Assembly: GCF_900101765.1 (NCBI RefSeq)
Contig: NZ_LT627735.1
Location: 2,331,344-2,395,343 of the forward strand
DNA from: Nonlabens sp. Hel1_33_55
Lineage (GTDB): Bacteria > Bacteroidota > Bacteroidia > Flavobacteriales > Flavobacteriaceae
Reading direction: 5' to 3'
Length of the DNA stretch: 64,000 nucleotides
The notes beneath the pieces were generated by a model, which was given only the letters and a program-made list of their open reading frames with translations, did not search any database and was not told the DNA's origin. The position numbers and the translations under genes were made by a program. How positions within the stretch are numbered: position 1 is the first letter of the stretch; each line of letters opens with the position of its first letter. Positions 1 through 64,000 of this stretch are shown one piece after another.

Positions 1-696
1 ATCAATTTTAATTTCCTCTGCGGGTTGCAGATGGAACAATTTTCTAAAAATATAAACACCAGCATAGAGCAATGGTGTATCAAATAAGGCAACCAGCACT
101 TTAAAGAAAAAACCAGCACCTAATAACGGCCAGAATTTATCCCAAGGTAGTATGCCAGCGTAACATAGCAATAATAGTACCGCCATCGTATCTACAAACT
201 GTGAGAAAAAAGTACTGAGGTTGTTACGCAACCAGAGCATTTTACCTTTAGTAACGCGTTTCCAAAAATGGTAGATCTGGATATCGACAAATTGTGCAAA
301 CAGATAAGCCAGCATGCTGGAAATTACCGCCAGCGTTGTCGCACCAAAAACCCTATTGAAAACACCATCCTGTATCGCGCTTTCTGGAATCGCTGGTGCC
401 ATGTCTGCCACATAAATAATTCCTAAACTAAAAACCGATGCAAAAATTCCAGCCAGTACCAGGTCGTTTGCCTTGCGCCTACCATAGATCTCACTGACTA
501 AATCTGTAATCAAAAAAGTGATGGGATAAGGCAGCAAACCAACTGATATCTCAAACCTGAACCACCCAAACGGGTTCCAAAAAAAGAACTTCTGGAAAAT
601 CAAGTTAGAAACTACCAAAGAACAAATAAATAGACTCGCCAGCACTAAATAAATACGGTGCGCCAGTCGTAAATCCTTGCCTGTGAGCTGTTTCAT
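1..696 (-). CDS. yhhQ: Queuosine precursor transporter YhhQ/DUF165 family (C-terminus runs off window edge)
   Basis: Minus-strand ORF starting with ATG at 696 and open to position 1 (232 codons); not in the ORF track because it is truncated. My translation, MKQLTGKDLRLAHRIYLVLASLFICSLVVSNL...ITFLITDLVSEIYG, resembles E. coli YhhQ. It is a multi-TM protein. Confidence 0.6.
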   Translation of the reverse strand, partial: MKQLTGKDLRLAHRIYLVLASLFICSLVVSNLIFQKFFFWNPFGWFRFEISVGLLPYPITFLITDLVSEIYGRRKANDLVLAGIFASVFSLGIIYVADMAPAIPESAIQDGVFNRVFGATTLAVISSMLAYLFAQFVDIQIYHFWKRVTKGKMLWLRNNLSTFFSQFVDTMAVLLLLCYAGILPWDKFWPLLGAGFFFKVLVALFDTPLLYAGVYIFRKLFHLQPAEEIKID

Positions 697-780
697 ATAG
701 ATGCAAAAGTACCAAAGCAGTTCCCCATTATTCCTTAATTTGCTGCAAAAGTAATAACCATCACGCTACACCATAATCAT

Positions 781-1968
781 AAGATTTTCATTGCTTTAGG
801 AAGTAATCTGGGCGACAGGTTTGAGAACCTTTGCACGGCGGTTGACTATATTGAGCAACAACTTGGGCTCATCATAAAGGTCGCGCCAGTCTATGAGGTT
901 CCTGCGATGGGTTTTGACGGTGATGATTTTTTGAATAGTTGTATTCTGGTTCACACGGCTAAAACTCCAACCGAATCCCTAGAGATCCTTCAAGGCATTG
1001 AACAATCCATGGGCCGGCAGCCAAAAACTGGAAAAGACTATGAAAATAGGGTGATCGACCTAGATATATTGCTGTTTGATGACTTGATCCTTAATGAGGA
1101 TCGATTGATAATACCGCATCCGCACATGGTCGATCGCGATTTTGTTATGAAGCCGTTAAGCGTTATTGCCGCTGATGTTGAGCATCCAGTTTTGAAGAAA
1201 TCCATTGCGTCGCTTGGCTTTTCAAAGGAGCTGGAACATGTGGTTGAGGAAAGTGGAATATCGCTTTCGCGAAAGGTAACTTCAGAAGAGGCCATTGTAG
1301 AATCCGAAGAGAGTTTAAATAGCAACCTACTTGCGCTGAACAGATTTCCTATTGATAAACTTAACTTCATAGCGATTGAAGGGAATATAGGTTCTGGTAA
1401 AACCAGTCTGGCACATAAAATAAGCGAGGATTTTAAAGGGAAATGTGTTTTGGAACGTTTTGCTGACAATCCGTTTTTGCCGCTGTTCTATGAAGATAAG
1501 GAGCGTTACAGCTTCCCGCTAGAGATGTCTTTTCTTGCAGATCGCTACCAGCAACTAAGCGATGATGTGGCGCAACACGATCTATTTGCCAACTTCACAG
1601 TAGCCGATTATTACGTGATAAAGTCCTTGATATTTAGCAAGATCACTTTACAAGCGGAAGAGTACGCGCTCTACAAGCGACTTTTCAATATGATGTATAA
1701 AGAACTTGTCAAACCAGATCTTTACGTTTACCTATATCAAACTGAAAAGCGACTGCTTGAAAACATCAAAACACGTGGACGCGACTATGAACAAAATATT
1801 GAGGCGAGTTATTTGGCTCAAATTCAGCAAGGCTATTCAGACTTTATAAGATCACAGAAAGATCTCAAAATTAAAGTCATCGACGTGACTGATCTGGACT
1901 TTGTGAATAATCAGGCAGATTATATTAAGGTGTTAGAGCAGATTAGTGCTGCTATCGCAACGGACTGA
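781..1968 (+). CDS. folK: Bifunctional 6-hydroxymethyl-7,8-dihydropterin pyrophosphokinase (HPPK) / deoxynucleoside kinase fusion
   Basis: The frame is open from 739. HPPK homology (KIFIALGSNLGDR...IIPHPHMVDRDFVMKPL) begins near 781, upstream of the first ATG at 907, and there is no ATG/GTG/TTG in-frame between 739 and 907, so the start is probably ATT/ATC/ATA. The C-terminal half (IAIEGNIGSGKTSLA P-loop ... DRY ...) is a dNK-family deoxynucleoside kinase, joined by a linker of about 45 aa in the same frame. Confidence 0.6.
   Translation, partial: KIFIALGSNLGDRFENLCTAVDYIEQQLGLIIKVAPVYEVPAMGFDGDDFLNSCILVHTAKTPTESLEILQGIEQSMGRQPKTGKDYENRVIDLDILLFDDLILNEDRLIIPHPHMVDRDFVMKPLSVIAADVEHPVLKKSIASLGFSKELEHVVEESGISLSRKVTSEEAIVESEESLNSNLLALNRFPIDKLNFIAIEGNIGSGKTSLAHKISEDFKGKCVLERFADNPFLPLFYEDKERYSFPLEMSFLADRYQQLSDDVAQHDLFANFTVADYYVIKSLIFSKITLQAEEYALYKRLFNMMYKELVKPDLYVYLYQTEKRLLENIKTRGRDYEQNIEASYLAQIQQGYSDFIRSQKDLKIKVIDVTDLDFVNNQADYIKVLEQISAAIATD
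1262..1277. repeat. 16-bp palindrome, 15/16 copy in the folK-dNK linker (LSRK)
   Basis: CGCTTTCGCGAAAGGT. Confidence 0.8.
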
Positions 1969-2497
1969 TCTTATTGAAGATATCATAGATTACAATCCCT
2001 GCACAAACGGCAATATTCAAGCTATGCTTGGTGCCGAATTGGTCCAACTCAATTACTTCTTTACAAACATCTACCACTTCCTGCTGTACGCCTTTGACCT
2101 CATTACCTAGAACAATAGCTACTTTTTCATTTTTTGAAGGTGAGAAATGAAAGAGATTTTGGGAGCGCTCTGCTTGCTCGATGGCGCATGTCGTGTAACC
2201 ATTCTGATTTAGTTTATGGACCACATCAATAGTTTCTTCCGCATATTCCCATGCGACAGATTCTGTAGCACCTAGCGCGGTTTTGCGTATCTCACGATGT
2301 GGTGGTTGCGCTGTTATACCGCATAAGTAGATTTTCTCAACACGATAGGCATCTGCACTGCGAAAAACGCTACCCACATTATTCAAACTACGGACATTGT
2401 CTAGAACGATGATGAGTGGTGTTTTTTCGCTTTCGCGAAAGCGGTCTGGTGACAATCTATCCAGCTCGTCGTTCAGAAGTTTTCTGGTTTCAGACAA
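1952..2497 (-). CDS. SpoU/TrmH-family RNA 2'-O-methyltransferase
   Basis: 181 aa with SpoU methylase motifs (LIIVLDNVRSLNNVGSVFRSADA ... IVLGNEVKGV ... LNIAVCAGIVIY). Confidence 0.7.
   Translation of the reverse strand: MSETRKLLNDELDRLSPDRFRESEKTPLIIVLDNVRSLNNVGSVFRSADAYRVEKIYLCGITAQPPHREIRKTALGATESVAWEYAEETIDVVHKLNQNGYTTCAIEQAERSQNLFHFSPSKNEKVAIVLGNEVKGVQQEVVDVCKEVIELDQFGTKHSLNIAVCAGIVIYDIFNKISPLR
2428..2443. repeat. 16-bp palindrome CGCTTTCGCGAAAGCG (perfect), in the SpoU CDS (encodes RFRES)
   Basis: Exact match read from the sequence. Confidence 0.95.
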
Positions 2498-2508
2498 AAT
2501 GATACGTC

Positions 2509-3513
2509 TTATAGATTGACAGCAGGACAGTTACAACTCCAGCGATCCTTAGTACATAAGAAATCGATCCCAAGAGTGATCTGGTGGAAACCACCACTGG
2601 CAAATTGCACATCACCGAATTGCTGGCTGTAGGTATATCCAACGGTGAAACTGTCAAACTTGGCTCCAATAAATGGTGACAACAAAGAAAGGTTTTGTTG
2701 CTGGATATCAGTTCCATCCTGAAATTCTGCACCTTCAAAACTTTGACGGTAAGAAAGACCCATGTAAAGCGTGGTTCCTTCATTCAGGTCATAAAATGCT
2801 TTTGCATTAAGGTCTACGAATTGCTCCTTAGTACGGTCTGTACGCTGGTACAATACAGATGGCTCAAACTGCCAGTCAGACTTGCGCGGCGCGATTAGGT
2901 AACCAGCGTTCACAACGTAGCGCAGCTGATTTGTACTTTCAAAACCTTCAGAGTAGATCTCGCGGTTTTGGAAAATAGGGTTCTTCAATGTAGCATGGAT
3001 AAAGAAGTCTTTGTATAAGTAAGACATTCCAAAATCAATATTGAAGTAAGAGTCACTGACTAAAACACCTGTGATGATCGGGTCAAAATTTGTTCGATCA
3101 AAATTAGTTTCATCAAGTCTACTCTGCACCAGACCGACATTTGCTCCAAAGGAAAGTCTGTTCAAATCTTCATAGCCACCACCTACTTGCAAGTGGTACG
3201 CATACGATAAGTAAGCGCCAGTCTGTGAGTGGTAACCATTCTTGTCGTTAAATACAATTGCACCTATACCACTATTCTGACCTATGGCAGTATTGAAACT
3301 AAGCGTCTGTAAGTTGGGAGCATCTTCCTGATCAAACCACTGTTGTCTTGCTGTAGCTCTTACCTTACCGCAATTTGCGGCACCTGCCATGGATGGATGT
3401 AATAGATATAAATTATCCATCAAGTAATCCTGATATACGGGAATACCTTCCTGAGCGGCGCTCAAGTTGAAAAAACAGACGAAAGAAAGGAAAAATAAAA
3501 AATGCTTCATCAA
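2509..3513 (-). CDS. Type IX secretion system membrane protein, PorP/SprF family
   Basis: 334 aa with a signal peptide followed by QEGIPVYQDYLMDNLYLLHPSMAGA, matching the PorP/SprF N-terminal Y..N...NP..AG pattern. Beta-rich, with a C-terminal aromatic residue. Confidence 0.55.
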   Translation of the reverse strand: MMKHFLFFLSFVCFFNLSAAQEGIPVYQDYLMDNLYLLHPSMAGAANCGKVRATARQQWFDQEDAPNLQTLSFNTAIGQNSGIGAIVFNDKNGYHSQTGAYLSYAYHLQVGGGYEDLNRLSFGANVGLVQSRLDETNFDRTNFDPIITGVLVSDSYFNIDFGMSYLYKDFFIHATLKNPIFQNREIYSEGFESTNQLRYVVNAGYLIAPRKSDWQFEPSVLYQRTDRTKEQFVDLNAKAFYDLNEGTTLYMGLSYRQSFEGAEFQDGTDIQQQNLSLLSPFIGAKFDSFTVGYTYSQQFGDVQFASGGFHQITLGIDFLCTKDRWSCNCPAVNL

Positions 3514-3716
3514 GTAGATTCTGTAGAAATAACGTCACCTAATTGTAATTGTTTCATTTCAACCATCACATTTAGGACTCTATTTCTATTGGTTCAAATA
3601 TATCATATAATGAGAACAAAACTGCATCAGGTACGATCACCCTTGACGATTGTATTTGACCATTGAGCCATAAATGAATGCATTTGTAATTAACCCTTTT
3701 TGACAACAGATGCCAC

Positions 3717-3724
3717 TATCTTTG
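3717..3724 (+). promoter_or_regulatory. Candidate Bacteroidetes-type -7 promoter box (TAtcTTTG) for the NifU-like gene
   Basis: Matches TAnnTTTG about 20 bp upstream of the ATG at 3745. No convincingly spaced -33 element. Confidence 0.3.
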
Positions 3725-3744
3725 TAAACAGTAAAAATTAAGCT

Positions 3745-4653
3745 ATGAGTACACATACCATTAAAGTTGTTTCCACCTCAAATGAATCCATTGTTAAATT
3801 TGAAAGCAATCAGTTTCTTGTAAAGAACCACAGCTACGAGTTTAAAAATATCGATGAGGCAAAGCCATCGCCGCTGGCACAGCAGTTATTTTATCTGCCG
3901 TTTGTGAAAACCGTATATATAGCTCAGAATTTTATCGCGATTGAACGCTACGATATAGTTGAGTGGAGCGATGTTCAGGATGAAGTGGCGCAACAAATAG
4001 AGCAATATCTCAATGGTGACAAACCATTGCTACCTGAAGAAGGTGAAGTCAAAAAGGTTCCGGTAACTGTTTACGCAGAGGCAACGCCAAATCCTTCGGT
4101 TATGAAATATGTGGCCAACAAAAAATTAACGGTAACTACTCAAGAGTTCAAAACGATTGAGGATACTGAATCTGGTTCGCTTTCGCGAAAGCTGTACTCC
4201 TTTCCTTTTATTAAGGAATTATTTGTCGATGAGAACTACATTTCCGTCACAAAACATGATATCGTGGAATGGCCTGAAATTACCAATGAGATTAGATCAT
4301 TCATTAAAGAATCCATTGAAAACGGAAGTGAAGTAGGTGTTTCAAAATATAGTGCAGGAACATCTAAAGAAAAAGGTGAGGAAATGAGTTTGCCTAAATT
4401 TGAAAACTTAAGCGAGGTTTCCAAAAAGATCGTTGAGATTCTTGATGAATATATCAGACCAGCAGTAGCCAGCGATGGCGGTAATATTGCTTTTGAAAGC
4501 TACAATGAGGAATCACAGGAAGTGAATGTGATATTACAAGGTGCCTGTAGCGGTTGCCCTAGTTCTACAATGACTTTAAAAAACGGTATTGAGACCATGC
4601 TTAAAGAGATGATTCCCGGTAAGATAGAGCGAGTGATTGCTGTTAATGGGTAG
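3745..4653 (+). CDS. NifU/Nfu-family Fe-S cluster assembly protein
   Basis: 302 aa. C-terminal Nfu domain with a CSGC motif (ILQGACSGCPSSTMTLKNGIE), and an N-terminal Nfu_N-like domain. Confidence 0.6.
   Translation: MSTHTIKVVSTSNESIVKFESNQFLVKNHSYEFKNIDEAKPSPLAQQLFYLPFVKTVYIAQNFIAIERYDIVEWSDVQDEVAQQIEQYLNGDKPLLPEEGEVKKVPVTVYAEATPNPSVMKYVANKKLTVTTQEFKTIEDTESGSLSRKLYSFPFIKELFVDENYISVTKHDIVEWPEITNEIRSFIKESIENGSEVGVSKYSAGTSKEKGEEMSLPKFENLSEVSKKIVEILDEYIRPAVASDGGNIAFESYNEESQEVNVILQGACSGCPSSTMTLKNGIETMLKEMIPGKIERVIAVNG
4178..4193. repeat. 16-bp palindrome, 15/16 copy in the NifU-like CDS (LSRK)
   Basis: CGCTTTCGCGAAAGCT. Confidence 0.8.
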
Positions 4654-4714
4654 TTAAATGAACTTGCCTTGGCATGATTTATGTTTAATATTCCTATATA
4701 AAATTCGAGATATT

Positions 4715-5470
4715 ATGAAAACAAAGATCATACTTTTAACTAGTGTAGCAATTTTAGGTTCTTTGATACTTCATGCGCAAACAGCGTCAGGTGCAACGAC
4801 TGGTTTTAGTCAAGGTATAAGTTCCAATGGGGTTCAAGTAGATTTACAAACATTTCAAAATTCACAGTTGACTTCTAAAGATGCCACCGAACCTGTAGGT
4901 GTTGATGGAACTCCTTTCCTTTTTGAAACTTACATGCCTGCAGAAATTTATTTCCTCAATTCTGATCAGGAGCCAATAAGGTATAATTTGAATTATAATA
5001 TTTATGCTGACTTGATGAAAATGTCAGATAGCAACGAGGATACTGGCGAAGTCAAGGCACTTCCTAAAGGAGCAAATTATGAAGTGGTAATGGGCAACAA
5101 AAACTTTAGATATATGAGCTTTGAAGCTGATGGCGAAGTTTTTAATAATTATGTAGAAATTTTAGACGTTTATGAAAATGGCGATGCCTTAGTTTTACGC
5201 CGTTCCCAAGAGATTCAACAAGCTCAATCTTCAGGTTCTACTTATTCAACGCCTAAAAATGCTCGGTTGAAATCAAATGATGTCTTTTATTATATTGACA
5301 GGGATGGCTATGCTTTTGAAATGGAAAATCACAAAAGAAAAGTGATGGATGAAATGTCTGGGGCTGCAGAGAAAAAAGTTAAGAATTACATCAAGGAAAA
5401 TAATATACGCTTTGATGATGATTTACGAGGGTTGAAAGGTGTTGCTAAATATTATAGCAGTATCAAATAA
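4715..5470 (+). CDS. Secreted hypothetical protein, paralog 1 of a tandem triplet
   Basis: Signal peptide MKTKIILLTSVAILGSLILHAQ. Shares the motifs G[TS]PFLF, LNYN..AD.M, YVEILE..EN and C-terminal DLRGLKGVA.YY with the ORFs at 5556 and 6666. Confidence 0.5.
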   Translation: MKTKIILLTSVAILGSLILHAQTASGATTGFSQGISSNGVQVDLQTFQNSQLTSKDATEPVGVDGTPFLFETYMPAEIYFLNSDQEPIRYNLNYNIYADLMKMSDSNEDTGEVKALPKGANYEVVMGNKNFRYMSFEADGEVFNNYVEILDVYENGDALVLRRSQEIQQAQSSGSTYSTPKNARLKSNDVFYYIDRDGYAFEMENHKRKVMDEMSGAAEKKVKNYIKENNIRFDDDLRGLKGVAKYYSSIK

Positions 5471-5555
5471 GTATTGCTCATCGATATTATTTTATTGTAA
5501 TAAATATTAACCAGAGGCGGATCATTTGAGGTTCTTTCCATTAAAATAAACAATT

Positions 5556-6284
5556 ATGAAAAATCTATTAAGTTTAAGTTTTTTGATCCTTTTCGCGAGT
5601 TCTCATGAATTAATTGCCCAAGTTTTTACTAAAGGTCAATTTCCCGCTGGCTCAAGAACAAACACCATCTGGCACTCGGGAAACAATTTAGGGAATTCAA
5701 ACTCAACCTTAAAAGAAATTACAGAGCCAGAAAATATTAATGGTTCTCCTTTTCTTTTTCAAGAAGCTATCAAAGCGCAACTTATATTTAACGATCCTGA
5801 AGAAGATGCGATAGAGCTCAATCTCAATTATAATGCTTTTGCAGATTTTATGAAGATTGTAGATGATACGAAAGCAAATAATGCGGAAATTGAATTACTG
5901 CCAAGAGCATGGAATTTTGATGTGTTAATGGATGGTAAAAGATTCAGATACATAAATTTTACTCATAATAAAGAAGAGATCAATTCTTACGTTGAAATAT
6001 TAGAATCTTTTGAAAATAATAGTTTCTTAGCCTTAAGGAGATCAAAAGAAGTTAGCAATCCTAGTTCAAGTCGAAAAAGTTATACCGATGTCAATAACTT
6101 TTACCTTATTAATGCAAATGGTATAGCTATAAAACTAGAAAACGATGACAAACGAATTCTGAATGATATACCTCAAGATAAAAAGTCAATTCTTTCATCT
6201 TTCATTTCAGATAAGAATGTTGAATTTGATGATACTTATCGAGGAGTGAAAGGAGTCGCTAGATATTACGCAAGTTTGGACTAA
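5556..6284 (+). CDS. Secreted hypothetical protein, paralog 2
   Basis: Signal peptide plus the shared family motifs (see the 4715 feature). Confidence 0.5.
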   Translation: MKNLLSLSFLILFASSHELIAQVFTKGQFPAGSRTNTIWHSGNNLGNSNSTLKEITEPENINGSPFLFQEAIKAQLIFNDPEEDAIELNLNYNAFADFMKIVDDTKANNAEIELLPRAWNFDVLMDGKRFRYINFTHNKEEINSYVEILESFENNSFLALRRSKEVSNPSSSRKSYTDVNNFYLINANGIAIKLENDDKRILNDIPQDKKSILSSFISDKNVEFDDTYRGVKGVARYYASLD

Positions 6285-6300
6285 TTATTTTCTATTAAAT

Positions 6301-6329
6301 AAAAAACCTGCCTAAGGCAGGTTTTTTTG
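6301..6329 (+). terminator. Rho-independent terminator
   Basis: AACCTGCC-TAAG-GGCAGGTT hairpin followed by TTTTTTTG. Confidence 0.6.
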
Positions 6330-6404
6330 TAACTTACTGTTAATCATTGCTTATCTAAGTTTAATTACTTTATCTTAAAGTATAATAATCAAAAATAAAA
6401 TATC

Positions 6405-6605
6405 ATGGCAGTTTTAAAGGTAATAGAAGTATTAGCAAATAGCGAAAAAAGCTGGGAAGATGCAGCACAAAAAGCGGTATCTCATGCAGCAAAAAGCGTA
6501 AAGAATATTAAGTCTGTATACATTAATGAGCAAAGCGCGCATGTGAAGGACGATAAGATAACAGATTACAGAGTTAACGTAAAAATTACCTTTGAAGTAA
6601 ACTAA
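6405..6605 (+). CDS. Dodecin-family flavin-binding protein
   Basis: 66 aa (MAVLKVIEVLANSEKSWEDAAQKAV...KITDYRVNVKITFEV), matching the dodecin pattern V.E..G.S..S.EDA...A......I......V.....Y.V..K..F. Confidence 0.6.
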   Translation: MAVLKVIEVLANSEKSWEDAAQKAVSHAAKSVKNIKSVYINEQSAHVKDDKITDYRVNVKITFEVN

Positions 6606-6665
6606 GAATTATAACTTCATATTATAAAATAGTACTCTAAATTTATTACTATAAAATAATACGAT

Positions 6666-7394
6666 ATGAAAAACATCGAAATCAAAAACATCCTAATATT
6701 TACAATGTTGGTATTGTTTTGTCAATCCCAAATTTGCACCGCACAACTATCAACTCCAATGAATGGCGGTTGGGCGAGCAATATGCATTGGTCAAAAGAG
6801 CCTTTGTTGATTCACATTATTGATCCACAAGATATTAAAGGTAATCCGTATCTCTATAAAGACTTTCAGAAAGCAATTGTAGTTGAGGGAAGTTCAATGA
6901 AAGAAAAAGAATACTCTCTCAATTATAATTTACTCACAGACTTGATGATTTTAGAGTACAATGATGTAAATGATATAAAGTATTTAGAACGCTCTGCGCG
7001 ATATGATATATTAATCGATGGTCGTAGATTTAGATGGATTGAATTTGAGCATGAGAAAGATAAAATAGAGTCCTATGCAGAGATTTTAGAATCCTATCAA
7101 AATGATTCATTTTTGGTGCGATTGCATAAAATTAAGGTTTTGAAACCTGGTGCTTACAATGCTAACCGGTTTTCAACATTCAATCAGTATTATTTAATTT
7201 ATAAAAATGGGAGTTCAATTGAATTAAAAAACAATAAAAAAGAAATAACTGGTGTCATGTCTGAAGAATTTTCAGATGAGGTTAAAGATTATATAGATAC
7301 TAAAAATATAAAATTTGAAAACGATCTTAGAGGTCTCAAAGGAGTTGCGAGGTATTACACTGGACTGACTGACGTAAATTACCTCAACGAATGA
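6666..7394 (+). CDS. Secreted hypothetical protein, paralog 3
   Basis: Signal peptide plus the shared family motifs (GNPYLY, LNYNLLTDLM, YAEILESYQNDSFLV, DLRGLKGVARYY). Confidence 0.5.
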   Translation: MKNIEIKNILIFTMLVLFCQSQICTAQLSTPMNGGWASNMHWSKEPLLIHIIDPQDIKGNPYLYKDFQKAIVVEGSSMKEKEYSLNYNLLTDLMILEYNDVNDIKYLERSARYDILIDGRRFRWIEFEHEKDKIESYAEILESYQNDSFLVRLHKIKVLKPGAYNANRFSTFNQYYLIYKNGSSIELKNNKKEITGVMSEEFSDEVKDYIDTKNIKFENDLRGLKGVARYYTGLTDVNYLNE

Positions 7395-7395
7395 T

Positions 7396-8082
7396 CTAAT
7401 TAGATTTAAACTCTTTCAAATAATAAGGTTCAAAATAGGCGATGTCATTAACGACATCGCTTTTTTTATAGGCTTGAATAGCTAGGTCGCACATCGTTAA
7501 AGCACTTGGCAAACAGTCTATATATATGTTGGTATGATCCTCGTTGAGTTCTTGGAACTTATTAGCACCGGAGCCAATAACAGTTACATTTCCTGCGCTT
7601 AGAAGCTCATCAAAGCTTTCTTCTTCCAAAATTTTAGCAGAGGTATCTACTGTCTTTTCCTGATTTTGAAACACGGCGGTATAAACTTCCATCCTACGAG
7701 CATCGATCATAGGAATAATTGTATTTGTTGGTTTTGGGACTTGCAAAGTAAGAGACTGCAAAGTATCTATAGCAATCAATGGTATGTCTAATGCAAAACA
7801 CAATCCTTTAGCACTAGCAACTCCTATCCGTAATCCTGTATAAGAACCTGGACCTTTACTAATCGCTACGGCATTAAGATCTTTTGTGGTTAGTTGATTG
7901 CGTTCTAATATTTCTTCTATAAATACATGAAGACGCTCACCATGACCATAAGAGTCACTTTGATCCTCTTTGAGATCCAAACAATATTTGATGTTTAATG
8001 AGTTTTCAAAACCAGCTTCAAAAGCAGCAAGTGCTACTGAACAATTAGTAGAAGTGGTTTCCAGACAAAGAATGATAGCCAT
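7396..8082 (-). CDS. tsaB: tRNA threonylcarbamoyladenosine biosynthesis protein TsaB
   Basis: 228 aa; MAIILCLETTSTNCSVALA... is YeaZ/TsaB-like. Confidence 0.75.
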   Translation of the reverse strand: MAIILCLETTSTNCSVALAAFEAGFENSLNIKYCLDLKEDQSDSYGHGERLHVFIEEILERNQLTTKDLNAVAISKGPGSYTGLRIGVASAKGLCFALDIPLIAIDTLQSLTLQVPKPTNTIIPMIDARRMEVYTAVFQNQEKTVDTSAKILEEESFDELLSAGNVTVIGSGANKFQELNEDHTNIYIDCLPSALTMCDLAIQAYKKSDVVNDIAYFEPYYLKEFKSN

Positions 8083-8089
8083 TTAAGAT

Positions 8090-9367
8090 TTATTCAGTCT
8101 CTGTAGGTTTTACGGTATCAGTTGTAGTTTTACTGTTAACCGTTTTGCCGCTTTTGAGCACATCAGTTACGGTGCGATATGGACCCGTGATAACTGTTTC
8201 TCCAGATTTTAATCCTGAAGTAATCACGATATTCTTGTCATCCTGAATTCCCGTTTTTACAACTTTTAATTGTGCTTTTCCGTTTTTTTCTACGAACACA
8301 CATTCAAATTTTTCTGCATTAGCAGAAACCTCAGTCTTTTTGAAAGAACTGGTGGTATCGGTTTTTACTACAATGGCACTAATTGGAACAGCGATAGCAT
8401 CCTTTCTTTCTTTGGTAATAATATCTACTGTGGCGGTCATTCCTGGTTTGAAAGGGCTGTAGTTTTCTGGTTTACCTTCAAGTAAATCTTTATAAGAATC
8501 TGCGACAATTCTAACCTTTACTTTGAAATTCGTCACTTGATCTGCAGTTAAAGTTCCTGTCGCTGTGTTTGCAATTTCAGTTACTTGACCTTCAAATTCT
8601 TTTTTCAAATAAGCATCAACTTCTACAATAGCCTTATCGCCCACATTTATTTTAACAATATCGTTCTCATTAACGTCTACCTCAACTTCCATTTGAGATA
8701 GATCTGCTACTCGTAGCAACTCTGTACCTGCCATTTGCTGAGTCCCGACCACACGCTCTCCTAACTCTACCGCAAGAAGTGAAACTGTACCAGTCATAGG
8801 TGCATAAATACTTGTACGACCTAAATTATCGGCTGCTTCATTTACTGTAGCTGCTGCACTTTGCACATTAAAATAAGCAGATCTTTCTGATGCTTTGGCG
8901 TGATCAAAGTTTGCTAAAGCTGTGTCATATTCGGATTGCGATATCACGCCTTTCTTGAATAATTGTGAACTACGATCAAAATTGGCTTTTGCTTCGGTGA
9001 GGCTGGCTTGAGCCTGTGCATAATTCGATCTAGAATTAGATAAACCTGCTCGCGATCTATTCACGCTGGATTCTAAAAGATCTGGATTAATCATAACAAG
9101 CAATTGACCTTTCTCTACGGCTTCACCTTCCTTGACATTAAGTTCGATGATTTCTCCTGGAACTTCAGGAGAGATACTTACTTCTATCTCTGGTTTGATC
9201 TTACCGGTAGCGCTCACAGTCTCTGTGACGTCCATTTGCTCGACAATCATTGTCTCTACCTTAGTGCCTTCATCAGAAGACCCAATCACGCCCAAAAGGT
9301 TCAAGGCGACAAATCCAACGACCAGTACTCCAACAATAATAAGTGCTATGAGTAATTTTCTATTCAT
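8090..9367 (-). CDS. Efflux transporter periplasmic adaptor subunit (HlyD/MacA family)
   Basis: 425 aa with an N-terminal TM segment, coiled-coil hairpin and barrel domains; part of the efflux operon. Confidence 0.7.
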   Translation of the reverse strand: MNRKLLIALIIVGVLVVGFVALNLLGVIGSSDEGTKVETMIVEQMDVTETVSATGKIKPEIEVSISPEVPGEIIELNVKEGEAVEKGQLLVMINPDLLESSVNRSRAGLSNSRSNYAQAQASLTEAKANFDRSSQLFKKGVISQSEYDTALANFDHAKASERSAYFNVQSAAATVNEAADNLGRTSIYAPMTGTVSLLAVELGERVVGTQQMAGTELLRVADLSQMEVEVDVNENDIVKINVGDKAIVEVDAYLKKEFEGQVTEIANTATGTLTADQVTNFKVKVRIVADSYKDLLEGKPENYSPFKPGMTATVDIITKERKDAIAVPISAIVVKTDTTSSFKKTEVSANAEKFECVFVEKNGKAQLKVVKTGIQDDKNIVITSGLKSGETVITGPYRTVTDVLKSGKTVNSKTTTDTVKPTETE

Positions 9368-9369
9368 GT

Positions 9370-10818
9370 TTATAATTTTAATTCGCTAGGATCAATACCA
9401 AAATATAGTTCCAGAACCTTCAGTCTAAAGATGTAATCGTATTTAGCTTGATTCAAACTAATTACGGAATTGTCGTAACGCAACTTACTCTGACTAAAAT
9501 CAAAAGCATTTATAAGTCCAACATCATAACGTTCCCTTGCGTATTCATAAGCAAGTTCCTGTGATTCTAAAGAGGTCTGTGCTGCTTCAAAGGCTCTTTT
9601 AGATCCTTGTACATCAACATATGCTTGATACACATTGCTTTCTAAATCTAATCTTGCCTGCTCTAATTGAAATTCAGCGCGATCAACATTGATCTTGTTA
9701 CGCTCAATATTAGATCTCGTGCTGAAACCGTTGAGGATAGGGATGTTCAATTGTAGACCATAAGAAATACCATCATTTTGATATAATTGATCAAAAAATG
9801 GATCAGCACCAGTGATCACTGCCGTTGTGTTAGGAATCTCACTGATTACAGCTTGGCCAGTTTCCTGAACAACACCTATTTGTTCAATTCTCACTGGATC
9901 GTCTGGATCGACAATCTGGGAAAATGATGTAGCATCAGTATATCTCGTGTCGTAGCTAAAGAATGCAGATATAGTAGGATAATTAGCTGCCTTTGCGATC
10001 TGCAAATCTTTCTTTGCTAATTCTACGTCCTGTTCTGCAATGCGCACTTCACTACGAGTAGCTTCTGCTGCACCAATGATATCATTGACCGGTTTTTCTG
10101 CAATTTCCTCATCAATGACCTCAAATTCACTATCGACGATGTCAAAATTCTCGTAGTCCTTAATGAGCAGTAATTGTGCAAGACTAATCTTACTAATAGT
10201 CACCGCATTTTGAGCAAGAATAATTTGCTGCTGTTCTGATGCGTTGGTTGCCTGTATTTCCAATAAATCACCACGTGGCAATTGACCGCCATCTACTAGT
10301 TGTTGAGTACGATCAATTTGTTCTTTGGTAACAAGGTTTTGGGCAGTAAGGCTTTTTAGGTTTGCCTTATTATTCAATATTTCCAGATAATTATTTGCAA
10401 CAAATAAAGAAATATCATCCTTCATCTTATCTAGTCTGTAGCGGCTGGCTAATTGCGACATTTTTGCACGCTGCAACTGCTTGACATTTCTCAACCCATC
10501 AAAAAGGGTATAACCTACATTGATACGTCCAGAAACTGATAGAAATGTAGTGGTCTGAGCATTATTGGTTACCGGGTTGAAACTCAATCCAGTATTTTCT
10601 GAAATGCTGGAGTTGGCATTCAAGCTAGGAATAAAATTTCCTACTGCGCTTAATTTTTCAACCTCAGCAGCGTCAATATCCAACTCACTTAACTTTACGG
10701 AGATATTGTTTTCAAGTGCATATTGGATGCATTCCTGTAGCGTCCATACTTGAGGTGTTTGCGCTTTCGCGAAAGCGAAACAACCAAAAACTGCTATGCA
10801 TAAAAATAAATTCTTCAT
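9370..10818 (-). CDS. TolC-family outer membrane efflux protein
   Basis: 482 aa with a signal peptide and two OEP repeat halves with coiled-coil. Confidence 0.75.
   Translation of the reverse strand: MKNLFLCIAVFGCFAFAKAQTPQVWTLQECIQYALENNISVKLSELDIDAAEVEKLSAVGNFIPSLNANSSISENTGLSFNPVTNNAQTTTFLSVSGRINVGYTLFDGLRNVKQLQRAKMSQLASRYRLDKMKDDISLFVANNYLEILNNKANLKSLTAQNLVTKEQIDRTQQLVDGGQLPRGDLLEIQATNASEQQQIILAQNAVTISKISLAQLLLIKDYENFDIVDSEFEVIDEEIAEKPVNDIIGAAEATRSEVRIAEQDVELAKKDLQIAKAANYPTISAFFSYDTRYTDATSFSQIVDPDDPVRIEQIGVVQETGQAVISEIPNTTAVITGADPFFDQLYQNDGISYGLQLNIPILNGFSTRSNIERNKINVDRAEFQLEQARLDLESNVYQAYVDVQGSKRAFEAAQTSLESQELAYEYARERYDVGLINAFDFSQSKLRYDNSVISLNQAKYDYIFRLKVLELYFGIDPSELKL
10762..10777. repeat. 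16-bp palindrome (perfect), in the TolC signal peptide (AFAKA)
   Basis: Exact match. Confidence 0.95.
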
Positions 10819-10871
10819 AATCTGATAATGTCTATAGGTAGCCGAATAATAGGAATTGTTACAAGGAAATT

Positions 10872-12041
10872 TTAACCGCCGTAATTTGCAGCAGCAATGG
10901 GAGCTTTAAGGGCATTCCACACCTTAACTCGATCTGTCTTATTGATACCATTTTTGACTTCTACAAATATTCCATTGCTCAAGCCTAACTCTATTTCACG
11001 ACGCTCAAACTCCTGATCGCCAGTTTCTACTTCAACAAATGGTTTTTTAGTCTCTGGATCGTATTGCACCAATGCTTCCTTGATTGATAGCACATCTGTA
11101 ACCTTATCGAGTATTATACTCGCATTTGCACTAAGTCCTGCACGTACGAAAGAAGTGTCCCCAGTATTTTTCAAGGTTCCTTTTATAGCAAACTGGATAG
11201 CGCCATTTTCTGCAATTCCCTTGGGAGCTATATAGTCAAGAATAGCATCGAACCTTTTGTTATCATAGGCTCCAACAGTAATCTCCAATGGCAAACCTTC
11301 TTTGATTTTTCCAACTTCAGATTCGTCAACGGTTCCCTCAAAGATCATCTTATTGACATCTGCAATAAGTGCGATGGCTGTTCCTTCATTGAAATTGTTA
11401 GCTTCTATAACCTGGTTTCCAACTTTCACTGGTACGTCAAGGACCATTCCTGCAACTGTAGCTCTTACATTGGTATTAGCATATTCTCCAAGACCTGCCG
11501 TGGTTCCTGTACGTATGATATCATAATTCTGACTGGCACCTCTTAAAGCTACTTGCTCCTGGCTATAACGCTGTCTAGCATTGTTATAGTTGTTTTGAGC
11601 TAAATCAAAATCATTTGCAGCAATCACACCTTTGTCAAAAAGTTCTTTTTGTCTGTTATATATCGCAGTCTGATTGTCAAAAGCCAGCTTTGCAGTCTCT
11701 ACAGCATTACGTTGAGAAGCGATGCTGTTCTTGGCACTAGTTAGCGAACTAACATTTGGAACCACTTTTATATCTGCGATAAGGTCACCTGCCTCAACAT
11801 ATTCTCCAGCTTCTACATGTATCGTTTCTATAACTCCTGAAATGTTAGGTTTTATATTAACTTCCTCTTTAGGCACAATACTTCCTGTAGCGACAGTCTC
11901 TTTTACAATCGTGCGCTGCTCTGGCATCTCTGTAGAGTATTCTACTGGATCTTCCAGGTCTTTTACAACGATGTACCATATTCCAGCGATAACTGAGATC
12001 ACGATAACGGACAGTAGTATGATGGTTCCTTTACGTTTCAT
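10872..12041 (-). CDS. Efflux transporter periplasmic adaptor subunit (HlyD/MacA family)
   Basis: 389 aa membrane-fusion protein. Confidence 0.7.
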   Translation of the reverse strand: MKRKGTIILLSVIVISVIAGIWYIVVKDLEDPVEYSTEMPEQRTIVKETVATGSIVPKEEVNIKPNISGVIETIHVEAGEYVEAGDLIADIKVVPNVSSLTSAKNSIASQRNAVETAKLAFDNQTAIYNRQKELFDKGVIAANDFDLAQNNYNNARQRYSQEQVALRGASQNYDIIRTGTTAGLGEYANTNVRATVAGMVLDVPVKVGNQVIEANNFNEGTAIALIADVNKMIFEGTVDESEVGKIKEGLPLEITVGAYDNKRFDAILDYIAPKGIAENGAIQFAIKGTLKNTGDTSFVRAGLSANASIILDKVTDVLSIKEALVQYDPETKKPFVEVETGDQEFERREIELGLSNGIFVEVKNGINKTDRVKVWNALKAPIAAANYGG

Positions 12042-12069
12042 TCTATATTTAGTTTAGTCTTCTATTATT

Positions 12070-13329
12070 TTATTCTGTTCTAAGTGCATCCACAGGCTTC
12101 ATTTGCGTCGCTCTTGAAGCTGGAATAAATCCAGCCAATAAACCAGCAATTACTAAAATGAGCAATGCGATGAAAATCACGTTGATATTTACTGTTGGGT
12201 TTGCAAAATTCTCTACGGGACCACTACTATCGAGTATGGTATTCATGATCCATATCACTCCTGCAGAAAAAGCTATTCCTGCAAATCCAGCGGCTAGAGT
12301 CAATACGACGCTTTCTTGTAATATTTGTGCTTTGATATCCCAAGGCGTTGCACCTAAGGCTCTTCGTACTCCTATTTCGTTCGTTCTTTCCTTTACCACG
12401 ATCAACATAATGTTGCTGATTCCAATACCACCAGAGATCAAGATCAATCCGCCAACAAAGAAGCCTACAAATGAAAGAATGTTGAACAGACCATTGACTT
12501 TGGCAAATTGTTCTGCAATATCATAATTACCTAAAGCGCGTTCATCATTGGGATGGACGCTGCGCTGTTCTTTTATAGTTGCGAGAATTTGTGGTTTGAG
12601 TTCTGTGATGCTATAGCCATCGTAAGCGGTTAACGCCATGAATCCTACGTTGTCACCAGAGTTGAATGATTTGGCAAACGTGGTAAAAGGTAAATAAATG
12701 GTATTGGCATCTTCTTCTGTGTCCCCAGAACTATTTGGGTTTTGGAATACTCCAACCACTTTGAAGTTCACACCATTAATGGAAATATAAGTGCCAATAG
12801 GATCTACACCGACATCGTACAATGTTTTTACAACGTCAACGCCTATTACCGCTGACTTTAAATTATTGTCAATATCTGAATAGCTAATAAACCTGCCCTT
12901 GATAATATCCATGGGCTGCTGGTTGATGAATTCTGGATAATCACCGCTTATTTCAAAGGCTCCTGTTTTTTCATTGCGTGTGACGTTGTTGGCACCACGA
13001 TAACCGCCTAATCGAAATCTAGGGGAAACATATTTAAGTTGTGGAAATTTCTGTTTGAGGACATCTACATCACCTATCTTCAAATCAAAGCGGCGGCCTT
13101 TTTCAAAACCTTTATAAGGCATGGAGGTACTCTGTGCCCACATGAACATGGAATTAGTAGCAAAGTCACCAAAGTCTTTACTTACTCCAGTTTTCAAACC
13201 ATTTGTCATGGCGAGTAGCAAAACCAAAATAAGGATACCCCAAAAAACACCAAACGCAGTCAAAAAGGTTCTAAACCTATTTGCGTTAAGCGCTTCTAAT
13301 ATTTCATTCCAACGATCTTTGCTAAACAT
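12070..13329 (-). CDS. ABC transporter permease, FtsX/MacB-like
   Basis: 419 aa; MacB_PCD plus an FtsX 4-TM domain. Confidence 0.75.
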   Translation of the reverse strand: MFSKDRWNEILEALNANRFRTFLTAFGVFWGILILVLLLAMTNGLKTGVSKDFGDFATNSMFMWAQSTSMPYKGFEKGRRFDLKIGDVDVLKQKFPQLKYVSPRFRLGGYRGANNVTRNEKTGAFEISGDYPEFINQQPMDIIKGRFISYSDIDNNLKSAVIGVDVVKTLYDVGVDPIGTYISINGVNFKVVGVFQNPNSSGDTEEDANTIYLPFTTFAKSFNSGDNVGFMALTAYDGYSITELKPQILATIKEQRSVHPNDERALGNYDIAEQFAKVNGLFNILSFVGFFVGGLILISGGIGISNIMLIVVKERTNEIGVRRALGATPWDIKAQILQESVVLTLAAGFAGIAFSAGVIWIMNTILDSSGPVENFANPTVNINVIFIALLILVIAGLLAGFIPASRATQMKPVDALRTE

Positions 13330-13330
13330 A

Positions 13331-14578
13331 TTATTCGTCTCTTAAGGCTTCGATGGGTTTTATGTTTGCCGCTCTACGCGCTGGAATATATCCAGCAATA
13401 GCTCCAGCAACAATTAAAAGTATCACGGTGGTTAGTGATGTTCTTAAATCTGCTTTAGGATATTTAAGAAAGTCAGTTTCCACTAGTGGACTTATAGCTT
13501 CCATGGCTAGGACACCGGCGAACAATCCTATAAACCCTGCGATCGCGGTGATGAAAATAGCTTCTTGAAGAATCATTCCAGTAATTTGTGAAGGTAGTGC
13601 TCCCAACGCCTTGCGGATTCCTATTTCCTTTGTTCTCTCTTTTACTATGATGAGCATAATATTACTTACTCCTACAATTCCAGCAATGATTGTTCCTATA
13701 CCGATGAACCAAAAAACGGCTCTTATCGTATCGATAAGACCGTAAATTTTCTGCGCCTGTTCCAATGTATTATCGACTCGCACTGCAGCACGATCATCTG
13801 GCGCTACTGCAAATCTTGATCTCAAATCCTGATCGATCGCTTGTGACATGGCCATACTCAAATCAACAGCCTCGTCAAAGTTATCGCTCATCTTAACGGT
13901 GTATGCAATGCTTCTTATATCATCACCAGCGTTGAAAACCTGCTGCGCTGTACTTAACGGTATGAACAACCTAGATTCCTCACGATTACCGCCTGGATCT
14001 GTATAAACGCCTACAACCTGAAAGTTGATATTATTATTTAATAGAATGGTTTTATTGATAGGATTTTCATCCTTAAAAAGGTCAAGCTTCATCTGGTTAC
14101 CTATCACGGCGACCTTTTTCTTCTCATCAATATCTGTCTGATTAAGAAAGCGACCTGAAACCATAGATTGGTTCTCTATAAATTGCTGATCTGCATTAGC
14201 GCCTTCAATACGGTAATTACCTTGTTGTTGCTGGTAATTTACTTGTCCGCCCCATGTAGAATAAGTCCCAGTTTTATATTCAATCTGCTCATCGTATTTC
14301 TGACTCAGATTATCATAATCACCGTTGCGCAATTGCAACCTGCGCCCTGGGTTGAGTCCGTTGTAGCTTTTGGTAGTGATTCCGGTTCGGATGGATATCC
14401 TATTGGTGGCATCACTTTCAAATTCTGACTTTACACCGTTCTCGATTCCGTTGGAGAAACCCATTAGGATCACTAGAATAAAAATTCCGAGAAATACAGA
14501 AAATGCAGTTAAAAACGTACGTAGTTTATTCTTACGAATGGTTTCAAAAATCTCTTGCCAGCTTTCTATATTAAACAT
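13331..14578 (-). CDS. ABC transporter permease, FtsX/MacB-like
   Basis: 415 aa; paralog of the 12070 ORF. Confidence 0.75.
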   Translation of the reverse strand: MFNIESWQEIFETIRKNKLRTFLTAFSVFLGIFILVILMGFSNGIENGVKSEFESDATNRISIRTGITTKSYNGLNPGRRLQLRNGDYDNLSQKYDEQIEYKTGTYSTWGGQVNYQQQQGNYRIEGANADQQFIENQSMVSGRFLNQTDIDEKKKVAVIGNQMKLDLFKDENPINKTILLNNNINFQVVGVYTDPGGNREESRLFIPLSTAQQVFNAGDDIRSIAYTVKMSDNFDEAVDLSMAMSQAIDQDLRSRFAVAPDDRAAVRVDNTLEQAQKIYGLIDTIRAVFWFIGIGTIIAGIVGVSNIMLIIVKERTKEIGIRKALGALPSQITGMILQEAIFITAIAGFIGLFAGVLAMEAISPLVETDFLKYPKADLRTSLTTVILLIVAGAIAGYIPARRAANIKPIEALRDE

Positions 14579-15272
14579 GACTCATGGCTTTTACTTGATC
14601 CACCAGCGTATCATCGATAATACGACCATCTTTGAGATTGACAATACGTTTTGTCATTTGAGCAATATCTGGTTCGTGTGTAACGACCAGAATGGTACGG
14701 CCTTCATCGTTGATGCCTTGAATAAGGTCCATCACTTCATAAGAAGTTTTGGTATCCAGTGCACCTGTTGGCTCATCTGCCAGTAATACTTTTGGGTCAC
14801 TGGCAAGCGCTCTTGCAATAGCTACACGCTGTTTTTGTCCACCAGATAGTTGATTAGGCAAGTGATCTGCCCAGTCTGCAAGTCCTACCTTTTCTAGATA
14901 GTGCATGGCGCGTTCTTCACGTTCCTTTCTGGGAAGTTTTTGATAATACAACGGTAAAGCCACATTATCAATGGCATTTTTGTAACTGATAAGATTGAAC
15001 GACTGAAAAATAAATCCCAAGAACTTGTTGCGATACTTTGCAGCAATCTTTTCATTGAGGTTTTTGATGGGTGTGCCGTCTAGTGTATAGCTGCCTTCAT
15101 CTGCCTCATCCAGCATTCCCAATATGTTGAGTAGCGTCGATTTTCCTGAACCTGAAGACCCCATGATAGAGACCAACTCACCTTCTTTTACATTAAAATT
15201 GATTCCCTTGAGAACGTGTAGCGAGTTGCTACCCGTTTTATATGACTTGTGTAGGTCTTTTATTTCAATCAT
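14571..15272 (-). CDS. ABC transporter ATP-binding protein (MacB/LolD-type)
   Basis: Walker A GSSGSGKST, signature LSGGQKQRVAIARAL, Walker B LLADEPTGALD. Confidence 0.85.
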   Translation of the reverse strand: MIEIKDLHKSYKTGSNSLHVLKGINFNVKEGELVSIMGSSGSGKSTLLNILGMLDEADEGSYTLDGTPIKNLNEKIAAKYRNKFLGFIFQSFNLISYKNAIDNVALPLYYQKLPRKEREERAMHYLEKVGLADWADHLPNQLSGGQKQRVAIARALASDPKVLLADEPTGALDTKTSYEVMDLIQGINDEGRTILVVTHEPDIAQMTKRIVNLKDGRIIDDTLVDQVKAMSHV

Positions 15273-15355
15273 GGATCAATTTTTCAGCGCACGAGAGTGC
15301 AGCTATATAGACTCCAAAAAAACCTAATAGTTACACTATAGCTGTTAAGAATCCG

Positions 15356-15574
15356 TTAATTCAATTTTTTACGTGTGGTACTGCGATAAATCATGTAGAT
15401 AATACCTCCAACTAGCAAATATGGAAAGATCATTAAATAAGTAATCCCATTGTTCAGACCTTCAGCTTCGGCATTGCTACCGTCACTTTCTATAACGGCG
15501 CGGCACATGGCACATTGCGCTTTCGCGAAAGCGGAATAAAGAAGAACTACAGTAAATATGACAATCTTTTTCAC
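15356..15574 (-). CDS. Small hypothetical membrane/secreted protein (72 aa, GTG start)
   Basis: ORF trimmed to the GTG at 15574 to avoid overlap with the DUF420 gene. It has a signal-like N-terminus and a C-terminal TM helix. The signal peptide is encoded across the 16-bp palindrome (SAFAKAQ). Confidence 0.3.
   Translation of the reverse strand: MKKIVIFTVVLLYSAFAKAQCAMCRAVIESDGSNAEAEGLNNGITYLMIFPYLLVGGIIYMIYRSTTRKKLN
15518..15533. repeat. 16-bp palindrome (perfect), in the small-protein signal peptide (AFAKA)
   Basis: Exact match. Confidence 0.95.
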
Positions 15575-15579
15575 CTGAT

Positions 15580-16101
15580 CTAATAATAGGGTTGCATGAA
15601 TACGTAAACCAAAACTCCTGTGATGGCGATATAAAGCCATATAGGAAAGGTCCATCGTGCTATTTTCTTATGTCGTTCAAACCTCTTATTCCATGCAAAA
15701 TACATGGTATAAAGTACTAACGGCAATATTATGGCAGAGAGTAAAATATGTGAGACAAGTATAAAAAGATAGAGAACTCGCAGTGGCGCGTCTTCTGGAT
15801 AGGGAACCGGCTCGTTGCTGATTTTTGATATGACATAGCTCACTAAAAAAATCGCACTGATGACAAAAGCCGTGGTCATAACGGCACGGTGTGCGGTACG
15901 GTTTCCATTTTTTATTAAGGTGAATCCAGTAATTAACAACAATGCTGTACTACCGTTGAGTAAGGCATGAAATAAAGGGAACAAACCAGAATCCACACCT
16001 AGGAAGTTGTAACGTTCTGGCATAAACATAAGAACCACTACCACTAATGGAACTACTATTGAAATCGCGATAATGATGGCTGGGCCGCGTTTTTCTAACA
16101 T
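15580..16101 (-). CDS. DUF420 family membrane protein (cytochrome oxidase-associated)
   Basis: 173 aa, 4 TM segments; typical neighbour of SCO1/cox genes. Confidence 0.6.
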   Translation of the reverse strand: MLEKRGPAIIIAISIVVPLVVVVLMFMPERYNFLGVDSGLFPLFHALLNGSTALLLITGFTLIKNGNRTAHRAVMTTAFVISAIFLVSYVISKISNEPVPYPEDAPLRVLYLFILVSHILLSAIILPLVLYTMYFAWNKRFERHKKIARWTFPIWLYIAITGVLVYVFMQPYY

Positions 16102-16103
16102 GT

Positions 16104-16805
16104 TTATTTATTTAAAAGGGTTTCTGCATCTTCAGTAATCTCTTTAAGCATTGCAGGAAAATCATTTTCTTCAATACCACTGTAAACTTTTATCCAGTTG
16201 CCATAAGCGTCTTTTCTAGATCTTATGTAACCTTCTTGATCCACAAGAGCAAAATTACCACTATGCTCAAATCGTATGGCTGGATCATCACTTTCTCCAA
16301 CGAATGAACTAAAGCCCTCACGAGCTAATTTATAGGTGTCTAATTTATCGCCTGTTAAAAATTGCCAGATAGAATCATTTGCCTGGTAACGTGCTGCATA
16401 TTCCTTCAACACTTCTGGCGTGTCGTTAGCTGGATCAATGCTTATCGACACTGACATATAATCATCATATTTAGAGAGTTTGTCTGTGACGATGGACAGA
16501 TTGCGGCTCATAGGTGTACAAATCGTAGGGCAGGTTGTGAAGAAAAAATCTAGGATGTACACTTTTCCTAAAAGCGTTTCATTAGTTACTGTATCTCCAT
16601 TTTGGTTCACAAATTCAAAGTCTGGAACCTTATTAAATTTATAGAGAAATTTGTCTGCTACTGGATCACGATCTTCACTGCGGTTGCTATCCACGACTTT
16701 ATCCTTCTGGATGTAGTCAACAATGTTGGTAACCGCAAAATATCCAAAGATCAAAATGATGATCCCTAATCCTATATAATAAGGTGTGTTATTCTCTCTA
16801 CTCAT
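16104..16805 (-). CDS. SCO1/SenC family copper chaperone
   Basis: CPTIC motif (FFFTTCPTICTPM) in a thioredoxin fold, with an N-terminal membrane anchor. Confidence 0.75.
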   Translation of the reverse strand: MSRENNTPYYIGLGIIILIFGYFAVTNIVDYIQKDKVVDSNRSEDRDPVADKFLYKFNKVPDFEFVNQNGDTVTNETLLGKVYILDFFFTTCPTICTPMSRNLSIVTDKLSKYDDYMSVSISIDPANDTPEVLKEYAARYQANDSIWQFLTGDKLDTYKLAREGFSSFVGESDDPAIRFEHSGNFALVDQEGYIRSRKDAYGNWIKVYSGIEENDFPAMLKEITEDAETLLNK

Positions 16806-17496
16806 CGTCCTTTATTTGATCGTCACGATTTTTCTTGAAGGCAAATCTATATTCTGCTAGCAAGACGCGCATGTCATCGATCATTGTTTTTTGCAATGCG
16901 GCTACACTTTCTGTGTCGTACCCATAAAGTTCTGGGTCTTCATCATCTGCCTCACGACCTCTTAAGGAGGCGTCTTTGTCAAAGATGAAGGCAAAATTGG
17001 AAGAAAGATCTGGATTGAGCTGCAAATCAGAATCAAGCGTGTTGAAAAACTCCTTGATCTGAGCATCAGTGGCAGTAATAAAATGCCAGTCTTCAATATC
17101 TGTAGTGCCACGCATTTGTGAACGCATCTCTTCTATATCTGCAATACCAGCTTGCGGAATGATCGAAATCATCTGGAACGTATCAAACTCATGAAATTCC
17201 TTATAGATCTTCTCATTGATATTAGAAACATATCCCAATCTATCATAAGGCTTACTTCCCAAGAAGGTAATTACACTAACGCTATCCAGTAGTTGAACTT
17301 GATCTCCTTCTAACGTTCTAAAACTTTCTAGAGATCCAACCGATTCCTTCATTACCGGCAGCGTATCAAAGTGATGTTTGCCACCTAAAAAGAATAGATA
17401 AGCAACTAATGGCAGAGCAAACAAGACTACCAAAACAAAATACTTGGCAACCTTATTCGTTTTTTTGATCTCGTAAGAATCTTTCTTTTCTGACAT
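16798..17496 (-). CDS. Membrane-anchored hypothetical protein in the cox accessory cluster
   Basis: 232 aa with an N-terminal TM segment; no recognised catalytic motif. Confidence 0.4.
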   Translation of the reverse strand: MSEKKDSYEIKKTNKVAKYFVLVVLFALPLVAYLFFLGGKHHFDTLPVMKESVGSLESFRTLEGDQVQLLDSVSVITFLGSKPYDRLGYVSNINEKIYKEFHEFDTFQMISIIPQAGIADIEEMRSQMRGTTDIEDWHFITATDAQIKEFFNTLDSDLQLNPDLSSNFAFIFDKDASLRGREADDEDPELYGYDTESVAALQKTMIDDMRVLLAEYRFAFKKNRDDQIKDDE

Positions 17497-17502
17497 CTTT
17501 AG

Positions 17503-17531
17503 GTATAAAAAAGGACGGAAAAACCGTCCTT
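17503..17531 (-). terminator. Rho-independent terminator (minus strand)
   Basis: AAGGACGG-AAAAA-CCGTCCTT hairpin, followed on the minus strand by a T-run. Confidence 0.5.
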
Positions 17532-17554
17532 AATATGTTTGTAGTTAGTATCGC

Positions 17555-17959
17555 CTAGAAGTCAAAACTTACAGCGGCGTTCTTGTAAACCTCATAGATA
17601 TAATCACCTTCTACTAAAAGAATAGCGATCAGATAAATGATCAAGAAAACAGCGGTCCAGACGACGGCTCTTCTCAATCCACTTACCTCGTCACGCATGT
17701 GCATGAAGTCCCAAGTAATGTAGTATGCTTTAACTAATGTAAGAATGATGAAAATCCAGTTGAGAAATTTCAAAGCTAGAAATTCGCCATTAAGAAAATT
17801 AGGCTTAATAACACCTAATGCTACTTCAACAATAGTTATGAGAGAAAGAAAAATAAGAACTCCCCAAATTTTCTGGACGTTGTTCTTGAACTTCAACTTG
17901 CCTCTAAAGATTGCTAGTTTATGTTCATTATGTTCTGCGTGTGATGCGTGATCTGCCAT
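17555..17959 (-). CDS. Cytochrome c oxidase subunit IV (bacterial caa3-type)
   Basis: 134 aa with His-rich N-terminus and 3 TM segments; small cox subunit IV family. Confidence 0.6.
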   Translation of the reverse strand: MADHASHAEHNEHKLAIFRGKLKFKNNVQKIWGVLIFLSLITIVEVALGVIKPNFLNGEFLALKFLNWIFIILTLVKAYYITWDFMHMRDEVSGLRRAVVWTAVFLIIYLIAILLVEGDYIYEVYKNAAVSFDF

Positions 17960-17976
17960 CTTGATTTCTTAAAAAA

Positions 17977-18975
17977 TTAAACGAGGTAGAAGAATGTAAA
18001 TACAAATACCCAAACAAGGTCTACAAAGTGCCAGTATAAACCGACCTTCTCTACCATCTCATAGCTTCCTCTACGCTCATAAGTTCCCAAAAGAACGTTG
18101 AAGAAAATAATCAAGTTGAAGATAACTCCAGAAAATACGTGGAAACCGTGGAATCCAGTAATGAAGAAAAAGAAGTCTGCAAATAATGGTGCTCCATATT
18201 CATTTTCAGTCAGATTAGCACCTTCCACAACACTTACTGCTTGATTATCTAATTTGAAAAGCGATTCTTCTCTAGACAAAATAGTCTTTTCAGACGCTCC
18301 AGTTTCTTCATTAACTTGAAGAAGTTGGGTACGAATTAATAGGTCTGGTCTCGCTGCAAAGCCTTGTTGTACTTCAGATAGTGTGTAGGTAGCATTTTCA
18401 TATCCAGAAGATTCATACCATATCCCTTCGCTTTGACCATATGGTTGCACCTGTCTAGGTCCAACGGTAACAAACTCTTCAAGTGCTACTCTTTCGCCTT
18501 GAGCGTCAACAAACTGCAATATTTTACCACCTTTTGTTTTGACTGCTCCATATTCACCAGCGATAAAATTCTTCCATTCCCAAGCTTGAGAACCAACGAA
18601 TATCAAACCACCTATAACTGTAAGTAAGAGATAAAAAGCAACCTTTTTGCGGTTCATATAATGCCCAGCATCTACAGCTAGTACCATAGTAACTGACGAC
18701 CCAATAAGTATAAACGTCATCAATGCTACATAGAACATCGGCGCATCTACACCATGCATAAATGGGAAGTGATTAAACACCTCATCTGCTATAGGCCATT
18801 CCTCGATAAACTTGAATCGGGAAAATCCATAGGCAGCAAGAAAACCAGAAAACGTAAGCGCATCTGACAAGATGAAGAACCACATCATCAACTTTCCATA
18901 ACTCGCGTTGAGTGGTCGTGTGCCGCCACCCCATTTTTGGCCTTCTGTACCAGTAGCAGCTACCGTCGTATCCAT
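17977..18975 (-). CDS. Cytochrome c oxidase subunit III
   Basis: 332 aa with C-terminal HFVDLVWVFVFTFFYL, typical of CoxIII. Confidence 0.8.
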   Translation of the reverse strand: MDTTVAATGTEGQKWGGGTRPLNASYGKLMMWFFILSDALTFSGFLAAYGFSRFKFIEEWPIADEVFNHFPFMHGVDAPMFYVALMTFILIGSSVTMVLAVDAGHYMNRKKVAFYLLLTVIGGLIFVGSQAWEWKNFIAGEYGAVKTKGGKILQFVDAQGERVALEEFVTVGPRQVQPYGQSEGIWYESSGYENATYTLSEVQQGFAARPDLLIRTQLLQVNEETGASEKTILSREESLFKLDNQAVSVVEGANLTENEYGAPLFADFFFFITGFHGFHVFSGVIFNLIIFFNVLLGTYERRGSYEMVEKVGLYWHFVDLVWVFVFTFFYLV

Positions 18976-19012
18976 ATCTTGAGATTAGTTGTAATAAGTC
19001 GCAAAAATAGGT

Positions 19013-19603
19013 CTAAAAAATATCTTTAGCAAAAACTAAAAACAATAGTAAATAGATCCATAATATATCTACAAAGTGCCAGAACATTGAGCCCAGCTCA
19101 AAACCCAATAGGTTTTCACTTGTATATTTTCCTCTTATCGTTTGTACCGTCATTACGGTAAGTGCGATCAAGCCAGCAACAATGTGGGCAAGGTGCGCCA
19201 CGACTATGACATAAATAAAGGAAGCATTCACATTGCTGGCCGCACCAGTAAAGCGGTATCCCATTTCAATAATAGAATTGAAACCCATGAACTGCATAAT
19301 GACAAAAATAGTTCCCAATACAAAAGTGATCACGGTAAAAATCATCGCGGCACCTTTATCTCCTTTTTTAATCAAGCTCTTTGCAAGCCATAATGTCAAA
19401 CTACTCAATAAAATCACTCCAGTACTATAGAAAAACTCTGATGGCATATCAATATCCACCCAATCTCTTCTACTACTACTCACCACATAAGCACTCGTCA
19501 ATCCAGCAAACATCATGACAAGGCTGGCAATGGCAAACCACATCATCTGTTTTTTGGATCGAGCTAACTTTTGCTCAATGGGTAATTCCGTTACATCTGT
19601 CAT
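19013..19603 (-). CDS. Cytochrome c oxidase subunit III family protein (short form)
   Basis: 196 aa ending in MFWHFVDILWIYLLLFLV. Confidence 0.7.
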   Translation of the reverse strand: MTDVTELPIEQKLARSKKQMMWFAIASLVMMFAGLTSAYVVSSSRRDWVDIDMPSEFFYSTGVILLSSLTLWLAKSLIKKGDKGAAMIFTVITFVLGTIFVIMQFMGFNSIIEMGYRFTGAASNVNASFIYVIVVAHLAHIVAGLIALTVMTVQTIRGKYTSENLLGFELGSMFWHFVDILWIYLLLFLVFAKDIF

Positions 19604-20460
19604 TATCTTATAAATTTATCTATCACGTAGATGATCTGTATTAATGTTATATAACTCACACTAACCAGCATGAGTTTGCGCGCTACCGCATTCGTTCTTT
19701 CCCTAAATAATTTGACTGAATAATATAAAAACCAAAGTCCCAACAGTAAGATCACCGCAGCACTCCATAAGGTCATGTATAAAGAACCAGTCACGCCAAA
19801 AGCTGGGATCAACGACACCGCAATCGTCCATATCGTATAAAGAACAATCTGAATCGCCGTACCACGATCTGCATTTCCTGTGGGCAACATTTCAAAGCCA
19901 CCAGCTTTGTAGTCGCTTTCCAGCATCCATCCTATCGCCCAAAAATGCGGAAATTGCCAGAAAAACTGCAACATAAATAATGTTCCAGGCTCAATGCCAA
20001 AACTACCACTCGCTGCTACCCAACCCAACATATACGGAATCGCTCCAGGAAAGGCACCCACAAAAACGCATAGCGGAGTTCTCGTCTTCAACGGCGTATA
20101 TACCGCAGCATATAGAATAATACTCAGCGCACCGAAGAAAGCCGTAGGCCAGTTGATCAAGTACAATAAGTAAACACCTGTCAAGGCCATGGTCAGGCCA
20201 AAAATCCAAGCATGGTTCACCGCTATTCTTCCGGTAGGAATAGGCCGGTTCATCGTGCGTTTCATGAGCGCATCGCGATCCTGTTCAATGATTTGGTTGA
20301 AAACGTTTGAGGATCCTACGAGAAAGTAACCACCTATACATAGCAAAACGACCGTTAACCAGTCATAAGTGACAGCACCTAAAAAGTATCCGGCGATAGA
20401 AGAAAACACGACAACGATAGACAGGCGCGGCTTTGTGATTTCCACATAATTGGCCAGCAT
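19603..20460 (-). CDS. cyoE: Protoheme IX farnesyltransferase (heme o synthase)
   Basis: UbiA prenyltransferase fold. The ORF is open to 20568, but the likely start is the Met at 20460 (MLANYVEITKPRLS). Confidence 0.8.
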   Translation of the reverse strand: MLANYVEITKPRLSIVVVFSSIAGYFLGAVTYDWLTVVLLCIGGYFLVGSSNVFNQIIEQDRDALMKRTMNRPIPTGRIAVNHAWIFGLTMALTGVYLLYLINWPTAFFGALSIILYAAVYTPLKTRTPLCVFVGAFPGAIPYMLGWVAASGSFGIEPGTLFMLQFFWQFPHFWAIGWMLESDYKAGGFEMLPTGNADRGTAIQIVLYTIWTIAVSLIPAFGVTGSLYMTLWSAAVILLLGLWFLYYSVKLFRERTNAVARKLMLVSVSYITLIQIIYVIDKFIR

Positions 20461-20589
20461 TCCGGGAGATTTCGCTATGGCTTGTGCCTCACTCAAAAGT
20501 GTCGTTTTTAAGGGTTTGCAAAGATACCCTACAACGCCTTTGTAGCAAAGCAAATAACAGCCTTTCAAGAAGTATGTTAAAGATGAGTC

Positions 20590-20605
20590 CGCTTTCGCGA
20601 AAGTG
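20590..20605. repeat. 16-bp palindrome, 15/16 copy in the leuS-cyoE intergenic region
   Basis: CGCTTTCGCGAAAGTG. Confidence 0.8.
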
Positions 20606-20715
20606 AGGAGTAAATAAGCTTATTTGCAAGTGAAATGCATTTCTTAAAAACGCTCCTTCTCGACTGCCGCTCGAAGCGGCTTGCAAAAGTTTAAAACCAC
20701 AATTGCCCATAAACC

Positions 20716-20762
20716 AATGTCGAGCGACAGCGCTGCGCTGAGTTTACCGAAGCGTCGAGACA
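20716..20762. repeat. Diverged copy of the MITE-like repeat family (inner module CTG.GCTGAGTTTA.CGAAG..TCGA.GAC)
   Basis: TGTCGAGCGACAGCGCTGCGCTGAGTTTACCGAAGCGTCGAGACA aligns with the internally duplicated left arm of the element at 33557. Confidence 0.5.
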
Positions 20763-20861
20763 TGGTTCTTGCACAAATTACAGTACTACCTGTCATCCTG
20801 AACTCGTTTCAGGATCTGCTAGATTATTGTTCCCAGGACATGTTCACTCAAGATCAACGAG

Positions 20862-20882
20862 ACGCTGAAATGAATTCAGCGT
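20862..20882. other. Conserved hairpin ACGCTGAA-ATGAA-TTCAGCGT
   Basis: 8-bp stem with a 5-nt loop; a near-identical hairpin occurs at 42336-42356. Confidence 0.4.
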
Positions 20883-20914
20883 GAAAGTTTGATGAGAGCA
20901 AACACACTTAAATA

Positions 20915-23900
20915 CTATCCCACCACAAAATTCACAATCTTTCCAGGCACGATAATCGTCTTGCGTACTACCTTTCCTTCCAACTGCTCTTGAACTTTCT
21001 CGTTTTCCAAAACCATTTGTTCCAGTTCATCTTTTGAAACATCTACTGGTAGGTCCAGTGTAAATTTCATTTTACCGTTAAACGAAATAGGGTACGTCTT
21101 GCTGCTTTCTACCAGATATTTCTCTTCAAATACTGGAAACTCAGCCTCGCTGATGGATTCATTGTGACCTAGTAATGACCACAATTCTTCTGCGATGTGT
21201 GGCGCATATGGCGACACCAATATCGCAAGTGGTTCCAATACTCCACGGTTATTGCATTTTTGAGCGGTCAATTCATTCACTGCGATCATAAAGCTACTCA
21301 CGCTGGTATTAAATGAGAAGTTCTCAATATCCTCGCGAGTTTTCTTGATGGTTTTATGCAAGGTTTTCATGCTGTCTGGCGAGGCTTTCTCATCGCTCAC
21401 ATTAAAACCGTTTTCATCGTGATACAGTTTCCACAGCTTTTTGATAAAACCATAAACTCCCGTAATTCCTGCGGTATTCCAAGGCTTGGCCTGCTCTAGC
21501 GGACCTAGAAACATTTCATACAAACGCAACGTATCTGCTCCATATTGATCGCAGATATCGTCTGGATTAACGACGTTGTATTTGGACTTAGACATTTTTT
21601 CAACCTCTCGGGAGACCTTCCAGTCAGTAGTGTTAGGTGAATTAAAAAGCTTTCCGTTTTGGAATTCCAGAAAAACACTATTCACATATTCTTGGTGATT
21701 GTTGTGTGATCTGAAATCATCGGTATTCATTTTATCATTATGGACAATTGAAACGTCAACCCTAATTTTACTTAAACTAAAGCTTGGTTCTTCTGGAATA
21801 TCAGACACCGCATTTTTTACGATATAGTCCTGTAATAGATAATCAACGTCTGTGTAAAGCAATGAGTCTGGACCTTCTTTGCTTTCACAAGATTTTGAAA
21901 AGACATCTAAGCTGACAAATGTCGGGTTCTGCATTGAAATCCCATGAATTTCATTTCGTAATTGGTAATAAGGATTCAGTCGATAAGCAAAAGCACTTTC
22001 ACCTAAAATCATCCCTTGATTGATCATCTTTTGGAATGGCTCATTGACCGTGACTTTTCCAAGATCATGCAACAACTTCACCCAGAATCTGCTGTACAAC
22101 AAGTGACCTGTTGCGTGCTCGCTTCCTCCTATATATAGATCGACGTTTTGCCAGTATTCTTGAGCCTCGCTCGAGAACATTTCGTTCTCATTGTTGGCAT
22201 CCATGTATCTAAACATGTACCATGAACTTCCTGCCCAGCCTGGCATGGTGTTTAATTCTAAGGGATATACACAATCACGGTCGTCATCGTTGGAAACGAC
22301 TTTGTTTTCTTTGGTACACCAACTCCAATGCGTGGCACGTCCCAAAGGTGGTGCGCCATCTTCGGTAGGTAGATATTCATCTACCTCTGGTAATTCCAGT
22401 GGCAAATATTTGCGGTCAATCATTTGTGGCAAACCATCTTTGAAATACACTGGAAATGGCTCACCCCAATAACGTTGTCTGGAGAATACCGCATCGCGCA
22501 ATCTGTAGTTGGTCTTTCCTTTACCAGCACCAACTTCTTCCAGCTTTTCAATAGCTGCTGCCATCGCGCCAGATTTATAACTCATTCCGTTAAGGGACTC
22601 GCTGTTGGTGATTTTTGTATCGTCTTTTGCGGCATAGGCTTCCTCACTCACGTCCACATCCTTGAAGATGTTTTTGATTTCGGGCATTCCTTTCTGACCT
22701 GCAAAGAAGTTGGCAAAAGCATGATCACGCTCATCACCACATGGTACTGCCATTACAGCTCCAGTTCCATAACCTGCCAATACATAATCGCCTATCCATA
22801 CCGGTATCTTTTCACCGCTCAATGGATGTAGCGCATAGGCTCCCGTGAATACACCTGATATGGTTTTCACATCTGCCATGCGCTCTCGCTCTGATCTCGC
22901 CGCGGTAGCTTTTTTGTACGCCTCAACCGCTTGTTTTTGATCTTCTGTGGTTATGATATCGACCAACTCATGTTCTGGTGCCAGCGTCATGAAGGTCACT
23001 CCATAGATAGTATCAGGTCGTGTGGTGAAGACGTCTATTTTCAAATCTTTTTCGGAAACATCTGCCCCATTGCCTGCGGCATTTCCCCTAAGGGGAAAAT
23101 TGTCATCGCTTCGATCCAGCTTAAAGGTTACCATCGATCCTATCGATTTTCCAATCCAGTTGCGCTGGATTTCTTTGATGGATTCGCTCCAGTCGAGACC
23201 TTCCAAATCATTCAATAAACGCTCTGCAAATGCGCTAATACGCATCATCCACTGGCGCATTTTTTTGCGCACTACTGGATGACCACCACGTTCTGAAACG
23301 CCGTTGACTATTTCATCATTGGCCAGTACGGTTCCTAATGCTGGACACCAGTTGACTTCGGTATCTGCAAGGAAAGTCAAACGATATTCGAGTAGAATTT
23401 CTTGTTGTTCTTGTTCTGTAAAAGCGTTCCATTCTGCTGCTGTGAACTGTCGCAAATCTTCATCTGTTGCAGCGTTGATGGAAGTTGTTCCGCTTTCGCG
23501 AAAGCAAAACTCCAACTCACTTATAGGGCGTGCTTTGTTTGCAATGTTATCGTACCAGCTGTCAAACAACATGATGAAGATCTCCTGCGTGTATTTGTAA
23601 TAATCTGGAGAGGAGGTTTTTACCTCACGCGACCAGTCAAAACTAAACCCGATGCGGTCCATCTGCTCGCGGTACCTCGCAATGTTGTCCTTTGTAGTAA
23701 TCGCAGGATGCTGACCAGTTTGTATCGCGTACTGTTCTGCCGGCAATCCAAAGCTATCATAACCCATGGGGTGTAACACGTTAAAGCCAGTGTGGCGCTT
23801 ATAACGAGAGACAATGTCGCTGGCGATGTAGCCCAATGGATGACCCACATGCAGACCAGCGCCACTAGGATATGGGAACATATCTAGCGCGTAGAATTTT

Positions 23901-23995
23901 GGCTTTTCAGAATGATTCTGAGCGTGGAACGTGCCGTTCTGGGCCCAGTAATTCTGCCATTTCTTTTCAATTTCCTTGTGGTCGTACAGTAACAT
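20915..23995 (-). CDS. leuS: Leucine--tRNA ligase
   Basis: Class I aaRS with a HIGH-like motif (PYPSGAGLHVGHPLGY) and KMSKS (EKMSKSKYN). The ORF is open to 24037; the likely start is the Met at 23995 (MLLYDHKEIEKKWQ). Confidence 0.9.
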   Translation of the reverse strand: MLLYDHKEIEKKWQNYWAQNGTFHAQNHSEKPKFYALDMFPYPSGAGLHVGHPLGYIASDIVSRYKRHTGFNVLHPMGYDSFGLPAEQYAIQTGQHPAITTKDNIARYREQMDRIGFSFDWSREVKTSSPDYYKYTQEIFIMLFDSWYDNIANKARPISELEFCFRESGTTSINAATDEDLRQFTAAEWNAFTEQEQQEILLEYRLTFLADTEVNWCPALGTVLANDEIVNGVSERGGHPVVRKKMRQWMMRISAFAERLLNDLEGLDWSESIKEIQRNWIGKSIGSMVTFKLDRSDDNFPLRGNAAGNGADVSEKDLKIDVFTTRPDTIYGVTFMTLAPEHELVDIITTEDQKQAVEAYKKATAARSERERMADVKTISGVFTGAYALHPLSGEKIPVWIGDYVLAGYGTGAVMAVPCGDERDHAFANFFAGQKGMPEIKNIFKDVDVSEEAYAAKDDTKITNSESLNGMSYKSGAMAAAIEKLEEVGAGKGKTNYRLRDAVFSRQRYWGEPFPVYFKDGLPQMIDRKYLPLELPEVDEYLPTEDGAPPLGRATHWSWCTKENKVVSNDDDRDCVYPLELNTMPGWAGSSWYMFRYMDANNENEMFSSEAQEYWQNVDLYIGGSEHATGHLLYSRFWVKLLHDLGKVTVNEPFQKMINQGMILGESAFAYRLNPYYQLRNEIHGISMQNPTFVSLDVFSKSCESKEGPDSLLYTDVDYLLQDYIVKNAVSDIPEEPSFSLSKIRVDVSIVHNDKMNTDDFRSHNNHQEYVNSVFLEFQNGKLFNSPNTTDWKVSREVEKMSKSKYNVVNPDDICDQYGADTLRLYEMFLGPLEQAKPWNTAGITGVYGFIKKLWKLYHDENGFNVSDEKASPDSMKTLHKTIKKTREDIENFSFNTSVSSFMIAVNELTAQKCNNRGVLEPLAILVSPYAPHIAEELWSLLGHNESISEAEFPVFEEKYLVESSKTYPISFNGKMKFTLDLPVDVSKDELEQMVLENEKVQEQLEGKVVRKTIIVPGKIVNFVVG
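23491..23506. repeat. 16-bp palindrome, 15/16 copy in the leuS CDS (FCFRES)
   Basis: CGCTTTCGCGAAAGCA. Confidence 0.8.
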
Positions 23996-24084
23996 TCGAT
24001 GGATTTGTAAGCCGCAAAAATAGGCAGTTTGCAACAAGTAATAAACTTATGACGTTGTAAACCCGGACACCACAGGAACTTTGT

Positions 24085-24092
24085 TATTTTTG
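24085..24092 (+). promoter_or_regulatory. Candidate -7 promoter box TAttTTTG upstream of ftsX
   Basis: Matches the Bacteroidetes sigma-A -7 consensus TAnnTTTG about 15-30 bp upstream of the candidate starts. Confidence 0.3.
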
Positions 24093-24120
24093 TTCTCTTA
24101 ATCCATTGCAACAGCGATTT

Positions 24121-24999
24121 ATGGCATCATCTTCTTCCTATCAAAAGCGCCGCTTGTTCAGCTCCTATTTTTGGGTGGTGATCAGTGTTTTCTTGGTACT
24201 TTTTATGTTGGGCCTACAGGGCTTTTTCTTGCTGAATAGCCAGAAACTAGCCGATTACTTCCGCGAGCAGGTGCCTATGTCCATCTATTTTAAGGACAGC
24301 GCCAAGGATGTAGAAATGCAACAGTTGGAGAAATCATTACAAATGGCAGACTATACCAAAAGTGCTGTGTTTGTGAGTAGTGAAGAAGGCGCCAAACAAA
24401 CGATTGACGATCTGGGCGAGGATTTTGTAGCAAAATTGGACGGTTTTAACCCAATACCTAATTCTATTGATGTGCGATTGAACGCAAGTTTTGTGGATGA
24501 TAGCCAGATCCAGCAAATTGCAGATGATCTTGCCGCAAAGGATTTTGTTCAGGAAGTGAGTTATGACAAGCCGCTAGTTTCCCTATTGAACGAGAACGTA
24601 AAACGTATCTCTTTCTGGATGTTGATCGTGAGCGGTGTCTTTATTTTTATTGCCTTCCTATTGATTAACAGCTCTATTCGACTATCGATTTACGCCAAAC
24701 GTTTTACCATCAAAACCATGCAAATGGTAGGTGCGACCAAAGGTTTTATACGCAAACCATTTATCACGACCAGCATCAAACTGGGCGTCATCGGTGCATT
24801 GCTAGCACTAGTAGCCTTAGGCGGCGTGGTCTATTGGATGGATGGTTACGTACCCGAATTAGAAATTTTACAGAACTATAAAATGCTGGCAATTTTGTTT
24901 GTGGGCGTTTTAGTTTTTGGAGTCTTGATCAGTTTGATAAGTACATTTTTTGCAACGACTCGTTATCTTAATTTAAGAACGGATCAGCTTTACTATTAA
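24121..24999 (+). CDS. ftsX: Cell division protein FtsX-like permease
   Basis: An N-terminal TM segment, a periplasmic domain and 3 C-terminal TM segments. The ORF begins at a TTG at 24106; the ATG is at 24121. Confidence 0.7.
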   Translation: MASSSSYQKRRLFSSYFWVVISVFLVLFMLGLQGFFLLNSQKLADYFREQVPMSIYFKDSAKDVEMQQLEKSLQMADYTKSAVFVSSEEGAKQTIDDLGEDFVAKLDGFNPIPNSIDVRLNASFVDDSQIQQIADDLAAKDFVQEVSYDKPLVSLLNENVKRISFWMLIVSGVFIFIAFLLINSSIRLSIYAKRFTIKTMQMVGATKGFIRKPFITTSIKLGVIGALLALVALGGVVYWMDGYVPELEILQNYKMLAILFVGVLVFGVLISLISTFFATTRYLNLRTDQLYY

Positions 25000-25071
25000 A
25001 GACAAAAGATCGCTGCACTCAACGACGAAAGACGAAAGACTATTCTGGTTGCGTAGAATTGATGATGAGTT

Positions 25072-25087
25072 CGCTTTCGCGAAAGCG
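25072..25087. repeat. 16-bp palindrome (perfect), intergenic between ftsX and DUF3098
   Basis: Exact match; about 20 bp upstream of the ATG at 25105. Confidence 0.95.
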
Positions 25088-25104
25088 GAATTATAAAAGA
25101 AATT

Positions 25105-25389
25105 ATGAGTAAAAAAGTCAAAAAGAACGAACCAGTCCAAAGCAACGAGCCTGATTATGTCAAGCCGGTTTTTGGATTTGTTTTTAAGAAGAAAAATTAC
25201 ACGTGGATGATCATAGGTCTTGCCGTGATTGCGTTAGGTTTTATCCTGATGATAGGTGGCGGTAGTGACGATCCCAGCGTATTCAACCCAGAGATATTCT
25301 CGTGGAGACGTATTAGACTTGCGCCAGCTTTAGTTATCATAGGTTTTGGGATTCAGGTATATGCCATCCTTCTAGATCCAGATAAATAA
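25105..25389 (+). CDS. DUF3098-family small membrane protein
   Basis: 94 aa with 2 TM segments, in the conserved position between ftsX and uppP in Bacteroidetes. Confidence 0.5.
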   Translation: MSKKVKKNEPVQSNEPDYVKPVFGFVFKKKNYTWMIIGLAVIALGFILMIGGGSDDPSVFNPEIFSWRRIRLAPALVIIGFGIQVYAILLDPDK

Positions 25390-26186
25390 TGGATGCATTT
25401 GATGCCGCCATCCTGGGCGTAGTTCAAGGTCTCACCGAATTTCTTCCTGTTTCTTCCAGTGGACATTTGGAATTGGGAAAAGCCATTTTAGGAGACACTT
25501 CTGTTCCTGAAGAAAGTTTAATGTTTACAGTGGTGCTTCATTTTGCCACTGCGTTGAGCACCATTGTTGTTTTTAGAAAAGACATTATGGAACTGCTTAA
25601 AGGGATCTTTGCGTTCCAATGGAATGAGGAAACCCAGTTTGCAGCCAAGATTGTCCTATCCATGATTCCAGCAGTATTCGTCGGTTTACTATTTGAAGAA
25701 GAATTGGAATCACTTTTTGGCGGCAATGTGCTGCTTGTTGGATTTATGTTGATCGTTACAGGCCTTTTACTTTTCCTCGCTGGCCGTGCCAAGAATACTG
25801 GTAAATCGGTAAGTTGGAAGGATGCTATCATCATAGGTGTTTCTCAAGCAATCGCAATATTACCAGGAGTTTCACGTAGCGGTGCTACTATTTCAACGTC
25901 CGTTTTGTTAGGTAATGATCGTACTAAAGCGGCTCGCTTTTCCTTTTTGATGGTAGTTCCGTTAATTCTAGGAAAAATAGCCAAAGACGTCATGAGTGGC
26001 GATTTGAATGTAGAATCTAGTTCTAGCTTGCCATTGCTTATAGGTTTTATAGCTGCATTTGTAACTGGGTTGGTGGCTTGTACGTGGATGATTTCGCTCG
26101 TGAAAAAAGCCAAGTTGCATTACTTCTCTTATTACTGTTTTGCGGTTGGGATTGTAGCAATAATTGCAGGCAGTCTCGCAGCGTAA
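25389..26186 (+). CDS. uppP: Undecaprenyl-diphosphate phosphatase
   Basis: GLTEFLPVSSSGHL plus the PGVSRSGATI motifs of BacA/UppP. Confidence 0.85.
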   Translation: MDAFDAAILGVVQGLTEFLPVSSSGHLELGKAILGDTSVPEESLMFTVVLHFATALSTIVVFRKDIMELLKGIFAFQWNEETQFAAKIVLSMIPAVFVGLLFEEELESLFGGNVLLVGFMLIVTGLLLFLAGRAKNTGKSVSWKDAIIIGVSQAIAILPGVSRSGATISTSVLLGNDRTKAARFSFLMVVPLILGKIAKDVMSGDLNVESSSSLPLLIGFIAAFVTGLVACTWMISLVKKAKLHYFSYYCFAVGIVAIIAGSLAA

Positions 26187-26218
26187 ACTTTTTATATTCA
26201 TTCCCAGAAAATCACAAA

Positions 26219-26923
26219 TTGAATCAGCAAGTTCCCGACAACCCATATTCTCCAGGTAACGTCCTACTTTTTGACAAACCTTTAAACTGGACATCGTTCC
26301 AAGTGGTTAACAAAGTTCGCTGGATGATTAAGCAGCGTTATGGATTGAAGAAAATCAAGGTAGGTCATGCGGGAACATTGGATCCGCTAGCTACGGGATT
26401 ACTGATCATTTGCACAGGAAAAAAAACCAAGAACATTGATTCCTACCAAGCCCAAAAAAAGGAATATACTGGAACTATAACATTAGGAGCCACGACACCT
26501 AGCTATGATCTAGAAACCGAGATCGATCAAAATTTTCCAACAGATCATTTAACAAAAGAATTACTTCAAAAAACCACTGAACAGTTCACTGGCGAAATCC
26601 AGCAGCGACCACCTATTTTTAGCGCCATAAAACAAGACGGCAAACGTCTGTATGAACTTGCTCGAGAGGGAAAAACTACAGAGATACCAACCAGATCGGT
26701 AACCGTAATAGATTTTGAATTGACTAGAATCAATCTGCCAGAAGTTGATTTTAGAATCAGCTGCAGTAAAGGAACCTATATTAGATCATTGGCTCATGAT
26801 TTTGGAGCAGCGCTGGACAATGGTGGTCATTTAAGCGCACTGCGCAGGACTAAGATTGGTGATTATAGCGTTGAAGATGCTATAAGTATTGAGGAGTTTG
26901 AGGAAATATTGGAGGTCAATTAA
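26219..26923 (+). CDS. truB: tRNA pseudouridine(55) synthase
   Basis: LLFDKPLNWTSFQVVNKVR...GHAGTLDPLATGLL is TruB. The ORF opens at 26078 overlapping uppP; the likely start is the TTG at 26219 (uncertain). Confidence 0.75.
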   Translation: MNQQVPDNPYSPGNVLLFDKPLNWTSFQVVNKVRWMIKQRYGLKKIKVGHAGTLDPLATGLLIICTGKKTKNIDSYQAQKKEYTGTITLGATTPSYDLETEIDQNFPTDHLTKELLQKTTEQFTGEIQQRPPIFSAIKQDGKRLYELAREGKTTEIPTRSVTVIDFELTRINLPEVDFRISCSKGTYIRSLAHDFGAALDNGGHLSALRRTKIGDYSVEDAISIEEFEEILEVN

Positions 26924-26959
26924 AAACTCAGATGCATTTCAATGCAACGATCTTCTTTT

Positions 26960-27859
26960 TTATTCTTCATTGAGTAACTTTTCCATAAAGCCGACAATCA
27001 GCGGCTTTATCAATTCTGGTCGCGCCCACGCTATCTCGTGTCCAGTATCTGGAATAGTTATGATTTCTATATTCTCAAAAACACCTCTCGTATAATTGAC
27101 GTTATCGTAAGGTACGATGTCATCAACATCGCCATGTATGTGAAGCACTGGAACCTTGATTTGATCCCATTCCGCAGCGATCAAATCCAATTCCTTTGAA
27201 TGAACGGTTTTTTCATCGCCTGCGACACGGTAACCAGTGGGAACCAACCAACGCGTCAGCCACCATTGGGTAAATTTTGATTGCCATATATACTTCTCGT
27301 TATTAGGATCAATCGCTGGTGAAATCATGATGACTCCTTTGACACGGCTGTTTTCATAAGCTAATCTAGCTGCTAGTGGTCCGCCATAGGATGAACCAAC
27401 TGCAATCACATTTTCCAACTCGAAATGATCTAATAGACCGCTCATCAATTTGGCTTGTAAATCGATGGAAGTCATTTCCTTTCCAAAATTGGAATATCCA
27501 TAACCTGGTCGATCTACAGCATGTAAGTTGGCATTCGTAACAAAAGTACTATCACTTAAATATCTGTTCCATGCCGAAAGTGAACTGGGCGATCCATGAA
27601 AAAACACAAAGTTGACGGTAGCATTTTGCCTCTTTACACTTTGAATACGAATATTGAGGTCGAGACTATCGATAGCAAAGTAATCAATCTGATTTTGGAT
27701 TTTTTTAGCGCTGAAATGTTCCTGTAATTCAGCATCTGTGGAGCGGTATTGCAGAACGGTGCAGGATTGTAATACAGCAAATGAAATCGCTATAAAAAAA
27801 AAGGTGACCAATCGCCTGATTAGATTAAACGAGATATTTTGGTCTAAAATTTTTATCAC
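26960..27859 (-). CDS. Alpha/beta-fold hydrolase (secreted/lipoprotein)
   Basis: GSSYGG nucleophile elbow, HGDVDDIVP, and a C-terminal histidine in TGHEIAW. Confidence 0.7.
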   Translation of the reverse strand: MIKILDQNISFNLIRRLVTFFFIAISFAVLQSCTVLQYRSTDAELQEHFSAKKIQNQIDYFAIDSLDLNIRIQSVKRQNATVNFVFFHGSPSSLSAWNRYLSDSTFVTNANLHAVDRPGYGYSNFGKEMTSIDLQAKLMSGLLDHFELENVIAVGSSYGGPLAARLAYENSRVKGVIMISPAIDPNNEKYIWQSKFTQWWLTRWLVPTGYRVAGDEKTVHSKELDLIAAEWDQIKVPVLHIHGDVDDIVPYDNVNYTRGVFENIEIITIPDTGHEIAWARPELIKPLIVGFMEKLLNEE

Positions 27860-27885
27860 CTGATTATCAAATTATAAAGTAAAAA

Positions 27886-28644
27886 CTAGCTGGTCAATTT
27901 ACGCAGTTCTTCCATTTGTTGTTGAAGAGCATTCATTTTACTAGAAATATCGTTTGCAATCTCAGGCAAACGACGGTAGAAGACATATCTCGCGCGCCAT
28001 AGTTCTTTAATTTGTGTAAGCTCGAGTGTCACATCCTCTATTTTTTTATGATCTGCTCTCAAGATCAATTTTTTGCCTGTGATGTACATCCTGCGTAATA
28101 TGAATTGATCTGCAGTGATCGCTAGCACCATGGTACCTGCATTTAATTTGGGGATTACTGCAGTAGGAACACGCTCTGATATAACGATGTCCTTGGGAAA
28201 CAAACCTTCATCACGGCTCGTCATTTCTAAACTATCTACTGTGTAAGCAATGAATTCTTTCTCAAGATTGATAGGCAGACTCAATTGAGGCATGTCTTCA
28301 ATAAACTGGTCGTTCTCTCTGTATTGAAGATATTCACTAGCATTATTAGGAGTAATACAGGGCACACAGGCAAATTTTTCTCTTTCTAAATCATCAGGAG
28401 AGATCGTCAGTTCATCATTAAATCTTAGCAATTGATTCACCGTTAATTCTGCAGTGAGCATATGGTCAATAGAAATGCTAAAATAATTAGCAATCATAAT
28501 GATTGTTTCAATTTTTGGTTCACTACGTCCTTCTTCATAAGCGCCTAATGTACCACGCTTTAAATTAAACAAGTCGGCAAATGCTTGCTGTGACAAACCC
28601 TTAACTCCACGTATCTTTTTGATGTTTTTTCCGAAAAAGGACAT
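27886..28644 (-). CDS. XRE-family helix-turn-helix transcriptional regulator with C-terminal domain
   Basis: N-terminal Cro/C1 HTH (IRGVKGLSQQAFADLFNLKRGTLGAYEEG) plus a C-terminal domain of about 180 aa. Divergent from the ybjN-pspA operon. Confidence 0.65.
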   Translation of the reverse strand: MSFFGKNIKKIRGVKGLSQQAFADLFNLKRGTLGAYEEGRSEPKIETIIMIANYFSISIDHMLTAELTVNQLLRFNDELTISPDDLEREKFACVPCITPNNASEYLQYRENDQFIEDMPQLSLPINLEKEFIAYTVDSLEMTSRDEGLFPKDIVISERVPTAVIPKLNAGTMVLAITADQFILRRMYITGKKLILRADHKKIEDVTLELTQIKELWRARYVFYRRLPEIANDISSKMNALQQQMEELRKLTS

Positions 28645-28804
28645 TATTTTGCTAATTTTATTTGCAATTAAAACTTTTTGCTTATATTTACACTAACAAT
28701 ATTAGCAATATCAATTCATAATTGCTAATTTTTTGAACATTAATACCTCTAGTATTTATGATTAACATTCAAATTAGAACGATGCAGTAGGCCGTTGCAG
28801 AGTT

Positions 28805-28820
28805 CGCTTTCGCGAAAGCG
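28805..28820. repeat. 16-bp palindrome (perfect, extended TTCGCTTTCGCGAAAGCGAAA), in the divergent XRE / ybjN-pspA promoter region
   Basis: Exact match; centred between the divergent starts at 28644 and 28942. Confidence 0.95.
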
Positions 28821-28941
28821 AAATAACCATCAACCTTAAAACAACTATTATGACGACGTTTATTCTTCTCTATATTCAGGAATGCTTAACTATTTTCCTG
28901 TGATCACGAAGCAGCTTTTTGTAATATTAAACCTCTAAAAA

Positions 28942-29343
28942 ATGCCAATGGACAATTATTTTAATACCATTAAGGACTTCCTACAAGAACTTAATTTTGA
29001 GATTACCAGAGAAAATCGTGCTGACGGCATTCTTGTCATTGAAAAAGAAAGTGTAGGTGTAAAGAACCTGATATTAGGGATTGCACCTCCTATTTTAATC
29101 ATGGAGCAATATATTTTCAAAATCAATAACAAAAATGAAGAGGTTTTTAAAAGCCTACTTCAAAAAAATAGAGATATCATTCACGGCGCTTTTGTACTGG
29201 ATGAGAGTGGATCTAAAGTCATCTTTAGAGACACCCTGCAAATTGAGAACATCGACTTGAATGAACTAGAAGGTACACTTAATTCCTTAAGCTTGCTTTT
29301 AAGTGAATACTCTGACCACATTATTAAATTTTCTAAATACTAA
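28942..29343 (+). CDS. YbjN-domain protein (putative sensory transduction regulator/chaperone-like)
   Basis: 133 aa acidic alpha/beta protein, commonly paired with PspA in Bacteroidetes. Confidence 0.5.
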   Translation: MPMDNYFNTIKDFLQELNFEITRENRADGILVIEKESVGVKNLILGIAPPILIMEQYIFKINNKNEEVFKSLLQKNRDIIHGAFVLDESGSKVIFRDTLQIENIDLNELEGTLNSLSLLLSEYSDHIIKFSKY

Positions 29344-29355
29344 AAAAACAATATC

Positions 29356-30069
29356 ATGAACATATTCAAACGACTTTTCAAAATAGGACAGGCAGAAGCA
29401 AACGCAGCTGTCAACAACATGGAAGACCCAATCAAAATGACCGAACAAGGAATTCTTGATATGAAGGAAGACCTGAATAAAAGCGTAGAGGCAATGGCTC
29501 AAGTAAAAGCACTAGCTATACGCTCCAAAAATGACAAGGAAGAACATGCTGCTACCGCAAAGGATTATGAGCAAAAGGCTATAATTATTCTAAAGAAAGC
29601 CCATAGTGGCGAGATGGATACTACAGCAGCAGATCGACTTGCTAAAGAAGCGCTAGCCAAAAAAGAGGCAGCACAACTTAATGTAGAGCGTGCCCAGAAG
29701 GAAAGTGAGAAATTTGAGAATAACGTGGCTCAATTGAAGTCAACTATTGACACGATCAAATCTAATATCACCAACTGGGAGAATGAATTAAAGACATTGA
29801 AAGCGCGTGTCAAAGTAAGCGATGCAACCAAAAATGTCAATAAACAAATGGCAGAACTTGACAGCACTGGCACTGTGAGCATGCTTGAGCGTATGAAGGA
29901 AAAGGTAGCTCAAGACGAAGCACTTGCTGAAGCCTACAGCGACATGGCTGGATCAAGAACAAGTGTTGATGACGAAATCGACGCTGCGGCAGACACCAAA
30001 CAAGCTAAAGTGGATGACGACCTTGCCAAATTAAAAGCACAATTGGGCATCAAGAAGGATGAAGCATAA
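29356..30069 (+). CDS. pspA: PspA/IM30 family protein (phage shock protein A homolog)
   Basis: MNIFKRLFKIGQAEANAAVNNMEDPIKMTEQGILDM matches the PspA N-terminus (MGIFSRF...NALLDKAEDPQKL). It is a 237-aa coiled-coil protein. Confidence 0.8.
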   Translation: MNIFKRLFKIGQAEANAAVNNMEDPIKMTEQGILDMKEDLNKSVEAMAQVKALAIRSKNDKEEHAATAKDYEQKAIIILKKAHSGEMDTTAADRLAKEALAKKEAAQLNVERAQKESEKFENNVAQLKSTIDTIKSNITNWENELKTLKARVKVSDATKNVNKQMAELDSTGTVSMLERMKEKVAQDEALAEAYSDMAGSRTSVDDEIDAAADTKQAKVDDDLAKLKAQLGIKKDEA

Positions 30070-30139
30070 AATGCTTTTGAAGGGATTGGCAACAATGTCA
30101 GTCTAAGCGTGTAAAAACCTAACCATTAACAACCAACCA

Positions 30140-30853
30140 TTGGAAAACTATTTCAACATTCTATTTTCTGAAGTCAACATCACGCTTACCGTGCTGCTGC
30201 TCATCCTTATTGTTTATTGGATTTTTACCATGATCAGCGGTATTGATTTTGACCTGGATGTAGATGTGGACATCGATGTTGATGTGGATGCAGACCTAGA
30301 CATGGATTTTGACAGCATTGAAGGTGGCAACCTTGATTTTGAAGATGTTGCCAATGCAGAAGTGGATCGCGAGCACGTGGTCAACAAACGAACTCGACAG
30401 CTCAAATGGTGGCAAATCATATTGATTTACTTCAATTTTGTGGGTTTGCCGTTCATGTTCACCTTCACGTTTTGGATTTTCTTATGGTGGCTCATGAGCG
30501 TTTTAACAACAGCAGTAACAGGAAGCTATGATAATGTTTTTGGCTTCATTATCGTGCTGGCAGCTCTCATTCCAGCGCTATTTGTGACAAAAATCGTAAC
30601 CACACCATTTAAAGCGTTTTTCAAAAACTTGAATAAAGATGGCGACAAGGCAGTAGACTTTCTAGGCCGCAGCGCTATCTTGATGTCCTCCATTTCAGGA
30701 GATAAGTTGGGCAATGCAGAAGTGCTTGCCGATGGAAATCCCATGAGTATTTACGTCAAGTCGTTGGATGGATCAGAATTACGCTTTCGTGAAAGCGTGC
30801 TCATCATCAAGCAATCGGACGATAAAAATTATTTTTTAGTGAGTAAGGCGTAA
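30140..30853 (+). CDS. NfeD-like (YqiJ/DUF1449) membrane protein with C-terminal OB-fold
   Basis: N-terminal TM segment, an acidic DVDVDID repeat, further TM segments, and a C-terminal beta-barrel (GRSAILMSSISGDKLGNAEVLADGNPMSIYVKS). It sits immediately upstream of the flotillin gene, as in yqiJ-yqiK. Confidence 0.6.
   Translation: MENYFNILFSEVNITLTVLLLILIVYWIFTMISGIDFDLDVDVDIDVDVDADLDMDFDSIEGGNLDFEDVANAEVDREHVVNKRTRQLKWWQIILIYFNFVGLPFMFTFTFWIFLWWLMSVLTTAVTGSYDNVFGFIIVLAALIPALFVTKIVTTPFKAFFKNLNKDGDKAVDFLGRSAILMSSISGDKLGNAEVLADGNPMSIYVKSLDGSELRFRESVLIIKQSDDKNYFLVSKA
30782..30797. repeat. 16-bp palindrome, 15/16 copy in the NfeD CDS (RFRES)
   Basis: CGCTTTCGTGAAAGCG. Confidence 0.8.
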
Positions 30854-30861
30854 TCCATAAA

Positions 30862-30888
30862 GATGTCAGTCTGAGCTTGTCGAAGACG
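30862..30888 (+). repeat. Solo arm of the MITE-like repeat family (GATGTCAGTCTGAGCTTGTCGAAGACG)
   Basis: Exact family consensus, directly after the NfeD stop codon. Confidence 0.7.
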
Positions 30889-30964
30889 TGTCACTAAATA
30901 AAAAGATTAATAAATAATAACAACCGCAGAAACCATTCTGCACAACCATTAATAAAACCAAACT

Positions 30965-33037
30965 ATGGACGGAATTTTAGGAATTATTGTAACAGGACTG
31001 GGAATTCTCCTTTTCCTAGTCATCGTTTACTTCGCGATCATCGCGATGTTTTACAAAAAAGTACATCAAGGACAGGCGCTGGTGCGTACTGGTTTTGGAG
31101 GTACTAAAGTCGCGACAGACAAAGGTTTGTATGTAGTGCCGGTTTTCCACCGTGTGGAGACCATGGATATTTCAGTTAAGAAAATCCAGATTGAGCGTAT
31201 GGGCGTGGAAGGATTGATATGTAAGGATAACATGCGAGCCGATATCAAAGTAGCCTTTTTTGTACGCGTTAATAATGAGGTTGAATACATCAAGAAAGTA
31301 GCACAGACTATAGGTGTGCAGCGCGCTTCTCGCATTGAAACGCTAGAAGATCTTTTTGAAGCCAAATTCTCTGAAGCGCTCAAAACTGTAGGTAAGAAAT
31401 TCCAATTCATTGATTTGTACGAGGCTCGTCGGGAATTTCGCGATGAGATTGTGGATATCATTGGAACAGACTTGAATGGTTACACGCTGGAAGACTGTGC
31501 GATTGACTTTCTAGAGCAAACAAGTGTTGAATTTTTAAAGAAAGACAACATTCTGGATGCAGAAGGTATCAAGAAGATTACCGAATTGACCGCTGCGCAA
31601 AATATCAAGGCCAACTTGATCACTCGTGATGAAGAAAAAACAATTCGCAAGCAAGATGTTGAGGCTCGGGAAGCAATTCTCGAACTGGACAAACAACTCG
31701 CCGAAAAAGAAGAGCAACAAAAACGTGAGATTGCTAACATCAAATCTCGCGAAGACGCAGAAACTCTCAAAGTCGCCGAAGAAGAAAGACTCAAGTCTGA
31801 AACGGCACGCATAGCAACTGAGGAAAAAGTGAAAGTTGCCGAAGAAAACATGCAACGTCAGATTATTGTTGCAGAGAAAAACAAGCAACGTACCGATGCT
31901 GTAGAAACAGAACGCGTAGAAAAAGATCGACTATTAGAAGCAACAGAACGGGAAAGAGTCGTGACTCTGGCACAAATCGAGAAAGAGAAAGTAGTTGAAG
32001 TTGAGAAAAAGAACATCCAGGATGTCATTAGAGATCGCGTGGTTCTTGAAAAAGGAGTAGTTCAGGAGCAGGAAAACATGAAAGACATTGAAGCTTTCAA
32101 ATCTGCCGATCGTGCTAAACAAGTAGCCATTACAAATGCTGAGGCAAAAGCACAAGACGACTTGATCCGTATCACAATTGCTGCAGAGGCCTCTAAACAA
32201 GCAGCTGTTCAAAAAGCAGAGGAAATCAATATCGAAGCTCTTGCTCATAAAGAAGCCAGTGAAAAAGAAGCTGATGCACGTAAAATTCTTGCAGAAGCTA
32301 CCGCTAAAGAAGAAGCAACCGTTGGTTTATCTGAAGCACAAGTAATGCATGCAAAAGCTGAGGCTAGTGAACGTCAAGGAATTGTTGACGCACTGATCAT
32401 CCAGAAAAAAGCTGAAGCAGAGGCAAGCGGAATCACCGCAAAAGCGGCTGCAAAACGTCAAGATGGACTTGCTGAAGCCGAGGTTATCAAAGAAAAAGCC
32501 CTTGCAGATGCTGCTGGAATTGAAGAGAAAGCCAATGCGATGAAGAAACTCGATGGTGTAGGTAAAGATCACGAAGAGTTCAAACTACGTCTGGACAAAG
32601 AACTTCAAGTAGACCTGGCGCAAATCAACATCCAGAAAGATATTGCAGATGCACAAGCACAAGTGATAGGAGATGCATTGAGAGCGGCTAAGATTGATAT
32701 CGTTGGTGGTGAGACCATGTTCTTTGAACAAATCATCGGTCAGATCACTAAAGCCAAAGGTTATGATAGACTCGTGAATCATTCAGAAACGGTTACTGAA
32801 GTAAAAGATGCGATTCTAGGAAGTGGTGACGTGAAAGGGAATTTGCTTGATAAAGTCAAGGACTTTGCAGACCGCTACAACATCAGTTCTGAAGACATTA
32901 AAAACCTAACGATTGCCAATCTATTGATTGATTTACAGGCAAGAGTTGACAATAATGAAGACCAGAACATCTTGACCAACCTTATGAATCTGGCTAAAGG
33001 AATGGGGTTGTCCAATAAGAAGTTGGGTAATATCTAG
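30965..33037 (+). CDS. Flotillin-family SPFH-domain protein (YqiK-like)
   Basis: N-terminal TM segment, an SPFH/band-7 domain (QALVRTGFGGTKV...KVAFFVRV) and a long EA-rich coiled coil; 690 aa. Confidence 0.8.
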   Translation: MDGILGIIVTGLGILLFLVIVYFAIIAMFYKKVHQGQALVRTGFGGTKVATDKGLYVVPVFHRVETMDISVKKIQIERMGVEGLICKDNMRADIKVAFFVRVNNEVEYIKKVAQTIGVQRASRIETLEDLFEAKFSEALKTVGKKFQFIDLYEARREFRDEIVDIIGTDLNGYTLEDCAIDFLEQTSVEFLKKDNILDAEGIKKITELTAAQNIKANLITRDEEKTIRKQDVEAREAILELDKQLAEKEEQQKREIANIKSREDAETLKVAEEERLKSETARIATEEKVKVAEENMQRQIIVAEKNKQRTDAVETERVEKDRLLEATERERVVTLAQIEKEKVVEVEKKNIQDVIRDRVVLEKGVVQEQENMKDIEAFKSADRAKQVAITNAEAKAQDDLIRITIAAEASKQAAVQKAEEINIEALAHKEASEKEADARKILAEATAKEEATVGLSEAQVMHAKAEASERQGIVDALIIQKKAEAEASGITAKAAAKRQDGLAEAEVIKEKALADAAGIEEKANAMKKLDGVGKDHEEFKLRLDKELQVDLAQINIQKDIADAQAQVIGDALRAAKIDIVGGETMFFEQIIGQITKAKGYDRLVNHSETVTEVKDAILGSGDVKGNLLDKVKDFADRYNISSEDIKNLTIANLLIDLQARVDNNEDQNILTNLMNLAKGMGLSNKKLGNI

Positions 33038-33174
33038 GTTGATTTCTAGGGCGCTACACGGTTCTTTCTTTAGAAAGAATCGTGTCGGGCTATCCGCTAT
33101 ATCTTTTAAGCCTTATAGCCTTAAAAGGATACCGCTGCTATCCCTAGCGCGAGAAGCCAAAATATAATATTGAC

Positions 33175-33199
33175 TGTCAGTCTGAGCTTGTCGAAGACG
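33175..33199 (+). repeat. Solo arm of the MITE-like repeat family, upstream flank of the GIY-YIG gene
   Basis: TGTCAGTCTGAGCTTGTCGAAGACG. Confidence 0.7.
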
Positions 33200-33223
33200 G
33201 AATCATTAATCACTAAACCATCT

Positions 33224-33544
33224 ATGAAATTCTATTTTGTCTACATCTTAAAATGCAGCGATGATAGTTTTTACGCAGGTTTTACTTCTAATCTTGACCA
33301 AAGACTTGCAGAACATCAAATGGGTAAATCCGCTGGATATACATCTAAAAGATTACCCTTAGAATTGGTCTGGTTTGAGCAGTTTTTGGATTATCCAGAA
33401 CAAGCAATTCAATGGGAAAAGCGAATCAAAGGCTGGTCAAGGAGAAAGAAACAGGCATTAATCGATGGAAATTGGGACAATTTGATTTTGTTTTCAAAAA
33501 ACTACGCTGAGTATGGAAATAAGATTAAAAGAGTTGAAGATTGA
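33224..33544 (+). CDS. GIY-YIG nuclease family protein (YhbQ/UPF0213-like)
   Basis: FYFVYILKCSDDSFYAGFTSNLDQRLAEHQMG is a GIY-YIG motif. The protein is about 106 aa and is flanked on both sides by repeat-family copies. Confidence 0.7.
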   Translation: MKFYFVYILKCSDDSFYAGFTSNLDQRLAEHQMGKSAGYTSKRLPLELVWFEQFLDYPEQAIQWEKRIKGWSRRKKQALIDGNWDNLILFSKNYAEYGNKIKRVED

Positions 33545-33556
33545 TTCAAATTGAAT

Positions 33557-33660
33557 TGTCAGTCTGAGCTACACCTGTGCTGAGTTTATCGAAGTATCGA
33601 AGACGTTGTAGAAACTAATAAAGATGGTGCAGTCGCACTTCGACAAGCTCAGTGTGACAC
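33557..33660. repeat. Complete MITE-like element (inverted arm pair, left arm with internal duplication)
   Basis: Left arm TGTCAGTCTGAGC[TACACCTGTGCTGAGTTTATCGAAGTA]TCGAAGACG. Right arm GTCGCACTTCGACAAGCTCAGTGTGACAC is the reverse complement of the left arm. Confidence 0.7.
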
Positions 33661-33691
33661 AAACATTGAAAAATGAATATTGATACAACGA

Positions 33692-33775
33692 GATGTCAGT
33701 CTGAGCTTGTCGAAGACGATATAGGGACTAACAAAGCTTTTTAGAAGTCGCACTTCGACAGGCTCAGTGTGACAC
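33692..33775. repeat. Complete MITE-like element (inverted arm pair)
   Basis: GATGTCAGTCTGAGCTTGTCGAAGACG ... GTCGCACTTCGACAGGCTCAGTGTGACAC; 84 bp hairpin-forming. Confidence 0.7.
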
Positions 33776-33805
33776 GAGCATATAAAAAAGAGAAATGAAA
33801 TCGCA

Positions 33806-33831
33806 ATGTCAGTCTGAGCCTGTCGAAGACG
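33806..33831 (+). repeat. Solo arm of the MITE-like repeat family
   Basis: ATGTCAGTCTGAGCCTGTCGAAGACG, about 30 bp upstream of the giant ORF start. Confidence 0.7.
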
Positions 33832-33862
33832 ATTCGAACCAATAAAACTAACTACCATTTCA

Positions 33863-36800
33863 ATGGCAGATAAAGAACTAAAAGACACCACACAACTGGA
33901 CTCTGGAACTTACGAGATCATCCAGAGTCGATTGCTCAAGCAAAAAAATGACTTGCAGCAACGACTCCATGCGCTCAACGAAGAGCGCAAGAAAGTCTTC
34001 GGCTCGCTGGAAACTAGGTTGATTGCAAACGACCGTGTGAATACAGAGAATAACTGTATCGCTCGTGATATTGTGACCATCGGCAAGAACAGCATCTTTG
34101 GTTATAACGTGCACTTTGGATTACGTACAGAGATCAATCTGAGTGATGTTTTTAGTATTTATGAATTTGATCGGGAAGGGAAAGATGGTGATGCATTACG
34201 CTTTCGCGACCTGCCTGCCGGCAGGCAGGAAGCTGGGTCAAGTTTAGAACTCATTGAAGACCCAATCTTTCAAACCGACTTTGAAAATCTTTACAAGTAC
34301 TATCGCAATACCATTTTTTCCAAGTTTGCGATCATAGGGAATTACCTGCACATGGTTTTCCAGCTGAGTGATTCAGTGACGGATATCAAGACCTTTAAGT
34401 GGTTGATAAAAGAAAACGAATTGCAGTATGTGGACAACCGCAGTGAACACGAGTACCGTTTCCCAGCGCAATATGGATTTCAATGGAAAGAAGCTGGACG
34501 TGATAACCAGCGTGCAGGAAAGCACGGCCATGTATCGATTTTAGACAAAGTTTTTGTAGAAACTATAGGTGGTGATTTAACCATTAAAGTAGAAGATAAT
34601 ACAGACGATGGTCAAGGAATCTATCGGGAAGATGTAGAGCACCGCGACCAGACACTCGATGATGGTCAATACCGATATGCAGATTTAGGGAACCTCATCG
34701 TTCTAGAAATCAAACCATTTCAAGAAGAACCGCGTCATTTTGTGTACAACCACAAGATCAAGGAAGTAGAAAAAATTGACAGTATTGCTCAAGCTGCAGT
34801 GCTGTTACCAGACGAGCAAGGAATCATTTTCCCTAGCGGTTATTACTTGCAAACTGGTGAGTACAACGTGTTTCCAAGCGATGCTGGAAAACTAAAATTT
34901 CAGCAAAAAATTGCCTCGCCTAATGGTGAAGATCATTTATACGTTTTCTATAATGCTGCACAAGGATTGTACGTTCTCATGTCGTACAACGTGATTGATC
35001 AATCGGTAAAGACACCTATCGTTTGTAATGGATTTACAATTTTGGAACAAGGTGAGCTGTGCTACTTCCGTAATGGAGATGAGCAGACGAAGCACCACAT
35101 GATGCAAATATGGCAAACCCCTTATTTGAAAGGTGATATTGTACCGTCAGAGCATCAAGATACCATGCTCTATAAAATAGGTAACAAGGACATTGTAAAA
35201 GCAATGGCCGAAGCAAACGAGCTACTGACTCTTTTAAATAAAGAAGACAGCTACGGCGGTTTATATGATGATATCGCTCGTGCCTCAAAAGATATCCTAG
35301 ACGCATACTATTGGCTGCCAGAAGAGGAAACCAAGCAGATCAATCTGCCTCTTGGCGAAATCAACAAAGCATCTAATGCTGCGATTGACGAGTTTGAGAA
35401 AGTCAAGCAAATGCGCAAACAAGCAGCTGCAGAGACTAAGGATATTTCTAAAAAGGCTGAGACGCTATTCAGCAAAATAAAAAGCACGTCGTTCAAATCT
35501 ATTAATGATTTTGTAGAGCTGTTAACTCAACTGCGCAGTTTGCGTGGTGAAGCGATAGGTTTGTATGAAATACGTTATGTAGATACCGATTTCATAAAAG
35601 GAATCGAGGATCAAATCGTGGAGCAAAACGAAGTGATTTCTCGTCGTGCGGTTACCTTTTTGTTAGATGATAAGGCTCTAGCACCTTATCATGAGGCTGT
35701 TGCCGAAAAGCAAAAAGCTCTCGATGCTACTAAAAAGGTTATCGAGATTAAAAACCTTGAAAAGGAGGTCAATCAGATTGCAGAAGATCTGGAGTTACTA
35801 ATAGAAATCGTTTCTAATCTGGATATTGAGGACACGTCGCATTCCACTAAAATTATTGAGAACATCTCCTTGATATTTGCGACCATCAATCAGGTAAAAG
35901 CGGCGATTAAAAACAAGGTGAAAATTGTAGGTAAAAAAGAAGCTCAAGCCGATTTTGCCGCACAGCTGAAGTTGATTGATCAGAGCATTATCAATTACCT
36001 AGACATTGCCAACACGCCAGAAAAGTGTGATGAATTCTTAACTAAAATCTCCATACAGCTAGAAGAGCTAGAAGGAAAGTTTGCGGATTATGATGAGTAC
36101 ATCACAGAAATTATTGCCAAGCGTGAAGAAGTGTATGCCGCTTTTGATAATCGCAAAAGCAGTCTGATAGAAGCGCGTAATAAAAAGGCAATATCCTACC
36201 AAAACGCTGCAGAACGTATTATCAAAGGGGTTCAAAAAAGAGCACAATCACTGGATAGCGCGACAGAAATCAACGGCTATTTTGCCAGTGATTTAATGAT
36301 TAATAAAGTGCGAGACATCATCGCACAATTAAAAGATCTGGAGGACGCTGGAAAAGCCGAAGCCATTGAAACAGCCCTCAAAGTAGCTCGAGAAGATGCC
36401 TTGAGAAAACTCAAGGATAAGAACGAGCTTTATGAGGATGGTGATAACATCATCAAGCTGGGCAAGCATAAATTTGGCGTTAATAAACAACAGCTGGACT
36501 TAACCATAGTCTTCAAGGATAATGCGCTGTTTTATCATCTTACAGGGACCGATTTCTATCAGGAATTACACAATGAGATCCTGACGCAATCCAAAGGAAT
36601 CTGGAATCAAGAATTGGTTTCAGAAAACTCTGAAGTCTATCGGGCGGCTTATCTCGCCTACTCTATCTTTAAAACTGGAGACAAAGAAGCTTTGAGAATG
36701 ATGAGTCCTACAGATTTGCTATTGCGCGTGCAGGAAATAGCGAGCGGCAACTATTCTGGCGGTTATGTGAAAGGTGTTCACGATCACGACACAGCACAGA

Positions 36801-38875
36801 TTTTAAGCGTTTTATTACACAAACATCATGATCTAGGCTTGCTCACATATGATCCAAACACGAGAGCAAAAGCGCAGTTTTTTTGGAACAGTTTAGAGCA
36901 GTCGCAACGTTCCAACCTCAACCGTATTTTAAAAAGTGCTGGCGAGGTGTTATCTGTTTTTCCAGATAGTAAAGAGTATGATTTTATTGTGGAGGAATTG
37001 GCTGATGAGATTTTTAAAGCCAATAGTGCAAACAAGACCGACTTCGACAAGCTCAGTCTGACAAAGGAAAAAACACCAAGCGATGTCACGTTGAGCCTGT
37101 CGAAACGGAGTTTAGATTCTATAAAGCATAATTCCAACTCGACTGCTGGAAACGAACACCAAATCGCTGAATATCTATTCAATGAACTAAAAGACAACGA
37201 TCATTTTACTGTAAGTACGAGTGCTATTCAGTTAAAGGAAGCTTTTGAGAAAAAAATAAAATCTCAAAATGCCGATTTGAAATTCAAGAAAAGTCTAGAA
37301 GCCTGTGAGGACGAGAAGTCTAAAGTAGAACTGGTGAGACATTGGGTTTCTGCTTTCGCGAAAGCGGAATCAAAACAAGCTTTATTGCCCTATACAAACG
37401 AATGTGTTGCTAACATCCTCTACGGAAAACTGACTGCCGATAAAACGGTAGCAATATCGCCTGTGGAAACAATTACAGGATTAAAAGGATCGCATGGAAC
37501 GATCAACGAAAGTGAATTTGTATTCAATTACCACGAGTTTGTGAACGTTTTGGAGCATTTTACTACTGTAAAAGTGCCAGCTTATGAAACCTTTAGAAAA
37601 GCAAAACATCAAGTAACTGAAGAGTTAAAAGAATCGTTGCGATTGGAAGAATTCAAGCCACGAGTGCTAAGCTCATTTGTGCGTAACAAATTGATCGACC
37701 AAGTATATTTCCCATTGATAGGCGATAATCTGGCCAAACAATTAGGAACCGTAGGCGATACGAAACGTACCGACCGAATGGGATTGTTGCTCTTGATATC
37801 ACCACCAGGTTATGGTAAAACCACCTTGATGGAATACATGGCTAACCGGTTGGGCTTGATTTTTATGAAAATCAACGGTCCAGCTATAGGTCACGATATT
37901 ACCTCTGTAGATCCAGAAGCTGCTTCTAATGCGGCAACTCGTGAAGAACTCAAAAAGCTGAATCTTGCTTTTGAAATGGGTGATAACGTGATGTTATATC
38001 TGGATGATATCCAGCACTGTAATCCCGAGTTTTTACAAAAGTTCATCAGTCTGTCTGATGGAACACGTAAGATTGAAGGAGTTTATAATGGCAAGCCTAA
38101 AACCTATGATCTACGTAGTAAGAAATTCTGCGTGATCATGGCTGGTAATCCTTATACAGAAAGCGGAGATAAATTCCAGATTCCAGACATGCTTGCCAAC
38201 CGTGCAGATATTTATAATCTTGGAGATATCATAGGCGATACGGCTCATTTGTTTGAACTAAGTCTGGTTGAAAATGCATTAACGAGCAATCCAGTATTAC
38301 AACAGTTAAGTAACAAGCACTTTGATGATGTATATGCCTTAATCGATCGAGTTCAAAATGGCGCCAGCGATAACGAACTCAAAGGAAACCACAGCAACCA
38401 AGAAATAGCCGACTATGTCGCTGTCCTAGAAAAGGTATTGAAGATACGGGATACGGTTCTTAAAGTAAATGAAGCGTACATCGCCAGCGCAGGAATGGAA
38501 GATGCTTATCGTACGGAGCCTTCTTTCAAACTACAAGGTTCTTATCGTGATATGAATAAACTGGTCGCTAAAGTTGTTCCTATCATGGATGATAAAGAGT
38601 TACAAACTCTCCTATCATCACACTATGAAAGTGAATCACAAACCTTAACCAGCGCTGCAGAAGCAAACTTGTTGAAATACAAAGAACTGGTAAGCACCAT
38701 AAAACCAAAAGAGCAAGAACGATGGACAGCCATCAAAGAAATTTTTGCAAAAAATAACAAGCTGAACGGTCTAGGTGGGCAAAATCAAATGTCTCAAGTA
38801 TTGAATCAGATGATGGATTTTACTGAAAATCTAGAGGGAATAAAAGAGGTGTTGAAGAAAGGGTTAGCTAAGTAA
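33863..38875 (+). CDS. Giant multidomain protein (1670 aa) with C-terminal AAA+ ATPase module (MoxR/AAA_5-like)
   Basis: Continuous ORF. Walker A LLLLISPPGYGKTTL, Walker B VMLYLDDIQHCNPE, sensor-1 FCVIMAGNPYT and arginine ANRADIYNL at about aa 1300-1450. The N-terminal 1250 aa comprise a coiled coil, a beta-rich region and long helical arrays. It contains an in-frame copy of the repeat family at 37041-37107. Confidence 0.6.
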   Translation: MADKELKDTTQLDSGTYEIIQSRLLKQKNDLQQRLHALNEERKKVFGSLETRLIANDRVNTENNCIARDIVTIGKNSIFGYNVHFGLRTEINLSDVFSIYEFDREGKDGDALRFRDLPAGRQEAGSSLELIEDPIFQTDFENLYKYYRNTIFSKFAIIGNYLHMVFQLSDSVTDIKTFKWLIKENELQYVDNRSEHEYRFPAQYGFQWKEAGRDNQRAGKHGHVSILDKVFVETIGGDLTIKVEDNTDDGQGIYREDVEHRDQTLDDGQYRYADLGNLIVLEIKPFQEEPRHFVYNHKIKEVEKIDSIAQAAVLLPDEQGIIFPSGYYLQTGEYNVFPSDAGKLKFQQKIASPNGEDHLYVFYNAAQGLYVLMSYNVIDQSVKTPIVCNGFTILEQGELCYFRNGDEQTKHHMMQIWQTPYLKGDIVPSEHQDTMLYKIGNKDIVKAMAEANELLTLLNKEDSYGGLYDDIARASKDILDAYYWLPEEETKQINLPLGEINKASNAAIDEFEKVKQMRKQAAAETKDISKKAETLFSKIKSTSFKSINDFVELLTQLRSLRGEAIGLYEIRYVDTDFIKGIEDQIVEQNEVISRRAVTFLLDDKALAPYHEAVAEKQKALDATKKVIEIKNLEKEVNQIAEDLELLIEIVSNLDIEDTSHSTKIIENISLIFATINQVKAAIKNKVKIVGKKEAQADFAAQLKLIDQSIINYLDIANTPEKCDEFLTKISIQLEELEGKFADYDEYITEIIAKREEVYAAFDNRKSSLIEARNKKAISYQNAAERIIKGVQKRAQSLDSATEINGYFASDLMINKVRDIIAQLKDLEDAGKAEAIETALKVAREDALRKLKDKNELYEDGDNIIKLGKHKFGVNKQQLDLTIVFKDNALFYHLTGTDFYQELHNEILTQSKGIWNQELVSENSEVYRAAYLAYSIFKTGDKEALRMMSPTDLLLRVQEIASGNYSGGYVKGVHDHDTAQILSVLLHKHHDLGLLTYDPNTRAKAQFFWNSLEQSQRSNLNRILKSAGEVLSVFPDSKEYDFIVEELADEIFKANSANKTDFDKLSLTKEKTPSDVTLSLSKRSLDSIKHNSNSTAGNEHQIAEYLFNELKDNDHFTVSTSAIQLKEAFEKKIKSQNADLKFKKSLEACEDEKSKVELVRHWVSAFAKAESKQALLPYTNECVANILYGKLTADKTVAISPVETITGLKGSHGTINESEFVFNYHEFVNVLEHFTTVKVPAYETFRKAKHQVTEELKESLRLEEFKPRVLSSFVRNKLIDQVYFPLIGDNLAKQLGTVGDTKRTDRMGLLLLISPPGYGKTTLMEYMANRLGLIFMKINGPAIGHDITSVDPEAASNAATREELKKLNLAFEMGDNVMLYLDDIQHCNPEFLQKFISLSDGTRKIEGVYNGKPKTYDLRSKKFCVIMAGNPYTESGDKFQIPDMLANRADIYNLGDIIGDTAHLFELSLVENALTSNPVLQQLSNKHFDDVYALIDRVQNGASDNELKGNHSNQEIADYVAVLEKVLKIRDTVLKVNEAYIASAGMEDAYRTEPSFKLQGSYRDMNKLVAKVVPIMDDKELQTLLSSHYESESQTLTSAAEANLLKYKELVSTIKPKEQERWTAIKEIFAKNNKLNGLGGQNQMSQVLNQMMDFTENLEGIKEVLKKGLAK
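37041..37107. repeat. MITE-like element (arm pair in opposite arrangement) embedded in-frame in the giant ORF
   Basis: CTTCGACAAGCTCAGTCTGACA ... GATGTCACGTTGAGCCTGTCGAAACGG; translated as ...DFDKLSLTKEKTPSDVTLSLSKRS... Confidence 0.65.
37351..37366. repeat. 16-bp palindrome, 15/16 copy in the giant ORF (AFAKA)
   Basis: TGCTTTCGCGAAAGCG. Confidence 0.8.
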
Positions 38876-38913
38876 ATATTGGTCTAATTTGATCATTATC
38901 ACTTTAGAAATTA

Positions 38914-38953
38914 AAAAAGCCATCACAATTCAGTTGTGATGGCTTTTTCTTTT
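38914..38953 (+). terminator. Rho-independent terminator after the giant gene
   Basis: AAAAGCCATCACAA-TTCAG-TTGTGATGGCTTTTTCTTTT. Confidence 0.7.
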
Positions 38954-39234
38954 ATATCCTCTATACATCTTAAAGAGACTCAATCGCCTTAGTCGCTTTT
39001 TTTATACTCGCTTCTTTAGATTGACTAGTAAGATCAGCGGCAATAATTTTGACATCGTTAGTTATTTAAGAGCCGAGAAAAAGGCTTCACATAACAAGCT
39101 ATTAATCAACATTACTTCCAACTGACGCGCACTTATAAAATATACGCAATCAATTAAACAAGCGATCATCAAATCATTTTCACAATTTTTTAGCCTTGTC
39201 TAAAAAAAGATTTATACAAACCAAATTAATATTT

Positions 39235-39242
39235 TACCTTTG
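39235..39242 (+). promoter_or_regulatory. Candidate -7 promoter box TAccTTTG (leaderless dtxR-family transcript)
   Basis: Matches TAnnTTTG and ends 5 bp before the ATG at 39247, which would give a leaderless mRNA. Confidence 0.3.
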
Positions 39243-39246
39243 TCGT

Positions 39247-39903
39247 ATGCATTCAGTATCAGAGGAAAACTATATTAAGGCCATCTATCATCTTCAAAAA
39301 GGAACTGCGCTAGTTTCTACTAATGAGATTGCTGGAGAAATGAATACTAAGGCTTCCTCGGTTACGGATATGCTTAAAAGGCTGGCAGATAAAAATCTAG
39401 CAGAATACATTCCTTATAAAGGCTCGCGACTCACAAAGAGCGGCATCGATTGTGCCAACCAGATCGTTAGAAAGCATCGGCTTTGGGAGGTTTTTCTGGT
39501 AGAAAAGCTAGATTTCACTTGGGATGAGGTTCATGATGTGGCAGAACAGCTGGAACATATCCAGTCTCGCAAACTCATTGATGAACTGGATAAGCACTTG
39601 GGCTTTCCCAGAAAGGATCCGCATGGCGATCCTATTCCTGACCGAGATGGGAATTATGAAGAGGTCCAACAAATCCAATTATCAAAACTTACCAAGGGTG
39701 ATCAGGGAACCATCACTGGCGTTATCGATACGTCCAGTAGTTTTTTAAAATATTTGGATAAGCACCAGATAGAGTTGGGCAGTCATATCGAGGTCTTGGA
39801 ACGTGAAGAATTTGACGGGTCCTTCGTTATTAAAACCGATTATAAAACTCTACACATTTCACAGGCGATCGCAAACAATATTTATTTAAACTCCCAATCA
39901 TGA
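39247..39903 (+). CDS. DtxR/MntR-family metal-dependent transcriptional regulator with FeoA-like C-terminal domain
   Basis: The N-terminus MHSVSEENYIKAIYHL...SSVTDMLKRLADKNL is a DtxR HTH, followed by a metal-binding/dimerisation domain and a C-terminal SH3-like domain. Confidence 0.75.
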   Translation: MHSVSEENYIKAIYHLQKGTALVSTNEIAGEMNTKASSVTDMLKRLADKNLAEYIPYKGSRLTKSGIDCANQIVRKHRLWEVFLVEKLDFTWDEVHDVAEQLEHIQSRKLIDELDKHLGFPRKDPHGDPIPDRDGNYEEVQQIQLSKLTKGDQGTITGVIDTSSSFLKYLDKHQIELGSHIEVLEREEFDGSFVIKTDYKTLHISQAIANNIYLNSQS

Positions 39904-40640
39904 AAAAGTGGGCGTATTTCATGATGACTAGCTTTACGGCCTCAGGTTTTGCGCAAGAACTCATAGAGCCTGCGACAACCATGAATACTGGTGAATTTCA
40001 AGCACAGATTGCTGTGATCTATACAGAAAATAGTGAGTTCCGCTTTCGCGAAAGCGTACTAACCTACAACAATACCCTACTACTTTATGGCATTTTTCCT
40101 CATATGGAATTGCGTCTGGGAATTGATGTCAACTCCTCAGAAACCACGGATGGCGGCGCTAGGATAGGTGATAGAACTAGCGGTACAACGCCTTTACAGA
40201 TAGGTGCTAAATATCGCTTTTTCCAGCAGACTGAATCCACTCCGGAGATATCAGTCATGAGTCACGTATTTCTGCCACTTACGGCTAGTTCTGACAACAA
40301 ACCAAACTATACTGGATATGATCTCTGGGTTCTAGGATTACATCAAATCAACGATCAACATGCCGTCCGTGTTAATATAGGAGCGGCTACTGGTGGAGAT
40401 TCAAGAGGTATTTTGCCATTATATATTCTGGCCCACAACTGGCTACCCTTTGGGAAATGGGGTTTGAATACTGAAGTATATGGCGAATTTCCATCAAATG
40501 AATCATCCAAACATTTCTTTGACGTTGGTATTAGCTACTTTTTTAGACCTACGGTTCAGCTAGACCTCAACGCTGGTCGTGGCATCAACAATAACCAATC
40601 GATTCTCGCCAGCATGAGACTCACTTATACTATTATTTGA
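39900..40640 (+). CDS. Outer membrane beta-barrel protein (putative metal-uptake porin), first gene of the metal ABC operon
   Basis: Signal peptide, alternating beta-strand pattern and C-terminal aromatic residues. The ATGA overlap with the dtxR stop suggests translational coupling. Confidence 0.4.
   Translation: MKKWAYFMMTSFTASGFAQELIEPATTMNTGEFQAQIAVIYTENSEFRFRESVLTYNNTLLLYGIFPHMELRLGIDVNSSETTDGGARIGDRTSGTTPLQIGAKYRFFQQTESTPEISVMSHVFLPLTASSDNKPNYTGYDLWVLGLHQINDQHAVRVNIGAATGGDSRGILPLYILAHNWLPFGKWGLNTEVYGEFPSNESSKHFFDVGISYFFRPTVQLDLNAGRGINNNQSILASMRLTYTII
40041..40056. repeat. 16-bp palindrome (perfect), in the OM barrel CDS (RFRES)
   Basis: Exact match. Confidence 0.95.
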
Positions 40641-41551
40641 ATATGAAACATGGAATTTTAATTATCATAACCTTAATACTAGTATCCTGTGGTGGTCCCA
40701 AGGCAAGTGATGGAAAGTTACAAGTTGTTACCACAACAACCATGATTACTGATATGGTCAAAAACATAGGCGGCGACAAAATTGATGTCCAAGGATTGAT
40801 GGGTAGCGGCGTCGATCCACACTTATATAAGGCAAGTGAAGGTGATGTATCTAAGCTCTTCAACGCAGACCTCATCATTTATAACGGGCTGCATCTAGAA
40901 GGAAAATTGGTCGAAGTGTTCGAAAAAATGAATGCGCAGGGAAAAAACACATTGGCGATTAGTGATGCGCTTGATAAAAGCACGTTGATAGGTAGCGAGT
41001 ATTTTGCCAGTAGCTACGATCCGCATATTTGGTTTGATGTAGATTACTGGAAGTCAATGACAATCTATATTACCCAACAATTGTCAGACCTAGACCCAGA
41101 AAATGCGGAAACCTATAAAGCCAACAACGATGCCTACTTAGCAACTATTGATCAATTGGAAAATGATCTCAAAGCAACCATAGAGCAATTACCAGCAGAG
41201 AAGAGAATCCTTGTAACCGCCCATGATGCATTTAATTACTTTGGTAGAAAATTTGGTTTTGAGGTGGTTGGATTACAAGGACTTTCTACAGCAACCGAAG
41301 CTGGTGTGCAAGATGTCCAGCGCATTACTCAATTCATTATCGATAATCAAGTCAAAGCCGTTTTTATAGAAAGTAGCGTACCGCGACGTACGGTTGAAGC
41401 ATTGCAGGCAGCGGTACGTGCCCAAAGTCAAGAGGTACAAATAGGTGGAGAGTTATATAGCGATGCCTTAGGAAGTGCTGGCACACCTGAAGGCACCTAC
41501 GTTGGAATGTATCGCCATAACGTAGAAACCATAGTTAACGCACTGAAATAA
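40637..41551 (+). CDS. Metal (Mn/Zn) ABC transporter substrate-binding protein, TroA/ZnuA family
   Basis: Lipoprotein signal (LVSCGG); cluster-9 SBP motifs ([22 protein letters not shown] ... PHIWFD). Confidence 0.8.
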
Positions 41552-42288
41552 TGGAAGAAAAGATAGCAGTAGCGGTAGATGATTTAACGGTAGCCTACAA
41601 TTATAAGCCTGTGTTATGGGACATAGATTTATCCATCCCAGAAGGCGTTCTTATGGCCATCGTTGGTCCGAATGGTGCAGGAAAATCGACGCTGATAAAA
41701 TCCATTTTGGGAATCATTGATCCTATTGCTGGGTCTGTGGCAATTTATGGGAAACCCTATAGCAAACAACGCGATAAAGTAGCCTACGTACCACAAAAAG
41801 GTAGCGTGGATTGGGATTTCCCTACGACAGCGCTGGATGTGGTAATGATGGGAACTTATGGCTCTCTGGGCTGGATCAAGCGCCCAGGTGCCAAAGAAAA
41901 AAAACAGGCGCTGGAAGCATTGGAAAAAGTTGGAATGCTGGCATTTAAAAGTAGACAAATCAGCCAATTGAGTGGTGGACAGCAACAGCGTATTTTCCTT
42001 GCCAGAGCATTAGTGCAGAACGCTGCGATCTATTTCATGGACGAACCTTTCCAAGGTGTGGATGCAACCACTGAAATCGCCATTATCAACATCCTCAAAG
42101 AATTACGTAAGGCAGGAAAAACGGTCATCGTCGTACATCATGATTTACAGACCGTTCCGGAATATTTTGACTGGGTGACTTTTTTAAATGTAAAACACAT
42201 TGCTACGGGACCAGTGAAAGATATTTTCAACGATGATAACCTGACTAAAACTTATGGTATTAATTATAAAGTAGCAGTGCAGCAATAA
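41551..42288 (+). CDS. Metal ABC transporter ATP-binding protein
   Basis: Walker [10 protein letters not shown], signature LSGGQQQR, Walker [13 protein letters not shown]. Confidence 0.85.
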
Positions 42289-42291
42289 TAT

Positions 42292-42307
42292 CGCTTTCGC
42301 GAAAGCG
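42292..42307. repeat. 16-bp palindrome (perfect), intergenic inside the metal ABC operon
   Basis: Exact match. Confidence 0.95.
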
Positions 42308-42335
42308 GAAAAACTCAAGAAATAATAAAGAGCAG

Positions 42336-42356
42336 ATGCTGAAATGAATTCAGCAT
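42336..42356. other. Conserved hairpin ATGCTGAA-ATGAA-TTCAGCAT
   Basis: Same loop and inner stem as the 20862 hairpin; lies within the operon between the ATPase and permease genes. Confidence 0.4.
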
Positions 42357-42395
42357 GACAGAAACGGGAACTTGGAACTTTAAAACCAACAATTA

Positions 42396-43508
42396 GTGGA
42401 CATTACGCAATACTTTACGGATTACACTTTACGTACCATTACGCTGGGAACAGCCGTGCTGGGTGCGATCTGTGGTATGCTGGGAAGTTTTGCGGTGTTA
42501 CGCAAACAAAGCTTATTGGGTGATGCGATTTCGCACGCTGCCTTACCAGGAATAGCGATTGCGTTTCTCATCACTGGTGCTAAAGATTCCAATGTATTGT
42601 TATTAGGTGCCCTCGTCAGCGGTTTAATAGGTGTCTGGTGGATTCGTGGGATCACCACTAAAACACATTTAAAAACCGATACCGCTTTGGGCTTAATTTT
42701 AAGTCTGTTTTTTGGGTTTGGGATGTTGTTGTTGACCTACATCCAAAAACAGCCCAATGCCAATCAAGCTGGATTGGACAAATATTTATTTGGTCAAGCG
42801 GCAACCTTAGTGGAAAGTGATGTCATCATGATGAGCATTGTTACTGGTATCAGTTTATTAGTGATGCTGCTGTTTTGGAAGGAGTTTAAGCTATTACTGT
42901 TTGATAAAAACTATGCCATGACTTTGGGTTTCAATACCAAGTTTATTGATGGCTTGATCAGCTTCTTTATTGTTTTGGCGATTGTCATAGGATTACAAAC
43001 CGTTGGTGTTGTTTTGATGAGTGCGATGCTGCTCGCGCCTGCAGCTGCAGCAAGACAGTGGACCAATAGTTTGAGTGTGATGGTGTTGCTTGCGGCGATT
43101 TTCGGAATGTTTTCTGGTGTATTTGGTACTGCTATTAGTGCAAGTCAGCCTAATGTTTCAACGGGTCCGGTAATTGTTCTGGTAGCAGCCGTATTTGTCG
43201 CTGTTTCATTTATATTTTCTCCTGGTCGTGGAATACTATTTAAACAATTACGATTGCTGCGCAATCGTCGTGAGCTTGAGCTACAAAAAACGTTGTACTT
43301 CATGTACACAATTGTAAGAGAACATGAAGATATCTCAAGACCTCACGCCATTAGAATTTTAAATAATTTTCAGGGATTTACTAAAAATACGTTGTCCCAA
43401 TTAGAACACAAGCATTGGATTGAAATCAGCGGTAACCAATGGTCACTAACCAATTCTGGATTTGAAACCGCTTCTAATTTGTATAATACCAATATCCCAG
43501 AATCATGA
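42396..43508 (+). CDS. Metal ABC transporter permease with C-terminal winged-helix-like extension
   Basis: ABC-3 permease core plus a cytoplasmic tail of about 90 aa (LRNRRELELQKTLYFMYTIVREHEDISRPHAIRIL...). Confidence 0.75.
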   Translation: MDITQYFTDYTLRTITLGTAVLGAICGMLGSFAVLRKQSLLGDAISHAALPGIAIAFLITGAKDSNVLLLGALVSGLIGVWWIRGITTKTHLKTDTALGLILSLFFGFGMLLLTYIQKQPNANQAGLDKYLFGQAATLVESDVIMMSIVTGISLLVMLLFWKEFKLLLFDKNYAMTLGFNTKFIDGLISFFIVLAIVIGLQTVGVVLMSAMLLAPAAAARQWTNSLSVMVLLAAIFGMFSGVFGTAISASQPNVSTGPVIVLVAAVFVAVSFIFSPGRGILFKQLRLLRNRRELELQKTLYFMYTIVREHEDISRPHAIRILNNFQGFTKNTLSQLEHKHWIEISGNQWSLTNSGFETASNLYNTNIPES

Positions 43509-44662
43509 ATCCGTCGATAGAGATACAGCTTATTGCCGCCGTCACTGCTGCTGCCTGTGCGATTCCAGGTGTGTTCTTGGTATTGCGTAAAATGGCACTT
43601 ATCAGTGATGCGATCAGTCATTCCATTTTGCCTGGAATCGTGATTGGTTTCATGATTACTCAAGATCTCGCGTCGCCGTGGTTGATCCTTCTCGCAGCTG
43701 TCAGCGGAATTATCACAGTAGTTCTAGTAGAAATGATTCAGAAAACAGGACTGGTCAAAGAGGATACCGCAATAGGCCTAGTATTTCCCGCACTGTTTAG
43801 TATAGGTGTAATACTGATCGCGCAAAATGCTAATGATGTTCACCTTGATGTGGATGCGGTATTGTTAGGCGAATTAGCTTTTGCACCTTTTGATCGACTT
43901 TATATAGACAGTATTGACGCTGGACCTAAAGCACTATGGGTAATTTCTACCATTCTAGTGATCACCATAGGTTTATTACTAGCCTTTTATAAAGAATTAA
44001 AGTTGAGCACCTTTGACATCGGGCTTTCTTCGGCGTTAGGATTCTCGCCTGTAATATTACATTATGGATTGATGAGTGTAGCTTCTGTAACTACCGTAGC
44101 TGCTTTTGATGCCGTTGGTGCTATTCTGGTGGTTGCCCTTATGATAACTCCAGCGGCAGCCGCATATTTATTGACAACAGACTTGAAAAAGATGCTGGTG
44201 CTGTCACTTCTTTTTGGAGTTGGTAGTGCCATAGGTGGATATTGGTTTGCAAGATGGTTGGATGCCTCTATATCGGGATCTATTACAACTGTTTTGGGAT
44301 TATTATTTCTTGCGATCTATCTTTTTGCTCCCAGTAAAGGTCTGATCGCTGTACTGTTACGTCAGAATCGTCAACGCAAAGAAGTTTCCCTGCTCACTTT
44401 TTTATTACACCTCAATAATCATGATAGTTTAGAAGAACGTAACGTGGCTCACTTACAAGAACATATCAACTGGCATCATGTAAGAGCCAAATCCGTTCTA
44501 GATCTTGCAGTCCAAAATAACCTGATCACGATTGAAAATCAATTGGTTTCTCTGACCAATAAAGGCCTTGAGTTCACGGAAAAAGCTTTGGAATATATTA
44601 TCACCAACAAGGACGAAAAAATCGAAGACATGAAAAATGACTTCTTCCTATTTAGGGGTTGA
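43505..44662 (+). CDS. Metal ABC transporter permease (second), with C-terminal extension
   Basis: ABC-3 permease core plus a C-terminal domain of about 100 aa (LRQNRQRKEVSLLTFLLHLNNHD...). Confidence 0.75.
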   Translation: MNPSIEIQLIAAVTAAACAIPGVFLVLRKMALISDAISHSILPGIVIGFMITQDLASPWLILLAAVSGIITVVLVEMIQKTGLVKEDTAIGLVFPALFSIGVILIAQNANDVHLDVDAVLLGELAFAPFDRLYIDSIDAGPKALWVISTILVITIGLLLAFYKELKLSTFDIGLSSALGFSPVILHYGLMSVASVTTVAAFDAVGAILVVALMITPAAAAYLLTTDLKKMLVLSLLFGVGSAIGGYWFARWLDASISGSITTVLGLLFLAIYLFAPSKGLIAVLLRQNRQRKEVSLLTFLLHLNNHDSLEERNVAHLQEHINWHHVRAKSVLDLAVQNNLITIENQLVSLTNKGLEFTEKALEYIITNKDEKIEDMKNDFFLFRG

Positions 44663-44671
44663 TGGCAGTAA

Positions 44672-44687
44672 CGCTTTCGCGAAAGCG
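44672..44687. repeat. 16-bp palindrome (perfect), between convergent genes
   Basis: Exact match. Confidence 0.95.
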
Positions 44688-44689
44688 GA

Positions 44690-45457
44690 CTAGAATTCTG
44701 CCTTACGCTTTTCTAAAAAGGCCGTCGTTCCCTCGACAAATTCCTCAGTTCCAAAACAGCTTCCGAAATTATCGATCTCTACTTGATAACCGTCCGTTCC
44801 ATCAGTGTAGCCGGCATTGACGGCATCGATGGCAGCAGCTACGGCCATTGGGCTATTTTTAATGACCTTTCTGGCGAGATCATAGGTGAAGTCGAGCAAT
44901 TCTTCTTGAGCAACCACGTGGTTGACTAATCCATAAGTCAATGCCTGATTGGCATCAATCATTCCTGCCGTCATGATCATTTCCATGGCGCGACCTTTTC
45001 CAACCAATTGCGGCAAACGCTGCGTTCCACCATAACCTGGAATGACACCTAACGAGGTTTCTGGCAATCCCAATCGAGCATTATCGCTAGCAACTCTAAA
45101 GTGTGCCGCCATGGCAAGCTCTAAACCACCACCTAATGCAAAACCGTTCACAGCTGCTATAACTGGAGTGGCGCAATTTTCAACGACATCAAATAATTCC
45201 TGCTGTCCTCTTCCAGCCAACTTCTTTCCTTCCATCTCGTCATAGTCTGCGAATTCTGAAATATCTGCACCTGCAACGAAGGCCTTTTCACCAGATCCTG
45301 TGATCACGATTACTCGCACATCCTCATTTTCCTCCAAATCTGCAAACGCGGTTCCTAATTCTTCAATGGTTTCCCTATTAAGCGCATTCAGCTTTTTGGG
45401 TCTGTCGATGGTGATTGTTGCGATGCGATTATCTATGTCTACTTGGATGTTGTTCAT
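44690..45457 (-). CDS. Enoyl-CoA hydratase/isomerase family protein
   Basis: Crotonase fold: VIVITGSGEKAFVAGADI ... AAVNGFALGGGLELAMA. Confidence 0.8.
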   Translation of the reverse strand: MNNIQVDIDNRIATITIDRPKKLNALNRETIEELGTAFADLEENEDVRVIVITGSGEKAFVAGADISEFADYDEMEGKKLAGRGQQELFDVVENCATPVIAAVNGFALGGGLELAMAAHFRVASDNARLGLPETSLGVIPGYGGTQRLPQLVGKGRAMEMIMTAGMIDANQALTYGLVNHVVAQEELLDFTYDLARKVIKNSPMAVAAAIDAVNAGYTDGTDGYQVEIDNFGSCFGTEEFVEGTTAFLEKRKAEF

Positions 45458-45668
45458 GGCTTGGGTATTTGATTATGCTCAAAGTTACAGAGAATCTGTG
45501 AGTTTAAACGTTAGCAAAAAATGAAGAAAATTACTTAGACCTGCACATCACAAGGCGCAGAATGAATTCCGCATCTTATGATTGAGATCCACTTAGTTGA
45601 TGACTTTCACCGAACTGATTTGGAAATTGAGGTTTGGAGCTTGGAGCTTTAAGTTTAGAGTATGGAAC

Positions 45669-47123
45669 TTACTTGATCCGTGGCAAACAAACAGTAAAGG
45701 TGGTACCTGATCCATATTCCGTTTGCATGGTGATATTCCCGTTAAAATTTTCTACGATCTGTTTTACCATGGCCAGTCCTAATCCCATGCCGCTATTCTT
45801 AGTGGTAAATTTAGGTTCGAAGATTTTAAATTCATTTTCTGGTGCAACACCGGTGCCGTTATCAGTGACCTTTAAATAGATATTAGATTCATCGTGAGTT
45901 ACTGATACAGTTATTTCAGGATCACGATCATCATGCGCCGCTTGCATCGCGTTTTTAACGAGATTTGTTACCACACGTATCAATTGGGTACGATCAAATA
46001 TGGCCGTGAGCTCCTCAGAATCTTCATAATACTCTATATGAGAATCATTGAAAATATCTAGTGCAAGCTGAGTAATCTTAGGTACATTGGTTTCTTCAGA
46101 TTGCTGTGCTGGCATGGTAGCGTAGGTTGAAAATGCACTAGCTATATTACTCATGACATCGATTTGCTCAATGAGCGAGTTGGAGTATTCGGCAAGTTTT
46201 TCTTTTGCCTCTGGATCTTGCGGGTCAAAACGTCTTTCAAAACTTTGCACCGTCAATCGCATGGGCGTTAGCGGGTTTTTGATTTCATGCGCCACCTGTT
46301 TAGCCATCTCGCGCCAGGCTTGTTCGCGCTCATTAGTAGCTAGTTTCACGGCACTTTCTTCCAGCTCATCCACCATGCCGTTATAGGATTCTACAAGAGT
46401 GTTGATCTCTTCAGTTCCTGATACGTCCACGTTGATCTTTTTGTTGCGTTTGGCGATATTCAAGCTCTTGATTCCGTCACTAATCAAGCGTATAGATCTA
46501 GTCACGTATTTAGAAAGTAAATAAGCAATCAAGATCGAGAACAAAATCATGAGGATGTAAACGATCCCTATTCTATATAGAAATTCCCGCAACTCATAAT
46601 TAATAAACCCATCATTCTCGAGATAAGGCAAATGAATAATCGCGATATTCTTGAACTGGTCGTCTTTTAAATAGGTATAACTCGCACGGTAATGCTTGCC
46701 GTGCTCATCAAACTGCACCACGTAACGACCGGTATCAGAATCGCGCAGGTTATTGAGGACATCATCGTCCAGTCGTCTGGTCTTGCTATCGGTCAATTTT
46801 TTACTACTGGTCTTGATCAGGCGACCGCGCAGATCGTACATACGAACCGGCAACGCATGAATGTCACTGATATCAAAAATGACATCCCTAAAGATGATGG
46901 GCAAATTTGCTGTGGTAATCGCAAAATCAGTCCTGTTGAGCTCGTACTTAAAGCTCTCTAGAATAGCTTCTTCCTTACGTTCCAGCCGCTCGTTATGGTA
47001 ATCCTTTCCCTGTTCAGAATACTGGTAAATGGACATCCCAGCAATAAGAATACTGGAGATAAGAGTCAGCAGGATCATGGAGAAAAATATCCTGTTGCGC
47101 AGACTGTTTCGGTACAATTTCAT
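45669..47123 (-). CDS. Sensor histidine kinase (two TM segments, HAMP, HisKA, HATPase_c)
   Basis: H-box VAHEIKNPLTPM, N-box LVKNAMQA, G-boxes DNGTGV and GMGLGLAMV. No response regulator is adjacent. Confidence 0.75.
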   Translation of the reverse strand: MKLYRNSLRNRIFFSMILLTLISSILIAGMSIYQYSEQGKDYHNERLERKEEAILESFKYELNRTDFAITTANLPIIFRDVIFDISDIHALPVRMYDLRGRLIKTSSKKLTDSKTRRLDDDVLNNLRDSDTGRYVVQFDEHGKHYRASYTYLKDDQFKNIAIIHLPYLENDGFINYELREFLYRIGIVYILMILFSILIAYLLSKYVTRSIRLISDGIKSLNIAKRNKKINVDVSGTEEINTLVESYNGMVDELEESAVKLATNEREQAWREMAKQVAHEIKNPLTPMRLTVQSFERRFDPQDPEAKEKLAEYSNSLIEQIDVMSNIASAFSTYATMPAQQSEETNVPKITQLALDIFNDSHIEYYEDSEELTAIFDRTQLIRVVTNLVKNAMQAAHDDRDPEITVSVTHDESNIYLKVTDNGTGVAPENEFKIFEPKFTTKNSGMGLGLAMVKQIVENFNGNITMQTEYGSGTTFTVCLPRIK

Positions 47124-47197
47124 GGCATTAAATGTAGCAATTATTAAGCCAGTCGTATCGCGATGATGGATTTGAAAATTTAAGATGGGTTTAGTTA

Positions 47198-47213
47198 CGC
47201 TTTCGCGAAAGCG
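47198..47213. repeat. 16-bp palindrome (perfect), in the divergent HK / AKR promoter region
   Basis: Exact match; about 30 bp upstream of the AKR ATG. Confidence 0.95.
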
Positions 47214-47241
47214 CCATTATCTTCAACATCAAAACAAGATT

Positions 47242-48339
47242 ATGGCTTTGGAGAGATATTACACATTGGGAAATACCGGGTTGCGCGTGAGTCGTCTGGC
47301 GCTGGGAACCATGACCTTTGGTGAAGAATGGGGTTGGGGAAATGATAAGAAAGTTGCCCAGCAAATATTTGATTACTATCTGGATCACGGCGGGAATTTT
47401 GTGGACACCGCAGACATGTATACGGAAGGCACCAGTGAGGAACTGCTAGGCGAATTCATGCAGCAGCGCGGGAATCGCGAGGAAATTGTGCTGGCTACCA
47501 AGTTCACTTTCAACACGAGCAAAAACAAGCACGTCAACGGTGGTGGAAACTCTCGCAAGAACATACGCCGTACGGTAGAAGAATCTCTCAAGCGACTGAA
47601 AACAGATTACATCGATCTCTACATCATGCACGTTTGGGATCGCATGACTCCAGCCGAAGAAGTGATGCGCACCCTAAACGATCTTGTTGCAGAAGGTAAA
47701 ATATTGCACTACGCGCTATCCAATGTTCCGTCGTGGTACGCCAGCAAAGCACAGATGATAGCACGCTACAATAATTACGAACCAGTAAGCGCCCTGCAGC
47801 TGGAATATTCACTTACCCAGCGTAATATTGAACATGAGTATATTGATTTGTGTCAGCAAACAAACACCGGCATCATGGCGTGGTCACCGCTAGGTGGCGG
47901 TTTACTTTCTGGTAAGTACAAACCAGGAATTGATGAGCAGGAAGATGTAGAAGGCCGACTCAAGCATATCGTCGATAATGGTGGAGAGGTCAGTTCCAAG
48001 GACAATGAGCGCAACTGGAACATCGTGAAAACTCTGCATGAAGTAAGTGAGGAAATCAACCAGCCTATGGCGAGTATCGCACTCAACTGGACCGCTAATA
48101 GACCTAGTGTTGCTAGCGTTCTTGTAGGTGCCACTAAAATGAGCCAGATAGAAGCCAACATGAAGGCATTGGATTTTGAAATCCCTACGGATCTACTTCA
48201 AAAATTGAATGATGTTAGTGCACCACCTGTAGAATATCCTTATTCCTTTTTCCAGCCAAAAACACAGCAACGTATCTATCCTGATACTAAGGTTGGTTTA
48301 AAGCCTGATAGTTACTGGAAGGATTTGAGGATTGGGTAG
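47242..48339 (+). CDS. Aldo/keto reductase
   Basis: MALERYYTLGNTGLRVSRLALGTMTFG ... DTADMY is AKR. The ORF is open from 47185; the likely start is 47242. Confidence 0.8.
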   Translation: MALERYYTLGNTGLRVSRLALGTMTFGEEWGWGNDKKVAQQIFDYYLDHGGNFVDTADMYTEGTSEELLGEFMQQRGNREEIVLATKFTFNTSKNKHVNGGGNSRKNIRRTVEESLKRLKTDYIDLYIMHVWDRMTPAEEVMRTLNDLVAEGKILHYALSNVPSWYASKAQMIARYNNYEPVSALQLEYSLTQRNIEHEYIDLCQQTNTGIMAWSPLGGGLLSGKYKPGIDEQEDVEGRLKHIVDNGGEVSSKDNERNWNIVKTLHEVSEEINQPMASIALNWTANRPSVASVLVGATKMSQIEANMKALDFEIPTDLLQKLNDVSAPPVEYPYSFFQPKTQQRIYPDTKVGLKPDSYWKDLRIG

Positions 48340-48398
48340 TGGTGTGATCACTTCGACTTCGCTCAGGGACCTTAAACTTTTATATAAATGAGTTAAGC

Positions 48399-48437
48399 AA
48401 AAACTCCCATCAAGGCTGGCCTTGATGGGAGTTTTTG
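48399..48437. terminator. Bidirectional rho-independent terminator
   Basis: AAAACTCCCATCAAGG-CTGG-CCTTGATGGGAGTTTTT between convergent genes. Confidence 0.7.
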
Positions 48438-48451
48438 AATTGCATCTAAAA

Positions 48452-48895
48452 TTATAAATCGTCTAGATAAAACATACTGTCGTAACTGCAATACATATCT
48501 GAACAAGAGCGCTTTCCTTCCTCCATTACCTGATAGGTATGCTCACCATTCTTTAAGTCATGGTTAGTAACGTAGACTGTTAATTGATGAGAAACCCCTT
48601 CATTTGCCTCATTCTCTTCTGTTTCAATGCCTTTAAGAGGTCTACTATCTGCAAAATAAAGTGTTGAAGTCAAAATACACTCTTTGAATGCATGTTGCTG
48701 AAAGACCTTAACGATCTCATCACCTTTTTTCCAGATTTTGGTAATTGAGGTTTCAGTGGAATCTACACTCTTGGAAAATGAAGATAGATTTTCATTTATC
48801 TCTATAATTTGCCTGTCAATTATCTCTGCATTTTGAGCAACAGCAATTGACGCAGCACCCGATAAAAACAAGAAAAGAACAAAAGATTTCATCAA
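48452..48895 (-). CDS. Secreted hypothetical protein
   Basis: Signal peptide MMKSFVLFLFLSGAASIAVAQ; no recognised domain. Confidence 0.4.
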   Translation of the reverse strand: MMKSFVLFLFLSGAASIAVAQNAEIIDRQIIEINENLSSFSKSVDSTETSITKIWKKGDEIVKVFQQHAFKECILTSTLYFADSRPLKGIETEENEANEGVSHQLTVYVTNHDLKNGEHTYQVMEEGKRSCSDMYCSYDSMFYLDDL

Positions 48896-48914
48896 TTTAA
48901 CTTTGATTAAAAAT

Positions 48915-48950
48915 AAAAAAAGTCCTTGAAAATTTTCAAGGACTTTTTTA
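48915..48950. terminator. Rho-independent terminator (palindromic, A/T-flanked)
   Basis: AAAAAGTCCTTGAAAATTTTCAAGGACTTTTTT. Confidence 0.6.
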
Positions 48951-49952
48951 TTACGATACCAATGCCGGCTGCACCCATTTGAATTTATGGGATTCTGCAG
49001 GGATTTTCATGCGTTGAGCGATGCGTTCCATGCGTGATGGTAGTTTCATCAAATAATCACGGGCTTTTTCAGCATCTTCTGTAAGATCGTTCATGTTGGA
49101 AATATCCCAAGTGTCGATCAAGTTTTGAAGGATGTCAATATAATCTTGTGCTGTGTAAACACCTATGCGCTGTGCGCTGTTAGAAAAGTCTTCAAATGCT
49201 GCTCCTATCGTCTGGCCTGATTCACGTAAAAAGTGTGCAGGCATTACGATCTTGTGTACCATCATTTCTTTGAAGGCGATCATCATGTTGCTAGGATCTA
49301 CCTTAAAAATCTCATCCACAAATGTGGAGTAAGCTTTATGGTGACGCATCTCGTCTCCAGAGATAATACGACACATGCGTGATAGTGCTGTGTTCCCGTA
49401 TTCACGAGCCATTTTTGCCACACGGTTATGTGATATGTATGTAGCCAATTCCTGGAAACTGGTATAGACGAAATTCTTATAAGGATCACGATCTGTTCCT
49501 ATATCAAAACCATCTGCGATCAAGTGCTGTGTCGTTATTTCTACCTCACGCATGTTCACGCGTCCTGACAAATAAAGGTATTTATTGAGGACATCACCGT
49601 GGCGATTCTCTTCAGACGTCCATTGACGCACCCATTTTGACCAGGCATTTCCTTTTCCTTCCATCTGATTAATACCTTCCACATCCATTAACCAGGATTC
49701 GTAAGTTGGTAGTGCTTCTTCAGTAATTGTGTCACCTACAAGGGTTACCCAAAAGTCATAAGGCAATTCTTTAGCCAGCTCTCTCATCTCCTTCAATTTA
49801 TCCAAAAATCCATCTGCTTGGGAATCAGGAAGAAAATCTGTAGGCTGCCATATTTTTTCCACAGGAATAAGGAATTTATCCATGAAGGACTCCACTTTGG
49901 ACTCCAGCGATTGCATAACTTCTATGCGAATATTTTTAAGAGGTGTTATCAT
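48951..49952 (-). CDS. Acyl-ACP desaturase (soluble diiron, ferritin-like)
   Basis: Diiron carboxylate motifs (EENRHGD ... SGDEMRHHKAY), homologous to plant-type stearoyl-ACP desaturase. Confidence 0.75.
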   Translation of the reverse strand: MITPLKNIRIEVMQSLESKVESFMDKFLIPVEKIWQPTDFLPDSQADGFLDKLKEMRELAKELPYDFWVTLVGDTITEEALPTYESWLMDVEGINQMEGKGNAWSKWVRQWTSEENRHGDVLNKYLYLSGRVNMREVEITTQHLIADGFDIGTDRDPYKNFVYTSFQELATYISHNRVAKMAREYGNTALSRMCRIISGDEMRHHKAYSTFVDEIFKVDPSNMMIAFKEMMVHKIVMPAHFLRESGQTIGAAFEDFSNSAQRIGVYTAQDYIDILQNLIDTWDISNMNDLTEDAEKARDYLMKLPSRMERIAQRMKIPAESHKFKWVQPALVS

Positions 49953-49994
49953 TTAAAAACTTTGATTTATAAAGGTAAGATTTTGAGCTTAGTA

Positions 49995-50010
49995 CGCTTT
50001 CGCGAAAGCG
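49995..50010. repeat. 16-bp palindrome (perfect), upstream of the desaturase gene
   Basis: Exact match; about 45 bp upstream of the start at 49952 (minus strand). Confidence 0.95.
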
Positions 50011-50033
50011 AAACATTAACAACTTTTCCGCAT

Positions 50034-50777
50034 TTAAACGGCAGTTGAAGTGATACTATTATGTACCACAGATTGTGCCGCTTCTATAATTTCGTTGGGA
50101 TCCTTACTCGCGATAGGCATAGGTTTGTGAACCGTCACGCTTATGTGATTCCCTATCCCAAAGGGAAACTTACCATATCTGTCGACTTTCCAGCTATTGT
50201 TTACAGTCACGGGCACCACAATAGCATCAGGAACCTGACTAAATATAGTCAACAAACCACCACGCTGGAAGGGTTTAGGCACGCCGGTCCGGCTGCGTGT
50301 ACCTTCTGCAAAAATTACGACGCTGCGGTTTTTCTCATGAACGTTTTTTGCAAAAGCCGTCAATGCTTTTAGGGATTGCAGGCGATCCTTGCGGTCAATA
50401 GCGCAGTTCTCGCCTATTCTAAGGTTGAGCGATATGCTGGGAATATTTTTTGCCAGCTCCTTTTTTGCCACAAACTTGGGGTAATATTTCCTTAGGTAAT
50501 AGATCAACGGTGGTATGTCAAACATACTCTGGTGATTGCTCACAAAAATATAAGACGGCCCAATAGGTAAATCCTGCTCGTATTTAATGCTAAATGTATT
50601 GAATAGCGGTAGTTGCGTTCCCATCAAACACAAGTTGAGGATTGCCACACTTTTTTGATGCAAGTCATGTCCACCTATCCAGTGACAAATCAACTGAATA
50701 GGATGAAAGATCAACAACATCAGGAAAAAAAGCACCAGATGTATGACCGACAGCGGATAGGAAAGAATTTTCTGCAT
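50034..50777 (-). CDS. plsC: 1-acyl-sn-glycerol-3-phosphate acyltransferase
   Basis: HX4D motif NHQSMFD and FAEGTRS. The ORF is open to 50981 through the heptamer SSR (artefactual MELGTWN repeats); the likely start is the Met at 50777 (MQKILSYPLSV). Confidence 0.75.
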   Translation of the reverse strand: MQKILSYPLSVIHLVLFFLMLLIFHPIQLICHWIGGHDLHQKSVAILNLCLMGTQLPLFNTFSIKYEQDLPIGPSYIFVSNHQSMFDIPPLIYYLRKYYPKFVAKKELAKNIPSISLNLRIGENCAIDRKDRLQSLKALTAFAKNVHEKNRSVVIFAEGTRSRTGVPKPFQRGGLLTIFSQVPDAIVVPVTVNNSWKVDRYGKFPFGIGNHISVTVHKPMPIASKDPNEIIEAAQSVVHNSITSTAV

Positions 50778-50853
50778 CCTGCAAAGATAGGATGCTTTGC
50801 GATGTGTGATTGCGATTGGGTCAGGAATCAGTATGCGTGCATAGTAAATTGCC

Positions 50854-50986
50854 GAGTTCCGAGTTCCGAGTTCCGAGTTCCAAGTTCCAAGTTCCAAGTT
50901 CCAAGTTCCAAGTTCCAAGTTCCAAGTTCCAAGTTCCAAGTTCCAAGTTCCAAGTTCCAAGTTCCAAGTTCCAAGTTCCAAGTTTA
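50854..50986. repeat. Heptanucleotide tandem repeat (GAGTTCC)4(AAGTTCC)14 plus one degenerate unit
   Basis: 18 perfect 7-bp units read directly from the sequence, 77-210 bp upstream of the probable plsC start on the minus strand. Confidence 0.9.
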
Positions 50987-51067
50987 TAAAATATTTACTC
51001 GCAAATTAGAATGTGCTTCTTCACACCCAAACTTTTCAAACCTTTGTAACAAACTATCACAAAATAA

Positions 51068-51095
51068 AAACGCATCCCTTTTTGGAATGCGTTTC
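51068..51095 (-). terminator. Probable terminator downstream of the bacilliredoxin gene
   Basis: The minus-strand hairpin AAACGCATTCC-AAAAAGGG-ATGCGTTT is followed by a U-run. Confidence 0.4.
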
Positions 51096-51118
51096 TGATA
51101 TTTAAACGATTACTATTT

Positions 51119-51529
51119 CTAGCAGTTCTCGTTGTAGGCTCCTTTGAGGTTTTCTGCAATCATTTCTGCTGGGCGACCTTCAATGTGGTGACGCTCTAGC
51201 ATGTGCACCAGTTCACCATTTTTAAACAATGCCATACTAGGTGAACTAGGAGGAAATGGGACCATCGCGCTTCTTGCTGCATCAACCGCCTCGCGATCTA
51301 CACCTGCAAAAACCGTTACGATATTATCTGGCTTCTTGGAATTATCAAGAGACATCTTTGCTCCTGGACGTGCATTTGCTGCAGCACAACCACAAACGGA
51401 ATTCACAACTACTAAAGTTGTTCCCTCTTGATTGATGGCTTTGTTTACTGCGTCTGCTGTATATAAATGTTCAAAACCTGCGTTACCTAAATCGTCGCGC
51501 ATGGGTTGAACTAATTCTGCTGGGTACAT
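51119..51529 (-). CDS. Bacilliredoxin BrxA/BrxB (YphP/YqiW, DUF1094) family
   Basis: MYPAELVQPMRDDL...TTLVVVNSVCGCAAANARPGA...PSSPSMALFKNGELVHMLERHHIEG is closely similar to B. subtilis BrxA/BrxB. Confidence 0.75.
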   Translation of the reverse strand: MYPAELVQPMRDDLGNAGFEHLYTADAVNKAINQEGTTLVVVNSVCGCAAANARPGAKMSLDNSKKPDNIVTVFAGVDREAVDAARSAMVPFPPSSPSMALFKNGELVHMLERHHIEGRPAEMIAENLKGAYNENC

Positions 51530-51616
51530 AATTTAAATTTTTTCAAAGTTATGGATTGCTTGACTTCCTGCTATTACCGTACCATCGTTTTAAACTATGA
51601 CACATTAGCATTTGAC

Positions 51617-52126
51617 TTATTCCTCTTCTTCAAGGAGTTCGTCTAGTTCTTTTTTGTAGAGCGTTTCTGCAAGATCTTCTGCGGTGCGCTCATATAGGTT
51701 TTCAATTTCTGGATCTGCACCGTGTTCTACAAGAAGACGCACTAATTTGAAGTCGCCTTTTGAATTCATGAGCGCCACCCACAATGGACCATTCTCATGC
51801 TCGTCCAATAGATTGGGATCTGCAAAATTATTGAGTAAAAGCTGTGCGGTACCTGTTTGCTTGTTCAAACTGCAATGGTGCAGCGCACTGTATCCTATCT
51901 TGTCCTGGTGGTTGGTGTCTGCTCCTTTTTTAATAAGTTCTGCCATGAGGTCTTCCTTACCAAAAAAAGCGGCGTGCATCAATGCCGTCCTGCCATCAGA
52001 ATCCTTAGCATCCACACCGTGGTCATCTAATAATTTGTTTAATTCTTCTGTCGCATCGCGATCCACAAGACTGCGCATACGTCTCAACGCATCGAAGGGA
52101 ACCAATGGTTGTTTTTCTTTTGCCAT
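51617..52126 (-). CDS. Ankyrin-repeat protein
   Basis: At least three ANK repeats (GRTALMHAAFFGKEDLMAELIKKGADTN ...). The start is trimmed to the Met at 52126 to remove overlap with the HIT gene. Confidence 0.65.
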   Translation of the reverse strand: MAKEKQPLVPFDALRRMRSLVDRDATEELNKLLDDHGVDAKDSDGRTALMHAAFFGKEDLMAELIKKGADTNHQDKIGYSALHHCSLNKQTGTAQLLLNNFADPNLLDEHENGPLWVALMNSKGDFKLVRLLVEHGADPEIENLYERTAEDLAETLYKKELDELLEEEE

Positions 52127-52127
52127 T

Positions 52128-52529
52128 TTATTTATAACTGTTATTAAATCTTTCTTGAATTTTATCTGCAAGTTCCTGCATCTCAGTATTTTCGAGCGTT
52201 ACTTTATTGTTAAATCGCATGTCTTCCATGTCTCGCAGCGGTATCAAGTGCACATGAACATGCGGCACTTCCAATCCTATGACAGACATGCCTATACGTT
52301 TACAGGTCACTTCTTCACGCAAACACAACGCTACCTGTCGGGAAAATTGCATGAGCCTGGTGTAAATGTCTTCCTCTAGGTCAAAAAGTTTATTGACCTC
52401 AACCTTTGGGACGCAAAGTGTGTGTCCAGGTGCGTTGGGATTGATGTCGAGAAAAGCGTAGAAATCATCAGTTTCTGCAACCTTATAAGACGGTATTTCT
52501 CCAGAAATGATTTTAGTGAATATGCTCAT
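52128..52529 (-). CDS. HIT-family (histidine triad) hydrolase
   Basis: HVHVHLIP histidine-triad motif. Confidence 0.75.
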   Translation of the reverse strand: MSIFTKIISGEIPSYKVAETDDFYAFLDINPNAPGHTLCVPKVEVNKLFDLEEDIYTRLMQFSRQVALCLREEVTCKRIGMSVIGLEVPHVHVHLIPLRDMEDMRFNNKVTLENTEMQELADKIQERFNNSYK

Positions 52530-52531
52530 GA

Positions 52532-53008
52532 TTAATCTCTGCTTATTTCCAGAATTTCTAGCTTGATAGTTCCTACGGGTACAGTAACCTCTGCCGTGTC
52601 ACCTACTTCCTTTCCTAGCAATCCTTGACCAATTGGAGAATCGACACTTATGTGACCTTTAGAAAGATCTGCCTCGCTTTGTGCCACAAGTTTGTAGTTC
52701 ATCACCATGTTATTGTTATGGTTTTTGATCTTGACAGTACTATGAATCAACGCTTTTGATAAATCAAGCGTATTCTCGTCAATAATACGTGCATTAGACA
52801 CAATAGCTTCCAACTTTGAAATGCGCATCTCGAGCATTCCTTGAGCTTCTTTTGCAGCATCATATTCTGCGTTTTCACTCAGGTCACCTTTGTCTCGCGC
52901 TTCGCCAATTGCCTGCGACGCCGCAGGTCTCTCGACGTCCTTCAATTGCTTCAGTTCGTCCTTTAATTTCTTAAGTCCTTCTTCTGTATAGTATGAAACG
53001 TTACTCAT
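52532..53008 (-). CDS. greA: Transcription elongation factor GreA
   Basis: 158 aa with an N-terminal coiled coil and a C-terminal FKBP-like domain (DSPIGQGLLGKEVGD). Confidence 0.85.
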   Translation of the reverse strand: MSNVSYYTEEGLKKLKDELKQLKDVERPAASQAIGEARDKGDLSENAEYDAAKEAQGMLEMRISKLEAIVSNARIIDENTLDLSKALIHSTVKIKNHNNNMVMNYKLVAQSEADLSKGHISVDSPIGQGLLGKEVGDTAEVTVPVGTIKLEILEISRD

Positions 53009-53087
53009 GATAAATAATGTTTAGTTGTTTGTAGGATAAGGTCACATTCGTTCTTCAAATGCACTCAGTATGAACTTGTTTTGATAT

Positions 53088-53103
53088 CGCTTTCGCGAAA
53101 GCG
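53088..53103. repeat. 16-bp palindrome (perfect), in the divergent greA / lipoprotein promoter region
   Basis: Exact match. Confidence 0.95.
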
Positions 53104-53244
53104 AAACAATCATTCCAACTTCCCTTTACAGAGACACAGGTCTCTACAAAACAGAAAATCCCACGATTGCTGCGGGATTTCTATGCAAATATACGAAATA
53201 TGGAAATGAACGTTATACTTTTAGCATCTTAGCACCATTCCTTT

Positions 53245-53673
53245 ATGAAAAAGATATTGCTTGTTTTATCTGTTTTGGCACTTTTTGCCTGTCAAAGTGA
53301 TGACGATATCAGACGCAATCCATTTCTTGTCGATATATCTTTCCAAATAGCGCTCAACACAGATTTACCACAATATTCCAGTCTTAATTTTGCCAATAAT
53401 TTTGTGGTTGTCAATAGTCAAGGAATACGCGGTCTTGTGGTATTTCATTTAGGTAATGATCAGTTCGTCGCCTATGAATTGAGTGATCCCAATCACTCGC
53501 CCAGTTCCTGTTCTGCCATGAATATTGAAGGTATTATTGCCACCTGTCCATGTACAGATGATGACAACACCTACAACATCATCGACGGGCGCCATCAAAC
53601 CGATCCCAATTTATTTCCCATGAAACCTTATCGTGTCAGTCGCCAGGGAACTAATGTGGTGGTTTCTAATTAA
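53245..53673 (+). CDS. Hypothetical lipoprotein
   Basis: Lipobox LALFAC; Cys-rich; 142 aa. Confidence 0.4.
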   Translation: MKKILLVLSVLALFACQSDDDIRRNPFLVDISFQIALNTDLPQYSSLNFANNFVVVNSQGIRGLVVFHLGNDQFVAYELSDPNHSPSSCSAMNIEGIIATCPCTDDDNTYNIIDGRHQTDPNLFPMKPYRVSRQGTNVVVSN

Positions 53674-53850
53674 TGGGTAGTTGCTTCTAATTTTATTATA
53701 TAATTAGCCATCACCATTCTCAGTATTACCTTGACTTAAGATCACTACAAGACCACACTATTATCCACCAAATTATTACAAGAAAAAACCGATCATCAGC
53801 GTGGCTAATAATCGGTTTGGGATTGGATAATTTGTTTTTGTAATTAGCTC

Positions 53851-56025
53851 TTAGAAAGTTAATGTTACTCCAGTCAAAAAGTTAATTCCAGCCTGTGGGA
53901 ACAAGAAACTACCAAATCCTGGGAAAACATAACCGTTGGAAATGTATTCTTCATCCAGAATATTATTGACCAGCAAACTCAGGGTAACTTCCTTGACCAG
54001 ATTGTTCGGCTTCCAGATGTATTGTGCGTTGAAATCGTTGACAAAATAACTATCCAATCTTGCCGTATCACTATCCGTATTATCCAATTGCTGCTCGCCC
54101 ACATATTTAGACAATAGCGATACTTCAAAATTATCACGAATGCTATAGGTGATCGCATTACCAGCAACAACTGATGGTGAGTAAGCAATTTCAGTATCGC
54201 CTAGATTGTTGGGCGTACCATTATCGTCTATTATAAAGTCTTGGTTTCGGTTTTGGGAAATTGCAAAATTGGGTTGCAGGAATAACTTGTCGGTTATTCT
54301 GAATCTTGCATCGATCTCAAGTCCCAACCGATAGCTATTACCACTATTGGCTCTCAATGGCACACCTTGATTATCAATTTCACCAGTCAACACCAGTTGA
54401 TCCTTGTAATCCATATAATAAAGGTTGACATTGACGTTCATGGAAGGTTTGGCAAAGCGGTAGCCCAATTCATAATCGATCAAATCCTCTGCTTCTGGAG
54501 AGCCGTTCTGGAAATCTGCACGGCTGGGTTCTCTTTGTGCGCGAGCGACACTACCGTACAGCTGGTTACTTGGGTTGAACCTGTAAACAGCACCTGCTTT
54601 TGGGTTGAAAAAATCGTAACGCTCATCAGTTAAAAATTGGTCTACTGCAAAATCACTTCCCGTAGTGTTGTAATCCACACGACGTTGCTGCAAGTCAATG
54701 AATGCTGTTAGTTCAGAGGATATTTTGAAGTTCGCTTTCGCGAAAGCGTTAAAATCATTCTTCACGCTATTACCGGTATAAAATCGCTGCAACGGTTCGT
54801 TGAGCTGTATAAAACTGCCCGCGATAATCTCACCATAATGCTCACCGTCATACTGATTGATTCCAGCACCAAAACTTGCGTCTATCCAGTCATTCTTGTA
54901 GTTAAGGTTAGTCACAACACCATAAAACTCATTGTCCAACCAGCGGCGTGTCTCCAGATCACTACTGGTCACCGTCATTCCATTCGCCTGAAAAGCATCC
55001 AACCCATAGACGTCAAATTGGGTTCTTCCAGCAGCATCAAAGAAAAAATCACTCTCTTGATATTCCTGGAAGTAGCCACGTCCTTTTGTGTAATGCAAAG
55101 TGGCACTGGCACTCCAGTTGTTATTGAATCTATGGCTCAATAGCAACTGGTAGTGATCTTGATTGTAGTTATCTACCTGCGCGTCATAGAATTGAGTGTT
55201 ACCATTTTCATCTATGTACAATCCTGCGCTATTGAAGGTGCGATCAGTTTCGAGCGTAACTGGATCAATACCATAATATGCTTGATACGTGCGTTCCTGA
55301 CCTCCAAAGATGATGGCTTTGACCAATGTTTTATCACCTACATAAGAACCGGAAACATAATAGGATTTCAGGTCGCTATCTGCGCGATCGATGTAACCAT
55401 CGCTATAGATCTGTGAAGCGCGGCCGTTAAATTCCCAGCGGTCATCCAGCAACCCTGTGGTGAACTGGATGTTATGCTTGCGTGAGTTAAAAGAGCCAAT
55501 GGAATTGGCCACTTTAACCTCAGCTTCATCGCTGTAGTCCGTGGTTTTTATGTTGAGACTTGCGCCAAAAGCACCGCTACCATTAGTACTGGTACCAACG
55601 CCGCGTTGCAGCTGCACACTTTCTACACTGCTGGAAAAGTCAGGTAAATTGACCCAGAAGGTTCCCTGGGATTCTGCATCATTGTAGGGAACACCGTTGA
55701 GTGTCACGTTGACTCTTGTGGCATCACTACCTCGCACGCGTATTCCCGTATAACCTATTCCAGCACCGGCATCACTTGTAGTAACCACGTTAGGCAAATA
55801 ATTGAGTAAAATAGGTAGGTCCTGACCTAGATTTCTCGACTTGAGATCCTCTGCCGTGACGTTAGAAAAGGTTACTGGATTTTCTGTAGTTACTCGTGTG
55901 GCTTTGAGAACAATTTGGTTGAGCTTTTCAGCTTTAGTGGTGTCTTGTTCCTGCGCGTTTTGTGCTGTTACCGTGCTGGATAGTGTTAATGCAACGGCAA
56001 TTACAGCGACTGATAAATGTTTCAT
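53851..56025 (-). CDS. TonB-dependent receptor (probable thiamine/thiamine-precursor outer membrane transporter)
   Basis: Signal peptide, a plug domain and a 22-strand barrel with C-terminal ...GVTLTF. Preceded by a TPP riboswitch. Confidence 0.85.
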   Translation of the reverse strand: MKHLSVAVIAVALTLSSTVTAQNAQEQDTTKAEKLNQIVLKATRVTTENPVTFSNVTAEDLKSRNLGQDLPILLNYLPNVVTTSDAGAGIGYTGIRVRGSDATRVNVTLNGVPYNDAESQGTFWVNLPDFSSSVESVQLQRGVGTSTNGSGAFGASLNIKTTDYSDEAEVKVANSIGSFNSRKHNIQFTTGLLDDRWEFNGRASQIYSDGYIDRADSDLKSYYVSGSYVGDKTLVKAIIFGGQERTYQAYYGIDPVTLETDRTFNSAGLYIDENGNTQFYDAQVDNYNQDHYQLLLSHRFNNNWSASATLHYTKGRGYFQEYQESDFFFDAAGRTQFDVYGLDAFQANGMTVTSSDLETRRWLDNEFYGVVTNLNYKNDWIDASFGAGINQYDGEHYGEIIAGSFIQLNEPLQRFYTGNSVKNDFNAFAKANFKISSELTAFIDLQQRRVDYNTTGSDFAVDQFLTDERYDFFNPKAGAVYRFNPSNQLYGSVARAQREPSRADFQNGSPEAEDLIDYELGYRFAKPSMNVNVNLYYMDYKDQLVLTGEIDNQGVPLRANSGNSYRLGLEIDARFRITDKLFLQPNFAISQNRNQDFIIDDNGTPNNLGDTEIAYSPSVVAGNAITYSIRDNFEVSLLSKYVGEQQLDNTDSDTARLDSYFVNDFNAQYIWKPNNLVKEVTLSLLVNNILDEEYISNGYVFPGFGSFLFPQAGINFLTGVTLTF
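54733..54748. repeat. 16-bp palindrome (perfect), in the TonB receptor CDS (AFAKA)
   Basis: Exact match. Confidence 0.95.
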
Positions 56026-56139
56026 GTGAACTTGTTTTAAGTTCGAATGAAAGGGGCATTCAATCGGTCGTGATTAAAATTAAAAATGTTTGAGAGGATT
56101 CTCTTTTTTACGCCACAAACCAATCTCGACTGTCGCTCG

Positions 56140-56245
56140 AATCGGTTTGTCGCATCAAATCCCTTGGCAGCATTACCTGCCCAGGTTCCTCGGGTATAAT
56201 CTCAGCCTTCGATTAAAAAAGCACCCCTTGAGATGGAGCAAAAGT
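56140..56245 (-). promoter_or_regulatory. TPP (thiamine pyrophosphate, THI-box) riboswitch
   Basis: The minus-strand RNA AAGGGGUGC...GGCUGAGAUUAUACCCGAGGAACCUGGGCAGGUAAUGCUGCCAAGGGA carries the conserved THI-box elements GGGGUGC / CUGAGA / UACCC / ACCUG / GUAAUGC / AGGGA. Confidence 0.8.
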
Positions 56246-56299
56246 AGTGTGTAAAATCAAAACCTAAATCAAAATGAAAAATAATTTTGAGGAATGTTT

Positions 56300-56315
56300 C
56301 GCTTTCGCGAAAGCG
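56300..56315. repeat. 16-bp palindrome (perfect), in the divergent TPP-riboswitch / PLDc_N promoter region
   Basis: Exact match. Confidence 0.95.
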
Positions 56316-56428
56316 AAATAGAGACATTCCATAAGTGAAAGGAATCTAGCAGGTTAAATGTTGTGGCAAACGTTAATTGCTGCTGTAGATATGAGCCGTG
56401 GTGTAATTTTACAGCAACCGAATAAATT

Positions 56429-56641
56429 ATGTATTCTTCTCCTATTTATTATCTCGCGCCACTGCTTGTTGCCTTATGGTTTTACTGTATCTATGATATC
56501 GTACAGGGTAAATTTGATACAGGAAAAGAAAAGTTGACTTATTTCCTGCTCCTTCTTATCCTACCAATTATTGGAATACCAGTGTACCTGATTGTGGGTA
56601 AGAGACATAAACGTGGGAAACTGGACAAGTCGCTTTTTTAG
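56429..56641 (+). CDS. PLD-nuclease N-terminal domain (PLDc_N) small membrane protein
   Basis: 70 aa with 2 TM segments (WFYCIYDIVQ ... PIIGIPVYLIVGKR); paralog at 57648. Confidence 0.5.
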   Translation: MYSSPIYYLAPLLVALWFYCIYDIVQGKFDTGKEKLTYFLLLLILPIIGIPVYLIVGKRHKRGKLDKSLF

Positions 56642-56724
56642 ATTCTGCTAAAATTTCTATCTTTCAATATATGTGATACGCCTATTAAGGCATTTCACGT
56701 TTTATCTATTTTACTATTTTAAAG

Positions 56725-57600
56725 ATGTCCAATACTGGTTTAATTATAGAAGAACGCAGTCGCGATATAGGTGACTTTCTCGTAGGTCGATTGATACCAT
56801 TTCGTAAGAAGCGCATGGTTGGTCCGTTTATTTTTATAGATCACATGGGTCCAGAAGCTTTGGGACCTGACCAATATATGGATATTGATCAGCATCCGCA
56901 TATTGGGTTATCGACCTTGACTTATTTGATGGAAGGTGAAATCACACATCAGGACGGTATAGGCACGAACCAAATTATCAAACCAGGATCTGTCAACTGG
57001 ATGGTTGGTGGTAAAGGCGTCACGCACACAGAGCGTACACCTCAACACCTGCGAGATTCCGCAGCCGAATTTACCATGCACGGTTACCAGATTTGGGTGG
57101 CGTTGCCCAAAGACCTTGAAGATTGTGAGCCAGAATTTCACCACATCGATGCAGATGCGTTGCCTGTATGGGAAGATGCAGGAGCTACCTTCAAGCTGGT
57201 CGCTGGAAAAGGCTATGGTAAGGAATCGCCAGTTCCGGTTCATTCTGAACTTTTTATGATTGATATAAAAACTGAAAGCGATTATCATCTAAACGTAGCT
57301 GGCAATCTAAAAGGCGAGATAGGAATCACCATTGTTACCGGTAACGTGACGGCTTGTGGCGACTTGATTGAAGCAGGAAATATGCTAGTCAGTAAAACGG
57401 AAGATATTTGCAATATCACCATCAAGGCTGGAAGCCATATTTTGATATTTGGCGGTGAGCCGTTCCCTGAAGAGCGCCACATCTATTGGAATTTTGTAAG
57501 CCATTCCAAAGACAAGATTGAAGCTGCAAAACAAGCCTGGAAAGACAAGACCTTTCCCATGATGAAAAATGATGATAGTTATGTGGCGATGCCGGAATAG
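56725..57600 (+). CDS. Pirin-family protein
   Basis: Cupin metal-site motifs (HPHIGLSTLTYLMEGEITHQDGIG). Confidence 0.8.
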   Translation: MSNTGLIIEERSRDIGDFLVGRLIPFRKKRMVGPFIFIDHMGPEALGPDQYMDIDQHPHIGLSTLTYLMEGEITHQDGIGTNQIIKPGSVNWMVGGKGVTHTERTPQHLRDSAAEFTMHGYQIWVALPKDLEDCEPEFHHIDADALPVWEDAGATFKLVAGKGYGKESPVPVHSELFMIDIKTESDYHLNVAGNLKGEIGITIVTGNVTACGDLIEAGNMLVSKTEDICNITIKAGSHILIFGGEPFPEERHIYWNFVSHSKDKIEAAKQAWKDKTFPMMKNDDSYVAMPE

Positions 57601-57647
57601 CAATTCACAATTTTATCTAAAAAACCTATATTTAAAAAAGTTTCTTC

Positions 57648-57866
57648 ATGGACGGATTTTTTCCTGCTAGCTTATTTGTGTTTTTAGGTCTTTTTTTAAT
57701 GGGCTTATGGGTCTACTGCATTATAGACATTGCTCGCAGCACATTTCGAAAAGATGACAATAAATTGATCTATATTCTAGTAGTAGTTCTTGCGCCAGTA
57801 ATTGGAATTTTACTTTACTTAGCTATTTGGCAAAAGGAAAAGGTGACATTACCAAGAGATATTTAA
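57648..57866 (+). CDS. PLDc_N-family small membrane protein (paralog)
   Basis: LWVYCIIDIARS ... APVIGILLYLAIWQ. Confidence 0.5.
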   Translation: MDGFFPASLFVFLGLFLMGLWVYCIIDIARSTFRKDDNKLIYILVVVLAPVIGILLYLAIWQKEKVTLPRDI

Positions 57867-57869
57867 AAC

Positions 57870-58385
57870 ATGTGCCTCACTAAGAAGTGCTACTTTGCCT
57901 TATTTCTATTCATCTCATTTTTGGCCTTTCCACAAGAATCTCAAACAGACGATAGTTACTACGATTCAATTAATATTCAGGCTGGTTATCAGCTGAATTT
58001 TGAAGGACCCAACGATCGTAACTTCCATCTTCTAGATGTAGGTATCCATAAATTAAGGTATGGCGGTCGCCACGGTAGCGGATTTCAATACGGCATCAGT
58101 ACAGAAATAGGTCTTAATACAGAATCCTTTATCCTAGGCCCAAAAGTTACTGGCTTGATCTATTATCAGATTCTAGTCTTGGGTAACGAACTTGTCACCT
58201 ATACCGATTTTGATTCTTGGTCTTTGAGGTATGTTCCTATTTTTGGAATAGGTGGAAATGGTTTTTCATTAACCTTAAGACCTCAAGTGATTTTGACCAA
58301 CGACAACTTCAAACCAGTAAATAAAATAGGCGCTCACTTAAGTGCAGTGATACCTCTTTTCAAAGAAAAGATGACGAGGAATTGA
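57870..58385 (+). CDS. Secreted hypothetical protein (possible small OM beta-barrel)
   Basis: Signal peptide; beta-rich. Confidence 0.35.
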   Translation: MCLTKKCYFALFLFISFLAFPQESQTDDSYYDSINIQAGYQLNFEGPNDRNFHLLDVGIHKLRYGGRHGSGFQYGISTEIGLNTESFILGPKVTGLIYYQILVLGNELVTYTDFDSWSLRYVPIFGIGGNGFSLTLRPQVILTNDNFKPVNKIGAHLSAVIPLFKEKMTRN

Positions 58386-58490
58386 GTTTACTGATGGTAA
58401 AGTATTGTTAGCAACAGTTGTTGCGAGTCATACATTGCTTAACTTGTAGGAAATCGCTTTAAAGCGATGAATTAATTTAAAAAGAAAACT

Positions 58491-58628
58491 ATGAAAACGC
58501 CAAACTTCGAAGAAACTAAAGGAAAACACCCAATACCTCACGCAAAAGGAATCGCTAAAGACGACAACCTACAGCCAAATTCCATGGAAAAAGGAGAAGC
58601 TGCAAAAAACAGTAGCGAGGAAGAGTAG
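58491..58628 (+). CDS. Possible small acidic/basic protein (45 aa)
   Basis: Below the ORF-track size cutoff. ATG with an A-rich upstream region, followed by a strong terminator hairpin. Encodes MKTPNFEETKGKHPIPHAKGIAKDDNLQPNSMEKGEAAKNSSEEE. Confidence 0.25.
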   Translation: MKTPNFEETKGKHPIPHAKGIAKDDNLQPNSMEKGEAAKNSSEEE

Positions 58629-58654
58629 GTTTTAGAATAATTCTACTGAAAAAT

Positions 58655-58694
58655 CAAAAGGTGCGGAATTAATTCCGCACCTTTTGATTTTTAT
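58655..58694. terminator. Bidirectional rho-independent terminator
   Basis: AAAAGGTGCGGAATTAATTCCGCACCTTTTGATTTTT (10-bp perfect stem). Confidence 0.75.
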
Positions 58695-58698
58695 TATG

Positions 58699-60786
58699 TT
58701 ACGCTATCGTTGCACCATTCACAATCGTATCATCTGGATTGACAAAAACTAGTTTTCCGTCGGGATCCTCGGCAAGTAGGATCATTCCTTGAGATTCTAC
58801 GCCCATCAACTTTCTAGGTGCAAGGTTTGCTAGGACGGTTACTTTTCTGCCTACCAATTCTTCAGCCGTGTAGTGTTTTGCGATTCCTGAAACGATAGTA
58901 CGCTTATCAATACCTGTATCGACTGTCATTACCATCAATTTGTTGGACTTGGGCAATTTTTCTGCAGTGAGGATTTCTGCGACGCGTAGGTCCATTTTCA
59001 TGAAATCGTCGTAGTTGGTTTCTTCTTTCTGTGGCATAAGATTAGGTGTTGTGGATTTGTTGGCAGCTTTGGTAGCTTCTAGTTTGGCGAGCTGCGCTTC
59101 TATTTGTTCGTCTTCGATTTTAGAGAAGAGCAATTCGGCTGGATTGATTTTGTAGCCGTGGTGCAACAGCTCTTGTTTTTCAGCAATATCATTCCATTCG
59201 ATCTTGACCAGATCTGCACGCAATCTGGCAGCAGGATTTGAAGCGATGTTAAGCATGTTTTGTAATTTCTTAGCCGTATGAGGCAAGAACGGTTCTGCAA
59301 GAACGGCAAGAGCTGCAGCAATTTGCAAGCCGACGAACATGATCGTTTTTACACGTTCTGGATCGGTTTTGATGATTTTCCAAGGCTCTTCATCGGCTAG
59401 GTATTTGTTTCCTAATCGTGCAAGGTTCATGAACTCGTTGGCGCTTTCGCGAAAGCGATATCTCTCCAAACTACTTTCTATACTGGCTGGAAAAGCATTG
59501 ACCGCATCCAGTGTTTCTTGATCAATGGCGGTAAATGCGCCAGGTTCTGGCACTACTCCATCGTAATATTTATGGGTCAATACCAGCGCCCGATTGATGA
59601 AATTACCAAGGATGGCCACCAACTCATTGTTGTTGCGCGCCTGGAAATCTTTCCAAGTGAAATTGTTGTCCTTAGTTTCCGGTGAGTTTGCCGTTAATAC
59701 ATAGCGCAACACATCTTGTTGTCCCGGGAAATCCTCGAGGTATTCATGCAACCAAACCGCCCAATTGCGCGAGGTCGAAATTTTATCGTCTTCTAGATTC
59801 AAGAATTCGTTTGCTGGAACATTGTCCGGCAAAATGAACTCGCCATGCGCCTTCAACATCGCAGGGAAAATGATGCAATGAAAAACGATGTTGTCCTTGC
59901 CTATAAAATGAAGCAGTTTAGTGTCGTCCTTCTTCCAGTAATCCTCCCAATTCTTGCCTTCTCGATCTGCCCATTCCTTAGTGGACGATATATAACCGAT
60001 GGGTGCGTCGAACCAAACGTAAAGCACTTTACCATCGGCTCCTTCAACGGGAACAGGAATTCCCCAATCCAGATCGCGCGTTACTGCGCGAGGTTTGAGA
60101 CCGTCAGTCACCCAACCTTTTACTTGGCCCAACACGTTAGTTTTCCAGTCGGCAGCATGGCCTTCTACTATCCATTCATTCAACCAGTCGCTGTATTGAT
60201 CCAGCGGCAGGAACCAGTGTTTGGTCTCGCGCAATTCTGGAACATTGCCGGTGATGGCGCTTTTTGGCTCTATTAAATCAGTAGCGTTGTGGGACGTACC
60301 GCAGCGCTCGCATTGATCGCCGTATGATTCTGGGTTGCCGCATTTAGGACAAGTTCCTACCACAAAACGGTCGGCTAGAAATTGGTTGGCTTCTGCATCA
60401 TACAGCTGCTCTGTAACTTGTTCTATAAACTTGCCGTCGTCATATAATTTGATGAAAAAGGCACTTGCAGTTTCGTGGTGAATAGGCGCACTGGTACGGC
60501 TGTAATTGTCAAACGAAATTCCAAATTCTTCAAAAGAATCACCAATAATTTTATGGTAGCGATCCACAATTTCTTGTGGCGATACACCTTCTTTTTTGGC
60601 CTTTAAAGTAATGGGCACACCATGCTCATCACTACCGCAAATAAAGGCTACATCGTTGCCTTTCAACCGCTGGTAACGCGCATAGATATCTGCTGGGACG
60701 TAAACTCCAGCCAGGTGACCTATGTGCACAGGTCCATTTGTATACGGCAATGCCGCTGTAATCGTATATCGTTGTTGATCGCTCAT
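58699..60786 (-). CDS. metG: Methionine--tRNA ligase
   Basis: HIGH ([14 protein letters not shown]), a zinc knuckle (CPKCGNP..C..CG), KMSKS-equivalent region, and a C-terminal EMAP/tRNA-binding domain. The ORF is open to 60897; the likely start is the Met at 60786 ([15 protein letters not shown]). Confidence 0.9.
59442..59457. repeat. 16-bp palindrome (perfect), in the metG CDS (RFRES)
   Basis: Exact match. Confidence 0.95.
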
Positions 60787-60868
60787 GAAATCTCTAAAAG
60801 GCCACAAATTTACAATATCTGTGGCAGCTTTAATGTTCTGTTGGGAGCAGTAATGAATGTAATGAATT

Positions 60869-60884
60869 AGCTTTCGCGAAAGCG
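60869..60884. repeat. 16-bp palindrome, 15/16 copy in the divergent metG / lipoprotein promoter region
   Basis: AGCTTTCGCGAAAGCG. Confidence 0.8.
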
Positions 60885-60902
60885 AGTTCCTTAGCATTCC
60901 TC

Positions 60903-61520
60903 ATGAAAAACTTCATCCTTCTTCTTACCGTGATCTTGATTGCAATAAGTTGCAAAGATAAAGAGCCGCAAATATTGGAAACTAGCATTCCCGCTGCTGA
61001 GAATGCTCAAGAAGCAGCTTACTGGACTCTCGAGAATCTCGGCACTGAAATACGTAATGGATCCTACAAAAACACGTATCATGATCTTGATATGAATGAG
61101 GCCAGTATGAATTTTGAGGAAGGAACGGTAACGCGTAAAGTTCTTTTCCTGGGAGAAGGAACGTCTGACGAGCTATTGATATCTTTTGAGGATGGTGCAG
61201 CCTATAAAATTTATGTGTCCAATCGCGGCAGATGGCGCCTTGAAAATGGCATCCAAATAGGCACTTCACTTGAAAAGCTGAATGAAATCAATGGTACCAA
61301 CGTGAAATTTGCGGGTTTTGAATGGGACAATAGTGGCTATGTGTTGTTTGAAAACGGTGCTATCGATAAGGATCGATATTCCATTTCATTGTCTCCCAAC
61401 TATGACGATATCCCGCAAGATGCTGTGACTGAGTTTCTAGGCAGTACTATCTATGATTCTGCCAGCCCTAATGTTGAAAACCTTCAGCTTTATGTAGATC
61501 GTATGATATATAAATTTTAA
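60903..61520 (+). CDS. Hypothetical lipoprotein
   Basis: Lipobox IAISCKDKEP; weak paralogy with the ORF at 61558. Confidence 0.4.
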   Translation: MKNFILLLTVILIAISCKDKEPQILETSIPAAENAQEAAYWTLENLGTEIRNGSYKNTYHDLDMNEASMNFEEGTVTRKVLFLGEGTSDELLISFEDGAAYKIYVSNRGRWRLENGIQIGTSLEKLNEINGTNVKFAGFEWDNSGYVLFENGAIDKDRYSISLSPNYDDIPQDAVTEFLGSTIYDSASPNVENLQLYVDRMIYKF

Positions 61521-61557
61521 AATGCACCGCTATATTTGTAGCTGGTAAAATGATTTC

Positions 61558-62142
61558 ATGAAAAAGATATTGCTCCTATTTGTTGCTATTGCCATAGCTT
61601 CCTGTCAAAAAGATAAAGAACCTATTGACCCATGGGATGCTCCATCTCTTGTGGAGCAAATTGCTACCAATCAAAATTGGGAAGATGAGTACAGCGACGC
61701 AAATATTACTGAAGAAACCAAATTTGTCGATGAATACGGTGGTGTAAGAACCGTAATGACACTGTATCCTGGTACACTGGATGAATTAACCGTCATATAT
61801 AATGATTCCCTACCACAAGAATTATATTGGAACAAGTCTGGACAATGGACAACACCCTATGGCAAAGTGGGCGACCCTATCGAGGTCTTACAGAAAGCAA
61901 ATAACGCTCCTATCTCATTTTATGGTTTGGGATATGACCTACCCGGAAAGGTCAAAATCGATAGTGGCCAAATCGCTGACAAGAAAATCACCTATACGGT
62001 CAGACCTACATCTGACGTGATCCCATCAGAATATTACAGTTATAATAGTTTTGATTTGTCCTCCAAAGAATCCCAAGATTTGAAACTCTTTATAAACAGG
62101 ATTCAGATTGAGATTCCTAAGACAGCCACTACTACTCAGTAG
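61558..62142 (+). CDS. Hypothetical lipoprotein (paralog)
   Basis: Lipobox IAIASCQKDKEP. Confidence 0.4.
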   Translation: MKKILLLFVAIAIASCQKDKEPIDPWDAPSLVEQIATNQNWEDEYSDANITEETKFVDEYGGVRTVMTLYPGTLDELTVIYNDSLPQELYWNKSGQWTTPYGKVGDPIEVLQKANNAPISFYGLGYDLPGKVKIDSGQIADKKITYTVRPTSDVIPSEYYSYNSFDLSSKESQDLKLFINRIQIEIPKTATTTQ

Positions 62143-62326
62143 CTCTATTAATCCTATTTAAGAGAGCAGCTATCAAACGATTGATAGCATTTGCGATAGA
62201 ATCATATAAGGTTTTGATTTACTTCATAACTTCCATTCTTCTATAGTACCAATTATTTTCTAGTATTTTTAATCTAAAGACTGCTGGTCTAATAAAATTT
62301 GCTGTTTTTTAAGGGCAATCTATCTC

Positions 62327-63229
62327 ATGAAAGAATATCAATCGTATCCATTACTTAAGAAAGGTGACCACATTCGCATTTTATGTACCGCAAGATCTGT
62401 TGAAGCAAAAGATTTGAACCTTGCTACGCAATGGGTGGAATCCTTAGGCTACCAAGTAAGTCTAGGAAATACTATTGGAAAACAGCACCATCAATATGGT
62501 GGTTCCAATAAAGAACGCCTCGAGGATTTTATGGACGCGCTAAAAGATGATTCTGTAAATGCAATCTGGATCGCTCGTGGTGGCTATGGCACAGTAAAGA
62601 TTGTAGATAGTATTGATATGGATGTCTTGAAGGGTAGCAATAAGCTATTAATAGGCTATTCTGATGTCACACATTTACATGGATTATGGCAGCAACATGG
62701 TTTACGAAGCTTGCATACGTTCATGCCTAGAGAACTGGAAGAGAAAGCTGATGAAGTGAAAATCAGTTGGAAAAAAGCGGTAGAAGGAAGTCGGCAGGAG
62801 TTTGTAATTCCAAATCACCAAAATTTAAAATCTGAAACCATTAATGCACCCGTTGTAGGTGGTAACCTTTCTGTACTGGTGAGTATGTTGGGATCTCCAA
62901 CTTTTCCAAATGTCGATGGGCACTTTCTATTCTTGGAAGATCTGGATGAATTACGCTATCACATAGACCGCATGATGACCGTTTTGAAACGTGCAGGAAA
63001 ACTAGCCCATTTAAAAGGCTTGATTATTGGAGGTTTTACAGATATCAGGGATCATGAAACTCCGTTTGGCAAGACCGTTGAAGAAATCATTAATGAACAC
63101 ACTACTGACTATGACTATCCTGTCATTTATAATTTCCCAGCAGGTCATGTGGTTGATAACTATAGTTTTGTTCTAGGTAAACAAACTAATGTTATCATTG
63201 AAACAGATAAAATCTTTATCTCACAATAA
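62327..63229 (+). CDS. ldcA: LD-carboxypeptidase (peptidase S66)
   Basis: IARGGYGT and GYSDVTHLH motifs of the S66 family. Confidence 0.8.
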   Translation: MKEYQSYPLLKKGDHIRILCTARSVEAKDLNLATQWVESLGYQVSLGNTIGKQHHQYGGSNKERLEDFMDALKDDSVNAIWIARGGYGTVKIVDSIDMDVLKGSNKLLIGYSDVTHLHGLWQQHGLRSLHTFMPRELEEKADEVKISWKKAVEGSRQEFVIPNHQNLKSETINAPVVGGNLSVLVSMLGSPTFPNVDGHFLFLEDLDELRYHIDRMMTVLKRAGKLAHLKGLIIGGFTDIRDHETPFGKTVEEIINEHTTDYDYPVIYNFPAGHVVDNYSFVLGKQTNVIIETDKIFISQ

Positions 63230-63238
63230 TCGTTTCAA

Positions 63239-63601
63239 ATGGCAGAACATAATGATTTAGGTTCCACAGGTGAAGATCTTGCCGCCGCGCATCTACTGAA
63301 AAAAGGGTATCAAATACTTACCAGAAATTACACCTACTTAAAAGGCGAGATTGATATCATTGCTAGAATGAAAGATGTTATTGTCATTGTTGAGGTAAAG
63401 ACTAGATCTACTCCAGACTTTGGAGATCCTCAAGACTTTTTAAAGCCCTTACAAATCAAAAGACTCGTTGAAACAGCCCACCATTTTGTGGAGGAACTAG
63501 GAGAAAATGATGTAGAAGTTCGTTTTGATATTGTGGCCATCATAAAAAATAAGGCTGGAACTAACATCGAGCATTTAGAAGATGCCTTCTACCACTTTTA
63601 A
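63239..63601 (+). CDS. yraN: YraN-family (UPF0102) endonuclease-like protein
   Basis: GEIDIIARMKDVIVIVEVKTRS motif. Confidence 0.75.
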   Translation: MAEHNDLGSTGEDLAAAHLLKKGYQILTRNYTYLKGEIDIIARMKDVIVIVEVKTRSTPDFGDPQDFLKPLQIKRLVETAHHFVEELGENDVEVRFDIVAIIKNKAGTNIEHLEDAFYHF

Positions 63602-63648
63602 ACCAAAAATGCGCTCGTTGAGCGCATTCTTATAATTCTTAGAATACT

Positions 63649-64000
63649 TTAATTATCAGTTTTGAGCTCATTAACGGTTTCCTTTGCTTCTTCTATTGCT
63701 TCATTTACGTTGTCTTGCTCTGTAATCTCTTTTACAAGGTAAACGTACACTGGGAAGTGATCGCTGTAACCACCTGTGAAAGTACTGCCTAGAAAGCTTC
63801 TGTAAGGATATCCTTTGTATTGGCCAGTTTTATTACTCATAAAACTTGGATTGTAAATATGAGATTGCCAGTACTGGTAGCCGGTTTGATTGGCTTCAGT
63901 CAGCATAGGGTAAGTAAACATAATCTGGTCAAATACATTACCTGCATCTCTATAAAATAAAGTGCTGTAACCATCCTTATGCATTTGCATGTATGGATTG
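63649..64000 (-). CDS. Endonuclease/exonuclease/phosphatase-family protein (C-terminal part; N-terminus beyond the window)
   Basis: The C-terminal SDHFPVYVYL motif is typical of the EEP superfamily. The ORF is open to the window edge. Confidence 0.45.
   Translation of the reverse strand, partial: NPYMQMHKDGYSTLFYRDAGNVFDQIMFTYPMLTEANQTGYQYWQSHIYNPSFMSNKTGQYKGYPYRSFLGSTFTGGYSDHFPVYVYLVKEITEQDNVNEAIEEAKETVNELKTDN

What the first reader, a model, noticed from the sequence alone, without database searches (positions are those of the whole stretch)
1262..60884. Highly iterated perfect 16-bp palindrome CGCTTTCGCGAAAGCG: 14 exact plus 7 one-mismatch copies in 64 kb
A specific 16-mer is expected about 1e-5 times in 64 kb, yet I count 14 exact copies, 7 copies with one mismatch and one half-copy at 34199. 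That is one per roughly 3 kb. The motif contains no stop codon in any frame on either strand, so it can sit inside genes. It is read in all three frames as AFAKA, LSRK or RFRES. These in-frame copies occur in the TolC and a small-protein signal peptide, the TonB receptor, the giant ORF, the folK-dNK linker, NifU, SpoU, leuS, NfeD, the OM barrel and metG. In metG, from my memory of E. coli MetRS (…[21 protein letters not shown]…), the local segment [21 protein letters not shown] aligns without a length change. This suggests the motif arose by substitutions in place rather than by insertion. That pattern is known for uptake sequences (DUS/USS) and for the cyanobacterial HIP1 palindrome GCGATCGC, but not, to my knowledge, for Flavobacteriia. 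The core contains TCGCGA, an NruI-type site. Possible roles are a DNA-uptake-like signal, a target of a methylation/repair bias, or the binding site of an abundant dimeric protein.
Basis: partly seen in the sequence, partly recalled or inferred. Interest (0 to 1): 0.85.

Follow-up and report, generated by a model that had tools for sequence, protein, structure and literature searches.

The report
Hyper-abundant 16-bp palindrome in Nonlabens/Dokdonia
An exact 16-base palindrome, CGCTTTCGCGAAAGCG, occurs about once every 3 kb in the marine flavobacteria Nonlabens and Dokdonia and in their resident (temperate-type) phages; it was written into genes and spacers by point changes, not by insertion, and so resembles the DNA-uptake sequences of Haemophilus/Neisseria and the HIP1 palindrome of cyanobacteria, which had not been reported for this phylum in the literature I could search.

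Summary
The window (a Nonlabens genome) holds 14 exact copies, 6 with one mismatch and 1 with two, against about 1e-5 expected.

The rest lie in genes in all three frames (AFAKA > RFRES > LSRKR).

- **Origin:** four conserved proteins (MetRS, KatG, GlpK, phage terminase) show no length change at the motif. In the terminase the peptide is unchanged and only synonymous codons differ.
- **Conservation:** orthologous copies, including intergenic ones, persist across Nonlabens species while their flanks diverge. An Aequorivita outgroup locus has none.
- **Form:** no tail of degenerate copies, no free half-sites, no copy-specific extended hairpin.
- **Flanks:** a weak consensus is shared by both genera (5' GT-rich, 3' AC-rich).
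- **Spacing:** copies repel each other below about 1 kb.
- **Phages:** Mu-like contigs carry up to 6 copies per 37 kb. Two isolated Nonlabens siphophages carry none.

This rules out a mobile element, a peptide motif and an RNA hairpin. The best fit is a USS/DUS/HIP1-like recognition sequence kept up by a DNA-level drive, probably linked to DNA uptake and recombination. That function is untested.

The parts
1262..1277 (.). Two-mismatch copy (CGCTTTCGCGAAAGGT). Coding, in the linker of the HPPK-dNK fusion ORF 907-1968(+), frame LSRK.
   Evidence: The orthologous site L054:4559 holds an exact copy.
2428..2443 (.). Exact copy in the first 27 codons of SpoU-type methylase ORF 1952-2497(-), upstream of the Pfam domain. 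Coding status uncertain.
   Evidence: the SpoU domain starts at aa 28.
4178..4193 (.). One-mismatch copy. Coding, between the Nfu_N and NifU domains of ORF 3745-4653(+), frame LSRK.
10762..10777 (.). Exact copy. Coding, in the signal peptide (..FAFAKAQ..) of TolC-like OEP ORF 9370-10818(-).
15518..15533 (.). Exact copy in the signal-peptide-like N-terminus (..LLYSAFAKAQC..) of small ORF 15356-15655(-).
   Evidence: no Pfam family for this ORF.
20590..20605 (.). One-mismatch copy. Intergenic, between UbiA gene (19603-20568 -) and leuS (20915-24037 -).
23491..23506 (.). One-mismatch copy. Coding in leuS, inside a ~60-aa lineage-specific insert (aa 160-221), so uninformative on insertion versus substitution.
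25072..25087 (.). Exact copy. Intergenic, 17 nt upstream of the DUF3098 gene start (25105) and downstream of the ftsX-like gene.
   Evidence: Absent at the orthologous spacer in L020.
28805..28820 (.). Exact copy. Intergenic, between the divergent genes 27886-28644(-) and 28942-29343(+).
   Evidence: Absent in L020.
30782..30797 (.). One-mismatch copy (a CpG transition). Coding in ORF 30140-30853(+), frame RFRES.
   Evidence: The orthologous site L020:1705 is exact, with 79% flank identity.
34199..34234 (.). Interrupted one-mismatch copy in the giant ORF: CGCTTTCGCGA | 20-nt hairpin element CCTGCCTGCCGGCAGGCAGG (34210-34229) | AAGCT.
   Evidence: The ortholog L106:7074 is intact and exact.
37351..37366 (.). 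One-mismatch copy. Coding in giant ORF 33863-38875(+), frame AFAKA.
   Evidence: The ortholog L106:4018 is exact.
40041..40056 (.). Exact copy. Coding in outer-membrane barrel (Phenol_MetA_deg) ORF 39900-40640(+), frame RFRES.
42292..42307 (.). Exact copy. Intergenic, starting 4 nt after the stop of ABC ATPase gene 41551-42288 and before permease gene 42396.
44672..44687 (.). Exact copy filling most of the 27-nt spacer between convergent genes 43505-44662(+) and 44690-45457(-).
47198..47213 (.). Exact copy between the histidine kinase gene (45669-47123 -) and the aldo-keto reductase gene. Probably upstream of the true start, because the Pfam domain begins at aa 37 of the long ORF.
49995..50010 (.). 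Exact copy. Intergenic, between desaturase gene (48951-49952 -) and acyltransferase gene (50034-50981 -).
   Evidence: Conserved exactly in N. ponticola L164:21458, and with 1 mismatch in N. ulvanivorans.
53088..53103 (.). Exact copy. Intergenic, between the divergent genes greA (52532-53008 -) and 53245-53673(+).
   Evidence: Kept in N. agnitus (0 mismatches), N. antarcticus (1) and N. ponticola (2), although the flanks are barely alignable.
54733..54748 (.). Exact copy. Coding in TonB-dependent receptor 53851-56025(-), frame AFAKA.
   Evidence: Kept in three other Nonlabens species (0, 1 and 0 mismatches) amid highly diverged flanks.
56300..56315 (.). Exact copy. Intergenic, between the TonB receptor gene and the pirin gene.
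   Evidence: Exact in N. ponticola. In N. agnitus the copy is split by the same 20-nt hairpin element.
59442..59457 (.). Exact copy. Coding in the anticodon-binding domain of metG, frame RFRES.
   Evidence: in place; no indel versus any homologue.
60869..60884 (.). One-mismatch copy upstream of the true metG start. Homology begins at aa 41-43 of the long ORF, so this copy lies in the divergent intergenic region.
   Evidence: The same one-mismatch variant is kept in N. agnitus and N. antarcticus.

Best explanation
**What it is.** CGCTTTCGCGAAAGCG is a lineage-specific 'highly iterated palindrome' of Nonlabens and Dokdonia. It is a recognition sequence for a sequence-specific (probably homodimeric) DNA-handling activity.

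**Shown**
- Copies are created in place by point substitutions in both genes and spacers.
- They are then held exact at the DNA level, independently of the encoded peptide.
- They are kept at orthologous positions across species.
- They are spaced more evenly than chance allows.
- They accumulate in temperate-type phage contigs related to a Mu-like phage, but are absent from two isolated Nonlabens siphophages with no annotated integrase.

**Inferred mechanism.** As with USS/DUS in Pasteurellaceae and Neisseriaceae, and as recently proposed for HIP1, the motif would be preferred by a DNA-uptake or transformation/recombination pathway. Alleles that match it better would be transmitted more often between cells (molecular drive). 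That would fill the chromosome and its long-term residents with evenly spaced copies wherever the protein or spacer tolerates them. The weak flanking consensus (TT..core..AA; 5' GT-rich, 3' AC-rich) would be the low-specificity outer part of the same recognition site.

**Confidence.** About 0.85 that this is an in-place, DNA-level-maintained recognition motif. About 0.4 that uptake or transformation is the process that maintains it.
For: **Over-representation.** 14 exact copies against about 1e-5 expected.

**Sharp mismatch spectrum.** 14/6/1/0/0 copies with 0-4 mismatches. Half-sites occur only inside full sites.

**In-place origin**
- MetRS, KatG and GlpK show no length change at the motif.
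- Phage terminase: the peptide IAFAK is identical in a relative that lacks the motif, and five synonymous codons differ. The Peternella terminase also shows no indel.

**Conservation across species**
- The core is kept at orthologous sites while flanks drop to 50-60% identity, including the intergenic site 53088.
- Each of five other Nonlabens loci, chosen through metG and not through the motif, holds about 6 copies per 22 kb. The Aequorivita locus holds 0.

**Spacing repulsion**
- Window: minimum gap 1166 nt, P about 1e-4.
- 64 independent loci: 1 gap under 500 nt against 11.7 expected, and 4 gaps under 1 kb against 22.3 expected.

**Taxonomic distribution.** The genome scan concentrates the motif in Dokdonia, Nonlabens and uncultured Flavobacteriaceae. 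Both genera share the same flank logo.

**Phage contrast**
- Phage contigs related to the Mu-like phage Peternella carry up to 6 copies per 37 kb, with host-type flanks.
- Nonlabens siphophages P12024S and P12024L carry 0 copies in 35.7 and 30 kb, where about 11 are expected in 35.7 kb at host density (P = 1e-5).
- This is the pattern reported for USS in Pasteurellaceae phages (PMC6776037).

**Literature context**
- A palindromic iterated motif (HIP1) is now proposed to be an uptake sequence (bioRxiv 10.64898/2026.06.24.733823).
- Natural competence with a preference for own DNA exists in Flavobacteriales (Riemerella columbina; PMC7965970).
Against: - No evidence here or in the searched literature shows that Nonlabens or Dokdonia are naturally competent. 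No receptor or competence gene was examined.
- Classical USS/DUS are asymmetric 9-12-mers, not 16-bp perfect palindromes.
- The strand-symmetric GT/AC flank skew has no counterpart in USS/DUS and is unexplained.
- The lytic-versus-temperate contrast rests on one phage pair and one family of contigs. P12024S/L encode their own recombination genes and are CpG-poor, so other explanations of their zero count remain possible.
- Xu et al. (PMC5861425) interpret the analogous HIP1 data as selection for a chromosome-structure role rather than for uptake.
- Orthologous-conservation counts among the scan loci are biased, because every such locus was chosen for having a copy.
Confidence: 0.4

Rival explanations
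1. The copies form an array of binding sites for an abundant homodimeric nucleoid or chromosome-organising protein. Each site would be kept by ordinary selection for a cis function such as domain structure, compaction or segregation, as Xu et al. argue for HIP1.
For: - The motif is a perfect palindrome, and half-sites never occur alone.
- The extended weak flank logo looks like the outer contacts of a DNA-bending protein.
- The spacing is regular.
- Intergenic copies are conserved.
- HIP1 has been interpreted this way (PMC5861425).
Against: - Selection per site would have to be strong enough to recode synonymous sites in a phage terminase and to force non-conservative residues into GlpK.
- Nucleoid proteins rarely need 16/16 exact matches.
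- This model gives no obvious reason for temperate phages to acquire the sites while lytic phages of the same host have none.
Confidence: 0.2
2. The motif is a product of biased mismatch repair or methylation-linked correction, as in Elhai's model for HIP1 or VSP repair at Dcm sites. A repair activity tied to a methyltransferase that recognises the core (for example TCGCGA or CGCG) would convert near-matches into the motif in any resident DNA.
For: - Copies arise in place, and the mismatch spectrum is sharp.
- Mismatches concentrate at the outermost positions, as reported for HIP1.
- Four of the six single mismatches in the window are CpG transitions.
- The motif is present in resident prophage-type DNA.
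Against: - A 14-16-bp specificity is far beyond known methyltransferase/Vsr-type recognition.
- Sites with 3-4 mismatches are not enriched at all: 0 observed against 1.9 expected.
- A repair bias does not predict the repulsion of copies below 1 kb.
- TCGCGA outside full copies is not strongly enriched.
- Lytic Nonlabens phages, which replicate in the same cytoplasm, have none.
Confidence: 0.12
3. The motif is a Chi-like 'self' signal for the double-strand-break resection machinery (AddAB/RecBCD) or for a defence system. It would work in both orientations because it is palindromic, and the GT-rich 5' flanks would favour RecA loading.
For: - The density of about 1 per 3-4.5 kb is similar to that of Chi in E. 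coli (my knowledge).
- The 5' flank of each strand is GT-rich, which is the side on which RecA would be loaded.
- P12024S/L, which lack the motif, encode their own ERF/YqaJ recombination genes, as phages that bypass host Chi often do (my knowledge).
Against: - Known Chi sites are 5-8-nt asymmetric ssDNA signals. Here the 8-nt half-site never occurs alone, although it would be far easier to evolve.
- Selection on Chi produces only modest over-representation, not the more than 10^5-fold seen here.
Confidence: 0.08
4. The motif is a small mobile or structural repeat: a REP/RAYT element, a MITE, a Rickettsia-type in-frame palindromic element, or an RNA hairpin or terminator.
For: - It is palindromic and enriched in intergenic DNA.
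- One copy fills a convergent-gene spacer (44672).
- A 6-bp stem with a 4-nt loop is possible (-4.3 kcal/mol).
Against: - Four conserved proteins show no length change at the motif.
- The arms of a copy are no more complementary to each other than to the arms of other copies, and real copies fold no better than chimeras.
- There are no clusters or BIME-like arrays; copies repel each other.
- The T-run lies 5' of the hairpin and the A-run 3', the reverse of an intrinsic terminator.
- Copies lie in signal peptides, in the middle of genes and in divergent promoter regions alike.
- There is no Rfam family match.
- Double mismatches are not compensatory, apart from 3 cases at the outermost pair.
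Confidence: 0.03

Closest known systems
DNA uptake signal sequences (USS of Pasteurellaceae; DUS of Neisseriaceae)
   Same: - It is a clade-specific exact motif at roughly 1 per 1-4 kb.
- It arises by point substitution, not insertion.
- It occurs in genes in all frames, with a frame bias and in tolerant regions, and is enriched between genes.
- It is kept at orthologous positions among species that share it.
- It is more evenly spaced than chance.
- It has a weak extended flank consensus.
- It accumulates in temperate phages but not in lytic ones (PMC6776037).
   Different: - It is a 16-bp perfect palindrome rather than an asymmetric 9-12-mer.
- The host is Bacteroidota, where no uptake sequence is known.
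- Competence, uptake bias and a receptor are all untested.
- The GT/AC flank skew has no USS/DUS counterpart.
HIP1 (GCGATCGC) of cyanobacteria
   Same: - It is a hyper-abundant GC-rich palindrome in an AT-richer genome.
- It occurs in coding and non-coding DNA and is created in place.
- It is conserved between genomes beyond neutral expectation.
- Its distribution is non-random.
- One-base deviations concentrate at the outer positions.
- Its function is long debated, and a role in DNA uptake is now proposed.
   Different: - It is twice as long (16 versus 8 bp), with a different sequence and phylum.
- Its density per kb is lower, but its fold-enrichment is far higher.
- No cognate methyltransferases have been identified.
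- It has a flanking consensus.
REP/BIME elements with RAYT transposases; MITEs; Rickettsia palindromic elements
   Same: It is a short palindromic repeat, abundant and enriched between genes. Rickettsia palindromic elements also occur inside genes.
   Different: - Those elements are insertions with length polymorphism.
- They have conserved arms that pair within each copy.
- They often cluster.
- None of these three properties holds here.
16-bp palindromic partition and occlusion sites (ParB parS, Noc NBS)
   Same: It is a 16-bp perfect palindrome of the TTTC..GAAA type, presumably read by a dimeric helix-turn-helix protein.
   Different: - parS and NBS number a few to about 70 per genome, and parS sites cluster near the origin (my knowledge).
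- The sequence here is different.
- The density here is about 1 per 3 kb, including in phage DNA.

Membership tests
USS/DUS-type uptake sequence | A specific short motif is hugely over-represented in one clade and absent from relatives. | tested here: met
   - 14 exact copies against about 1e-5 expected.
- The genome scan hits are dominated by Dokdonia and Nonlabens.
- There are 5-7 copies per 22 kb in five more Nonlabens species and 0 in Aequorivita.
USS/DUS-type uptake sequence | Copies arise by point substitution at pre-existing positions and persist at orthologous sites. | tested here: met
   - MetRS, KatG, GlpK and the phage terminase (TerL) show no indel at the motif.
- Orthologous copies are kept while their flanks diverge.
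USS/DUS-type uptake sequence | Spacing is more even than random. | tested here: met
   - Window: minimum gap 1166 nt, P about 1e-4.
- 64 loci: 1 gap under 500 nt against 11.7 expected.
USS/DUS-type uptake sequence | The motif accumulates in temperate phages of the clade and is poor in lytic phages. | tested here: met
   - Mu-like contigs carry up to 6 copies per 37 kb.
- Phages P12024S and P12024L carry 0 copies where about 11 are expected in 35.7 kb at host density.
- The sample is small.
USS/DUS-type uptake sequence | Competent cells preferentially take up DNA that carries the motif. | not testable with these tools
   This needs uptake or transformation competition assays. The only available context is that Riemerella columbina (Flavobacteriales) is competent and prefers its own DNA (PMC7965970).
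USS/DUS-type uptake sequence | A competence machinery and a motif receptor are present. | not tested
HIP1-type highly iterated palindrome | A hyper-abundant palindrome occurs in coding and non-coding DNA and is conserved between genomes. | tested here: met
HIP1-type highly iterated palindrome | The sequence is GCGATCGC (or an octameric alternative) in cyanobacteria. | tested here: not met
   This is a different 16-mer, in Flavobacteriaceae.
HIP1-type highly iterated palindrome | Cognate orphan methyltransferases recognise internal sub-sites. | not tested
   No methylome data or genome-wide gene inventory was available.
REP/RAYT, MITE or Rickettsia palindromic element (mobile palindromic repeat) | Copies are insertions, seen as length change against empty sites. 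| tested here: not met
   There is no gap at the motif in four conserved proteins. The metG DNA alignment has the same length in all species.
REP/RAYT, MITE or Rickettsia palindromic element (mobile palindromic repeat) | The imperfect palindrome has arms that pair within each copy, and copies are often clustered. | tested here: not met
   - Arm complementarity equals that of chimeric controls.
- Copies repel each other.
Intrinsic terminator or RNA hairpin | A stable GC-rich stem is followed by a U-run at the 3' ends of genes, with covariation in the stem. | tested here: not met
   - The stem is 6 bp (-4.3 kcal/mol).
- The T-run is 5' and the A-run 3' of the hairpin.
- Copies sit inside genes and in 5' regions.
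- There is no Rfam match.
Chi | A short asymmetric ssDNA signal that is sufficient as a single unit. | tested here: not met
   The 8-nt half-site never occurs outside the full palindrome: 36 observed, all within full sites, against 1.2 expected.

The most novel reading that the evidence does not exclude
The 16-mer is a genuine DNA-uptake or self-recognition sequence of a marine Bacteroidota lineage. That would make it the first such sequence in this phylum, and a palindromic one read by a dimeric receptor. Nonlabens and Dokdonia would then be naturally transformable with strong self-preference, and their temperate phages would be drawn into the same drive.
Probability: 0.35. Interest if true: 0.85.

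Novelty: new variant of a known kind. Interest (0 to 1): 0.75.

Why it matters
Hyper-abundant in-place motifs are known from very few lineages: USS and DUS in two proteobacterial families, and HIP1 in cyanobacteria. Their function was debated for decades.

A third, independent case would add several things:
- It has an unusually long and exact palindromic motif.
- It occurs in cultivable marine flavobacteria that are model organisms for proteorhodopsin and algal-bloom ecology.
- It gives a new system in which to test whether such motifs mark self DNA for uptake and recombination.
- It offers a simple sequence tag for assigning metagenomic contigs and temperate phages to Nonlabens/Dokdonia hosts.
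- It is a practical lead for genetic tools in a group that is hard to transform, namely adding the motif to donor DNA.
- It shows that DNA-level forces recode synonymous sites, and even amino acids, in housekeeping genes of these bacteria.

Tried and rejected
- **Mobile element or extended hairpin: rejected.** Arms of a copy pair no better than arms taken from different copies (6.1 vs 6.1 and 7.1 vs 6.9 pairs of 20). Folding energy of real copies equals that of chimeras.
- **Peptide motif: rejected.** All three frames are used, the sequence contexts are unrelated, and synonymous codons are fixed.
- **RNA family: rejected.** Rfam finds only Flavo-1, elsewhere in the window.
- **Compensatory double mutants.** Only 3 of 25 degenerate copies are symmetric, and all three are at the outermost pair.
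- **leuS copy: uninformative.** It lies in a ~60-aa lineage-specific insert.
- **Exact-protein look-up of a window gene: found nothing**. The window was placed through MetRS homologues instead.
- **Literature.** No paper in the held library contains the 16-, 14- or 12-mer. Hits to the inner 10-mer TTTCGCGAAA were unrelated, and nothing links Dokdonia or Nonlabens with palindromes or uptake sequences.
- **A first Markov simulation timed out** and was redone.
- **Metagenome scan.** This showed the element is widespread and is only modestly associated with palindromic contexts (12% vs 4% in controls). It is therefore not a specific partner of the 16-mer in general.
- **Fixed distance to start codons.** None was seen for intergenic copies (17 to more than 270 nt), so an operator or promoter role was not pursued.

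Full report
**Observation**

The 16-mer CGCTTTCGCGAAAGCG occurs 14 times exactly in the 64-kb window. Six further copies have one mismatch and one has two. No copy appears in 100 dinucleotide-preserving shuffles. Markov models of order 1-4 predict about 1e-5 copies.

The 'half copy' at 34199 is a complete one-mismatch copy. CGCTTTCGCGA and AAGCT are split by a 20-nt insert at 34210-34229. At the orthologous position a related genome carries the intact exact motif (L106:7074).

**Anatomy**

- I collected 216 copies (up to 1 mismatch) from the window and from 120 genome stretches that contain the motif.
- In these the 16 core positions are nearly invariant. Mismatches concentrate at the two outermost bases.
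- Outside the core there is a weak, position-specific consensus. T is favoured at -2, -3, -6, -9 and -12, A at -4 and G at -5, mirrored on the other side.
- The 5' flank is C-poor and GT-rich (enriched in TTGTT and TGTTG). The 3' flank is G-poor and AC-rich. Both skews reach about 20-30 nt from the core.
- The flank pattern is the same in coding and intergenic copies, in Dokdonia and Nonlabens, and in low-GC viral copies.
- It is not an extended hairpin. The two arms of a copy are no more complementary to each other than to arms of other copies. Real copies fold no better than chimeras.
- The mismatch spectrum in the window is 14/6/1/0/0 for 0-4 mismatches, against 0/0/0.03/0.23/1.7 expected.
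- The 8-nt half-site never occurs outside a full site.
- The unit is therefore the whole palindrome, held close to exact, with no tail of decaying or nascent copies.

**Location**

The window is from a Nonlabens species. Its MetRS is 96% identical to those of N. agnitus and Nonlabens sp. YIK11.

| Class | Copies |
|---|---|
| Inside genes (11) | HPPK-dNK linker, NifU-like linker, TolC signal peptide, a small secreted-looking ORF, leuS, ORF 30140-30853, the giant ORF (two copies, one of them interrupted), an outer-membrane barrel, a TonB-dependent receptor, metG |
| Intergenic (about 10) | 20590, 25072, 28805, 42292, 44672, 49995, 53088, 56300; also 60869 and probably 47198 |
| Uncertain | 2428 |

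- Copies 60869 and 47198 fall only in spurious N-terminal extensions of the longest ORFs.
- These assignments rest.
- In five further Nonlabens loci with called genes, 15 copies are coding and 15 intergenic. Spacers therefore carry far more copies than their small share of the DNA.
- Among 96 clearly coding copies the frames are AFAKA 56, RFRES 24 and LSRKR 16, in unrelated proteins and contexts.
- Intergenic copies lie in divergent, convergent and co-directional spacers. Their distance to start codons varies from 17 to more than 270 nt.

**Origin in place**

- **MetRS.** It aligns to Pyrococcus and human MetRS without any gap at the motif (YRFRES vs YRFKDA / RIRDA). The peptide RFRE[A/S] is ancestral in Flavobacteriaceae MetRS. 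At the DNA level Aequorivita (6 mismatches) and N. ulvanivorans (7) have the same length. N. agnitus, N. ponticola and the window are exact. N. dokdonensis has 1 mismatch, and N. antarcticus has 2 synonymous ones.
- **KatG.** The copy (DAFAKAWFKLTHRDMGP) aligns gap-free to Burkholderia KatG (DAFARAWFKLTHRDMGP).
- **GlpK.** The copy (VDHAFAKAQQGD) aligns gap-free to E. coli GlpK (VEGSRERARRGE). The DNA-level force can therefore also impose amino-acid changes.
- **Phage terminase (the clearest case).** Two related phages encode FHIAFAK[A/M]VLKDPTGK. One uses ATC GCT TTC GCG AAA GCG (the motif). The other uses ATT GCA TTT GCA AAG ATG. A more distant phage also shows no indel.
- **leuS.** The copy lies in a ~60-aa lineage-specific insert and is uninformative.

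**Conservation**

- Against a Nonlabens MAG at about 73% nucleotide identity, coding copies sit at orthologous positions (window 30782, 37351, 34199 and 1262). Three intergenic copies are not shared.
- Among closer Nonlabens species (loci fetched through metG, so not selected for the motif), intergenic copies are conserved too.
- Site 53088 is kept in four species, although its flanks are almost unalignable.
- Site 54733 in the TonB receptor is kept in four species amid diverged codons.
- Sites 49995, 56300 and 60869 are shared by subsets of the species.
- In all-against-all comparisons of the scan loci, the core is unchanged in 8 of 15 site pairs whose flanks are less than 70% identical. This count is inflated by ascertainment, because every scan locus was chosen for having a copy.
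- Each Nonlabens locus has 5-7 copies per 22 kb. An Aequorivita locus has none.
- N. ulvanivorans has 1 exact and 6 degenerate copies, which hints at relaxed maintenance there.

**Spacing**

- In the window the smallest gap between copies is 1166 nt and the coefficient of variation of gaps is 0.53. The probabilities under random placement are P about 1e-4 and 1e-3.
- In 64 independent loci with at least two copies, 1 gap is under 500 nt (11.7 expected). Four gaps are under 1 kb (22.3 expected).
- Copies repel each other below about 1 kb.

**Distribution and phages**

The hits came almost entirely from Dokdonia, Nonlabens and uncultured Flavobacteriaceae, with scattered single hits elsewhere as chance predicts.
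- In IMG/VR, 11 viral contigs carry at least two copies.
- One 37-kb viral contig has portal, terminase, protease, capsid, sheath and baseplate genes and carries six copies.
- Its closest cultured relative is the Mu-like transposable Winogradskyella phage Peternella_1. That phage, from a host outside the motif clade, has no copy.
- The isolated Nonlabens siphophages P12024S and P12024L have no annotated integrase and encode their own recombination and replication genes.
- They have no copy with three or fewer mismatches in 35.7 and 30 kb, where host density predicts about 11 in 35.7 kb (P = 1e-5).

**Mechanism**

These results exclude four readings:
- an inserted mobile element;
- a peptide motif;
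- a structured RNA or terminator;
- a simple compositional effect.

They require a force acting on the DNA sequence itself. That force creates copies by substitution, keeps them exact for long periods, disfavours a second copy nearby, and acts on chromosomes and long-term resident phages but not on virulent phages.

This is the full set of properties described for uptake signal sequences. It includes their accumulation in temperate but not lytic Pasteurellaceae phages (PMC6776037). It also matches HIP1, for which selection and non-random spacing are documented (PMC5861425). A role for HIP1 as an uptake sequence is now proposed (bioRxiv 10.64898/2026.06.24.733823). Natural competence with a preference for own DNA exists in Flavobacteriales (Riemerella columbina; PMC7965970).

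I therefore favour a recognition sequence tied to DNA uptake and recombination, maintained by molecular drive (about 0.4). The rivals are:
- a binding-site array for a dimeric nucleoid protein (0.2);
- a repair or methylation bias (0.12);
- a Chi-like self signal (0.08);
- mobile or RNA explanations (about 0.03).

Uptake itself, a receptor and methylation are all untested. The strand-symmetric GT/AC flank skew remains unexplained.

**Novelty**

- No paper in the searchable library contains the 16-, 14- or 12-mer. Hits to the inner 10-mer TTTCGCGAAA were unrelated.
- None links these genera to iterated palindromes or uptake sequences.
- The finding is best described as a new variant of a known kind: a USS/HIP-like motif in a new phylum, twice as long as HIP1, perfectly palindromic, and with a flanking consensus.

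**Seen in passing**

A 20-nt hairpin element, CCTG-N-CTGCCG-N'-CAGGCAGG, has a 5-bp stem with compensatory N:N' pairs and a TGCC loop.
- It is inserted inside three copies of the 16-mer, one in the window and two in N. agnitus.
- It is widespread in metagenomes: at least 120 stretches. C:G, T:A and A:T pairs dominate at the variable position.
- It is only modestly enriched in palindromic contexts.

Other observations are listed separately.

Noticed in passing
window 34210-34229; L163 (N. agnitus) 1541-1560 and 14945-14964; L084:273; metagenome loci L166-L285: A 20-nt GC-rich hairpin element, CCTG-N-CTGCCG-N'-CAGGCAGG (stem CTGNC/GN'CAG, loop TGCC).
- In Nonlabens it sits inside copies of the 16-mer in 3 of 3 cases. 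Two of these are at sites where relatives have the intact 16-mer.
- The variable pair is compensatory. In 125 metagenome copies it is C:G in 85, T:A in 19 and A:T in 4.
- The element is widespread in unrelated metagenomes of 29-71% GC, and some copies lie next to tRNA-like sequences.
- It may be a tiny mobile hairpin or a transposon footprint. I know of no description.
   Followed up: partly
window 33079-33162 (-): A Flavo-1 RNA (Rfam RF01705, 56 bits) lies in the spacer upstream of the 1670-aa giant ORF 33863-38875. It is unrelated to the palindrome.
   Followed up: no
L287 (N. ulvanivorans, 22 kb): Only 1 of 7 motif copies is exact (four have 1 mismatch, two have 2), against about two-thirds exact in the other Nonlabens loci. 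Four of the degenerate copies are at sites that are conserved elsewhere. This may mean relaxed maintenance of the motif in this lineage.
   Followed up: partly
L290, L291 (Nonlabens phages P12024S/L): Besides lacking the 16-mer, these phages have no TCGCGA site and few CGCG (8-9 per 30-36 kb, against roughly 35 expected from base composition). This suggests CpG or restriction-site avoidance.
   Followed up: no
window 20915-24037 (-), aa 160-221 of LeuRS: LeuRS carries a ~60-residue insertion between the catalytic-core segments, relative to the E. coli, Thermus and Mycoplasma enzymes. The one-mismatch motif copy 23491 lies inside this insertion.
   Followed up: partly
window 58699-60897 (-) and 47185-48339 (+): The longest ORFs of metG and of the aldo-keto reductase over-extend upstream by about 37 and about 20 codons. 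Homology and Pfam domains start later. This is why two motif copies look as if they were in-frame at the N-termini.
   Followed up: yes
window 4001-8000 and gap 4178-10762: This is the lowest-GC stretch of the window (0.336) and coincides with one of its two longest motif-free intervals (6.6 kb). It may be accessory DNA with fewer copies.
   Followed up: no
window 907-1968 (+): A single ORF fuses an HPPK (folK) domain to a deoxynucleoside kinase domain. The linker carries the two-mismatch motif copy.
   Followed up: no
L165 (N. antarcticus) about 14000-14040, orthologous to window 56300: Where other species have the 16-mer, this genome has a different short palindrome (TTACCGGTAA) in a similar T-rich/A-rich setting. 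This may be chance.
   Followed up: no

Follow-up and report, generated by a model that had tools for sequence, protein, structure and literature searches.

A palindrome scattered across Nonlabens chromosomes, probably a signature motif and possibly a self tag for DNA uptake or recombination

Copy number and sequence of the palindrome

The 64-kb stretch of Nonlabens DNA analysed here (the window) carries a short palindrome that recurs both between and within genes. The original prediction took the intergenic copies for operators of a global regulator. Exact matches to TTTCGCGAAA number 20 in the window, against 0.11 expected from shuffles (largest shuffle count 2), which bears out the strong over-representation noted before; the 22 copies claimed come down to these 20 and one single-mismatch relic, GCTTTCGTGAAAGC, at 30783. 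Eight coordinates reported earlier (25072, 28805, 42292, 47198, 49995, 53088, 56300 and 60869) each mark where an exact CGCTTTCGCGAAAGCG-type copy begins, and the accompanying gene labels were correct (FtsX to DUF3098, XRE with CesT/YbjN-PspA, ABC ATPase to ABC-3 permease, histidine kinase with aldo-keto reductase, desaturase, GreA, PLDc_N and metG).

Table 1. Palindrome copies and the TPP riboswitch in the window; L numbers denote compared loci, with positions after the colon.
Feature	Position	Setting	Context	Orthologous sites
Copy GCTTTCGCGAAAGG	1263..1276	coding	HPPK-dNK fusion ORF 907-1968(+), SLSRK, inter-domain linker at ~residue 120	
Copy	2429..2442	probably coding	SpoU methylase ORF 1952-2497(-), N-terminal 19-23 codons, RFRES; 64 nt past PorP/SprF stop	
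Copy	4179..4192	coding	Nfu/NifU ORF 3745-4653(+), SLSRK	
Copy	10763..10776	coding	outer-membrane efflux protein 9370-10818(-), signal peptide, AFAKA	
Copy	15519..15532	non-coding	minus-strand tandem gap; DUF420 stop 47 nt before, ABC ATPase start 246 nt on	
Copy GCTTTCGCGAAAGT	20591..20604	non-coding	leuS to UbiA gap	N. agnitus L247:18931, Nonlabens L250:18907
Copy	23492..23505	coding	leuS 20915-24037(-), FRES	kept at L247:15677, L250:16094
Copy	25073..25086	non-coding	ftsX to DUF3098 gap; stop 73 nt before, start 18 nt after	N. agnitus orthologue interrupted by 20-bp insertion
Copy	28806..28819 (in perfect 20-mer 28803-28822)	non-coding	divergent gap, XRE and CesT/YbjN-PspA	shared with N. agnitus only; other Nonlabens without copy there
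Relic GCTTTCGTGAAAGC	30783..30796	coding	ORF 30140-30853(+); C>T in CGCG core	L247:7757, L250:7537 intact
Copy	37352..37365	coding	DUF3686/AAA protein 33863-38875(+), AFAKA	kept in L247, L250, L251, L252
Copy	40042..40055	coding	ORF 39900-40640(+), RFRES	
Copy	42293..42306	non-coding	within metal ABC operon; ATPase stop 4 nt before, permease start 89 nt after	
Copy (44675)	44673..44686	non-coding	fills 27-bp convergent gap, ABC-3 permease and enoyl-CoA hydratase; promoter impossible	
Copy	47199..47212	non-coding	divergent gap, histidine kinase and aldo-keto reductase (AKR); likely AKR start 47242, ~29 nt on	
Copy	49996..50009	non-coding	minus-strand tandem gap; acyltransferase stop 24 nt before, desaturase start 43 nt on	Nonlabens BBFL7 (L004:20572)
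Copy	53089..53102	non-coding	divergent gap, greA and 142-aa ORF	kept in L081-L084 (~97% identical); BBFL7 without
Copy	54734..54747	coding	TonB-dependent receptor 53851-56025(-), AFAKA	kept in L001; L004 and L006 VFSKA/VFAKA, different codons
TPP riboswitch	56143-56238 (-)		46.2 bits, under Rfam gathering score 54.3; E 9.6e-8	
Copy	56301..56314 (in perfect 20-mer 56298-56317)	non-coding	65 nt 5' of TPP riboswitch, minus strand; sole copy with long extended stem	L004 and L006 copy 3' of aptamer instead
Copy	59443..59456	coding	metG 58699-60897(-), RFRES	~35 other Flavobacteriaceae have RFREA
Copy	60870..60883	non-coding	divergent gap, metG and 205-aa ORF; metG -7 box TAAATTTG 64 nt downstream	position retained in L001, L002, L004

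The 12-bp core is identical in every copy, the 14-mer GCTTTCGCGAAAGC is present in 18 of the 20 window copies and the 16-mer in 14, and all occurrences of TTCGCGAA in the window are part of the palindrome. The extended consensus proposed earlier is real but weak, as only the copies at 28803 and 56298 have the perfect 20-mer TTCGCTTTCGCGAAAGCGAA, with four further copies one mismatch away; T occupies positions 9-11 from the centre in 50-70% of arms. Beyond the arms, each strand has flanks of 20-25 nt, a GT-rich, C-poor one 5' of the palindrome and an AC-rich, G-poor one 3' of it, and the palindrome sits within about 50 bp of this make-up. Both coding copies (138) and non-coding ones (99) show the skew. 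It has no established explanation under any of the models weighed here and is a point against the reading that we favour. A perfect dyad of such size fits a candidate dimeric reader of double-stranded DNA.

In total, 266 non-redundant copies were collected. The palindrome has a frequency of about one per 3-4 kb, both in the window's organism and in all the Nonlabens loci examined, and one copy per ~3 kb corresponds to roughly 1000 sites per genome; for the metagenome and viral loci, which were selected for containing the palindrome, only relative densities are valid. We found no earlier report of the palindrome in the searchable literature.

We regard the intergenic copies as members of one genome-wide family, (C)GCTTTCGCGAAAGC(G), that spans coding and non-coding DNA. 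Very probably it is a chromosome-wide signature motif rather than an operator, and by analogy its best reading would be a genomic signature palindrome resembling HIP1 or the uptake sequences USS/DUS. To the whole statement, which joins the genome-wide family, its class and a methylated self tag for uptake or recombination, we give a probability of about 0.5; the uptake or recombination function by itself is tentative and less likely than not.

Distribution between and within genes

Non-coding DNA makes up about 8.9% of the window, not the ~12% stated before, and holds 11-12 of the 20 copies, in line with the eleven that had been counted. The resulting per-base enrichment is roughly 14-fold and bears out the reported non-coding excess. 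The other 8-9 copies lie within genes in all three reading frames (RFRES, AFAKA, LSRK), mostly in linkers, N-termini or signal peptides, and overall 138 of 266 copies are intragenic. Between genes, copies lie roughly at the 20-100 bp upstream of start codons first described (18-160 nt), but those in tandem gaps are also 4-75 nt downstream of stops, and one (44675) occupies a 27-bp convergent gap without a promoter. The palindrome is tied to no single pathway, as had been supposed.

These distributions bear on the proposal that a global dimeric transcription factor uses the palindrome as its operator at many promoters, with the copy at 28808 serving the adjacent XRE regulator. A per-base density 5-14 times higher in non-coding DNA is consistent with it, and so is the finding that, of the window's roughly 10 divergent gaps, 5-6 carry a copy. 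However, intragenic copies make up about half of the total, and the density per kb in convergent gaps (0.66) matches that in divergent (0.90) and tandem (0.71) gaps. Nor, among 128 non-coding copies with orthologues discounted, did the distance to TAnnTTTG -7 boxes take any general fixed value, which counts against the promoter bias that had been expected. An invariant core at about 1000 sites per genome is unlike the sites of a regulon, and the TPP aptamer has the copy on one side in some lineages and on the other side in others. A global operator role is thus very unlikely, and the intergenic enrichment reflects weaker constraint between genes rather than promoter function. In three cases (metG, the TPP/TonB gene and UbiA), a strict -7 box nonetheless follows 61-71 nt downstream of the centre of an intergenic copy, and the promoter-proximal position at metG is kept in four taxa, so a local promoter-proximal effect may exist at some sites.

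The gap between the XRE regulator and the PspA operon

The copy in the XRE gap had been named as a concrete candidate operator for that regulator. Full-length orthologues of the XRE protein (58-67% identity) occur in Aquimarina and Tenacibaculum, where the divergent XRE and CesT-PspA-Band7-DUF3686 cluster is kept and 20 kb of sequence holds no palindrome copy. In other Nonlabens species the copy is missing from this gap, with 5-6 per 20 kb present elsewhere. A role of the palindrome copy as the XRE operator is not supported, as regulator and operon are conserved without it in other species and genera. A different inverted repeat, ATTAGCAA-N13-TTGCTAAT at 28701-28729, is conserved alongside XRE in all genera, as is AAATTAGCAAAATA at 28645-28658. 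From its conservation, this inverted repeat is the likelier candidate for the XRE operator.

Origin and conservation of copies

Comparison of orthologous sites suggests how copies are made. In metG, a conserved RYRFREA (AGA, GCx) appears as CGC TTT CGC GAA AGC (RFRES) in palindrome carriers, and the AFAKA of the TonB-dependent receptor copy corresponds to VFSKA or VFAKA in relatives. Orthologous copies differ only by base changes, and C>T or G>A within CGCG accounts for several of these. Copies arise and decay through point substitution rather than unit insertion, and amino-acid changes can be forced in the process.

This bears on a further alternative, that the palindrome is a REP/MITE-like mobile element moved by a transposase such as RAYT, or an RNA hairpin that terminates transcription or stabilises mRNA. 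In favour of this stand its palindromic form and its many extragenic copies, of which several lie directly past stop codons and one fills a convergent gap; copy 56303 folds into a long stem (-23 kcal/mol), and two insertions are located at the palindrome centre. Coding copies, however, were made by substitution at conserved codons with length unchanged, and copies avoid one another, without clusters or doublets. The hairpin formed by the core has little stability (about -6.7 kcal/mol; in most copies, z lies between -0.25 and -1.5), arm complementarity past position 8-11 is no higher than composition predicts, and the stem is followed by A's instead of a U-run. The window's real terminators are other long GC hairpins with T-runs, and there was no Rfam match to the palindrome. 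REP/BIME elements of Enterobacteria and Pseudomonas, spread by RAYT transposases, are likewise short palindromes repeated hundreds of times, often just 3' of genes, but they are imperfect, carry a conserved 5' tetranucleotide, are strictly extragenic, occur clustered or paired and spread as units, whereas the Nonlabens copies are half intragenic, substitution-born and mutually repelling. We consider a mobile or hairpin origin extremely unlikely.

Once formed, copies persist. All four window copies alignable to L001 are intact, versus 4.5% of aligned 14-mers perfectly conserved, and four of five are intact in L247, versus 12%; by these alignments, persistence at orthologous sites across Nonlabens species is far above neutral expectation. 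The palindrome is also limited to a clade, with 24 copies in 108 kb of loci L001-L006 against five ten-mers and one 14-mer in 1.47 Mb of other genera, and with 5-6 copies per 20.8 kb in Nonlabens loci L247 and L250-252 against none in Tenacibaculum and Aquimarina. Nonlabens agnitus is the closest named relative of the window's organism.

Spacing of copies

Window copies are never closer than 1166 bp and are spaced more evenly than chance (P=2.5e-4 to 8e-4). Pairs have a density of 0.015-0.027 per kb at distances up to 750 bp versus 0.2-0.3 per kb past 3 kb, and copies thus exclude each other within about 1 kb. The main rival to the self-tag reading would accommodate this: the palindrome could be bound by an abundant protein that associates with the nucleoid or organises the chromosome (Noc/SlmA/ParB-like, loading condensin or marking a domain boundary), a homodimer on the 14-16-bp dyad that touches the skewed flanks, under selection for even chromosome coverage. 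The perfect invariant core, the presence of sites both within and between genes, their cross-species conservation and a ~50-bp flank preference matching a protein footprint are all consistent with such a site. parS and the Noc-binding site, used in ParB-family loading, are similar 14-16-bp perfect palindromes with TTTC...GAAA half-sites, read by dimers and found also within genes. Their half-sites are separated by 4 bp, however, versus 2 bp here, and they number about 10-70 sites versus about 1000. The palindrome is also ~20 times denser than known Noc, SlmA or MatP site sets, and no candidate protein was found. HIP1 has been inferred to act in chromosome or nucleoid structure (PMC5861425). 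On balance we judge a nucleoid-protein site unlikely.

Phages and methylation

The lytic Nonlabens phage P12024S contains no copy at two or fewer mismatches, against 11 expected at host density. Absence from lytic phages is compatible with a nucleoid protein but equally so with a self tag. P12024S avoids CGCG (9 observed versus 44 expected), and lytic Nonlabens phages also avoid GGCC and CCGG and lack TCGCGA, which points to host restriction-modification of these sites. Some contigs bearing phage genes hold 3-6 copies, a point against the self-tag reading.

The same avoidance could support a model proposed by Elhai for HIP1, in which the palindrome has no cellular function and is a by-product of DNA methylation and short-patch mismatch repair. 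A methyltransferase acting on CGCG or TCGCGA, with repair restoring the methylated context, would ratchet near-matches into the palindrome. C>T or G>A changes in CGCG are frequent among decayed copies, and a link between HIP and a methyltransferase is documented (PMC4390886). Yet a 14-16-bp specificity with 20-nt flank skew far exceeds known methyltransferase or Vsr sites, pure repair bias would not predict even spacing and short-range exclusion, and TCGCGA outside the palindrome is not over-represented (22 observed versus 17.4 expected). For HIP1 itself, conservation pointed to selection over replenishment (PMC5861425). A pure by-product is therefore quite unlikely.

Comparison with known signature sequences

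If the self-tag reading holds, a highly specific, probably dimeric candidate factor would read the palindrome as double-stranded DNA across the chromosome, and the palindrome, its CGCG centre probably methylated, would favour uptake or recombination of conspecific DNA. It may have spread by biased fixation (molecular drive) and then been maintained by selection, as has been proposed for USS/DUS and, recently, HIP1. Neither a reader protein nor a gene for a methyltransferase or for competence was identified, and the 64-kb window contains none, which counts against this reading. To our knowledge, no uptake-sequence receptor is known in Bacteroidota.

The closest parallel is HIP1 (GCGATCGC) of cyanobacteria, also a perfect GC-cored dyad over-represented by orders of magnitude, found in spacers as well as ORFs, produced by substitution, retained at orthologous positions both inside ORFs and between them (PMC5861425), non-randomly spaced and clade-specific. 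Its core is probably a resident restriction/methylation site, as we infer for the Nonlabens core. Its function, long obscure, is now linked to transformation, and it is tied to methylation (PMC5861425, PMC4390886, bioRxiv 10.1101/2024.09.10.611283, 10.64898/2026.06.24.733823). HIP1 differs in belonging to another phylum, in sequence and length (8 bp versus 14-16 bp), and in density (up to >1 per gene versus ~1 per 3 kb). Unlike HIP1, the Nonlabens palindrome has a strong non-coding excess, and neither its ~20-nt flank skew nor its exclusion under 1 kb has been described for HIP1.

The USS of Pasteurellaceae and DUS of Neisseriaceae share a strict core flanked by weaker extensions, copy numbers from hundreds into the thousands at about one per 1-3 kb, and genus- or family-specific dialects scarce in foreign DNA. 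They too are found in ORFs, in frames giving tolerable peptides, yet are over-abundant in non-coding DNA; the evenness of their spacing has been a subject of discussion (PMC1939737). Known uptake sequences are asymmetric and non-palindromic, in contrast to the perfect dyad of Nonlabens, a point against the self-tag reading. Riemerella columbina, naturally competent and with a preference for its own DNA, speaks for that reading, and Flavobacterium johnsoniae, which was not competent, against it (PMC7965970).

Abundance and clade distribution of the palindrome

The 64-kb window contains 20 copies of the perfect CGCG-centred dyad TTTCGCGAAA, compared to 0.11 expected from dinucleotide-preserving shuffles, an excess of ~180-fold. 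The original prediction had counted 22 copies, two too many; the positions it gave for eight of these were all correct, and its gene labels agreed with our ORF calls and Pfam matches. All occurrences of TTCGCGAA in the window are part of the motif, with GCTTTCGCGAAAGC present in 18 of the 20 copies and CGCTTTCGCGAAAGCG in 14. The perfect 20-mer is found twice and, with one mismatch, in four further copies, and the window holds a single internal one-mismatch variant (see table).

By protein identity, the window is close to Nonlabens: its XRE regulator shares 86% identity with its Nonlabens agnitus counterpart, and its metG is 88% identical to that of a Flavobacteriales metagenome-assembled genome (MAG; L001) and ~80% identical to those of Nonlabens. 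The related loci L001-L006 together contain 24 copies in 108 kb, and the loci of N. agnitus (L247) and three other Nonlabens (L250-L252) carry 5-6 copies per 20.8 kb each. By comparison, the 1.47 Mb covered by 74 loci of other Flavobacteriaceae genera yielded five 10-mers and one 14-mer, and zero copies were found in the Tenacibaculum (L248) and Aquimarina (L249) loci. Since copies are present in all Nonlabens loci examined and almost none occur in other genera, the motif is a trait of the Nonlabens clade, and its density of about one copy per 3-4 kb implies roughly 1000 copies per genome. A motif family in Leeuwenhoekiella was considered and rejected, as one locus of that genus (L017) gave a single chance 14-mer in metG and otherwise matches to half of the motif, within ordinary coding sequence. 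In the searchable literature the motif was not found in a relevant context, and nothing was found on iterated palindromes in Bacteroidetes or on palindromes in Nonlabens.

Positions of the palindrome copies and other features; window positions unless a locus is named
Position	Feature	Remark
907-1968(+)	Single ORF	HPPK (folate) and deoxynucleoside kinase domains, fused
1263-1276	Palindrome copy	In the linker between these two domains
4181 to 10765	Motif-free gap	One of the longest in the window
4658-7394	Three ORFs without Pfam match	Inside this gap; highest AT content in the window (GC 0.32-0.35)
25073-25086	Palindrome copy	Orthologue in N. agnitus split by insertion (L247 ~14060-14100)
27886-38875	XRE-PspA-Band7-DUF3686 cluster, with the XRE gene at 27886-28644	Also in L247-L252
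28645-28658	Third half-site AAATTAGCAAAATA	Adjoins the XRE start
28701-28729	ATTAGCAA-N13-TTGCTAAT inverted repeat	Upstream of XRE
28803	Perfect 20-mer	
30783	GCTTTCGTGAAAGC	Single internal one-mismatch variant
33079-33162(-)	Flavo-1 RNA (RF01705, 56 bits)	Directly upstream of and divergent from the nuclease gene
33170-33544(+)	Small GIY-YIG nuclease gene	
44675	Palindrome copy	In a 27-bp convergent gap
56143-56238(-)	TPP riboswitch	Upstream of TonB-dependent receptor; 46.2 bits (gathering threshold 54.3)
56298	Perfect 20-mer	
L003:9596, L004:6398, L005:7492	Intact coding copies	Split by insertion in L006

Location of copies relative to genes and promoters

Based on ORF-based gene calls checked against Pfam, 8-9 of the window copies are coding and 11-12 are non-coding; non-coding DNA makes up ~8.9% of the window. 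The coding copies are read in all three frames (RFRES, AFAKA and LSRK) and tend to fall in linkers, at N-termini or within a signal peptide. In a larger set of 266 non-redundant copies drawn from the window, its relatives and metagenome or viral loci, 138 are coding (72, 39 and 27 in the three frames), 99 are non-coding and 29 are ambiguous. In relative terms, divergent gaps hold 0.90 copies per kb, tandem gaps 0.71, convergent gaps 0.66 and coding DNA 0.156. As the density is similar in all gap types, the excess is one of any non-coding DNA, including gaps without room for a promoter, such as the convergent gap listed in the table, which can hold none.

The palindrome had been read as a candidate global operator. 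Operators of a transcription-factor regulon would be expected in promoters and 5' regions only. Three promoters in the window do have a strict TAnnTTTG box 61-71 nt downstream of the motif centre, and the position of the metG-promoter copy is kept in four taxa. A fixed spacing to Bacteroidetes -7 boxes was nevertheless rejected, because the signal was gone in 128 non-coding copies once orthologues had been discounted; a small peak at 60-69 nt from TAnnTTTG consists mostly of the orthologous metG and TPP promoters, and the distribution is flat elsewhere. Confinement to 5' regions is likewise at odds with the intragenic copies and the similar densities of convergent and divergent gaps. A phasing of stop codons with the motif was also rejected, as no meaningful phase effect was seen. 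In the intergenic gap that holds the TPP riboswitch, upstream of the TonB-dependent receptor gene, the window and L001 have the copy 5' of the aptamer and L004 (Nonlabens BBFL7) and L006 have it 3' of the aptamer, which suggests that copies were gained repeatedly in a region that tolerates them and not that an operator position was conserved. The riboswitch itself, named in the original prediction, is present and is conserved in L001, L004 and L006, but it scores under the Rfam gathering score and is missed by a default scan. Rfam gave no match at any motif copy.

The XRE regulator and the conserved dyad upstream of it

The divergent XRE regulator had been proposed as the protein that binds the copy between its gene and the CesT/YbjN-PspA operon. 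Full-length XRE orthologues are present in Aquimarina and Tenacibaculum, where the same cluster running from XRE and CesT/YbjN-PspA to Band7 and DUF3686/AAA is retained without any motif copy, and in three other Nonlabens genomes the motif is present elsewhere and absent from the XRE-PspA gap. A different inverted repeat, ATTAGCAA-N13-TTGCTAAT, precedes the XRE orthologues of Nonlabens, Tenacibaculum and Aquimarina alike, and the third half-site is conserved in the same three genera. Judged by this sequence conservation, the ATTAGCAA-N13-TTGCTAAT dyad, rather than the palindrome, is likely the operator of the divergon, and XRE does not appear to be the palindrome's cognate regulator. Given the intragenic copies, the variable promoter position and the conservation of XRE without the motif, we consider the operator model less likely.

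The cluster, in the order XRE, divergent CesT/YbjN, PspA, a 237-aa ORF, SPFH/Band7 (690 aa), GIY-YIG or putAbiC, and DUF3686/DUF7902/AAA (~1650 aa), is kept across Flavobacteriaceae genera and may be an envelope-stress or defence module. The GIY-YIG slot holds the same gene in two other Nonlabens (L250 and L251) and putAbiC in N. agnitus.

Origin, decay and conservation of copies

Wherever orthologous sites differ in the presence or absence of the motif, the difference is due to base substitutions, including several C>T or G>A changes within the CGCG core, and never to an indel; insertion of the motif as a unit was therefore rejected. In metG, the peptide of ~35 Flavobacteriaceae is RYRFREA, with AGA and GCx codons, whereas the carriers (the window, L001 and one Nonlabens) have CGC TTT CGC GAA AGC, changing the peptide to RFRES; this copy required several substitutions and an Ala to Ser change. 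The TonB receptor similarly reads AFAKA in the window and L001 versus VFSKA or VFAKA, with other codons, in L004 and L006. Once present, copies are kept far beyond background: L001 retains 4 of 4 window copies intact while just 4.5% of aligned 14-mers are perfectly conserved there, and N. agnitus retains 4 of 5 against a background of 12%. Several Nonlabens species share the copies in leuS, in DUF3686/AAA and upstream of UbiA, and the one-mismatch relic in the window is the decayed orthologue of copies intact in L247 and L250.

Two independent insertions split the palindrome at the identical junction TTTCGCG^AAA. One, in N. agnitus, is a 20-bp hairpin-like CCTGCCTGTCGGCAGACAGG, and the other is a 24-bp in-frame insertion in a coding copy of L006. 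Breakage or cleavage may occur at the centre of the palindrome.

Flanking sequence, folding and spacing

The ~18-20 nt that precede the core on its 5' side are, on each strand, rich in GT and poor in C (2-10% C versus ~18% further out), and the 3' flank is the mirror image of the 5' flank; this holds for coding and non-coding copies. The flanks show general GT-richness only, and a second discrete flank motif was rejected. Long hairpins or compensatory arms were also rejected, since complementarity beyond position 8-11 is that predicted from composition and the RNA folds are weak: the core RNA hairpin has ~-6.7 kcal/mol, and in 5 of 6 copies the fold is not more stable than in shuffles. These observations make recognition as DNA more likely than a role in RNA. 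An intrinsic terminator was rejected on the weak hairpin, the A-rich 3' flank with A's following the stem, the passing of a lax terminator scan by only 2 of 9 copies, and the presence of five copies in divergent gaps. The genuine terminators of the window are different, long hairpins with T-runs.

Copies are also spaced apart. The closest pair in the window is separated by a gap of 1166 bp (P=2.5e-4 with a uniform null, 8e-4 with a null allowing one copy per intergenic region), and in a set of ~290 copies second copies are about ten times less dense within 750 bp than beyond 3 kb.

Phages, methylation and restriction

The lytic Nonlabens phages P12024S (JQ823122) and P12024L (JQ823123) contain zero copies at up to two mismatches, against ~11 expected at host density. 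P12024S strongly avoids GGCC (0 observed versus 35 expected), CCGG (2 versus 34) and CGCG (9 versus 44), and has zero TCGCGA; both phages encode DNA methyltransferases. Avoidance of CGCG suggests that the motif's centre may be subject to host restriction-modification, and these counts suggest several 4-bp restriction systems in the phage host. Relic copies carry C>T in CGCG. HIP-type palindromes contain the target of a resident DNA methyltransferase, and the phage counts and relics are indirect signs that the motif may do so too. A methylation signature within the window itself was rejected, as 4-mer and 6-mer palindrome frequencies are unremarkable once the motif is masked. Some IMG/VR contigs with phage genes (a baseplate hub; an integrase and tape measure) carry 3-6 copies and are presumably long-resident temperate elements.

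Class assignment and proposed function

REP/RAYT elements are extragenic only, spread as units and are clustered or paired. They were rejected because copies of the motif are also intragenic, arise via substitution and repel each other; the 64-kb window contains no RAYT (Y1 transposase) gene. parS or Noc-binding sites have TTTC-N4-GAAA geometry and number tens per chromosome, and were rejected on the motif's TTTC-GC-GAAA geometry (2 bp) and density of ~1 per 3 kb.

By analogy, the features of the motif match chromosome-wide signature motifs such as HIP1 (PMC5861425, PMC4390886) and USS/DUS (PMC1939737), and not operators, REPs or terminators. As in HIP-type motifs, the palindrome is over-represented by orders of magnitude in ORFs and spacers of all Nonlabens loci examined, and its sites are conserved between genomes beyond background. 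It is an analogue of HIP1 and not a member, since HIP1 proper is GCGATCGC in cyanobacteria and the motif differs in sequence and is hosted by Flavobacteriaceae. Like USS/DUS, it is clade-specific and over-represented, with extended flanks, and occurs within ORFs and in excess between genes.

We favour a function as a methylation-linked tag of self-DNA in uptake or recombination, because the motif is absent from lytic phages and sister genera, because it has USS-like population features (flanks, frame usage, non-coding excess and spacing on the scale of recombination tracts), and because of recent HIP1 results (bioRxiv 10.1101/2024.09.10.611283; 10.64898/2026.06.24.733823) and the competence and self-DNA preference of Riemerella (PMC7965970). 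In its full form, to which we give about one chance in four, the palindrome would be a true self-recognition signal for DNA uptake or recombination in a Bacteroidota genus, read by a methylation-dependent dimeric receptor and spread by molecular drive, with the GT-rich 5' flanks on both strands favouring strand exchange. If so, it would be without precedent among such signals in being a perfect dyad. The main rival is that the palindrome is a nucleoid-protein site; an origin purely as a by-product of repair is less likely.

In-depth work on hyper-abundant signature motifs has been limited to a few lineages (cyanobacteria for HIP1, Pasteurellaceae and Neisseriaceae for USS/DUS), and the function of HIP1 stayed unknown through ~20 years of study (PMC5861425). 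The motif adds an independent second palindrome of this kind, from cultivable marine Flavobacteriaceae, with a long invariant core, a defined flank signature, short-range exclusion, visible effects on protein sequence and a sharp phylogenetic boundary between Nonlabens and sister genera. It makes a clean comparative system in which roles in DNA uptake, recombination, methylation-linked repair and nucleoid structure can be compared and a reader protein could be found through phylogenetic profiling. The motif can also serve as a taxonomic marker for binning Nonlabens-type contigs, and annotators should not call its dyads operators or terminators.

Other repeats and regions

Recently acquired DNA lacking the motif would be flagged by its absence, and the AT-rich stretch with three ORFs in the window may be such DNA. 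Two Leeuwenhoekiella loci (L036 and L050) carry a different short repeat, TCGAGCGCAGTCGA(GA), at three per 22 kb, which may represent a REP-like family of hairpins in this genus. Local 12-mer repeats in a Tenacibaculum locus (L073) and a Flavobacterium MAG (L065), AACAATTTTTCC with 10 copies and AGATACGTTGCAAT with 5, may be tandem or CRISPR-like arrays.

Follow-up and report, generated by a model that had tools for sequence, protein, structure and literature searches.

A PspA, SPFH-protein and giant AAA+ ATPase operon in Nonlabens sp. Hel1_33_55: the orthologue of a published envelope-associated gene cluster

Comparative genomics has already defined an operon class in which CesT/Tir-PspA stands together with a band-7/flotillin protein, a YqiJ/YuaF protein and a 'beta-propeller + coiled-coil + AAA+ ATPase' (Ravi et al. 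2024, mSystems, PMC11237479). Among the entries in Table S3 of that work is Dokdonia donghaensis (ANH61663.1), with the six-gene layout and its divergent 'cHTH+Protease' gene. The same study describes the CesT/Tir-PspA dyad and finds a wider spread for abbreviated band-7/YqiJ/AAA+ operons. Joint action of SPFH cages and AAA+ machines also has precedents, namely HflK/C, YbbK and the prohibitins with FtsH or m-AAA (summarised in PMC2636767).

Here, we analyse a 64-kb stretch (64,000 nucleotides; hereafter, the window) of Nonlabens sp. Hel1_33_55. Judged by sequence, the region of interest is the orthologue of this published conserved operon in that strain, and hence a rediscovery rather than something new. 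A first-pass annotation had considered the architecture not to be a described system; since PMC11237479 describes the operon class in its text and the six-gene layout in Table S3, that claim was wrong.

Layout of the cluster and its smaller proteins

The cluster, which is real and conserved, comprises a divergent regulator, a small chaperone, PspA, an NfeD-like protein, a flotillin-like SPFH scaffold and a giant ATPase. A check of the open reading frames found the genes where the first-pass annotation had placed them, with one regulator on the minus strand followed by co-directional genes on the plus strand. Strand and gene order are kept in dozens of genomes, far above chance, which bears out the view of a single conserved cluster whose genes run in one direction, with the XRE regulator diverging from them. 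A terminator-like hairpin of the intrinsic type (38914-38948, plus strand; 16-bp stem and T run) closes the operon, being by far the longest-stemmed plus-strand site of this kind in 27800-39300 (16 pairs versus two intra-CDS sites of 6 pairs).

The regulator gene (27886-28644, minus strand) encodes an XRE-type HTH, as had been called (residues 5-64; HTH_3, E 9.6e-11), an S24/LexA-like beta domain and a C-terminal helix. Matches to Peptidase_S24 (0.0082) and LexA (0.0029) both stayed below the models' own cut-offs. The beta domain is probably non-catalytic; in the orthologue alignment, the GDSM position, placed by eye without an aligned LexA/S24 reference, reads 'LEM' in most sequences. The divergent promoter/operator spacer (28645-28941) contains TTGCTAA at 28649 and 28722 and TTAGCAA at 28702. 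The 8-mer most widely shared among divergent spacers was TTAGCAAA/TTTGCTAA (17 of 34 loci), while ATTAGCAA occurred 26 times over 15 loci, and we regard TTGCTAA/TTAGCAA as a candidate operator. A 20-nt palindrome at 28803-28822 was not found in the other loci and is thus private to this spacer.

The first gene on the plus strand (28942-29343) had been annotated as a YbjN-domain protein preceding PspA. Its position was correct, but the YbjN match reaches just E 3.8e-05 against 2e-58 for CesT_Tir_1 (PF22550), and 'YbjN-domain' is therefore the weaker label for what is a CesT/Tir-like small chaperone of the YbjN clan. This gene lies 12 nt upstream of pspA, and the chaperone is presumed to be the partner of PspA. 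The PspA/IM30 protein itself (29356-30069, plus strand), of the ESCRT-III fold, was confirmed by a match covering model positions 1-217 of 220 (PspA_IM30, PF04012, E 1e-41). Its N-terminus, MNIFKRLFKIGQAEANAAV, looks like an amphipathic helix. Assignment to the E. coli PspA equivalog was ruled out (TIGR02977, 58.6 bits against a cut-off of 243).

The next gene (30140-30853, plus strand) encodes a YqiJ/YuaF-type (NfeD2-like) membrane protein. Sequence and hydropathy reveal three hydrophobic segments, arranged as one TM segment, an acidic DxDxD tract and two further TM segments, and a beta-rich C-terminal domain. The window protein had no Pfam match, but 11 of 33 orthologues matched YqiJ_N and 1 of 33 matched NfeD, in agreement with the earlier NfeD/YqiJ-like call. 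The SPFH/Band-7 scaffold (30965-33037, plus strand) follows, with a hydrophobic N-terminus forming a TM segment, the SPFH domain (Band_7, residues 32-176, E 2.3e-13), an E/A/K-rich helical region making up a coiled coil of ~350 aa and a C-terminal domain. Five of 23 SPFH orthologues reached the Band_7 threshold and none matched the Pfam Flot model. Of the original 'SPFH flotillin', the SPFH part stands; the protein is a divergent SPFH protein, flotillin-like in architecture.

The giant ATPase and its genomic partners

The last gene (33863-38875, plus strand) encodes a giant cytoplasmic ATPase of 1670 aa, in which no hydrophobic segment was found; it matches a Nonlabens sp. Hel1_33_55 protein at 100% identity. 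Pfam recognises DUF3686 (residues 30-483, E 5e-180), DUF7902 (604-687) and AAA/AAA_5 (1309-1432). The protein begins with a helix (16-46) and a beta-propeller (52-418, nt 34016-35116), continues with long helices of about 420 residues (435-856, nt 35165-36430) and a middle portion made of a small beta domain and a helical region (861-1250), and ends in a MoxR/dynein-type AAA+ module with a lid (1250-1670, nt 37610-38872). The AAA+ motifs are Walker A GYGKT (1316-1320), Walker B LYLDD (1378-1382), sensor-1 N1429 and the invariant R1447. The Walker A lysine and the sensor residues are invariant across 27-46 diverse sequences; Walker B has DD and not the usual DE, again invariantly in the orthologues. 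With this DD, the protein may hydrolyse ATP slowly or serve as a switch instead of a motor.

In fold comparisons, the AAA+ module was closest to the MoxR remodellers CbbQ and NorQ, followed by dynein and midasin, and this upholds the call of a MoxR/AAA_5-like ATPase at the C-terminus. The motifs LYLDDIQHCNPEFLQKF and AGNPYTESG..IPDMLANR show the MoxR/AAA_5 pattern as well. Such likeness invites the supposition that the giant protein, like CbbQ-CbbO, NorQ-NorD or RavA-ViaA, matures a specific membrane protein complex residing in the SPFH microdomain or inserts a cofactor into it, and acts on neither the SPFH scaffold nor PspA. However, neither a VWA/MIDAS partner nor a client gene is conserved, as judged by Pfam on the operon proteins and by the 80 loci described below, and we hold this to be rather unlikely.

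With the giant protein as the query, we collected 80 related loci, which span five or six phyla, and hence all counts are conditional on the giant gene. Of the 66 loci informative for the YqiJ-like and SPFH genes, each with at least 3.6 kb upstream, 63 kept the order YqiJ-like, SPFH, giant ATPase, directly adjoining and on one strand, again across five or six phyla; in three loci (L032, L046 and L072), the giant gene had no SPFH/YqiJ nearby. The SPFH-to-giant spacer has a median of 138 nt, and in two Clostridia loci the genes overlap by 11 nt, with the SPFH stop over the ATPase start. PspA was linked to the giant ATPase in 36 of 65 loci, 34 of which had the full XRE/CesT/PspA trio. This trio appeared in 34 of 44 Bacteroidota loci versus none of the 21 loci of other phyla, its three members co-occurring in 34/34. 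No further conserved neighbour family emerged among the 80 loci. The giant gene is present in the relatives' neighbourhood and thus genuinely belongs to the cluster, the GIY-YIG/repeat block notwithstanding. The neighbourhood of PspA, NfeD, flotillin and giant ATPase is conserved across related genomes, with the PspA linkage limited to Bacteroidota.

The same adjacency, down to the stop/start overlap in Clostridia, speaks against the reading found in databases. There, Pfam DUF3686 and NCBI records bear the label 'DNA repair ATPase', and the Foldseek matches include MCM and RuvB, as if the giant gene were an independent repair gene merely downstream of a membrane operon. Pfam shows no nucleic-acid-binding domain in the protein, no mention of DUF3686 was found in the literature searched, and we find this reading scarcely credible.

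The 63/66 linkage of the ATPase to SPFH/YqiJ and the confinement of the trio to Bacteroidota therefore show that the cluster consists of two fused modules. Module A comprises the divergent XRE-HTH/S24-like regulator, the CesT/Tir-like chaperone and PspA/IM30, and is found only in Bacteroidota among the surveyed loci. Module B comprises the YqiJ/NfeD2-like membrane protein, the flotillin-like SPFH scaffold and the soluble AAA+ protein of ~1,650 aa, and ranges over Bacteroidota, Planctomycetota, Verrucomicrobiota/Kiritimatiellota, Desulfobacterota and Clostridia. On this evidence, the giant ATPase is primarily the partner of the SPFH/NfeD pair, not of PspA.

This bears on the analogy to Vps4 and ESCRT-III drawn earlier, according to which the giant AAA+ protein would be a disassembly or remodelling motor for ESCRT-III-like PspA polymers, with SPFH/NfeD as a membrane platform only. 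The likeness is that, in Bacteroidota, an AAA+ ATPase is encoded beside an ESCRT-III-fold protein, in one operon with it in the 34 of 44 loci above. A bacterial Vps4-like partner is regarded by the field as missing (PMC7619361), and Ravi et al. proposed ATP-dependent membrane remodelling for PspA-AAA+ associations (PMC11237479). However, 8 Bacteroidota loci and all 21 loci from other phyla have the ATPase beside SPFH/YqiJ but no PspA in the neighbourhood. Moreover, an aromatic pore-loop residue is missing from the NGPAIGHD loop that follows beta-2. Because the AAA+ module belongs to a different clade, a MIT domain is lacking (the N-terminus being a beta-propeller) and the ATPase follows SPFH and not PspA, the analogy is weakened, and we think it fairly improbable.

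The best explanation, to which we incline with modest confidence, is a two-module operon whose giant ATPase would act on the SPFH/NfeD assembly. The SPFH protein and its NfeD-like partner would form a large cage or microdomain at the cytoplasmic face of the inner membrane, cage formation being extrapolated from other SPFH families. The giant protein might oligomerise via its AAA+ ring and dock with its helical arms and propellers onto this assembly, and ATP binding or hydrolysis could then drive the assembly, remodelling or recycling of the SPFH scaffold or of clients held there. In Bacteroidota, the CesT-like chaperone would hold or deliver PspA, which may be recruited to the same stressed membrane patches and seal them, while the XRE repressor would silence the whole unit until an envelope signal arrives.

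Insertions and variable context

In many lineages, insertions are tolerated in the spacer that separates the SPFH gene from the giant gene. In the window, this spacer contains a Flavo-1 RNA motif (33079-33162, minus strand; RF01705, 56 bits against a gathering score of 42, E 3e-10), the sole Rfam match across the 64 kb. Flavo-1 was absent from the 9 related loci in which it was sought, and it belongs to a lineage-specific insertion, not to the conserved module. Beside it stands a small stand-alone GIY-YIG nuclease gene on the plus strand (ORF 33170-33544; PF01541, E 3.7e-17); its first 18 codons are translated repeat, which makes the ATG at 33224 the probable true start and gives a gene at 33224-33544. 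A repeat array (33548-33833) follows, built of ~113-nt units from the 22-nt inverted repeat TGTCAGTCTGAGCTTGTCGAAG / CTTCGACAAGCTCAGTGTGACA. Additional copies of this repeat occupy 30864-30887 and 33175-33198, and a degenerate one is found at ~30096-30118. Leeuwenhoekiella and Nonlabens ulvanivorans have a homologous GIY-YIG element, with these same repeats, at the corresponding position; Tenacibaculum has a GIY-YIG gene there without the exact repeat, and the element is missing from another Nonlabens locus (L003) and from Echinicola. The Flavo-1/GIY-YIG/repeat block is a recent selfish, lineage-specific insertion into a variable spacer. As RNA, the array folds strongly (z = -4.5), and in this strain the hairpins could attenuate read-through. 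A search for plus-strand terminator-like sites gave none from the SPFH gene to the giant gene.

One hairpin repeat unit has also entered the giant ORF itself, as a private in-frame insert of 99 nt (33 aa; 37043-37141, plus strand) with repeat arms at 37042-37063 and ~37085-37105. It is absent from 8 aligned orthologues and, at model residues 201-235, is the one internal part of the AF2 model where pLDDT falls below 50.

The build-up of small selfish genes within the block might suggest an XRE-controlled, membrane-acting cassette for anti-phage defence or abortive infection. Mobile and defence elements often carry XRE/S24-like regulators, the HTH has matches among PADLOC control proteins, and the 45-50% identity of the giant 1,600-aa protein across phyla hints at horizontal spread. 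Flanking genes vary by genus, with the block itself retained. However, none of the five structural proteins matched a PADLOC model above noise, and at 66-90% identity across Flavobacteriia the proteins are highly conserved, not fast-evolving. The selfish genes inserted into the block are mutually unrelated, and the flanks in the window are, by Pfam, housekeeping genes, an alpha/beta hydrolase and a DtxR-like repressor. We therefore consider a defence role very unlikely.

Comparison with known systems

HflK/C, QmcA (YbbK) and the prohibitins with FtsH or m-AAA offer a precedent for an SPFH oligomer joined to a ring ATPase, which for the window system is an analogy only. The SPFH orthologue profile has a weak match (E 0.0076) to 8z5g, the QmcA cage protein of E. 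coli. FtsH is a membrane-anchored AAA protease of the classical clade, whereas the window ATPase is a soluble protein of MoxR type that has a propeller and long helices and lacks a protease domain. The MoxR remodellers CbbQ, NorQ and RavA, in turn, have ~300 aa and a VWA partner; here the AAA+ core is the C-terminal quarter of 1,670 aa, Walker B reads DD and no VWA gene lies nearby.

The NfeD2-SPFH2 pairs of E. coli yqiJK and B. subtilis yuaFG (floT) (Hinderhofer et al. 2009, PMC2636767) resemble the window in having an NfeD-like multi-TM gene directly upstream of a TM-SPFH-coiled-coil gene. Those operons lack the giant ATPase, PspA and the CesT-like gene, and compared with them the window SPFH protein is too divergent for Pfam Flot. 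The parallel to B. subtilis pspA-ydjGHI (samGHI) and YdjI, drawn in the first-pass annotation, is documented in the literature (PMC8581546). As in the window, PspA is encoded with an SPFH protein, which in B. subtilis ties it to the membrane (PMC8581546; bioRxiv 10.64898/2026.02.06.704340). One difference is that the B. subtilis SPFH protein is described as cytosolic and recruited by the membrane proteins SamG-SamH. The partners also differ, YdjG being a Zn-ribbon/NTF2 protein and YdjH a TPM-domain protein (domains: PMC11237479), and pspA-ydjGHI has no NfeD-like gene, AAA+ protein or XRE regulator.

The operon of Ravi et al. in Dokdonia donghaensis (ANH61663.1), described by wholly computational means (PMC11237479), is alike in gene content and order, including the divergent 'cHTH+Protease' gene, and Dokdonia giant proteins share 69% identity with the window protein. 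The finding that abbreviated operons are wider spread agrees with our locus survey. The window copy carries the lineage-specific Flavo-1, GIY-YIG, hairpin-repeat and 33-aa in-frame insertions and misses a small Zn-ribbon gene of two other Nonlabens; overall, it shows no essential difference from the published operon.

Gene content of the cluster and a published operon class

The cluster at 27886–38875 is a real and conserved feature, although finding it amounts to rediscovering an operon class already published on computational grounds. Ravi et al. (2024, mSystems, PMC11237479) described operons in which a CesT/Tir-PspA dyad is joined by three further genes, including one for a 3TM protein with YqiJ/YuaF as the prototype; shortened band-7/YqiJ(/AAA+) operons, they note, have a wider distribution. 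The window carries this layout: a CesT/Tir gene directly before the PspA gene, followed by a YqiJ/YuaF-type gene and by a gene whose product combines TM, band-7 and coiled-coil regions. The 1670-aa protein encoded by the last gene (hereafter, the giant protein) also fits the class by its architecture in AF2 models and Foldseek searches and by its Pfam AAA/AAA_5 matches. The operon exemplified by Dokdonia donghaensis (ANH61663.1; Table S3 of PMC11237479) shares the layout of the window, including the divergent HTH + protease-like regulator, and the Dokdonia giant proteins are 69% identical to that of the window. The first-pass annotation had considered the architecture not to be a described system; this was wrong, because PMC11237479 describes the layout of the window, divergent regulator included. 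Our literature search found no experimental work on the system.

ORF calls place one minus-strand and six plus-strand genes in the cluster and, together with domain searches, confirm the presence of the genes initially claimed there. The minus-strand gene (27886–28644) encodes an XRE-type HTH regulator (HTH_3, E 9.6e-11), whose C-terminal half has sub-threshold matches to Peptidase_S24, LexA and UmuD. On the plus strand, the product of 28942–29343 had been labelled YbjN; a YbjN match does exist (E 3.8e-05), but CesT_Tir_1 is far stronger (PF22550, E 2e-58). This CesT-like gene is located directly upstream of the PspA/IM30 gene (29356–30069, +), with 12 nt between them. The PspA protein matches PF04012 at full length (E 1e-41; score 143.4 bits, cut-off 33.9; model positions 1–217 of 220), being an equivalog neither of E. 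coli PspA (TIGR02977, 58.6 bits with 243 needed) nor of B. subtilis LiaH (34 bits with 380 needed). PspA hits were below the cut-off in NCBIfam and at noise level in PADLOC, and for the other four structural proteins, both databases yielded nothing. We also considered a C-terminal stretch of PspA, which we take to approximate the MIM1 consensus, and rejected it as a MIM-like motif: the fit is approximate only, and the stretch sits within residues 2–229, matched by PspA_IM30.

The gene at 30140–30853 (+) encodes a 237-aa YqiJ-like protein with a TM segment, a DxDxDxD acidic tract, two further hydrophobic segments and a beta-rich tail. While the window copy itself gave no family match, YqiJ_N was matched by 11 of 33 orthologues and NfeD by one, so that, given this topology, the “NfeD/YqiJ” label assigned earlier appears reasonable, if indirect for the window copy. 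The next gene (30965–33037, +) encodes a 690-aa SPFH protein, hydrophobic over residues ~1–34 and matching Band_7/SPFH over residues 32–176 (E 2.3e-13). Its family is divergent: Band_7 was reached by only 5/23 orthologues and Pfam Flot by 0/23, the PDB sequence search with the protein matched no solved flotillin, and the orthologue profile gave a sole weak PDB match, the QmcA cage protein. Thus, of the “flotillin” proposed in the first-pass annotation, the SPFH domain, the anchor and the YqiJ-type neighbour hold, but the flotillin models do not recognise it; “flotillin-like” rests on the SPFH protein architecture and the pairing with a YqiJ-type gene.

In two other Nonlabens species, N. ulvanivorans (L083, 3028–3237) and that of locus L084 (2001–2210), pspA and the YqiJ-like gene are separated by a 69-aa Zn_ribbon_13 gene; at 30070–30139, the window has no such gene, just a 70-nt spacer with a degenerate repeat copy. 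The operon of N. dokdonensis contains three additional small ORFs, one of them a Band_7 gene.

The cluster is completed by a small GIY-YIG gene (33170–33544, +) and by the giant gene (33863–38875, +), whose product carries DUF3686, DUF7902 and a C-terminal AAA/AAA_5 domain and is 100% identical to a Nonlabens sp. Hel1_33_55 protein. Directly past the operon terminator, 39196–42288 (+) holds a gene for a DtxR/MntR-like iron-dependent repressor with a FeoA domain and, behind it, three co-directional ORFs; in other genera, these genes show no synteny with the operon.

Two fused modules

One genome per GTDB species was scanned with an alignment of diverse giant-family members, yielding 80 loci from Bacteroidota, Planctomycetota, Verrucomicrobiota/Kiritimatiellota, Desulfobacterota and Clostridia, and neighbours were called by searching the ORFs of these loci with iterated profiles seeded by the window proteins. 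YqiJ-like and SPFH genes lie directly upstream of the giant gene, on the same strand, in 63 of the 66 loci with at least 3.6 kb of upstream sequence available; giant genes without this upstream pair occur in L032, L046 and L072. The spacer between the SPFH and giant genes has a median length of 138 nt, and two Clostridia loci show an 11-nt overlap between them. The XRE, CesT-like and PspA genes are found together in 34 out of 34 cases, and this trio is present in 34/44 Bacteroidota loci versus 0/21 loci of other phyla. Two further Bacteroidota loci have PspA without the XRE and CesT-like genes; in one, PspA lies downstream on the opposite strand. Such counts demonstrate that the cluster, conserved in composition and order, consists of two fused modules, XRE/CesT-PspA and YqiJ-SPFH-giant ATPase. 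The first-pass annotation had linked the giant gene to the whole set and named its absence from this neighbourhood in related genomes as counter-evidence; the loci speak clearly for linkage to the flotillin/NfeD pair, but not specifically to PspA. Overall, the primary tie of the giant ATPase is to SPFH/NfeD. No other conserved gene family was found around the block in the 80 loci, where only shadow ORFs of known genes appeared, and the flanking genes vary from genus to genus.

In Dysgonomonas capnocytophagoides (L065) and a Rubripirellula MAG (L070), the giant reading frame is broken into two or three ORFs, which may reflect pseudogenisation or assembly error.

The regulator, with its HTH and weak S24/LexA similarity on the opposite strand, corresponds to the HTH + protease type of Table S3 in Ravi et al. 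(2024). Read by eye, with no LexA/S24 reference aligned, the presumed GDSM position of the S24-like domain is “LEM” in most orthologues; if so, the domain probably serves in sensing or oligomerisation and does not cleave. In the spacer between the XRE and CesT-like genes, the most widely common 8-mers contain TTGCTAA/TTAGCAA (17/34 loci), a candidate operator with three copies in the window, at 28649, 28702 and 28722. The same spacer harbours a perfect 20-nt palindrome, TTCGCTTTCGCGAAAGCGAA, at 28803–28822, which is private to the window, being absent from 33 orthologous spacers; no conserved palindromic operator was found across the XRE-CesT spacers.

The spacer between the SPFH and giant genes

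In the window, this spacer contains a Flavo-1 RNA, the GIY-YIG gene and ~2.5 hairpin-repeat units. Flavo-1 (RF01705; 33079–33162, −) lies just past the SPFH stop codon, scores 56 bits (gathering score, 42) and is the sole Rfam match within the 64-kb window. As the same slot lacks it in nine related loci, three other Nonlabens included, it does not belong to the conserved operon. All window copies of a 22-nt inverted repeat, TGTCAGTCTGAGCTTGTCGAAG / CTTCGACAAGCTCAGTGTGACA, are confined to the operon and mark almost every gene junction: 30864–30887 (YqiJ/SPFH junction), 33175–33198, 33548–33833 and a degenerate copy at ~30096–30118 (PspA/YqiJ junction). Among relatives, it occurs in Leeuwenhoekiella (L004, 9255–9376 and 9809–9842) and N. 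ulvanivorans (L083, 3241–3317 and 6350–6883). A 99-nt hairpin unit (37043–37141; arms at 37042–37063 and ~37085–37105) is even inserted in frame into the giant ORF, encoding 33 aa (residues 1061–1093, “FDKLSLTKEKTPSDVTLSLSKRSLDSIKHNSNS”) missing from eight aligned orthologues. These residues form the only internal low-confidence stretch of the AF2 model, which shows them as a disordered loop of a linker with little conservation; the giant coding sequence effectively tolerates a MITE-like element.

A homologous GIY-YIG gene, with copies of this repeat on either side, fills the same spacer in Leeuwenhoekiella and N. ulvanivorans, which suggests that the GIY-YIG/hairpin element is mobile and either prefers this spacer or has long been resident there. 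The Tenacibaculum spacer has a GIY-YIG gene without the exact repeat, and short spacers are found in another Nonlabens (L003, 70 nt) and in Echinicola (~100 nt). Spacers of at least 450 nt, present in 24/71 loci (L002, L005, L007, L017, L022, L025, L031, L035, L037, L039, L044, L056, L059, L065, L067, L076 and others), hold unrelated small genes. These include GIY-YIG and, as labelled by eye, IS200/RAYT-like Y1 transposases (L017, L056, L059), DUF559-like endonucleases (L035, L039), a GxxExxY-type protein (L067) and lipoproteins. Small selfish or accessory genes have landed in this spacer repeatedly. We found no plus-strand terminator-like site between the SPFH and giant genes, and the dominant one (38914–38948, 16-bp stem) lies behind the giant gene; hence, the block is a selfish insertion in a permissive spacer and no functional boundary. 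Its strong hairpins (fold z = −4.5) could nevertheless dampen read-through in the window strain.

The giant ATPase and its relation to known systems

The two halves of the giant protein were modelled by AF2 from 46-sequence alignments of full-length database proteins. Residues 1–870 (pLDDT 85.5) comprise an N-terminal helix (16–46), a beta-rich domain (52–418) and very long helices (435–856), and residues 861–1670 (pLDDT 87.5) comprise a small beta domain and helical bundles, followed by an AAA+ core and its lid. Foldseek matches the beta-rich domain to 7-bladed-type propellers (DCAF1 WDR, Elp1, IFT-A, Vps18 and the clathrin N-terminal domain) at 7–11% identity. We rejected a “protocoatomer-like” reading of propeller and helices, suggested by hits to IFT-A, clathrin, Vps18 and nucleoporins, for identities are at this same 7–11%, the propellers hit are generic and the helices, of 48–58 residues, are nearer to coiled coil than to solenoid. 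PDB profile searches with both halves gave P-loop-length matches and one coiled-coil artefact (TEX12) only. The protein has no hydrophobic segment, and Pfam AAA/AAA_5 matches and a MoxR-like fold bear out the C-terminus assigned to it initially; it is a soluble ATPase of MoxR type, armed with a propeller and helices. Walker A (GYGKT), N1429 and R1447 are invariant. Walker B (residues 1378–1385, nt ~37994–38017) reads LYLDDIQH, departing from canonical hhhhDE, with D1381 and D1382 invariant among 27 and 46 sequences from several phyla. We take this motif to resemble the DnaA-type “LLIDDIQF”, and it may point to a slow or switch-like ATPase.

At 50% identity, the family (E up to 1e-3) falls into 908 clusters, most with proteins of 1,600–2,000 aa. 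Homologues from Planctomycetota, Kiritimatiellota, Verrucomicrobiota and Desulfobacterota (L021, L034, L036, L053, L058, L071, L072) have C-terminal extensions of 124–345 residues beyond the Bacteroidota end. Most homologues (P0003–P0120) are called “DNA repair ATPase” after the Pfam description of DUF3686, a name that neither gene context nor domains support; we found no paper mentioning DUF3686. That the giant protein is an unrelated DNA-repair ATPase is, therefore, extremely unlikely, and the annotation of ~900 clusters needs correcting. A defence role for the cluster is very unlikely as well: PADLOC 2.0 hits were limited to HTH models for the regulator and noise for PspA and the P-loop, while the structural proteins matched no defence model.

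An open question is how bacteria, lacking a motor of Vps4 type, assemble and recycle their PspA/Vipp1 polymers and SPFH cages (PMC7619361), and the operon sets a very large, highly conserved AAA+ protein beside both ESCRT-III-like polymer and SPFH genes. With moderate confidence, we propose that the SPFH/NfeD pair would build a membrane-attached cage or microdomain, and that the giant protein, oligomerising via its AAA+ ring and docking through its arms, would spend ATP to assemble, remodel or recycle this scaffold or its clients. In Bacteroidota, the CesT-like chaperone would handle PspA, brought to the same sites as the SPFH scaffold, and the XRE protein would repress the unit until envelope stress. 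A bolder reading of the linkage makes the ATPase the missing ATP-driven remodeller of bacterial SPFH cages and, in Bacteroidota, where PspA and the CesT-like chaperone joined the operon by fusion, of PspA polymers too. We regard this reading as speculative and rather unlikely; if true, the ATPase would be a non-homologous bacterial counterpart of Vps4 and of high interest. No new concept is offered here, since Ravi et al. (2024) had already published the architecture along with the idea of remodelling. The present analysis contributes numbers for the split into two modules, a MoxR/dynein-type assignment for the AAA+ module, whose Walker B is an invariant DD, and the SPFH-ATPase spacer as a recurrent landing site of small selfish genes. 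Its presence in Bacteroidota amenable to genetics makes the operon a good starting point for experiments.

Vps4-like action of the giant ATPase on PspA, suggested by their neighbourhood, is doubtful: the N-terminal MIT domain and classical-clade fold of Vps4-type AAA proteins are lacking. MoxR-style maturation of a client protein seems improbable to us too. The AAA_5 profile match and MoxR-like fold favour it, but neither a VWA/MIDAS partner (Pfam, operon proteins) nor any further conserved neighbour was found. DE is normal in MoxR Walker B, where the giant protein has its invariant DD. As regards the SPFH protein, an NfeD2-type gene next to an SPFH2 gene defines the SPFH2/NfeD2 operon (PMC2636767). 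The window resembles it in the N-terminal anchor, the SPFH domain and the YqiJ/YuaF-type NfeD2 neighbour, conserved in 63/66 loci, and differs in lacking a match to flotillin models or solved flotillins. As to the scaffold mechanism proposed above, SPFH proteins are known to work with AAA+ machines, as HflK/C, YbbK and prohibitins do with FtsH or m-AAA (PMC2636767), and these pairs are the nearest functional precedent for the SPFH protein and ATPase of the window.
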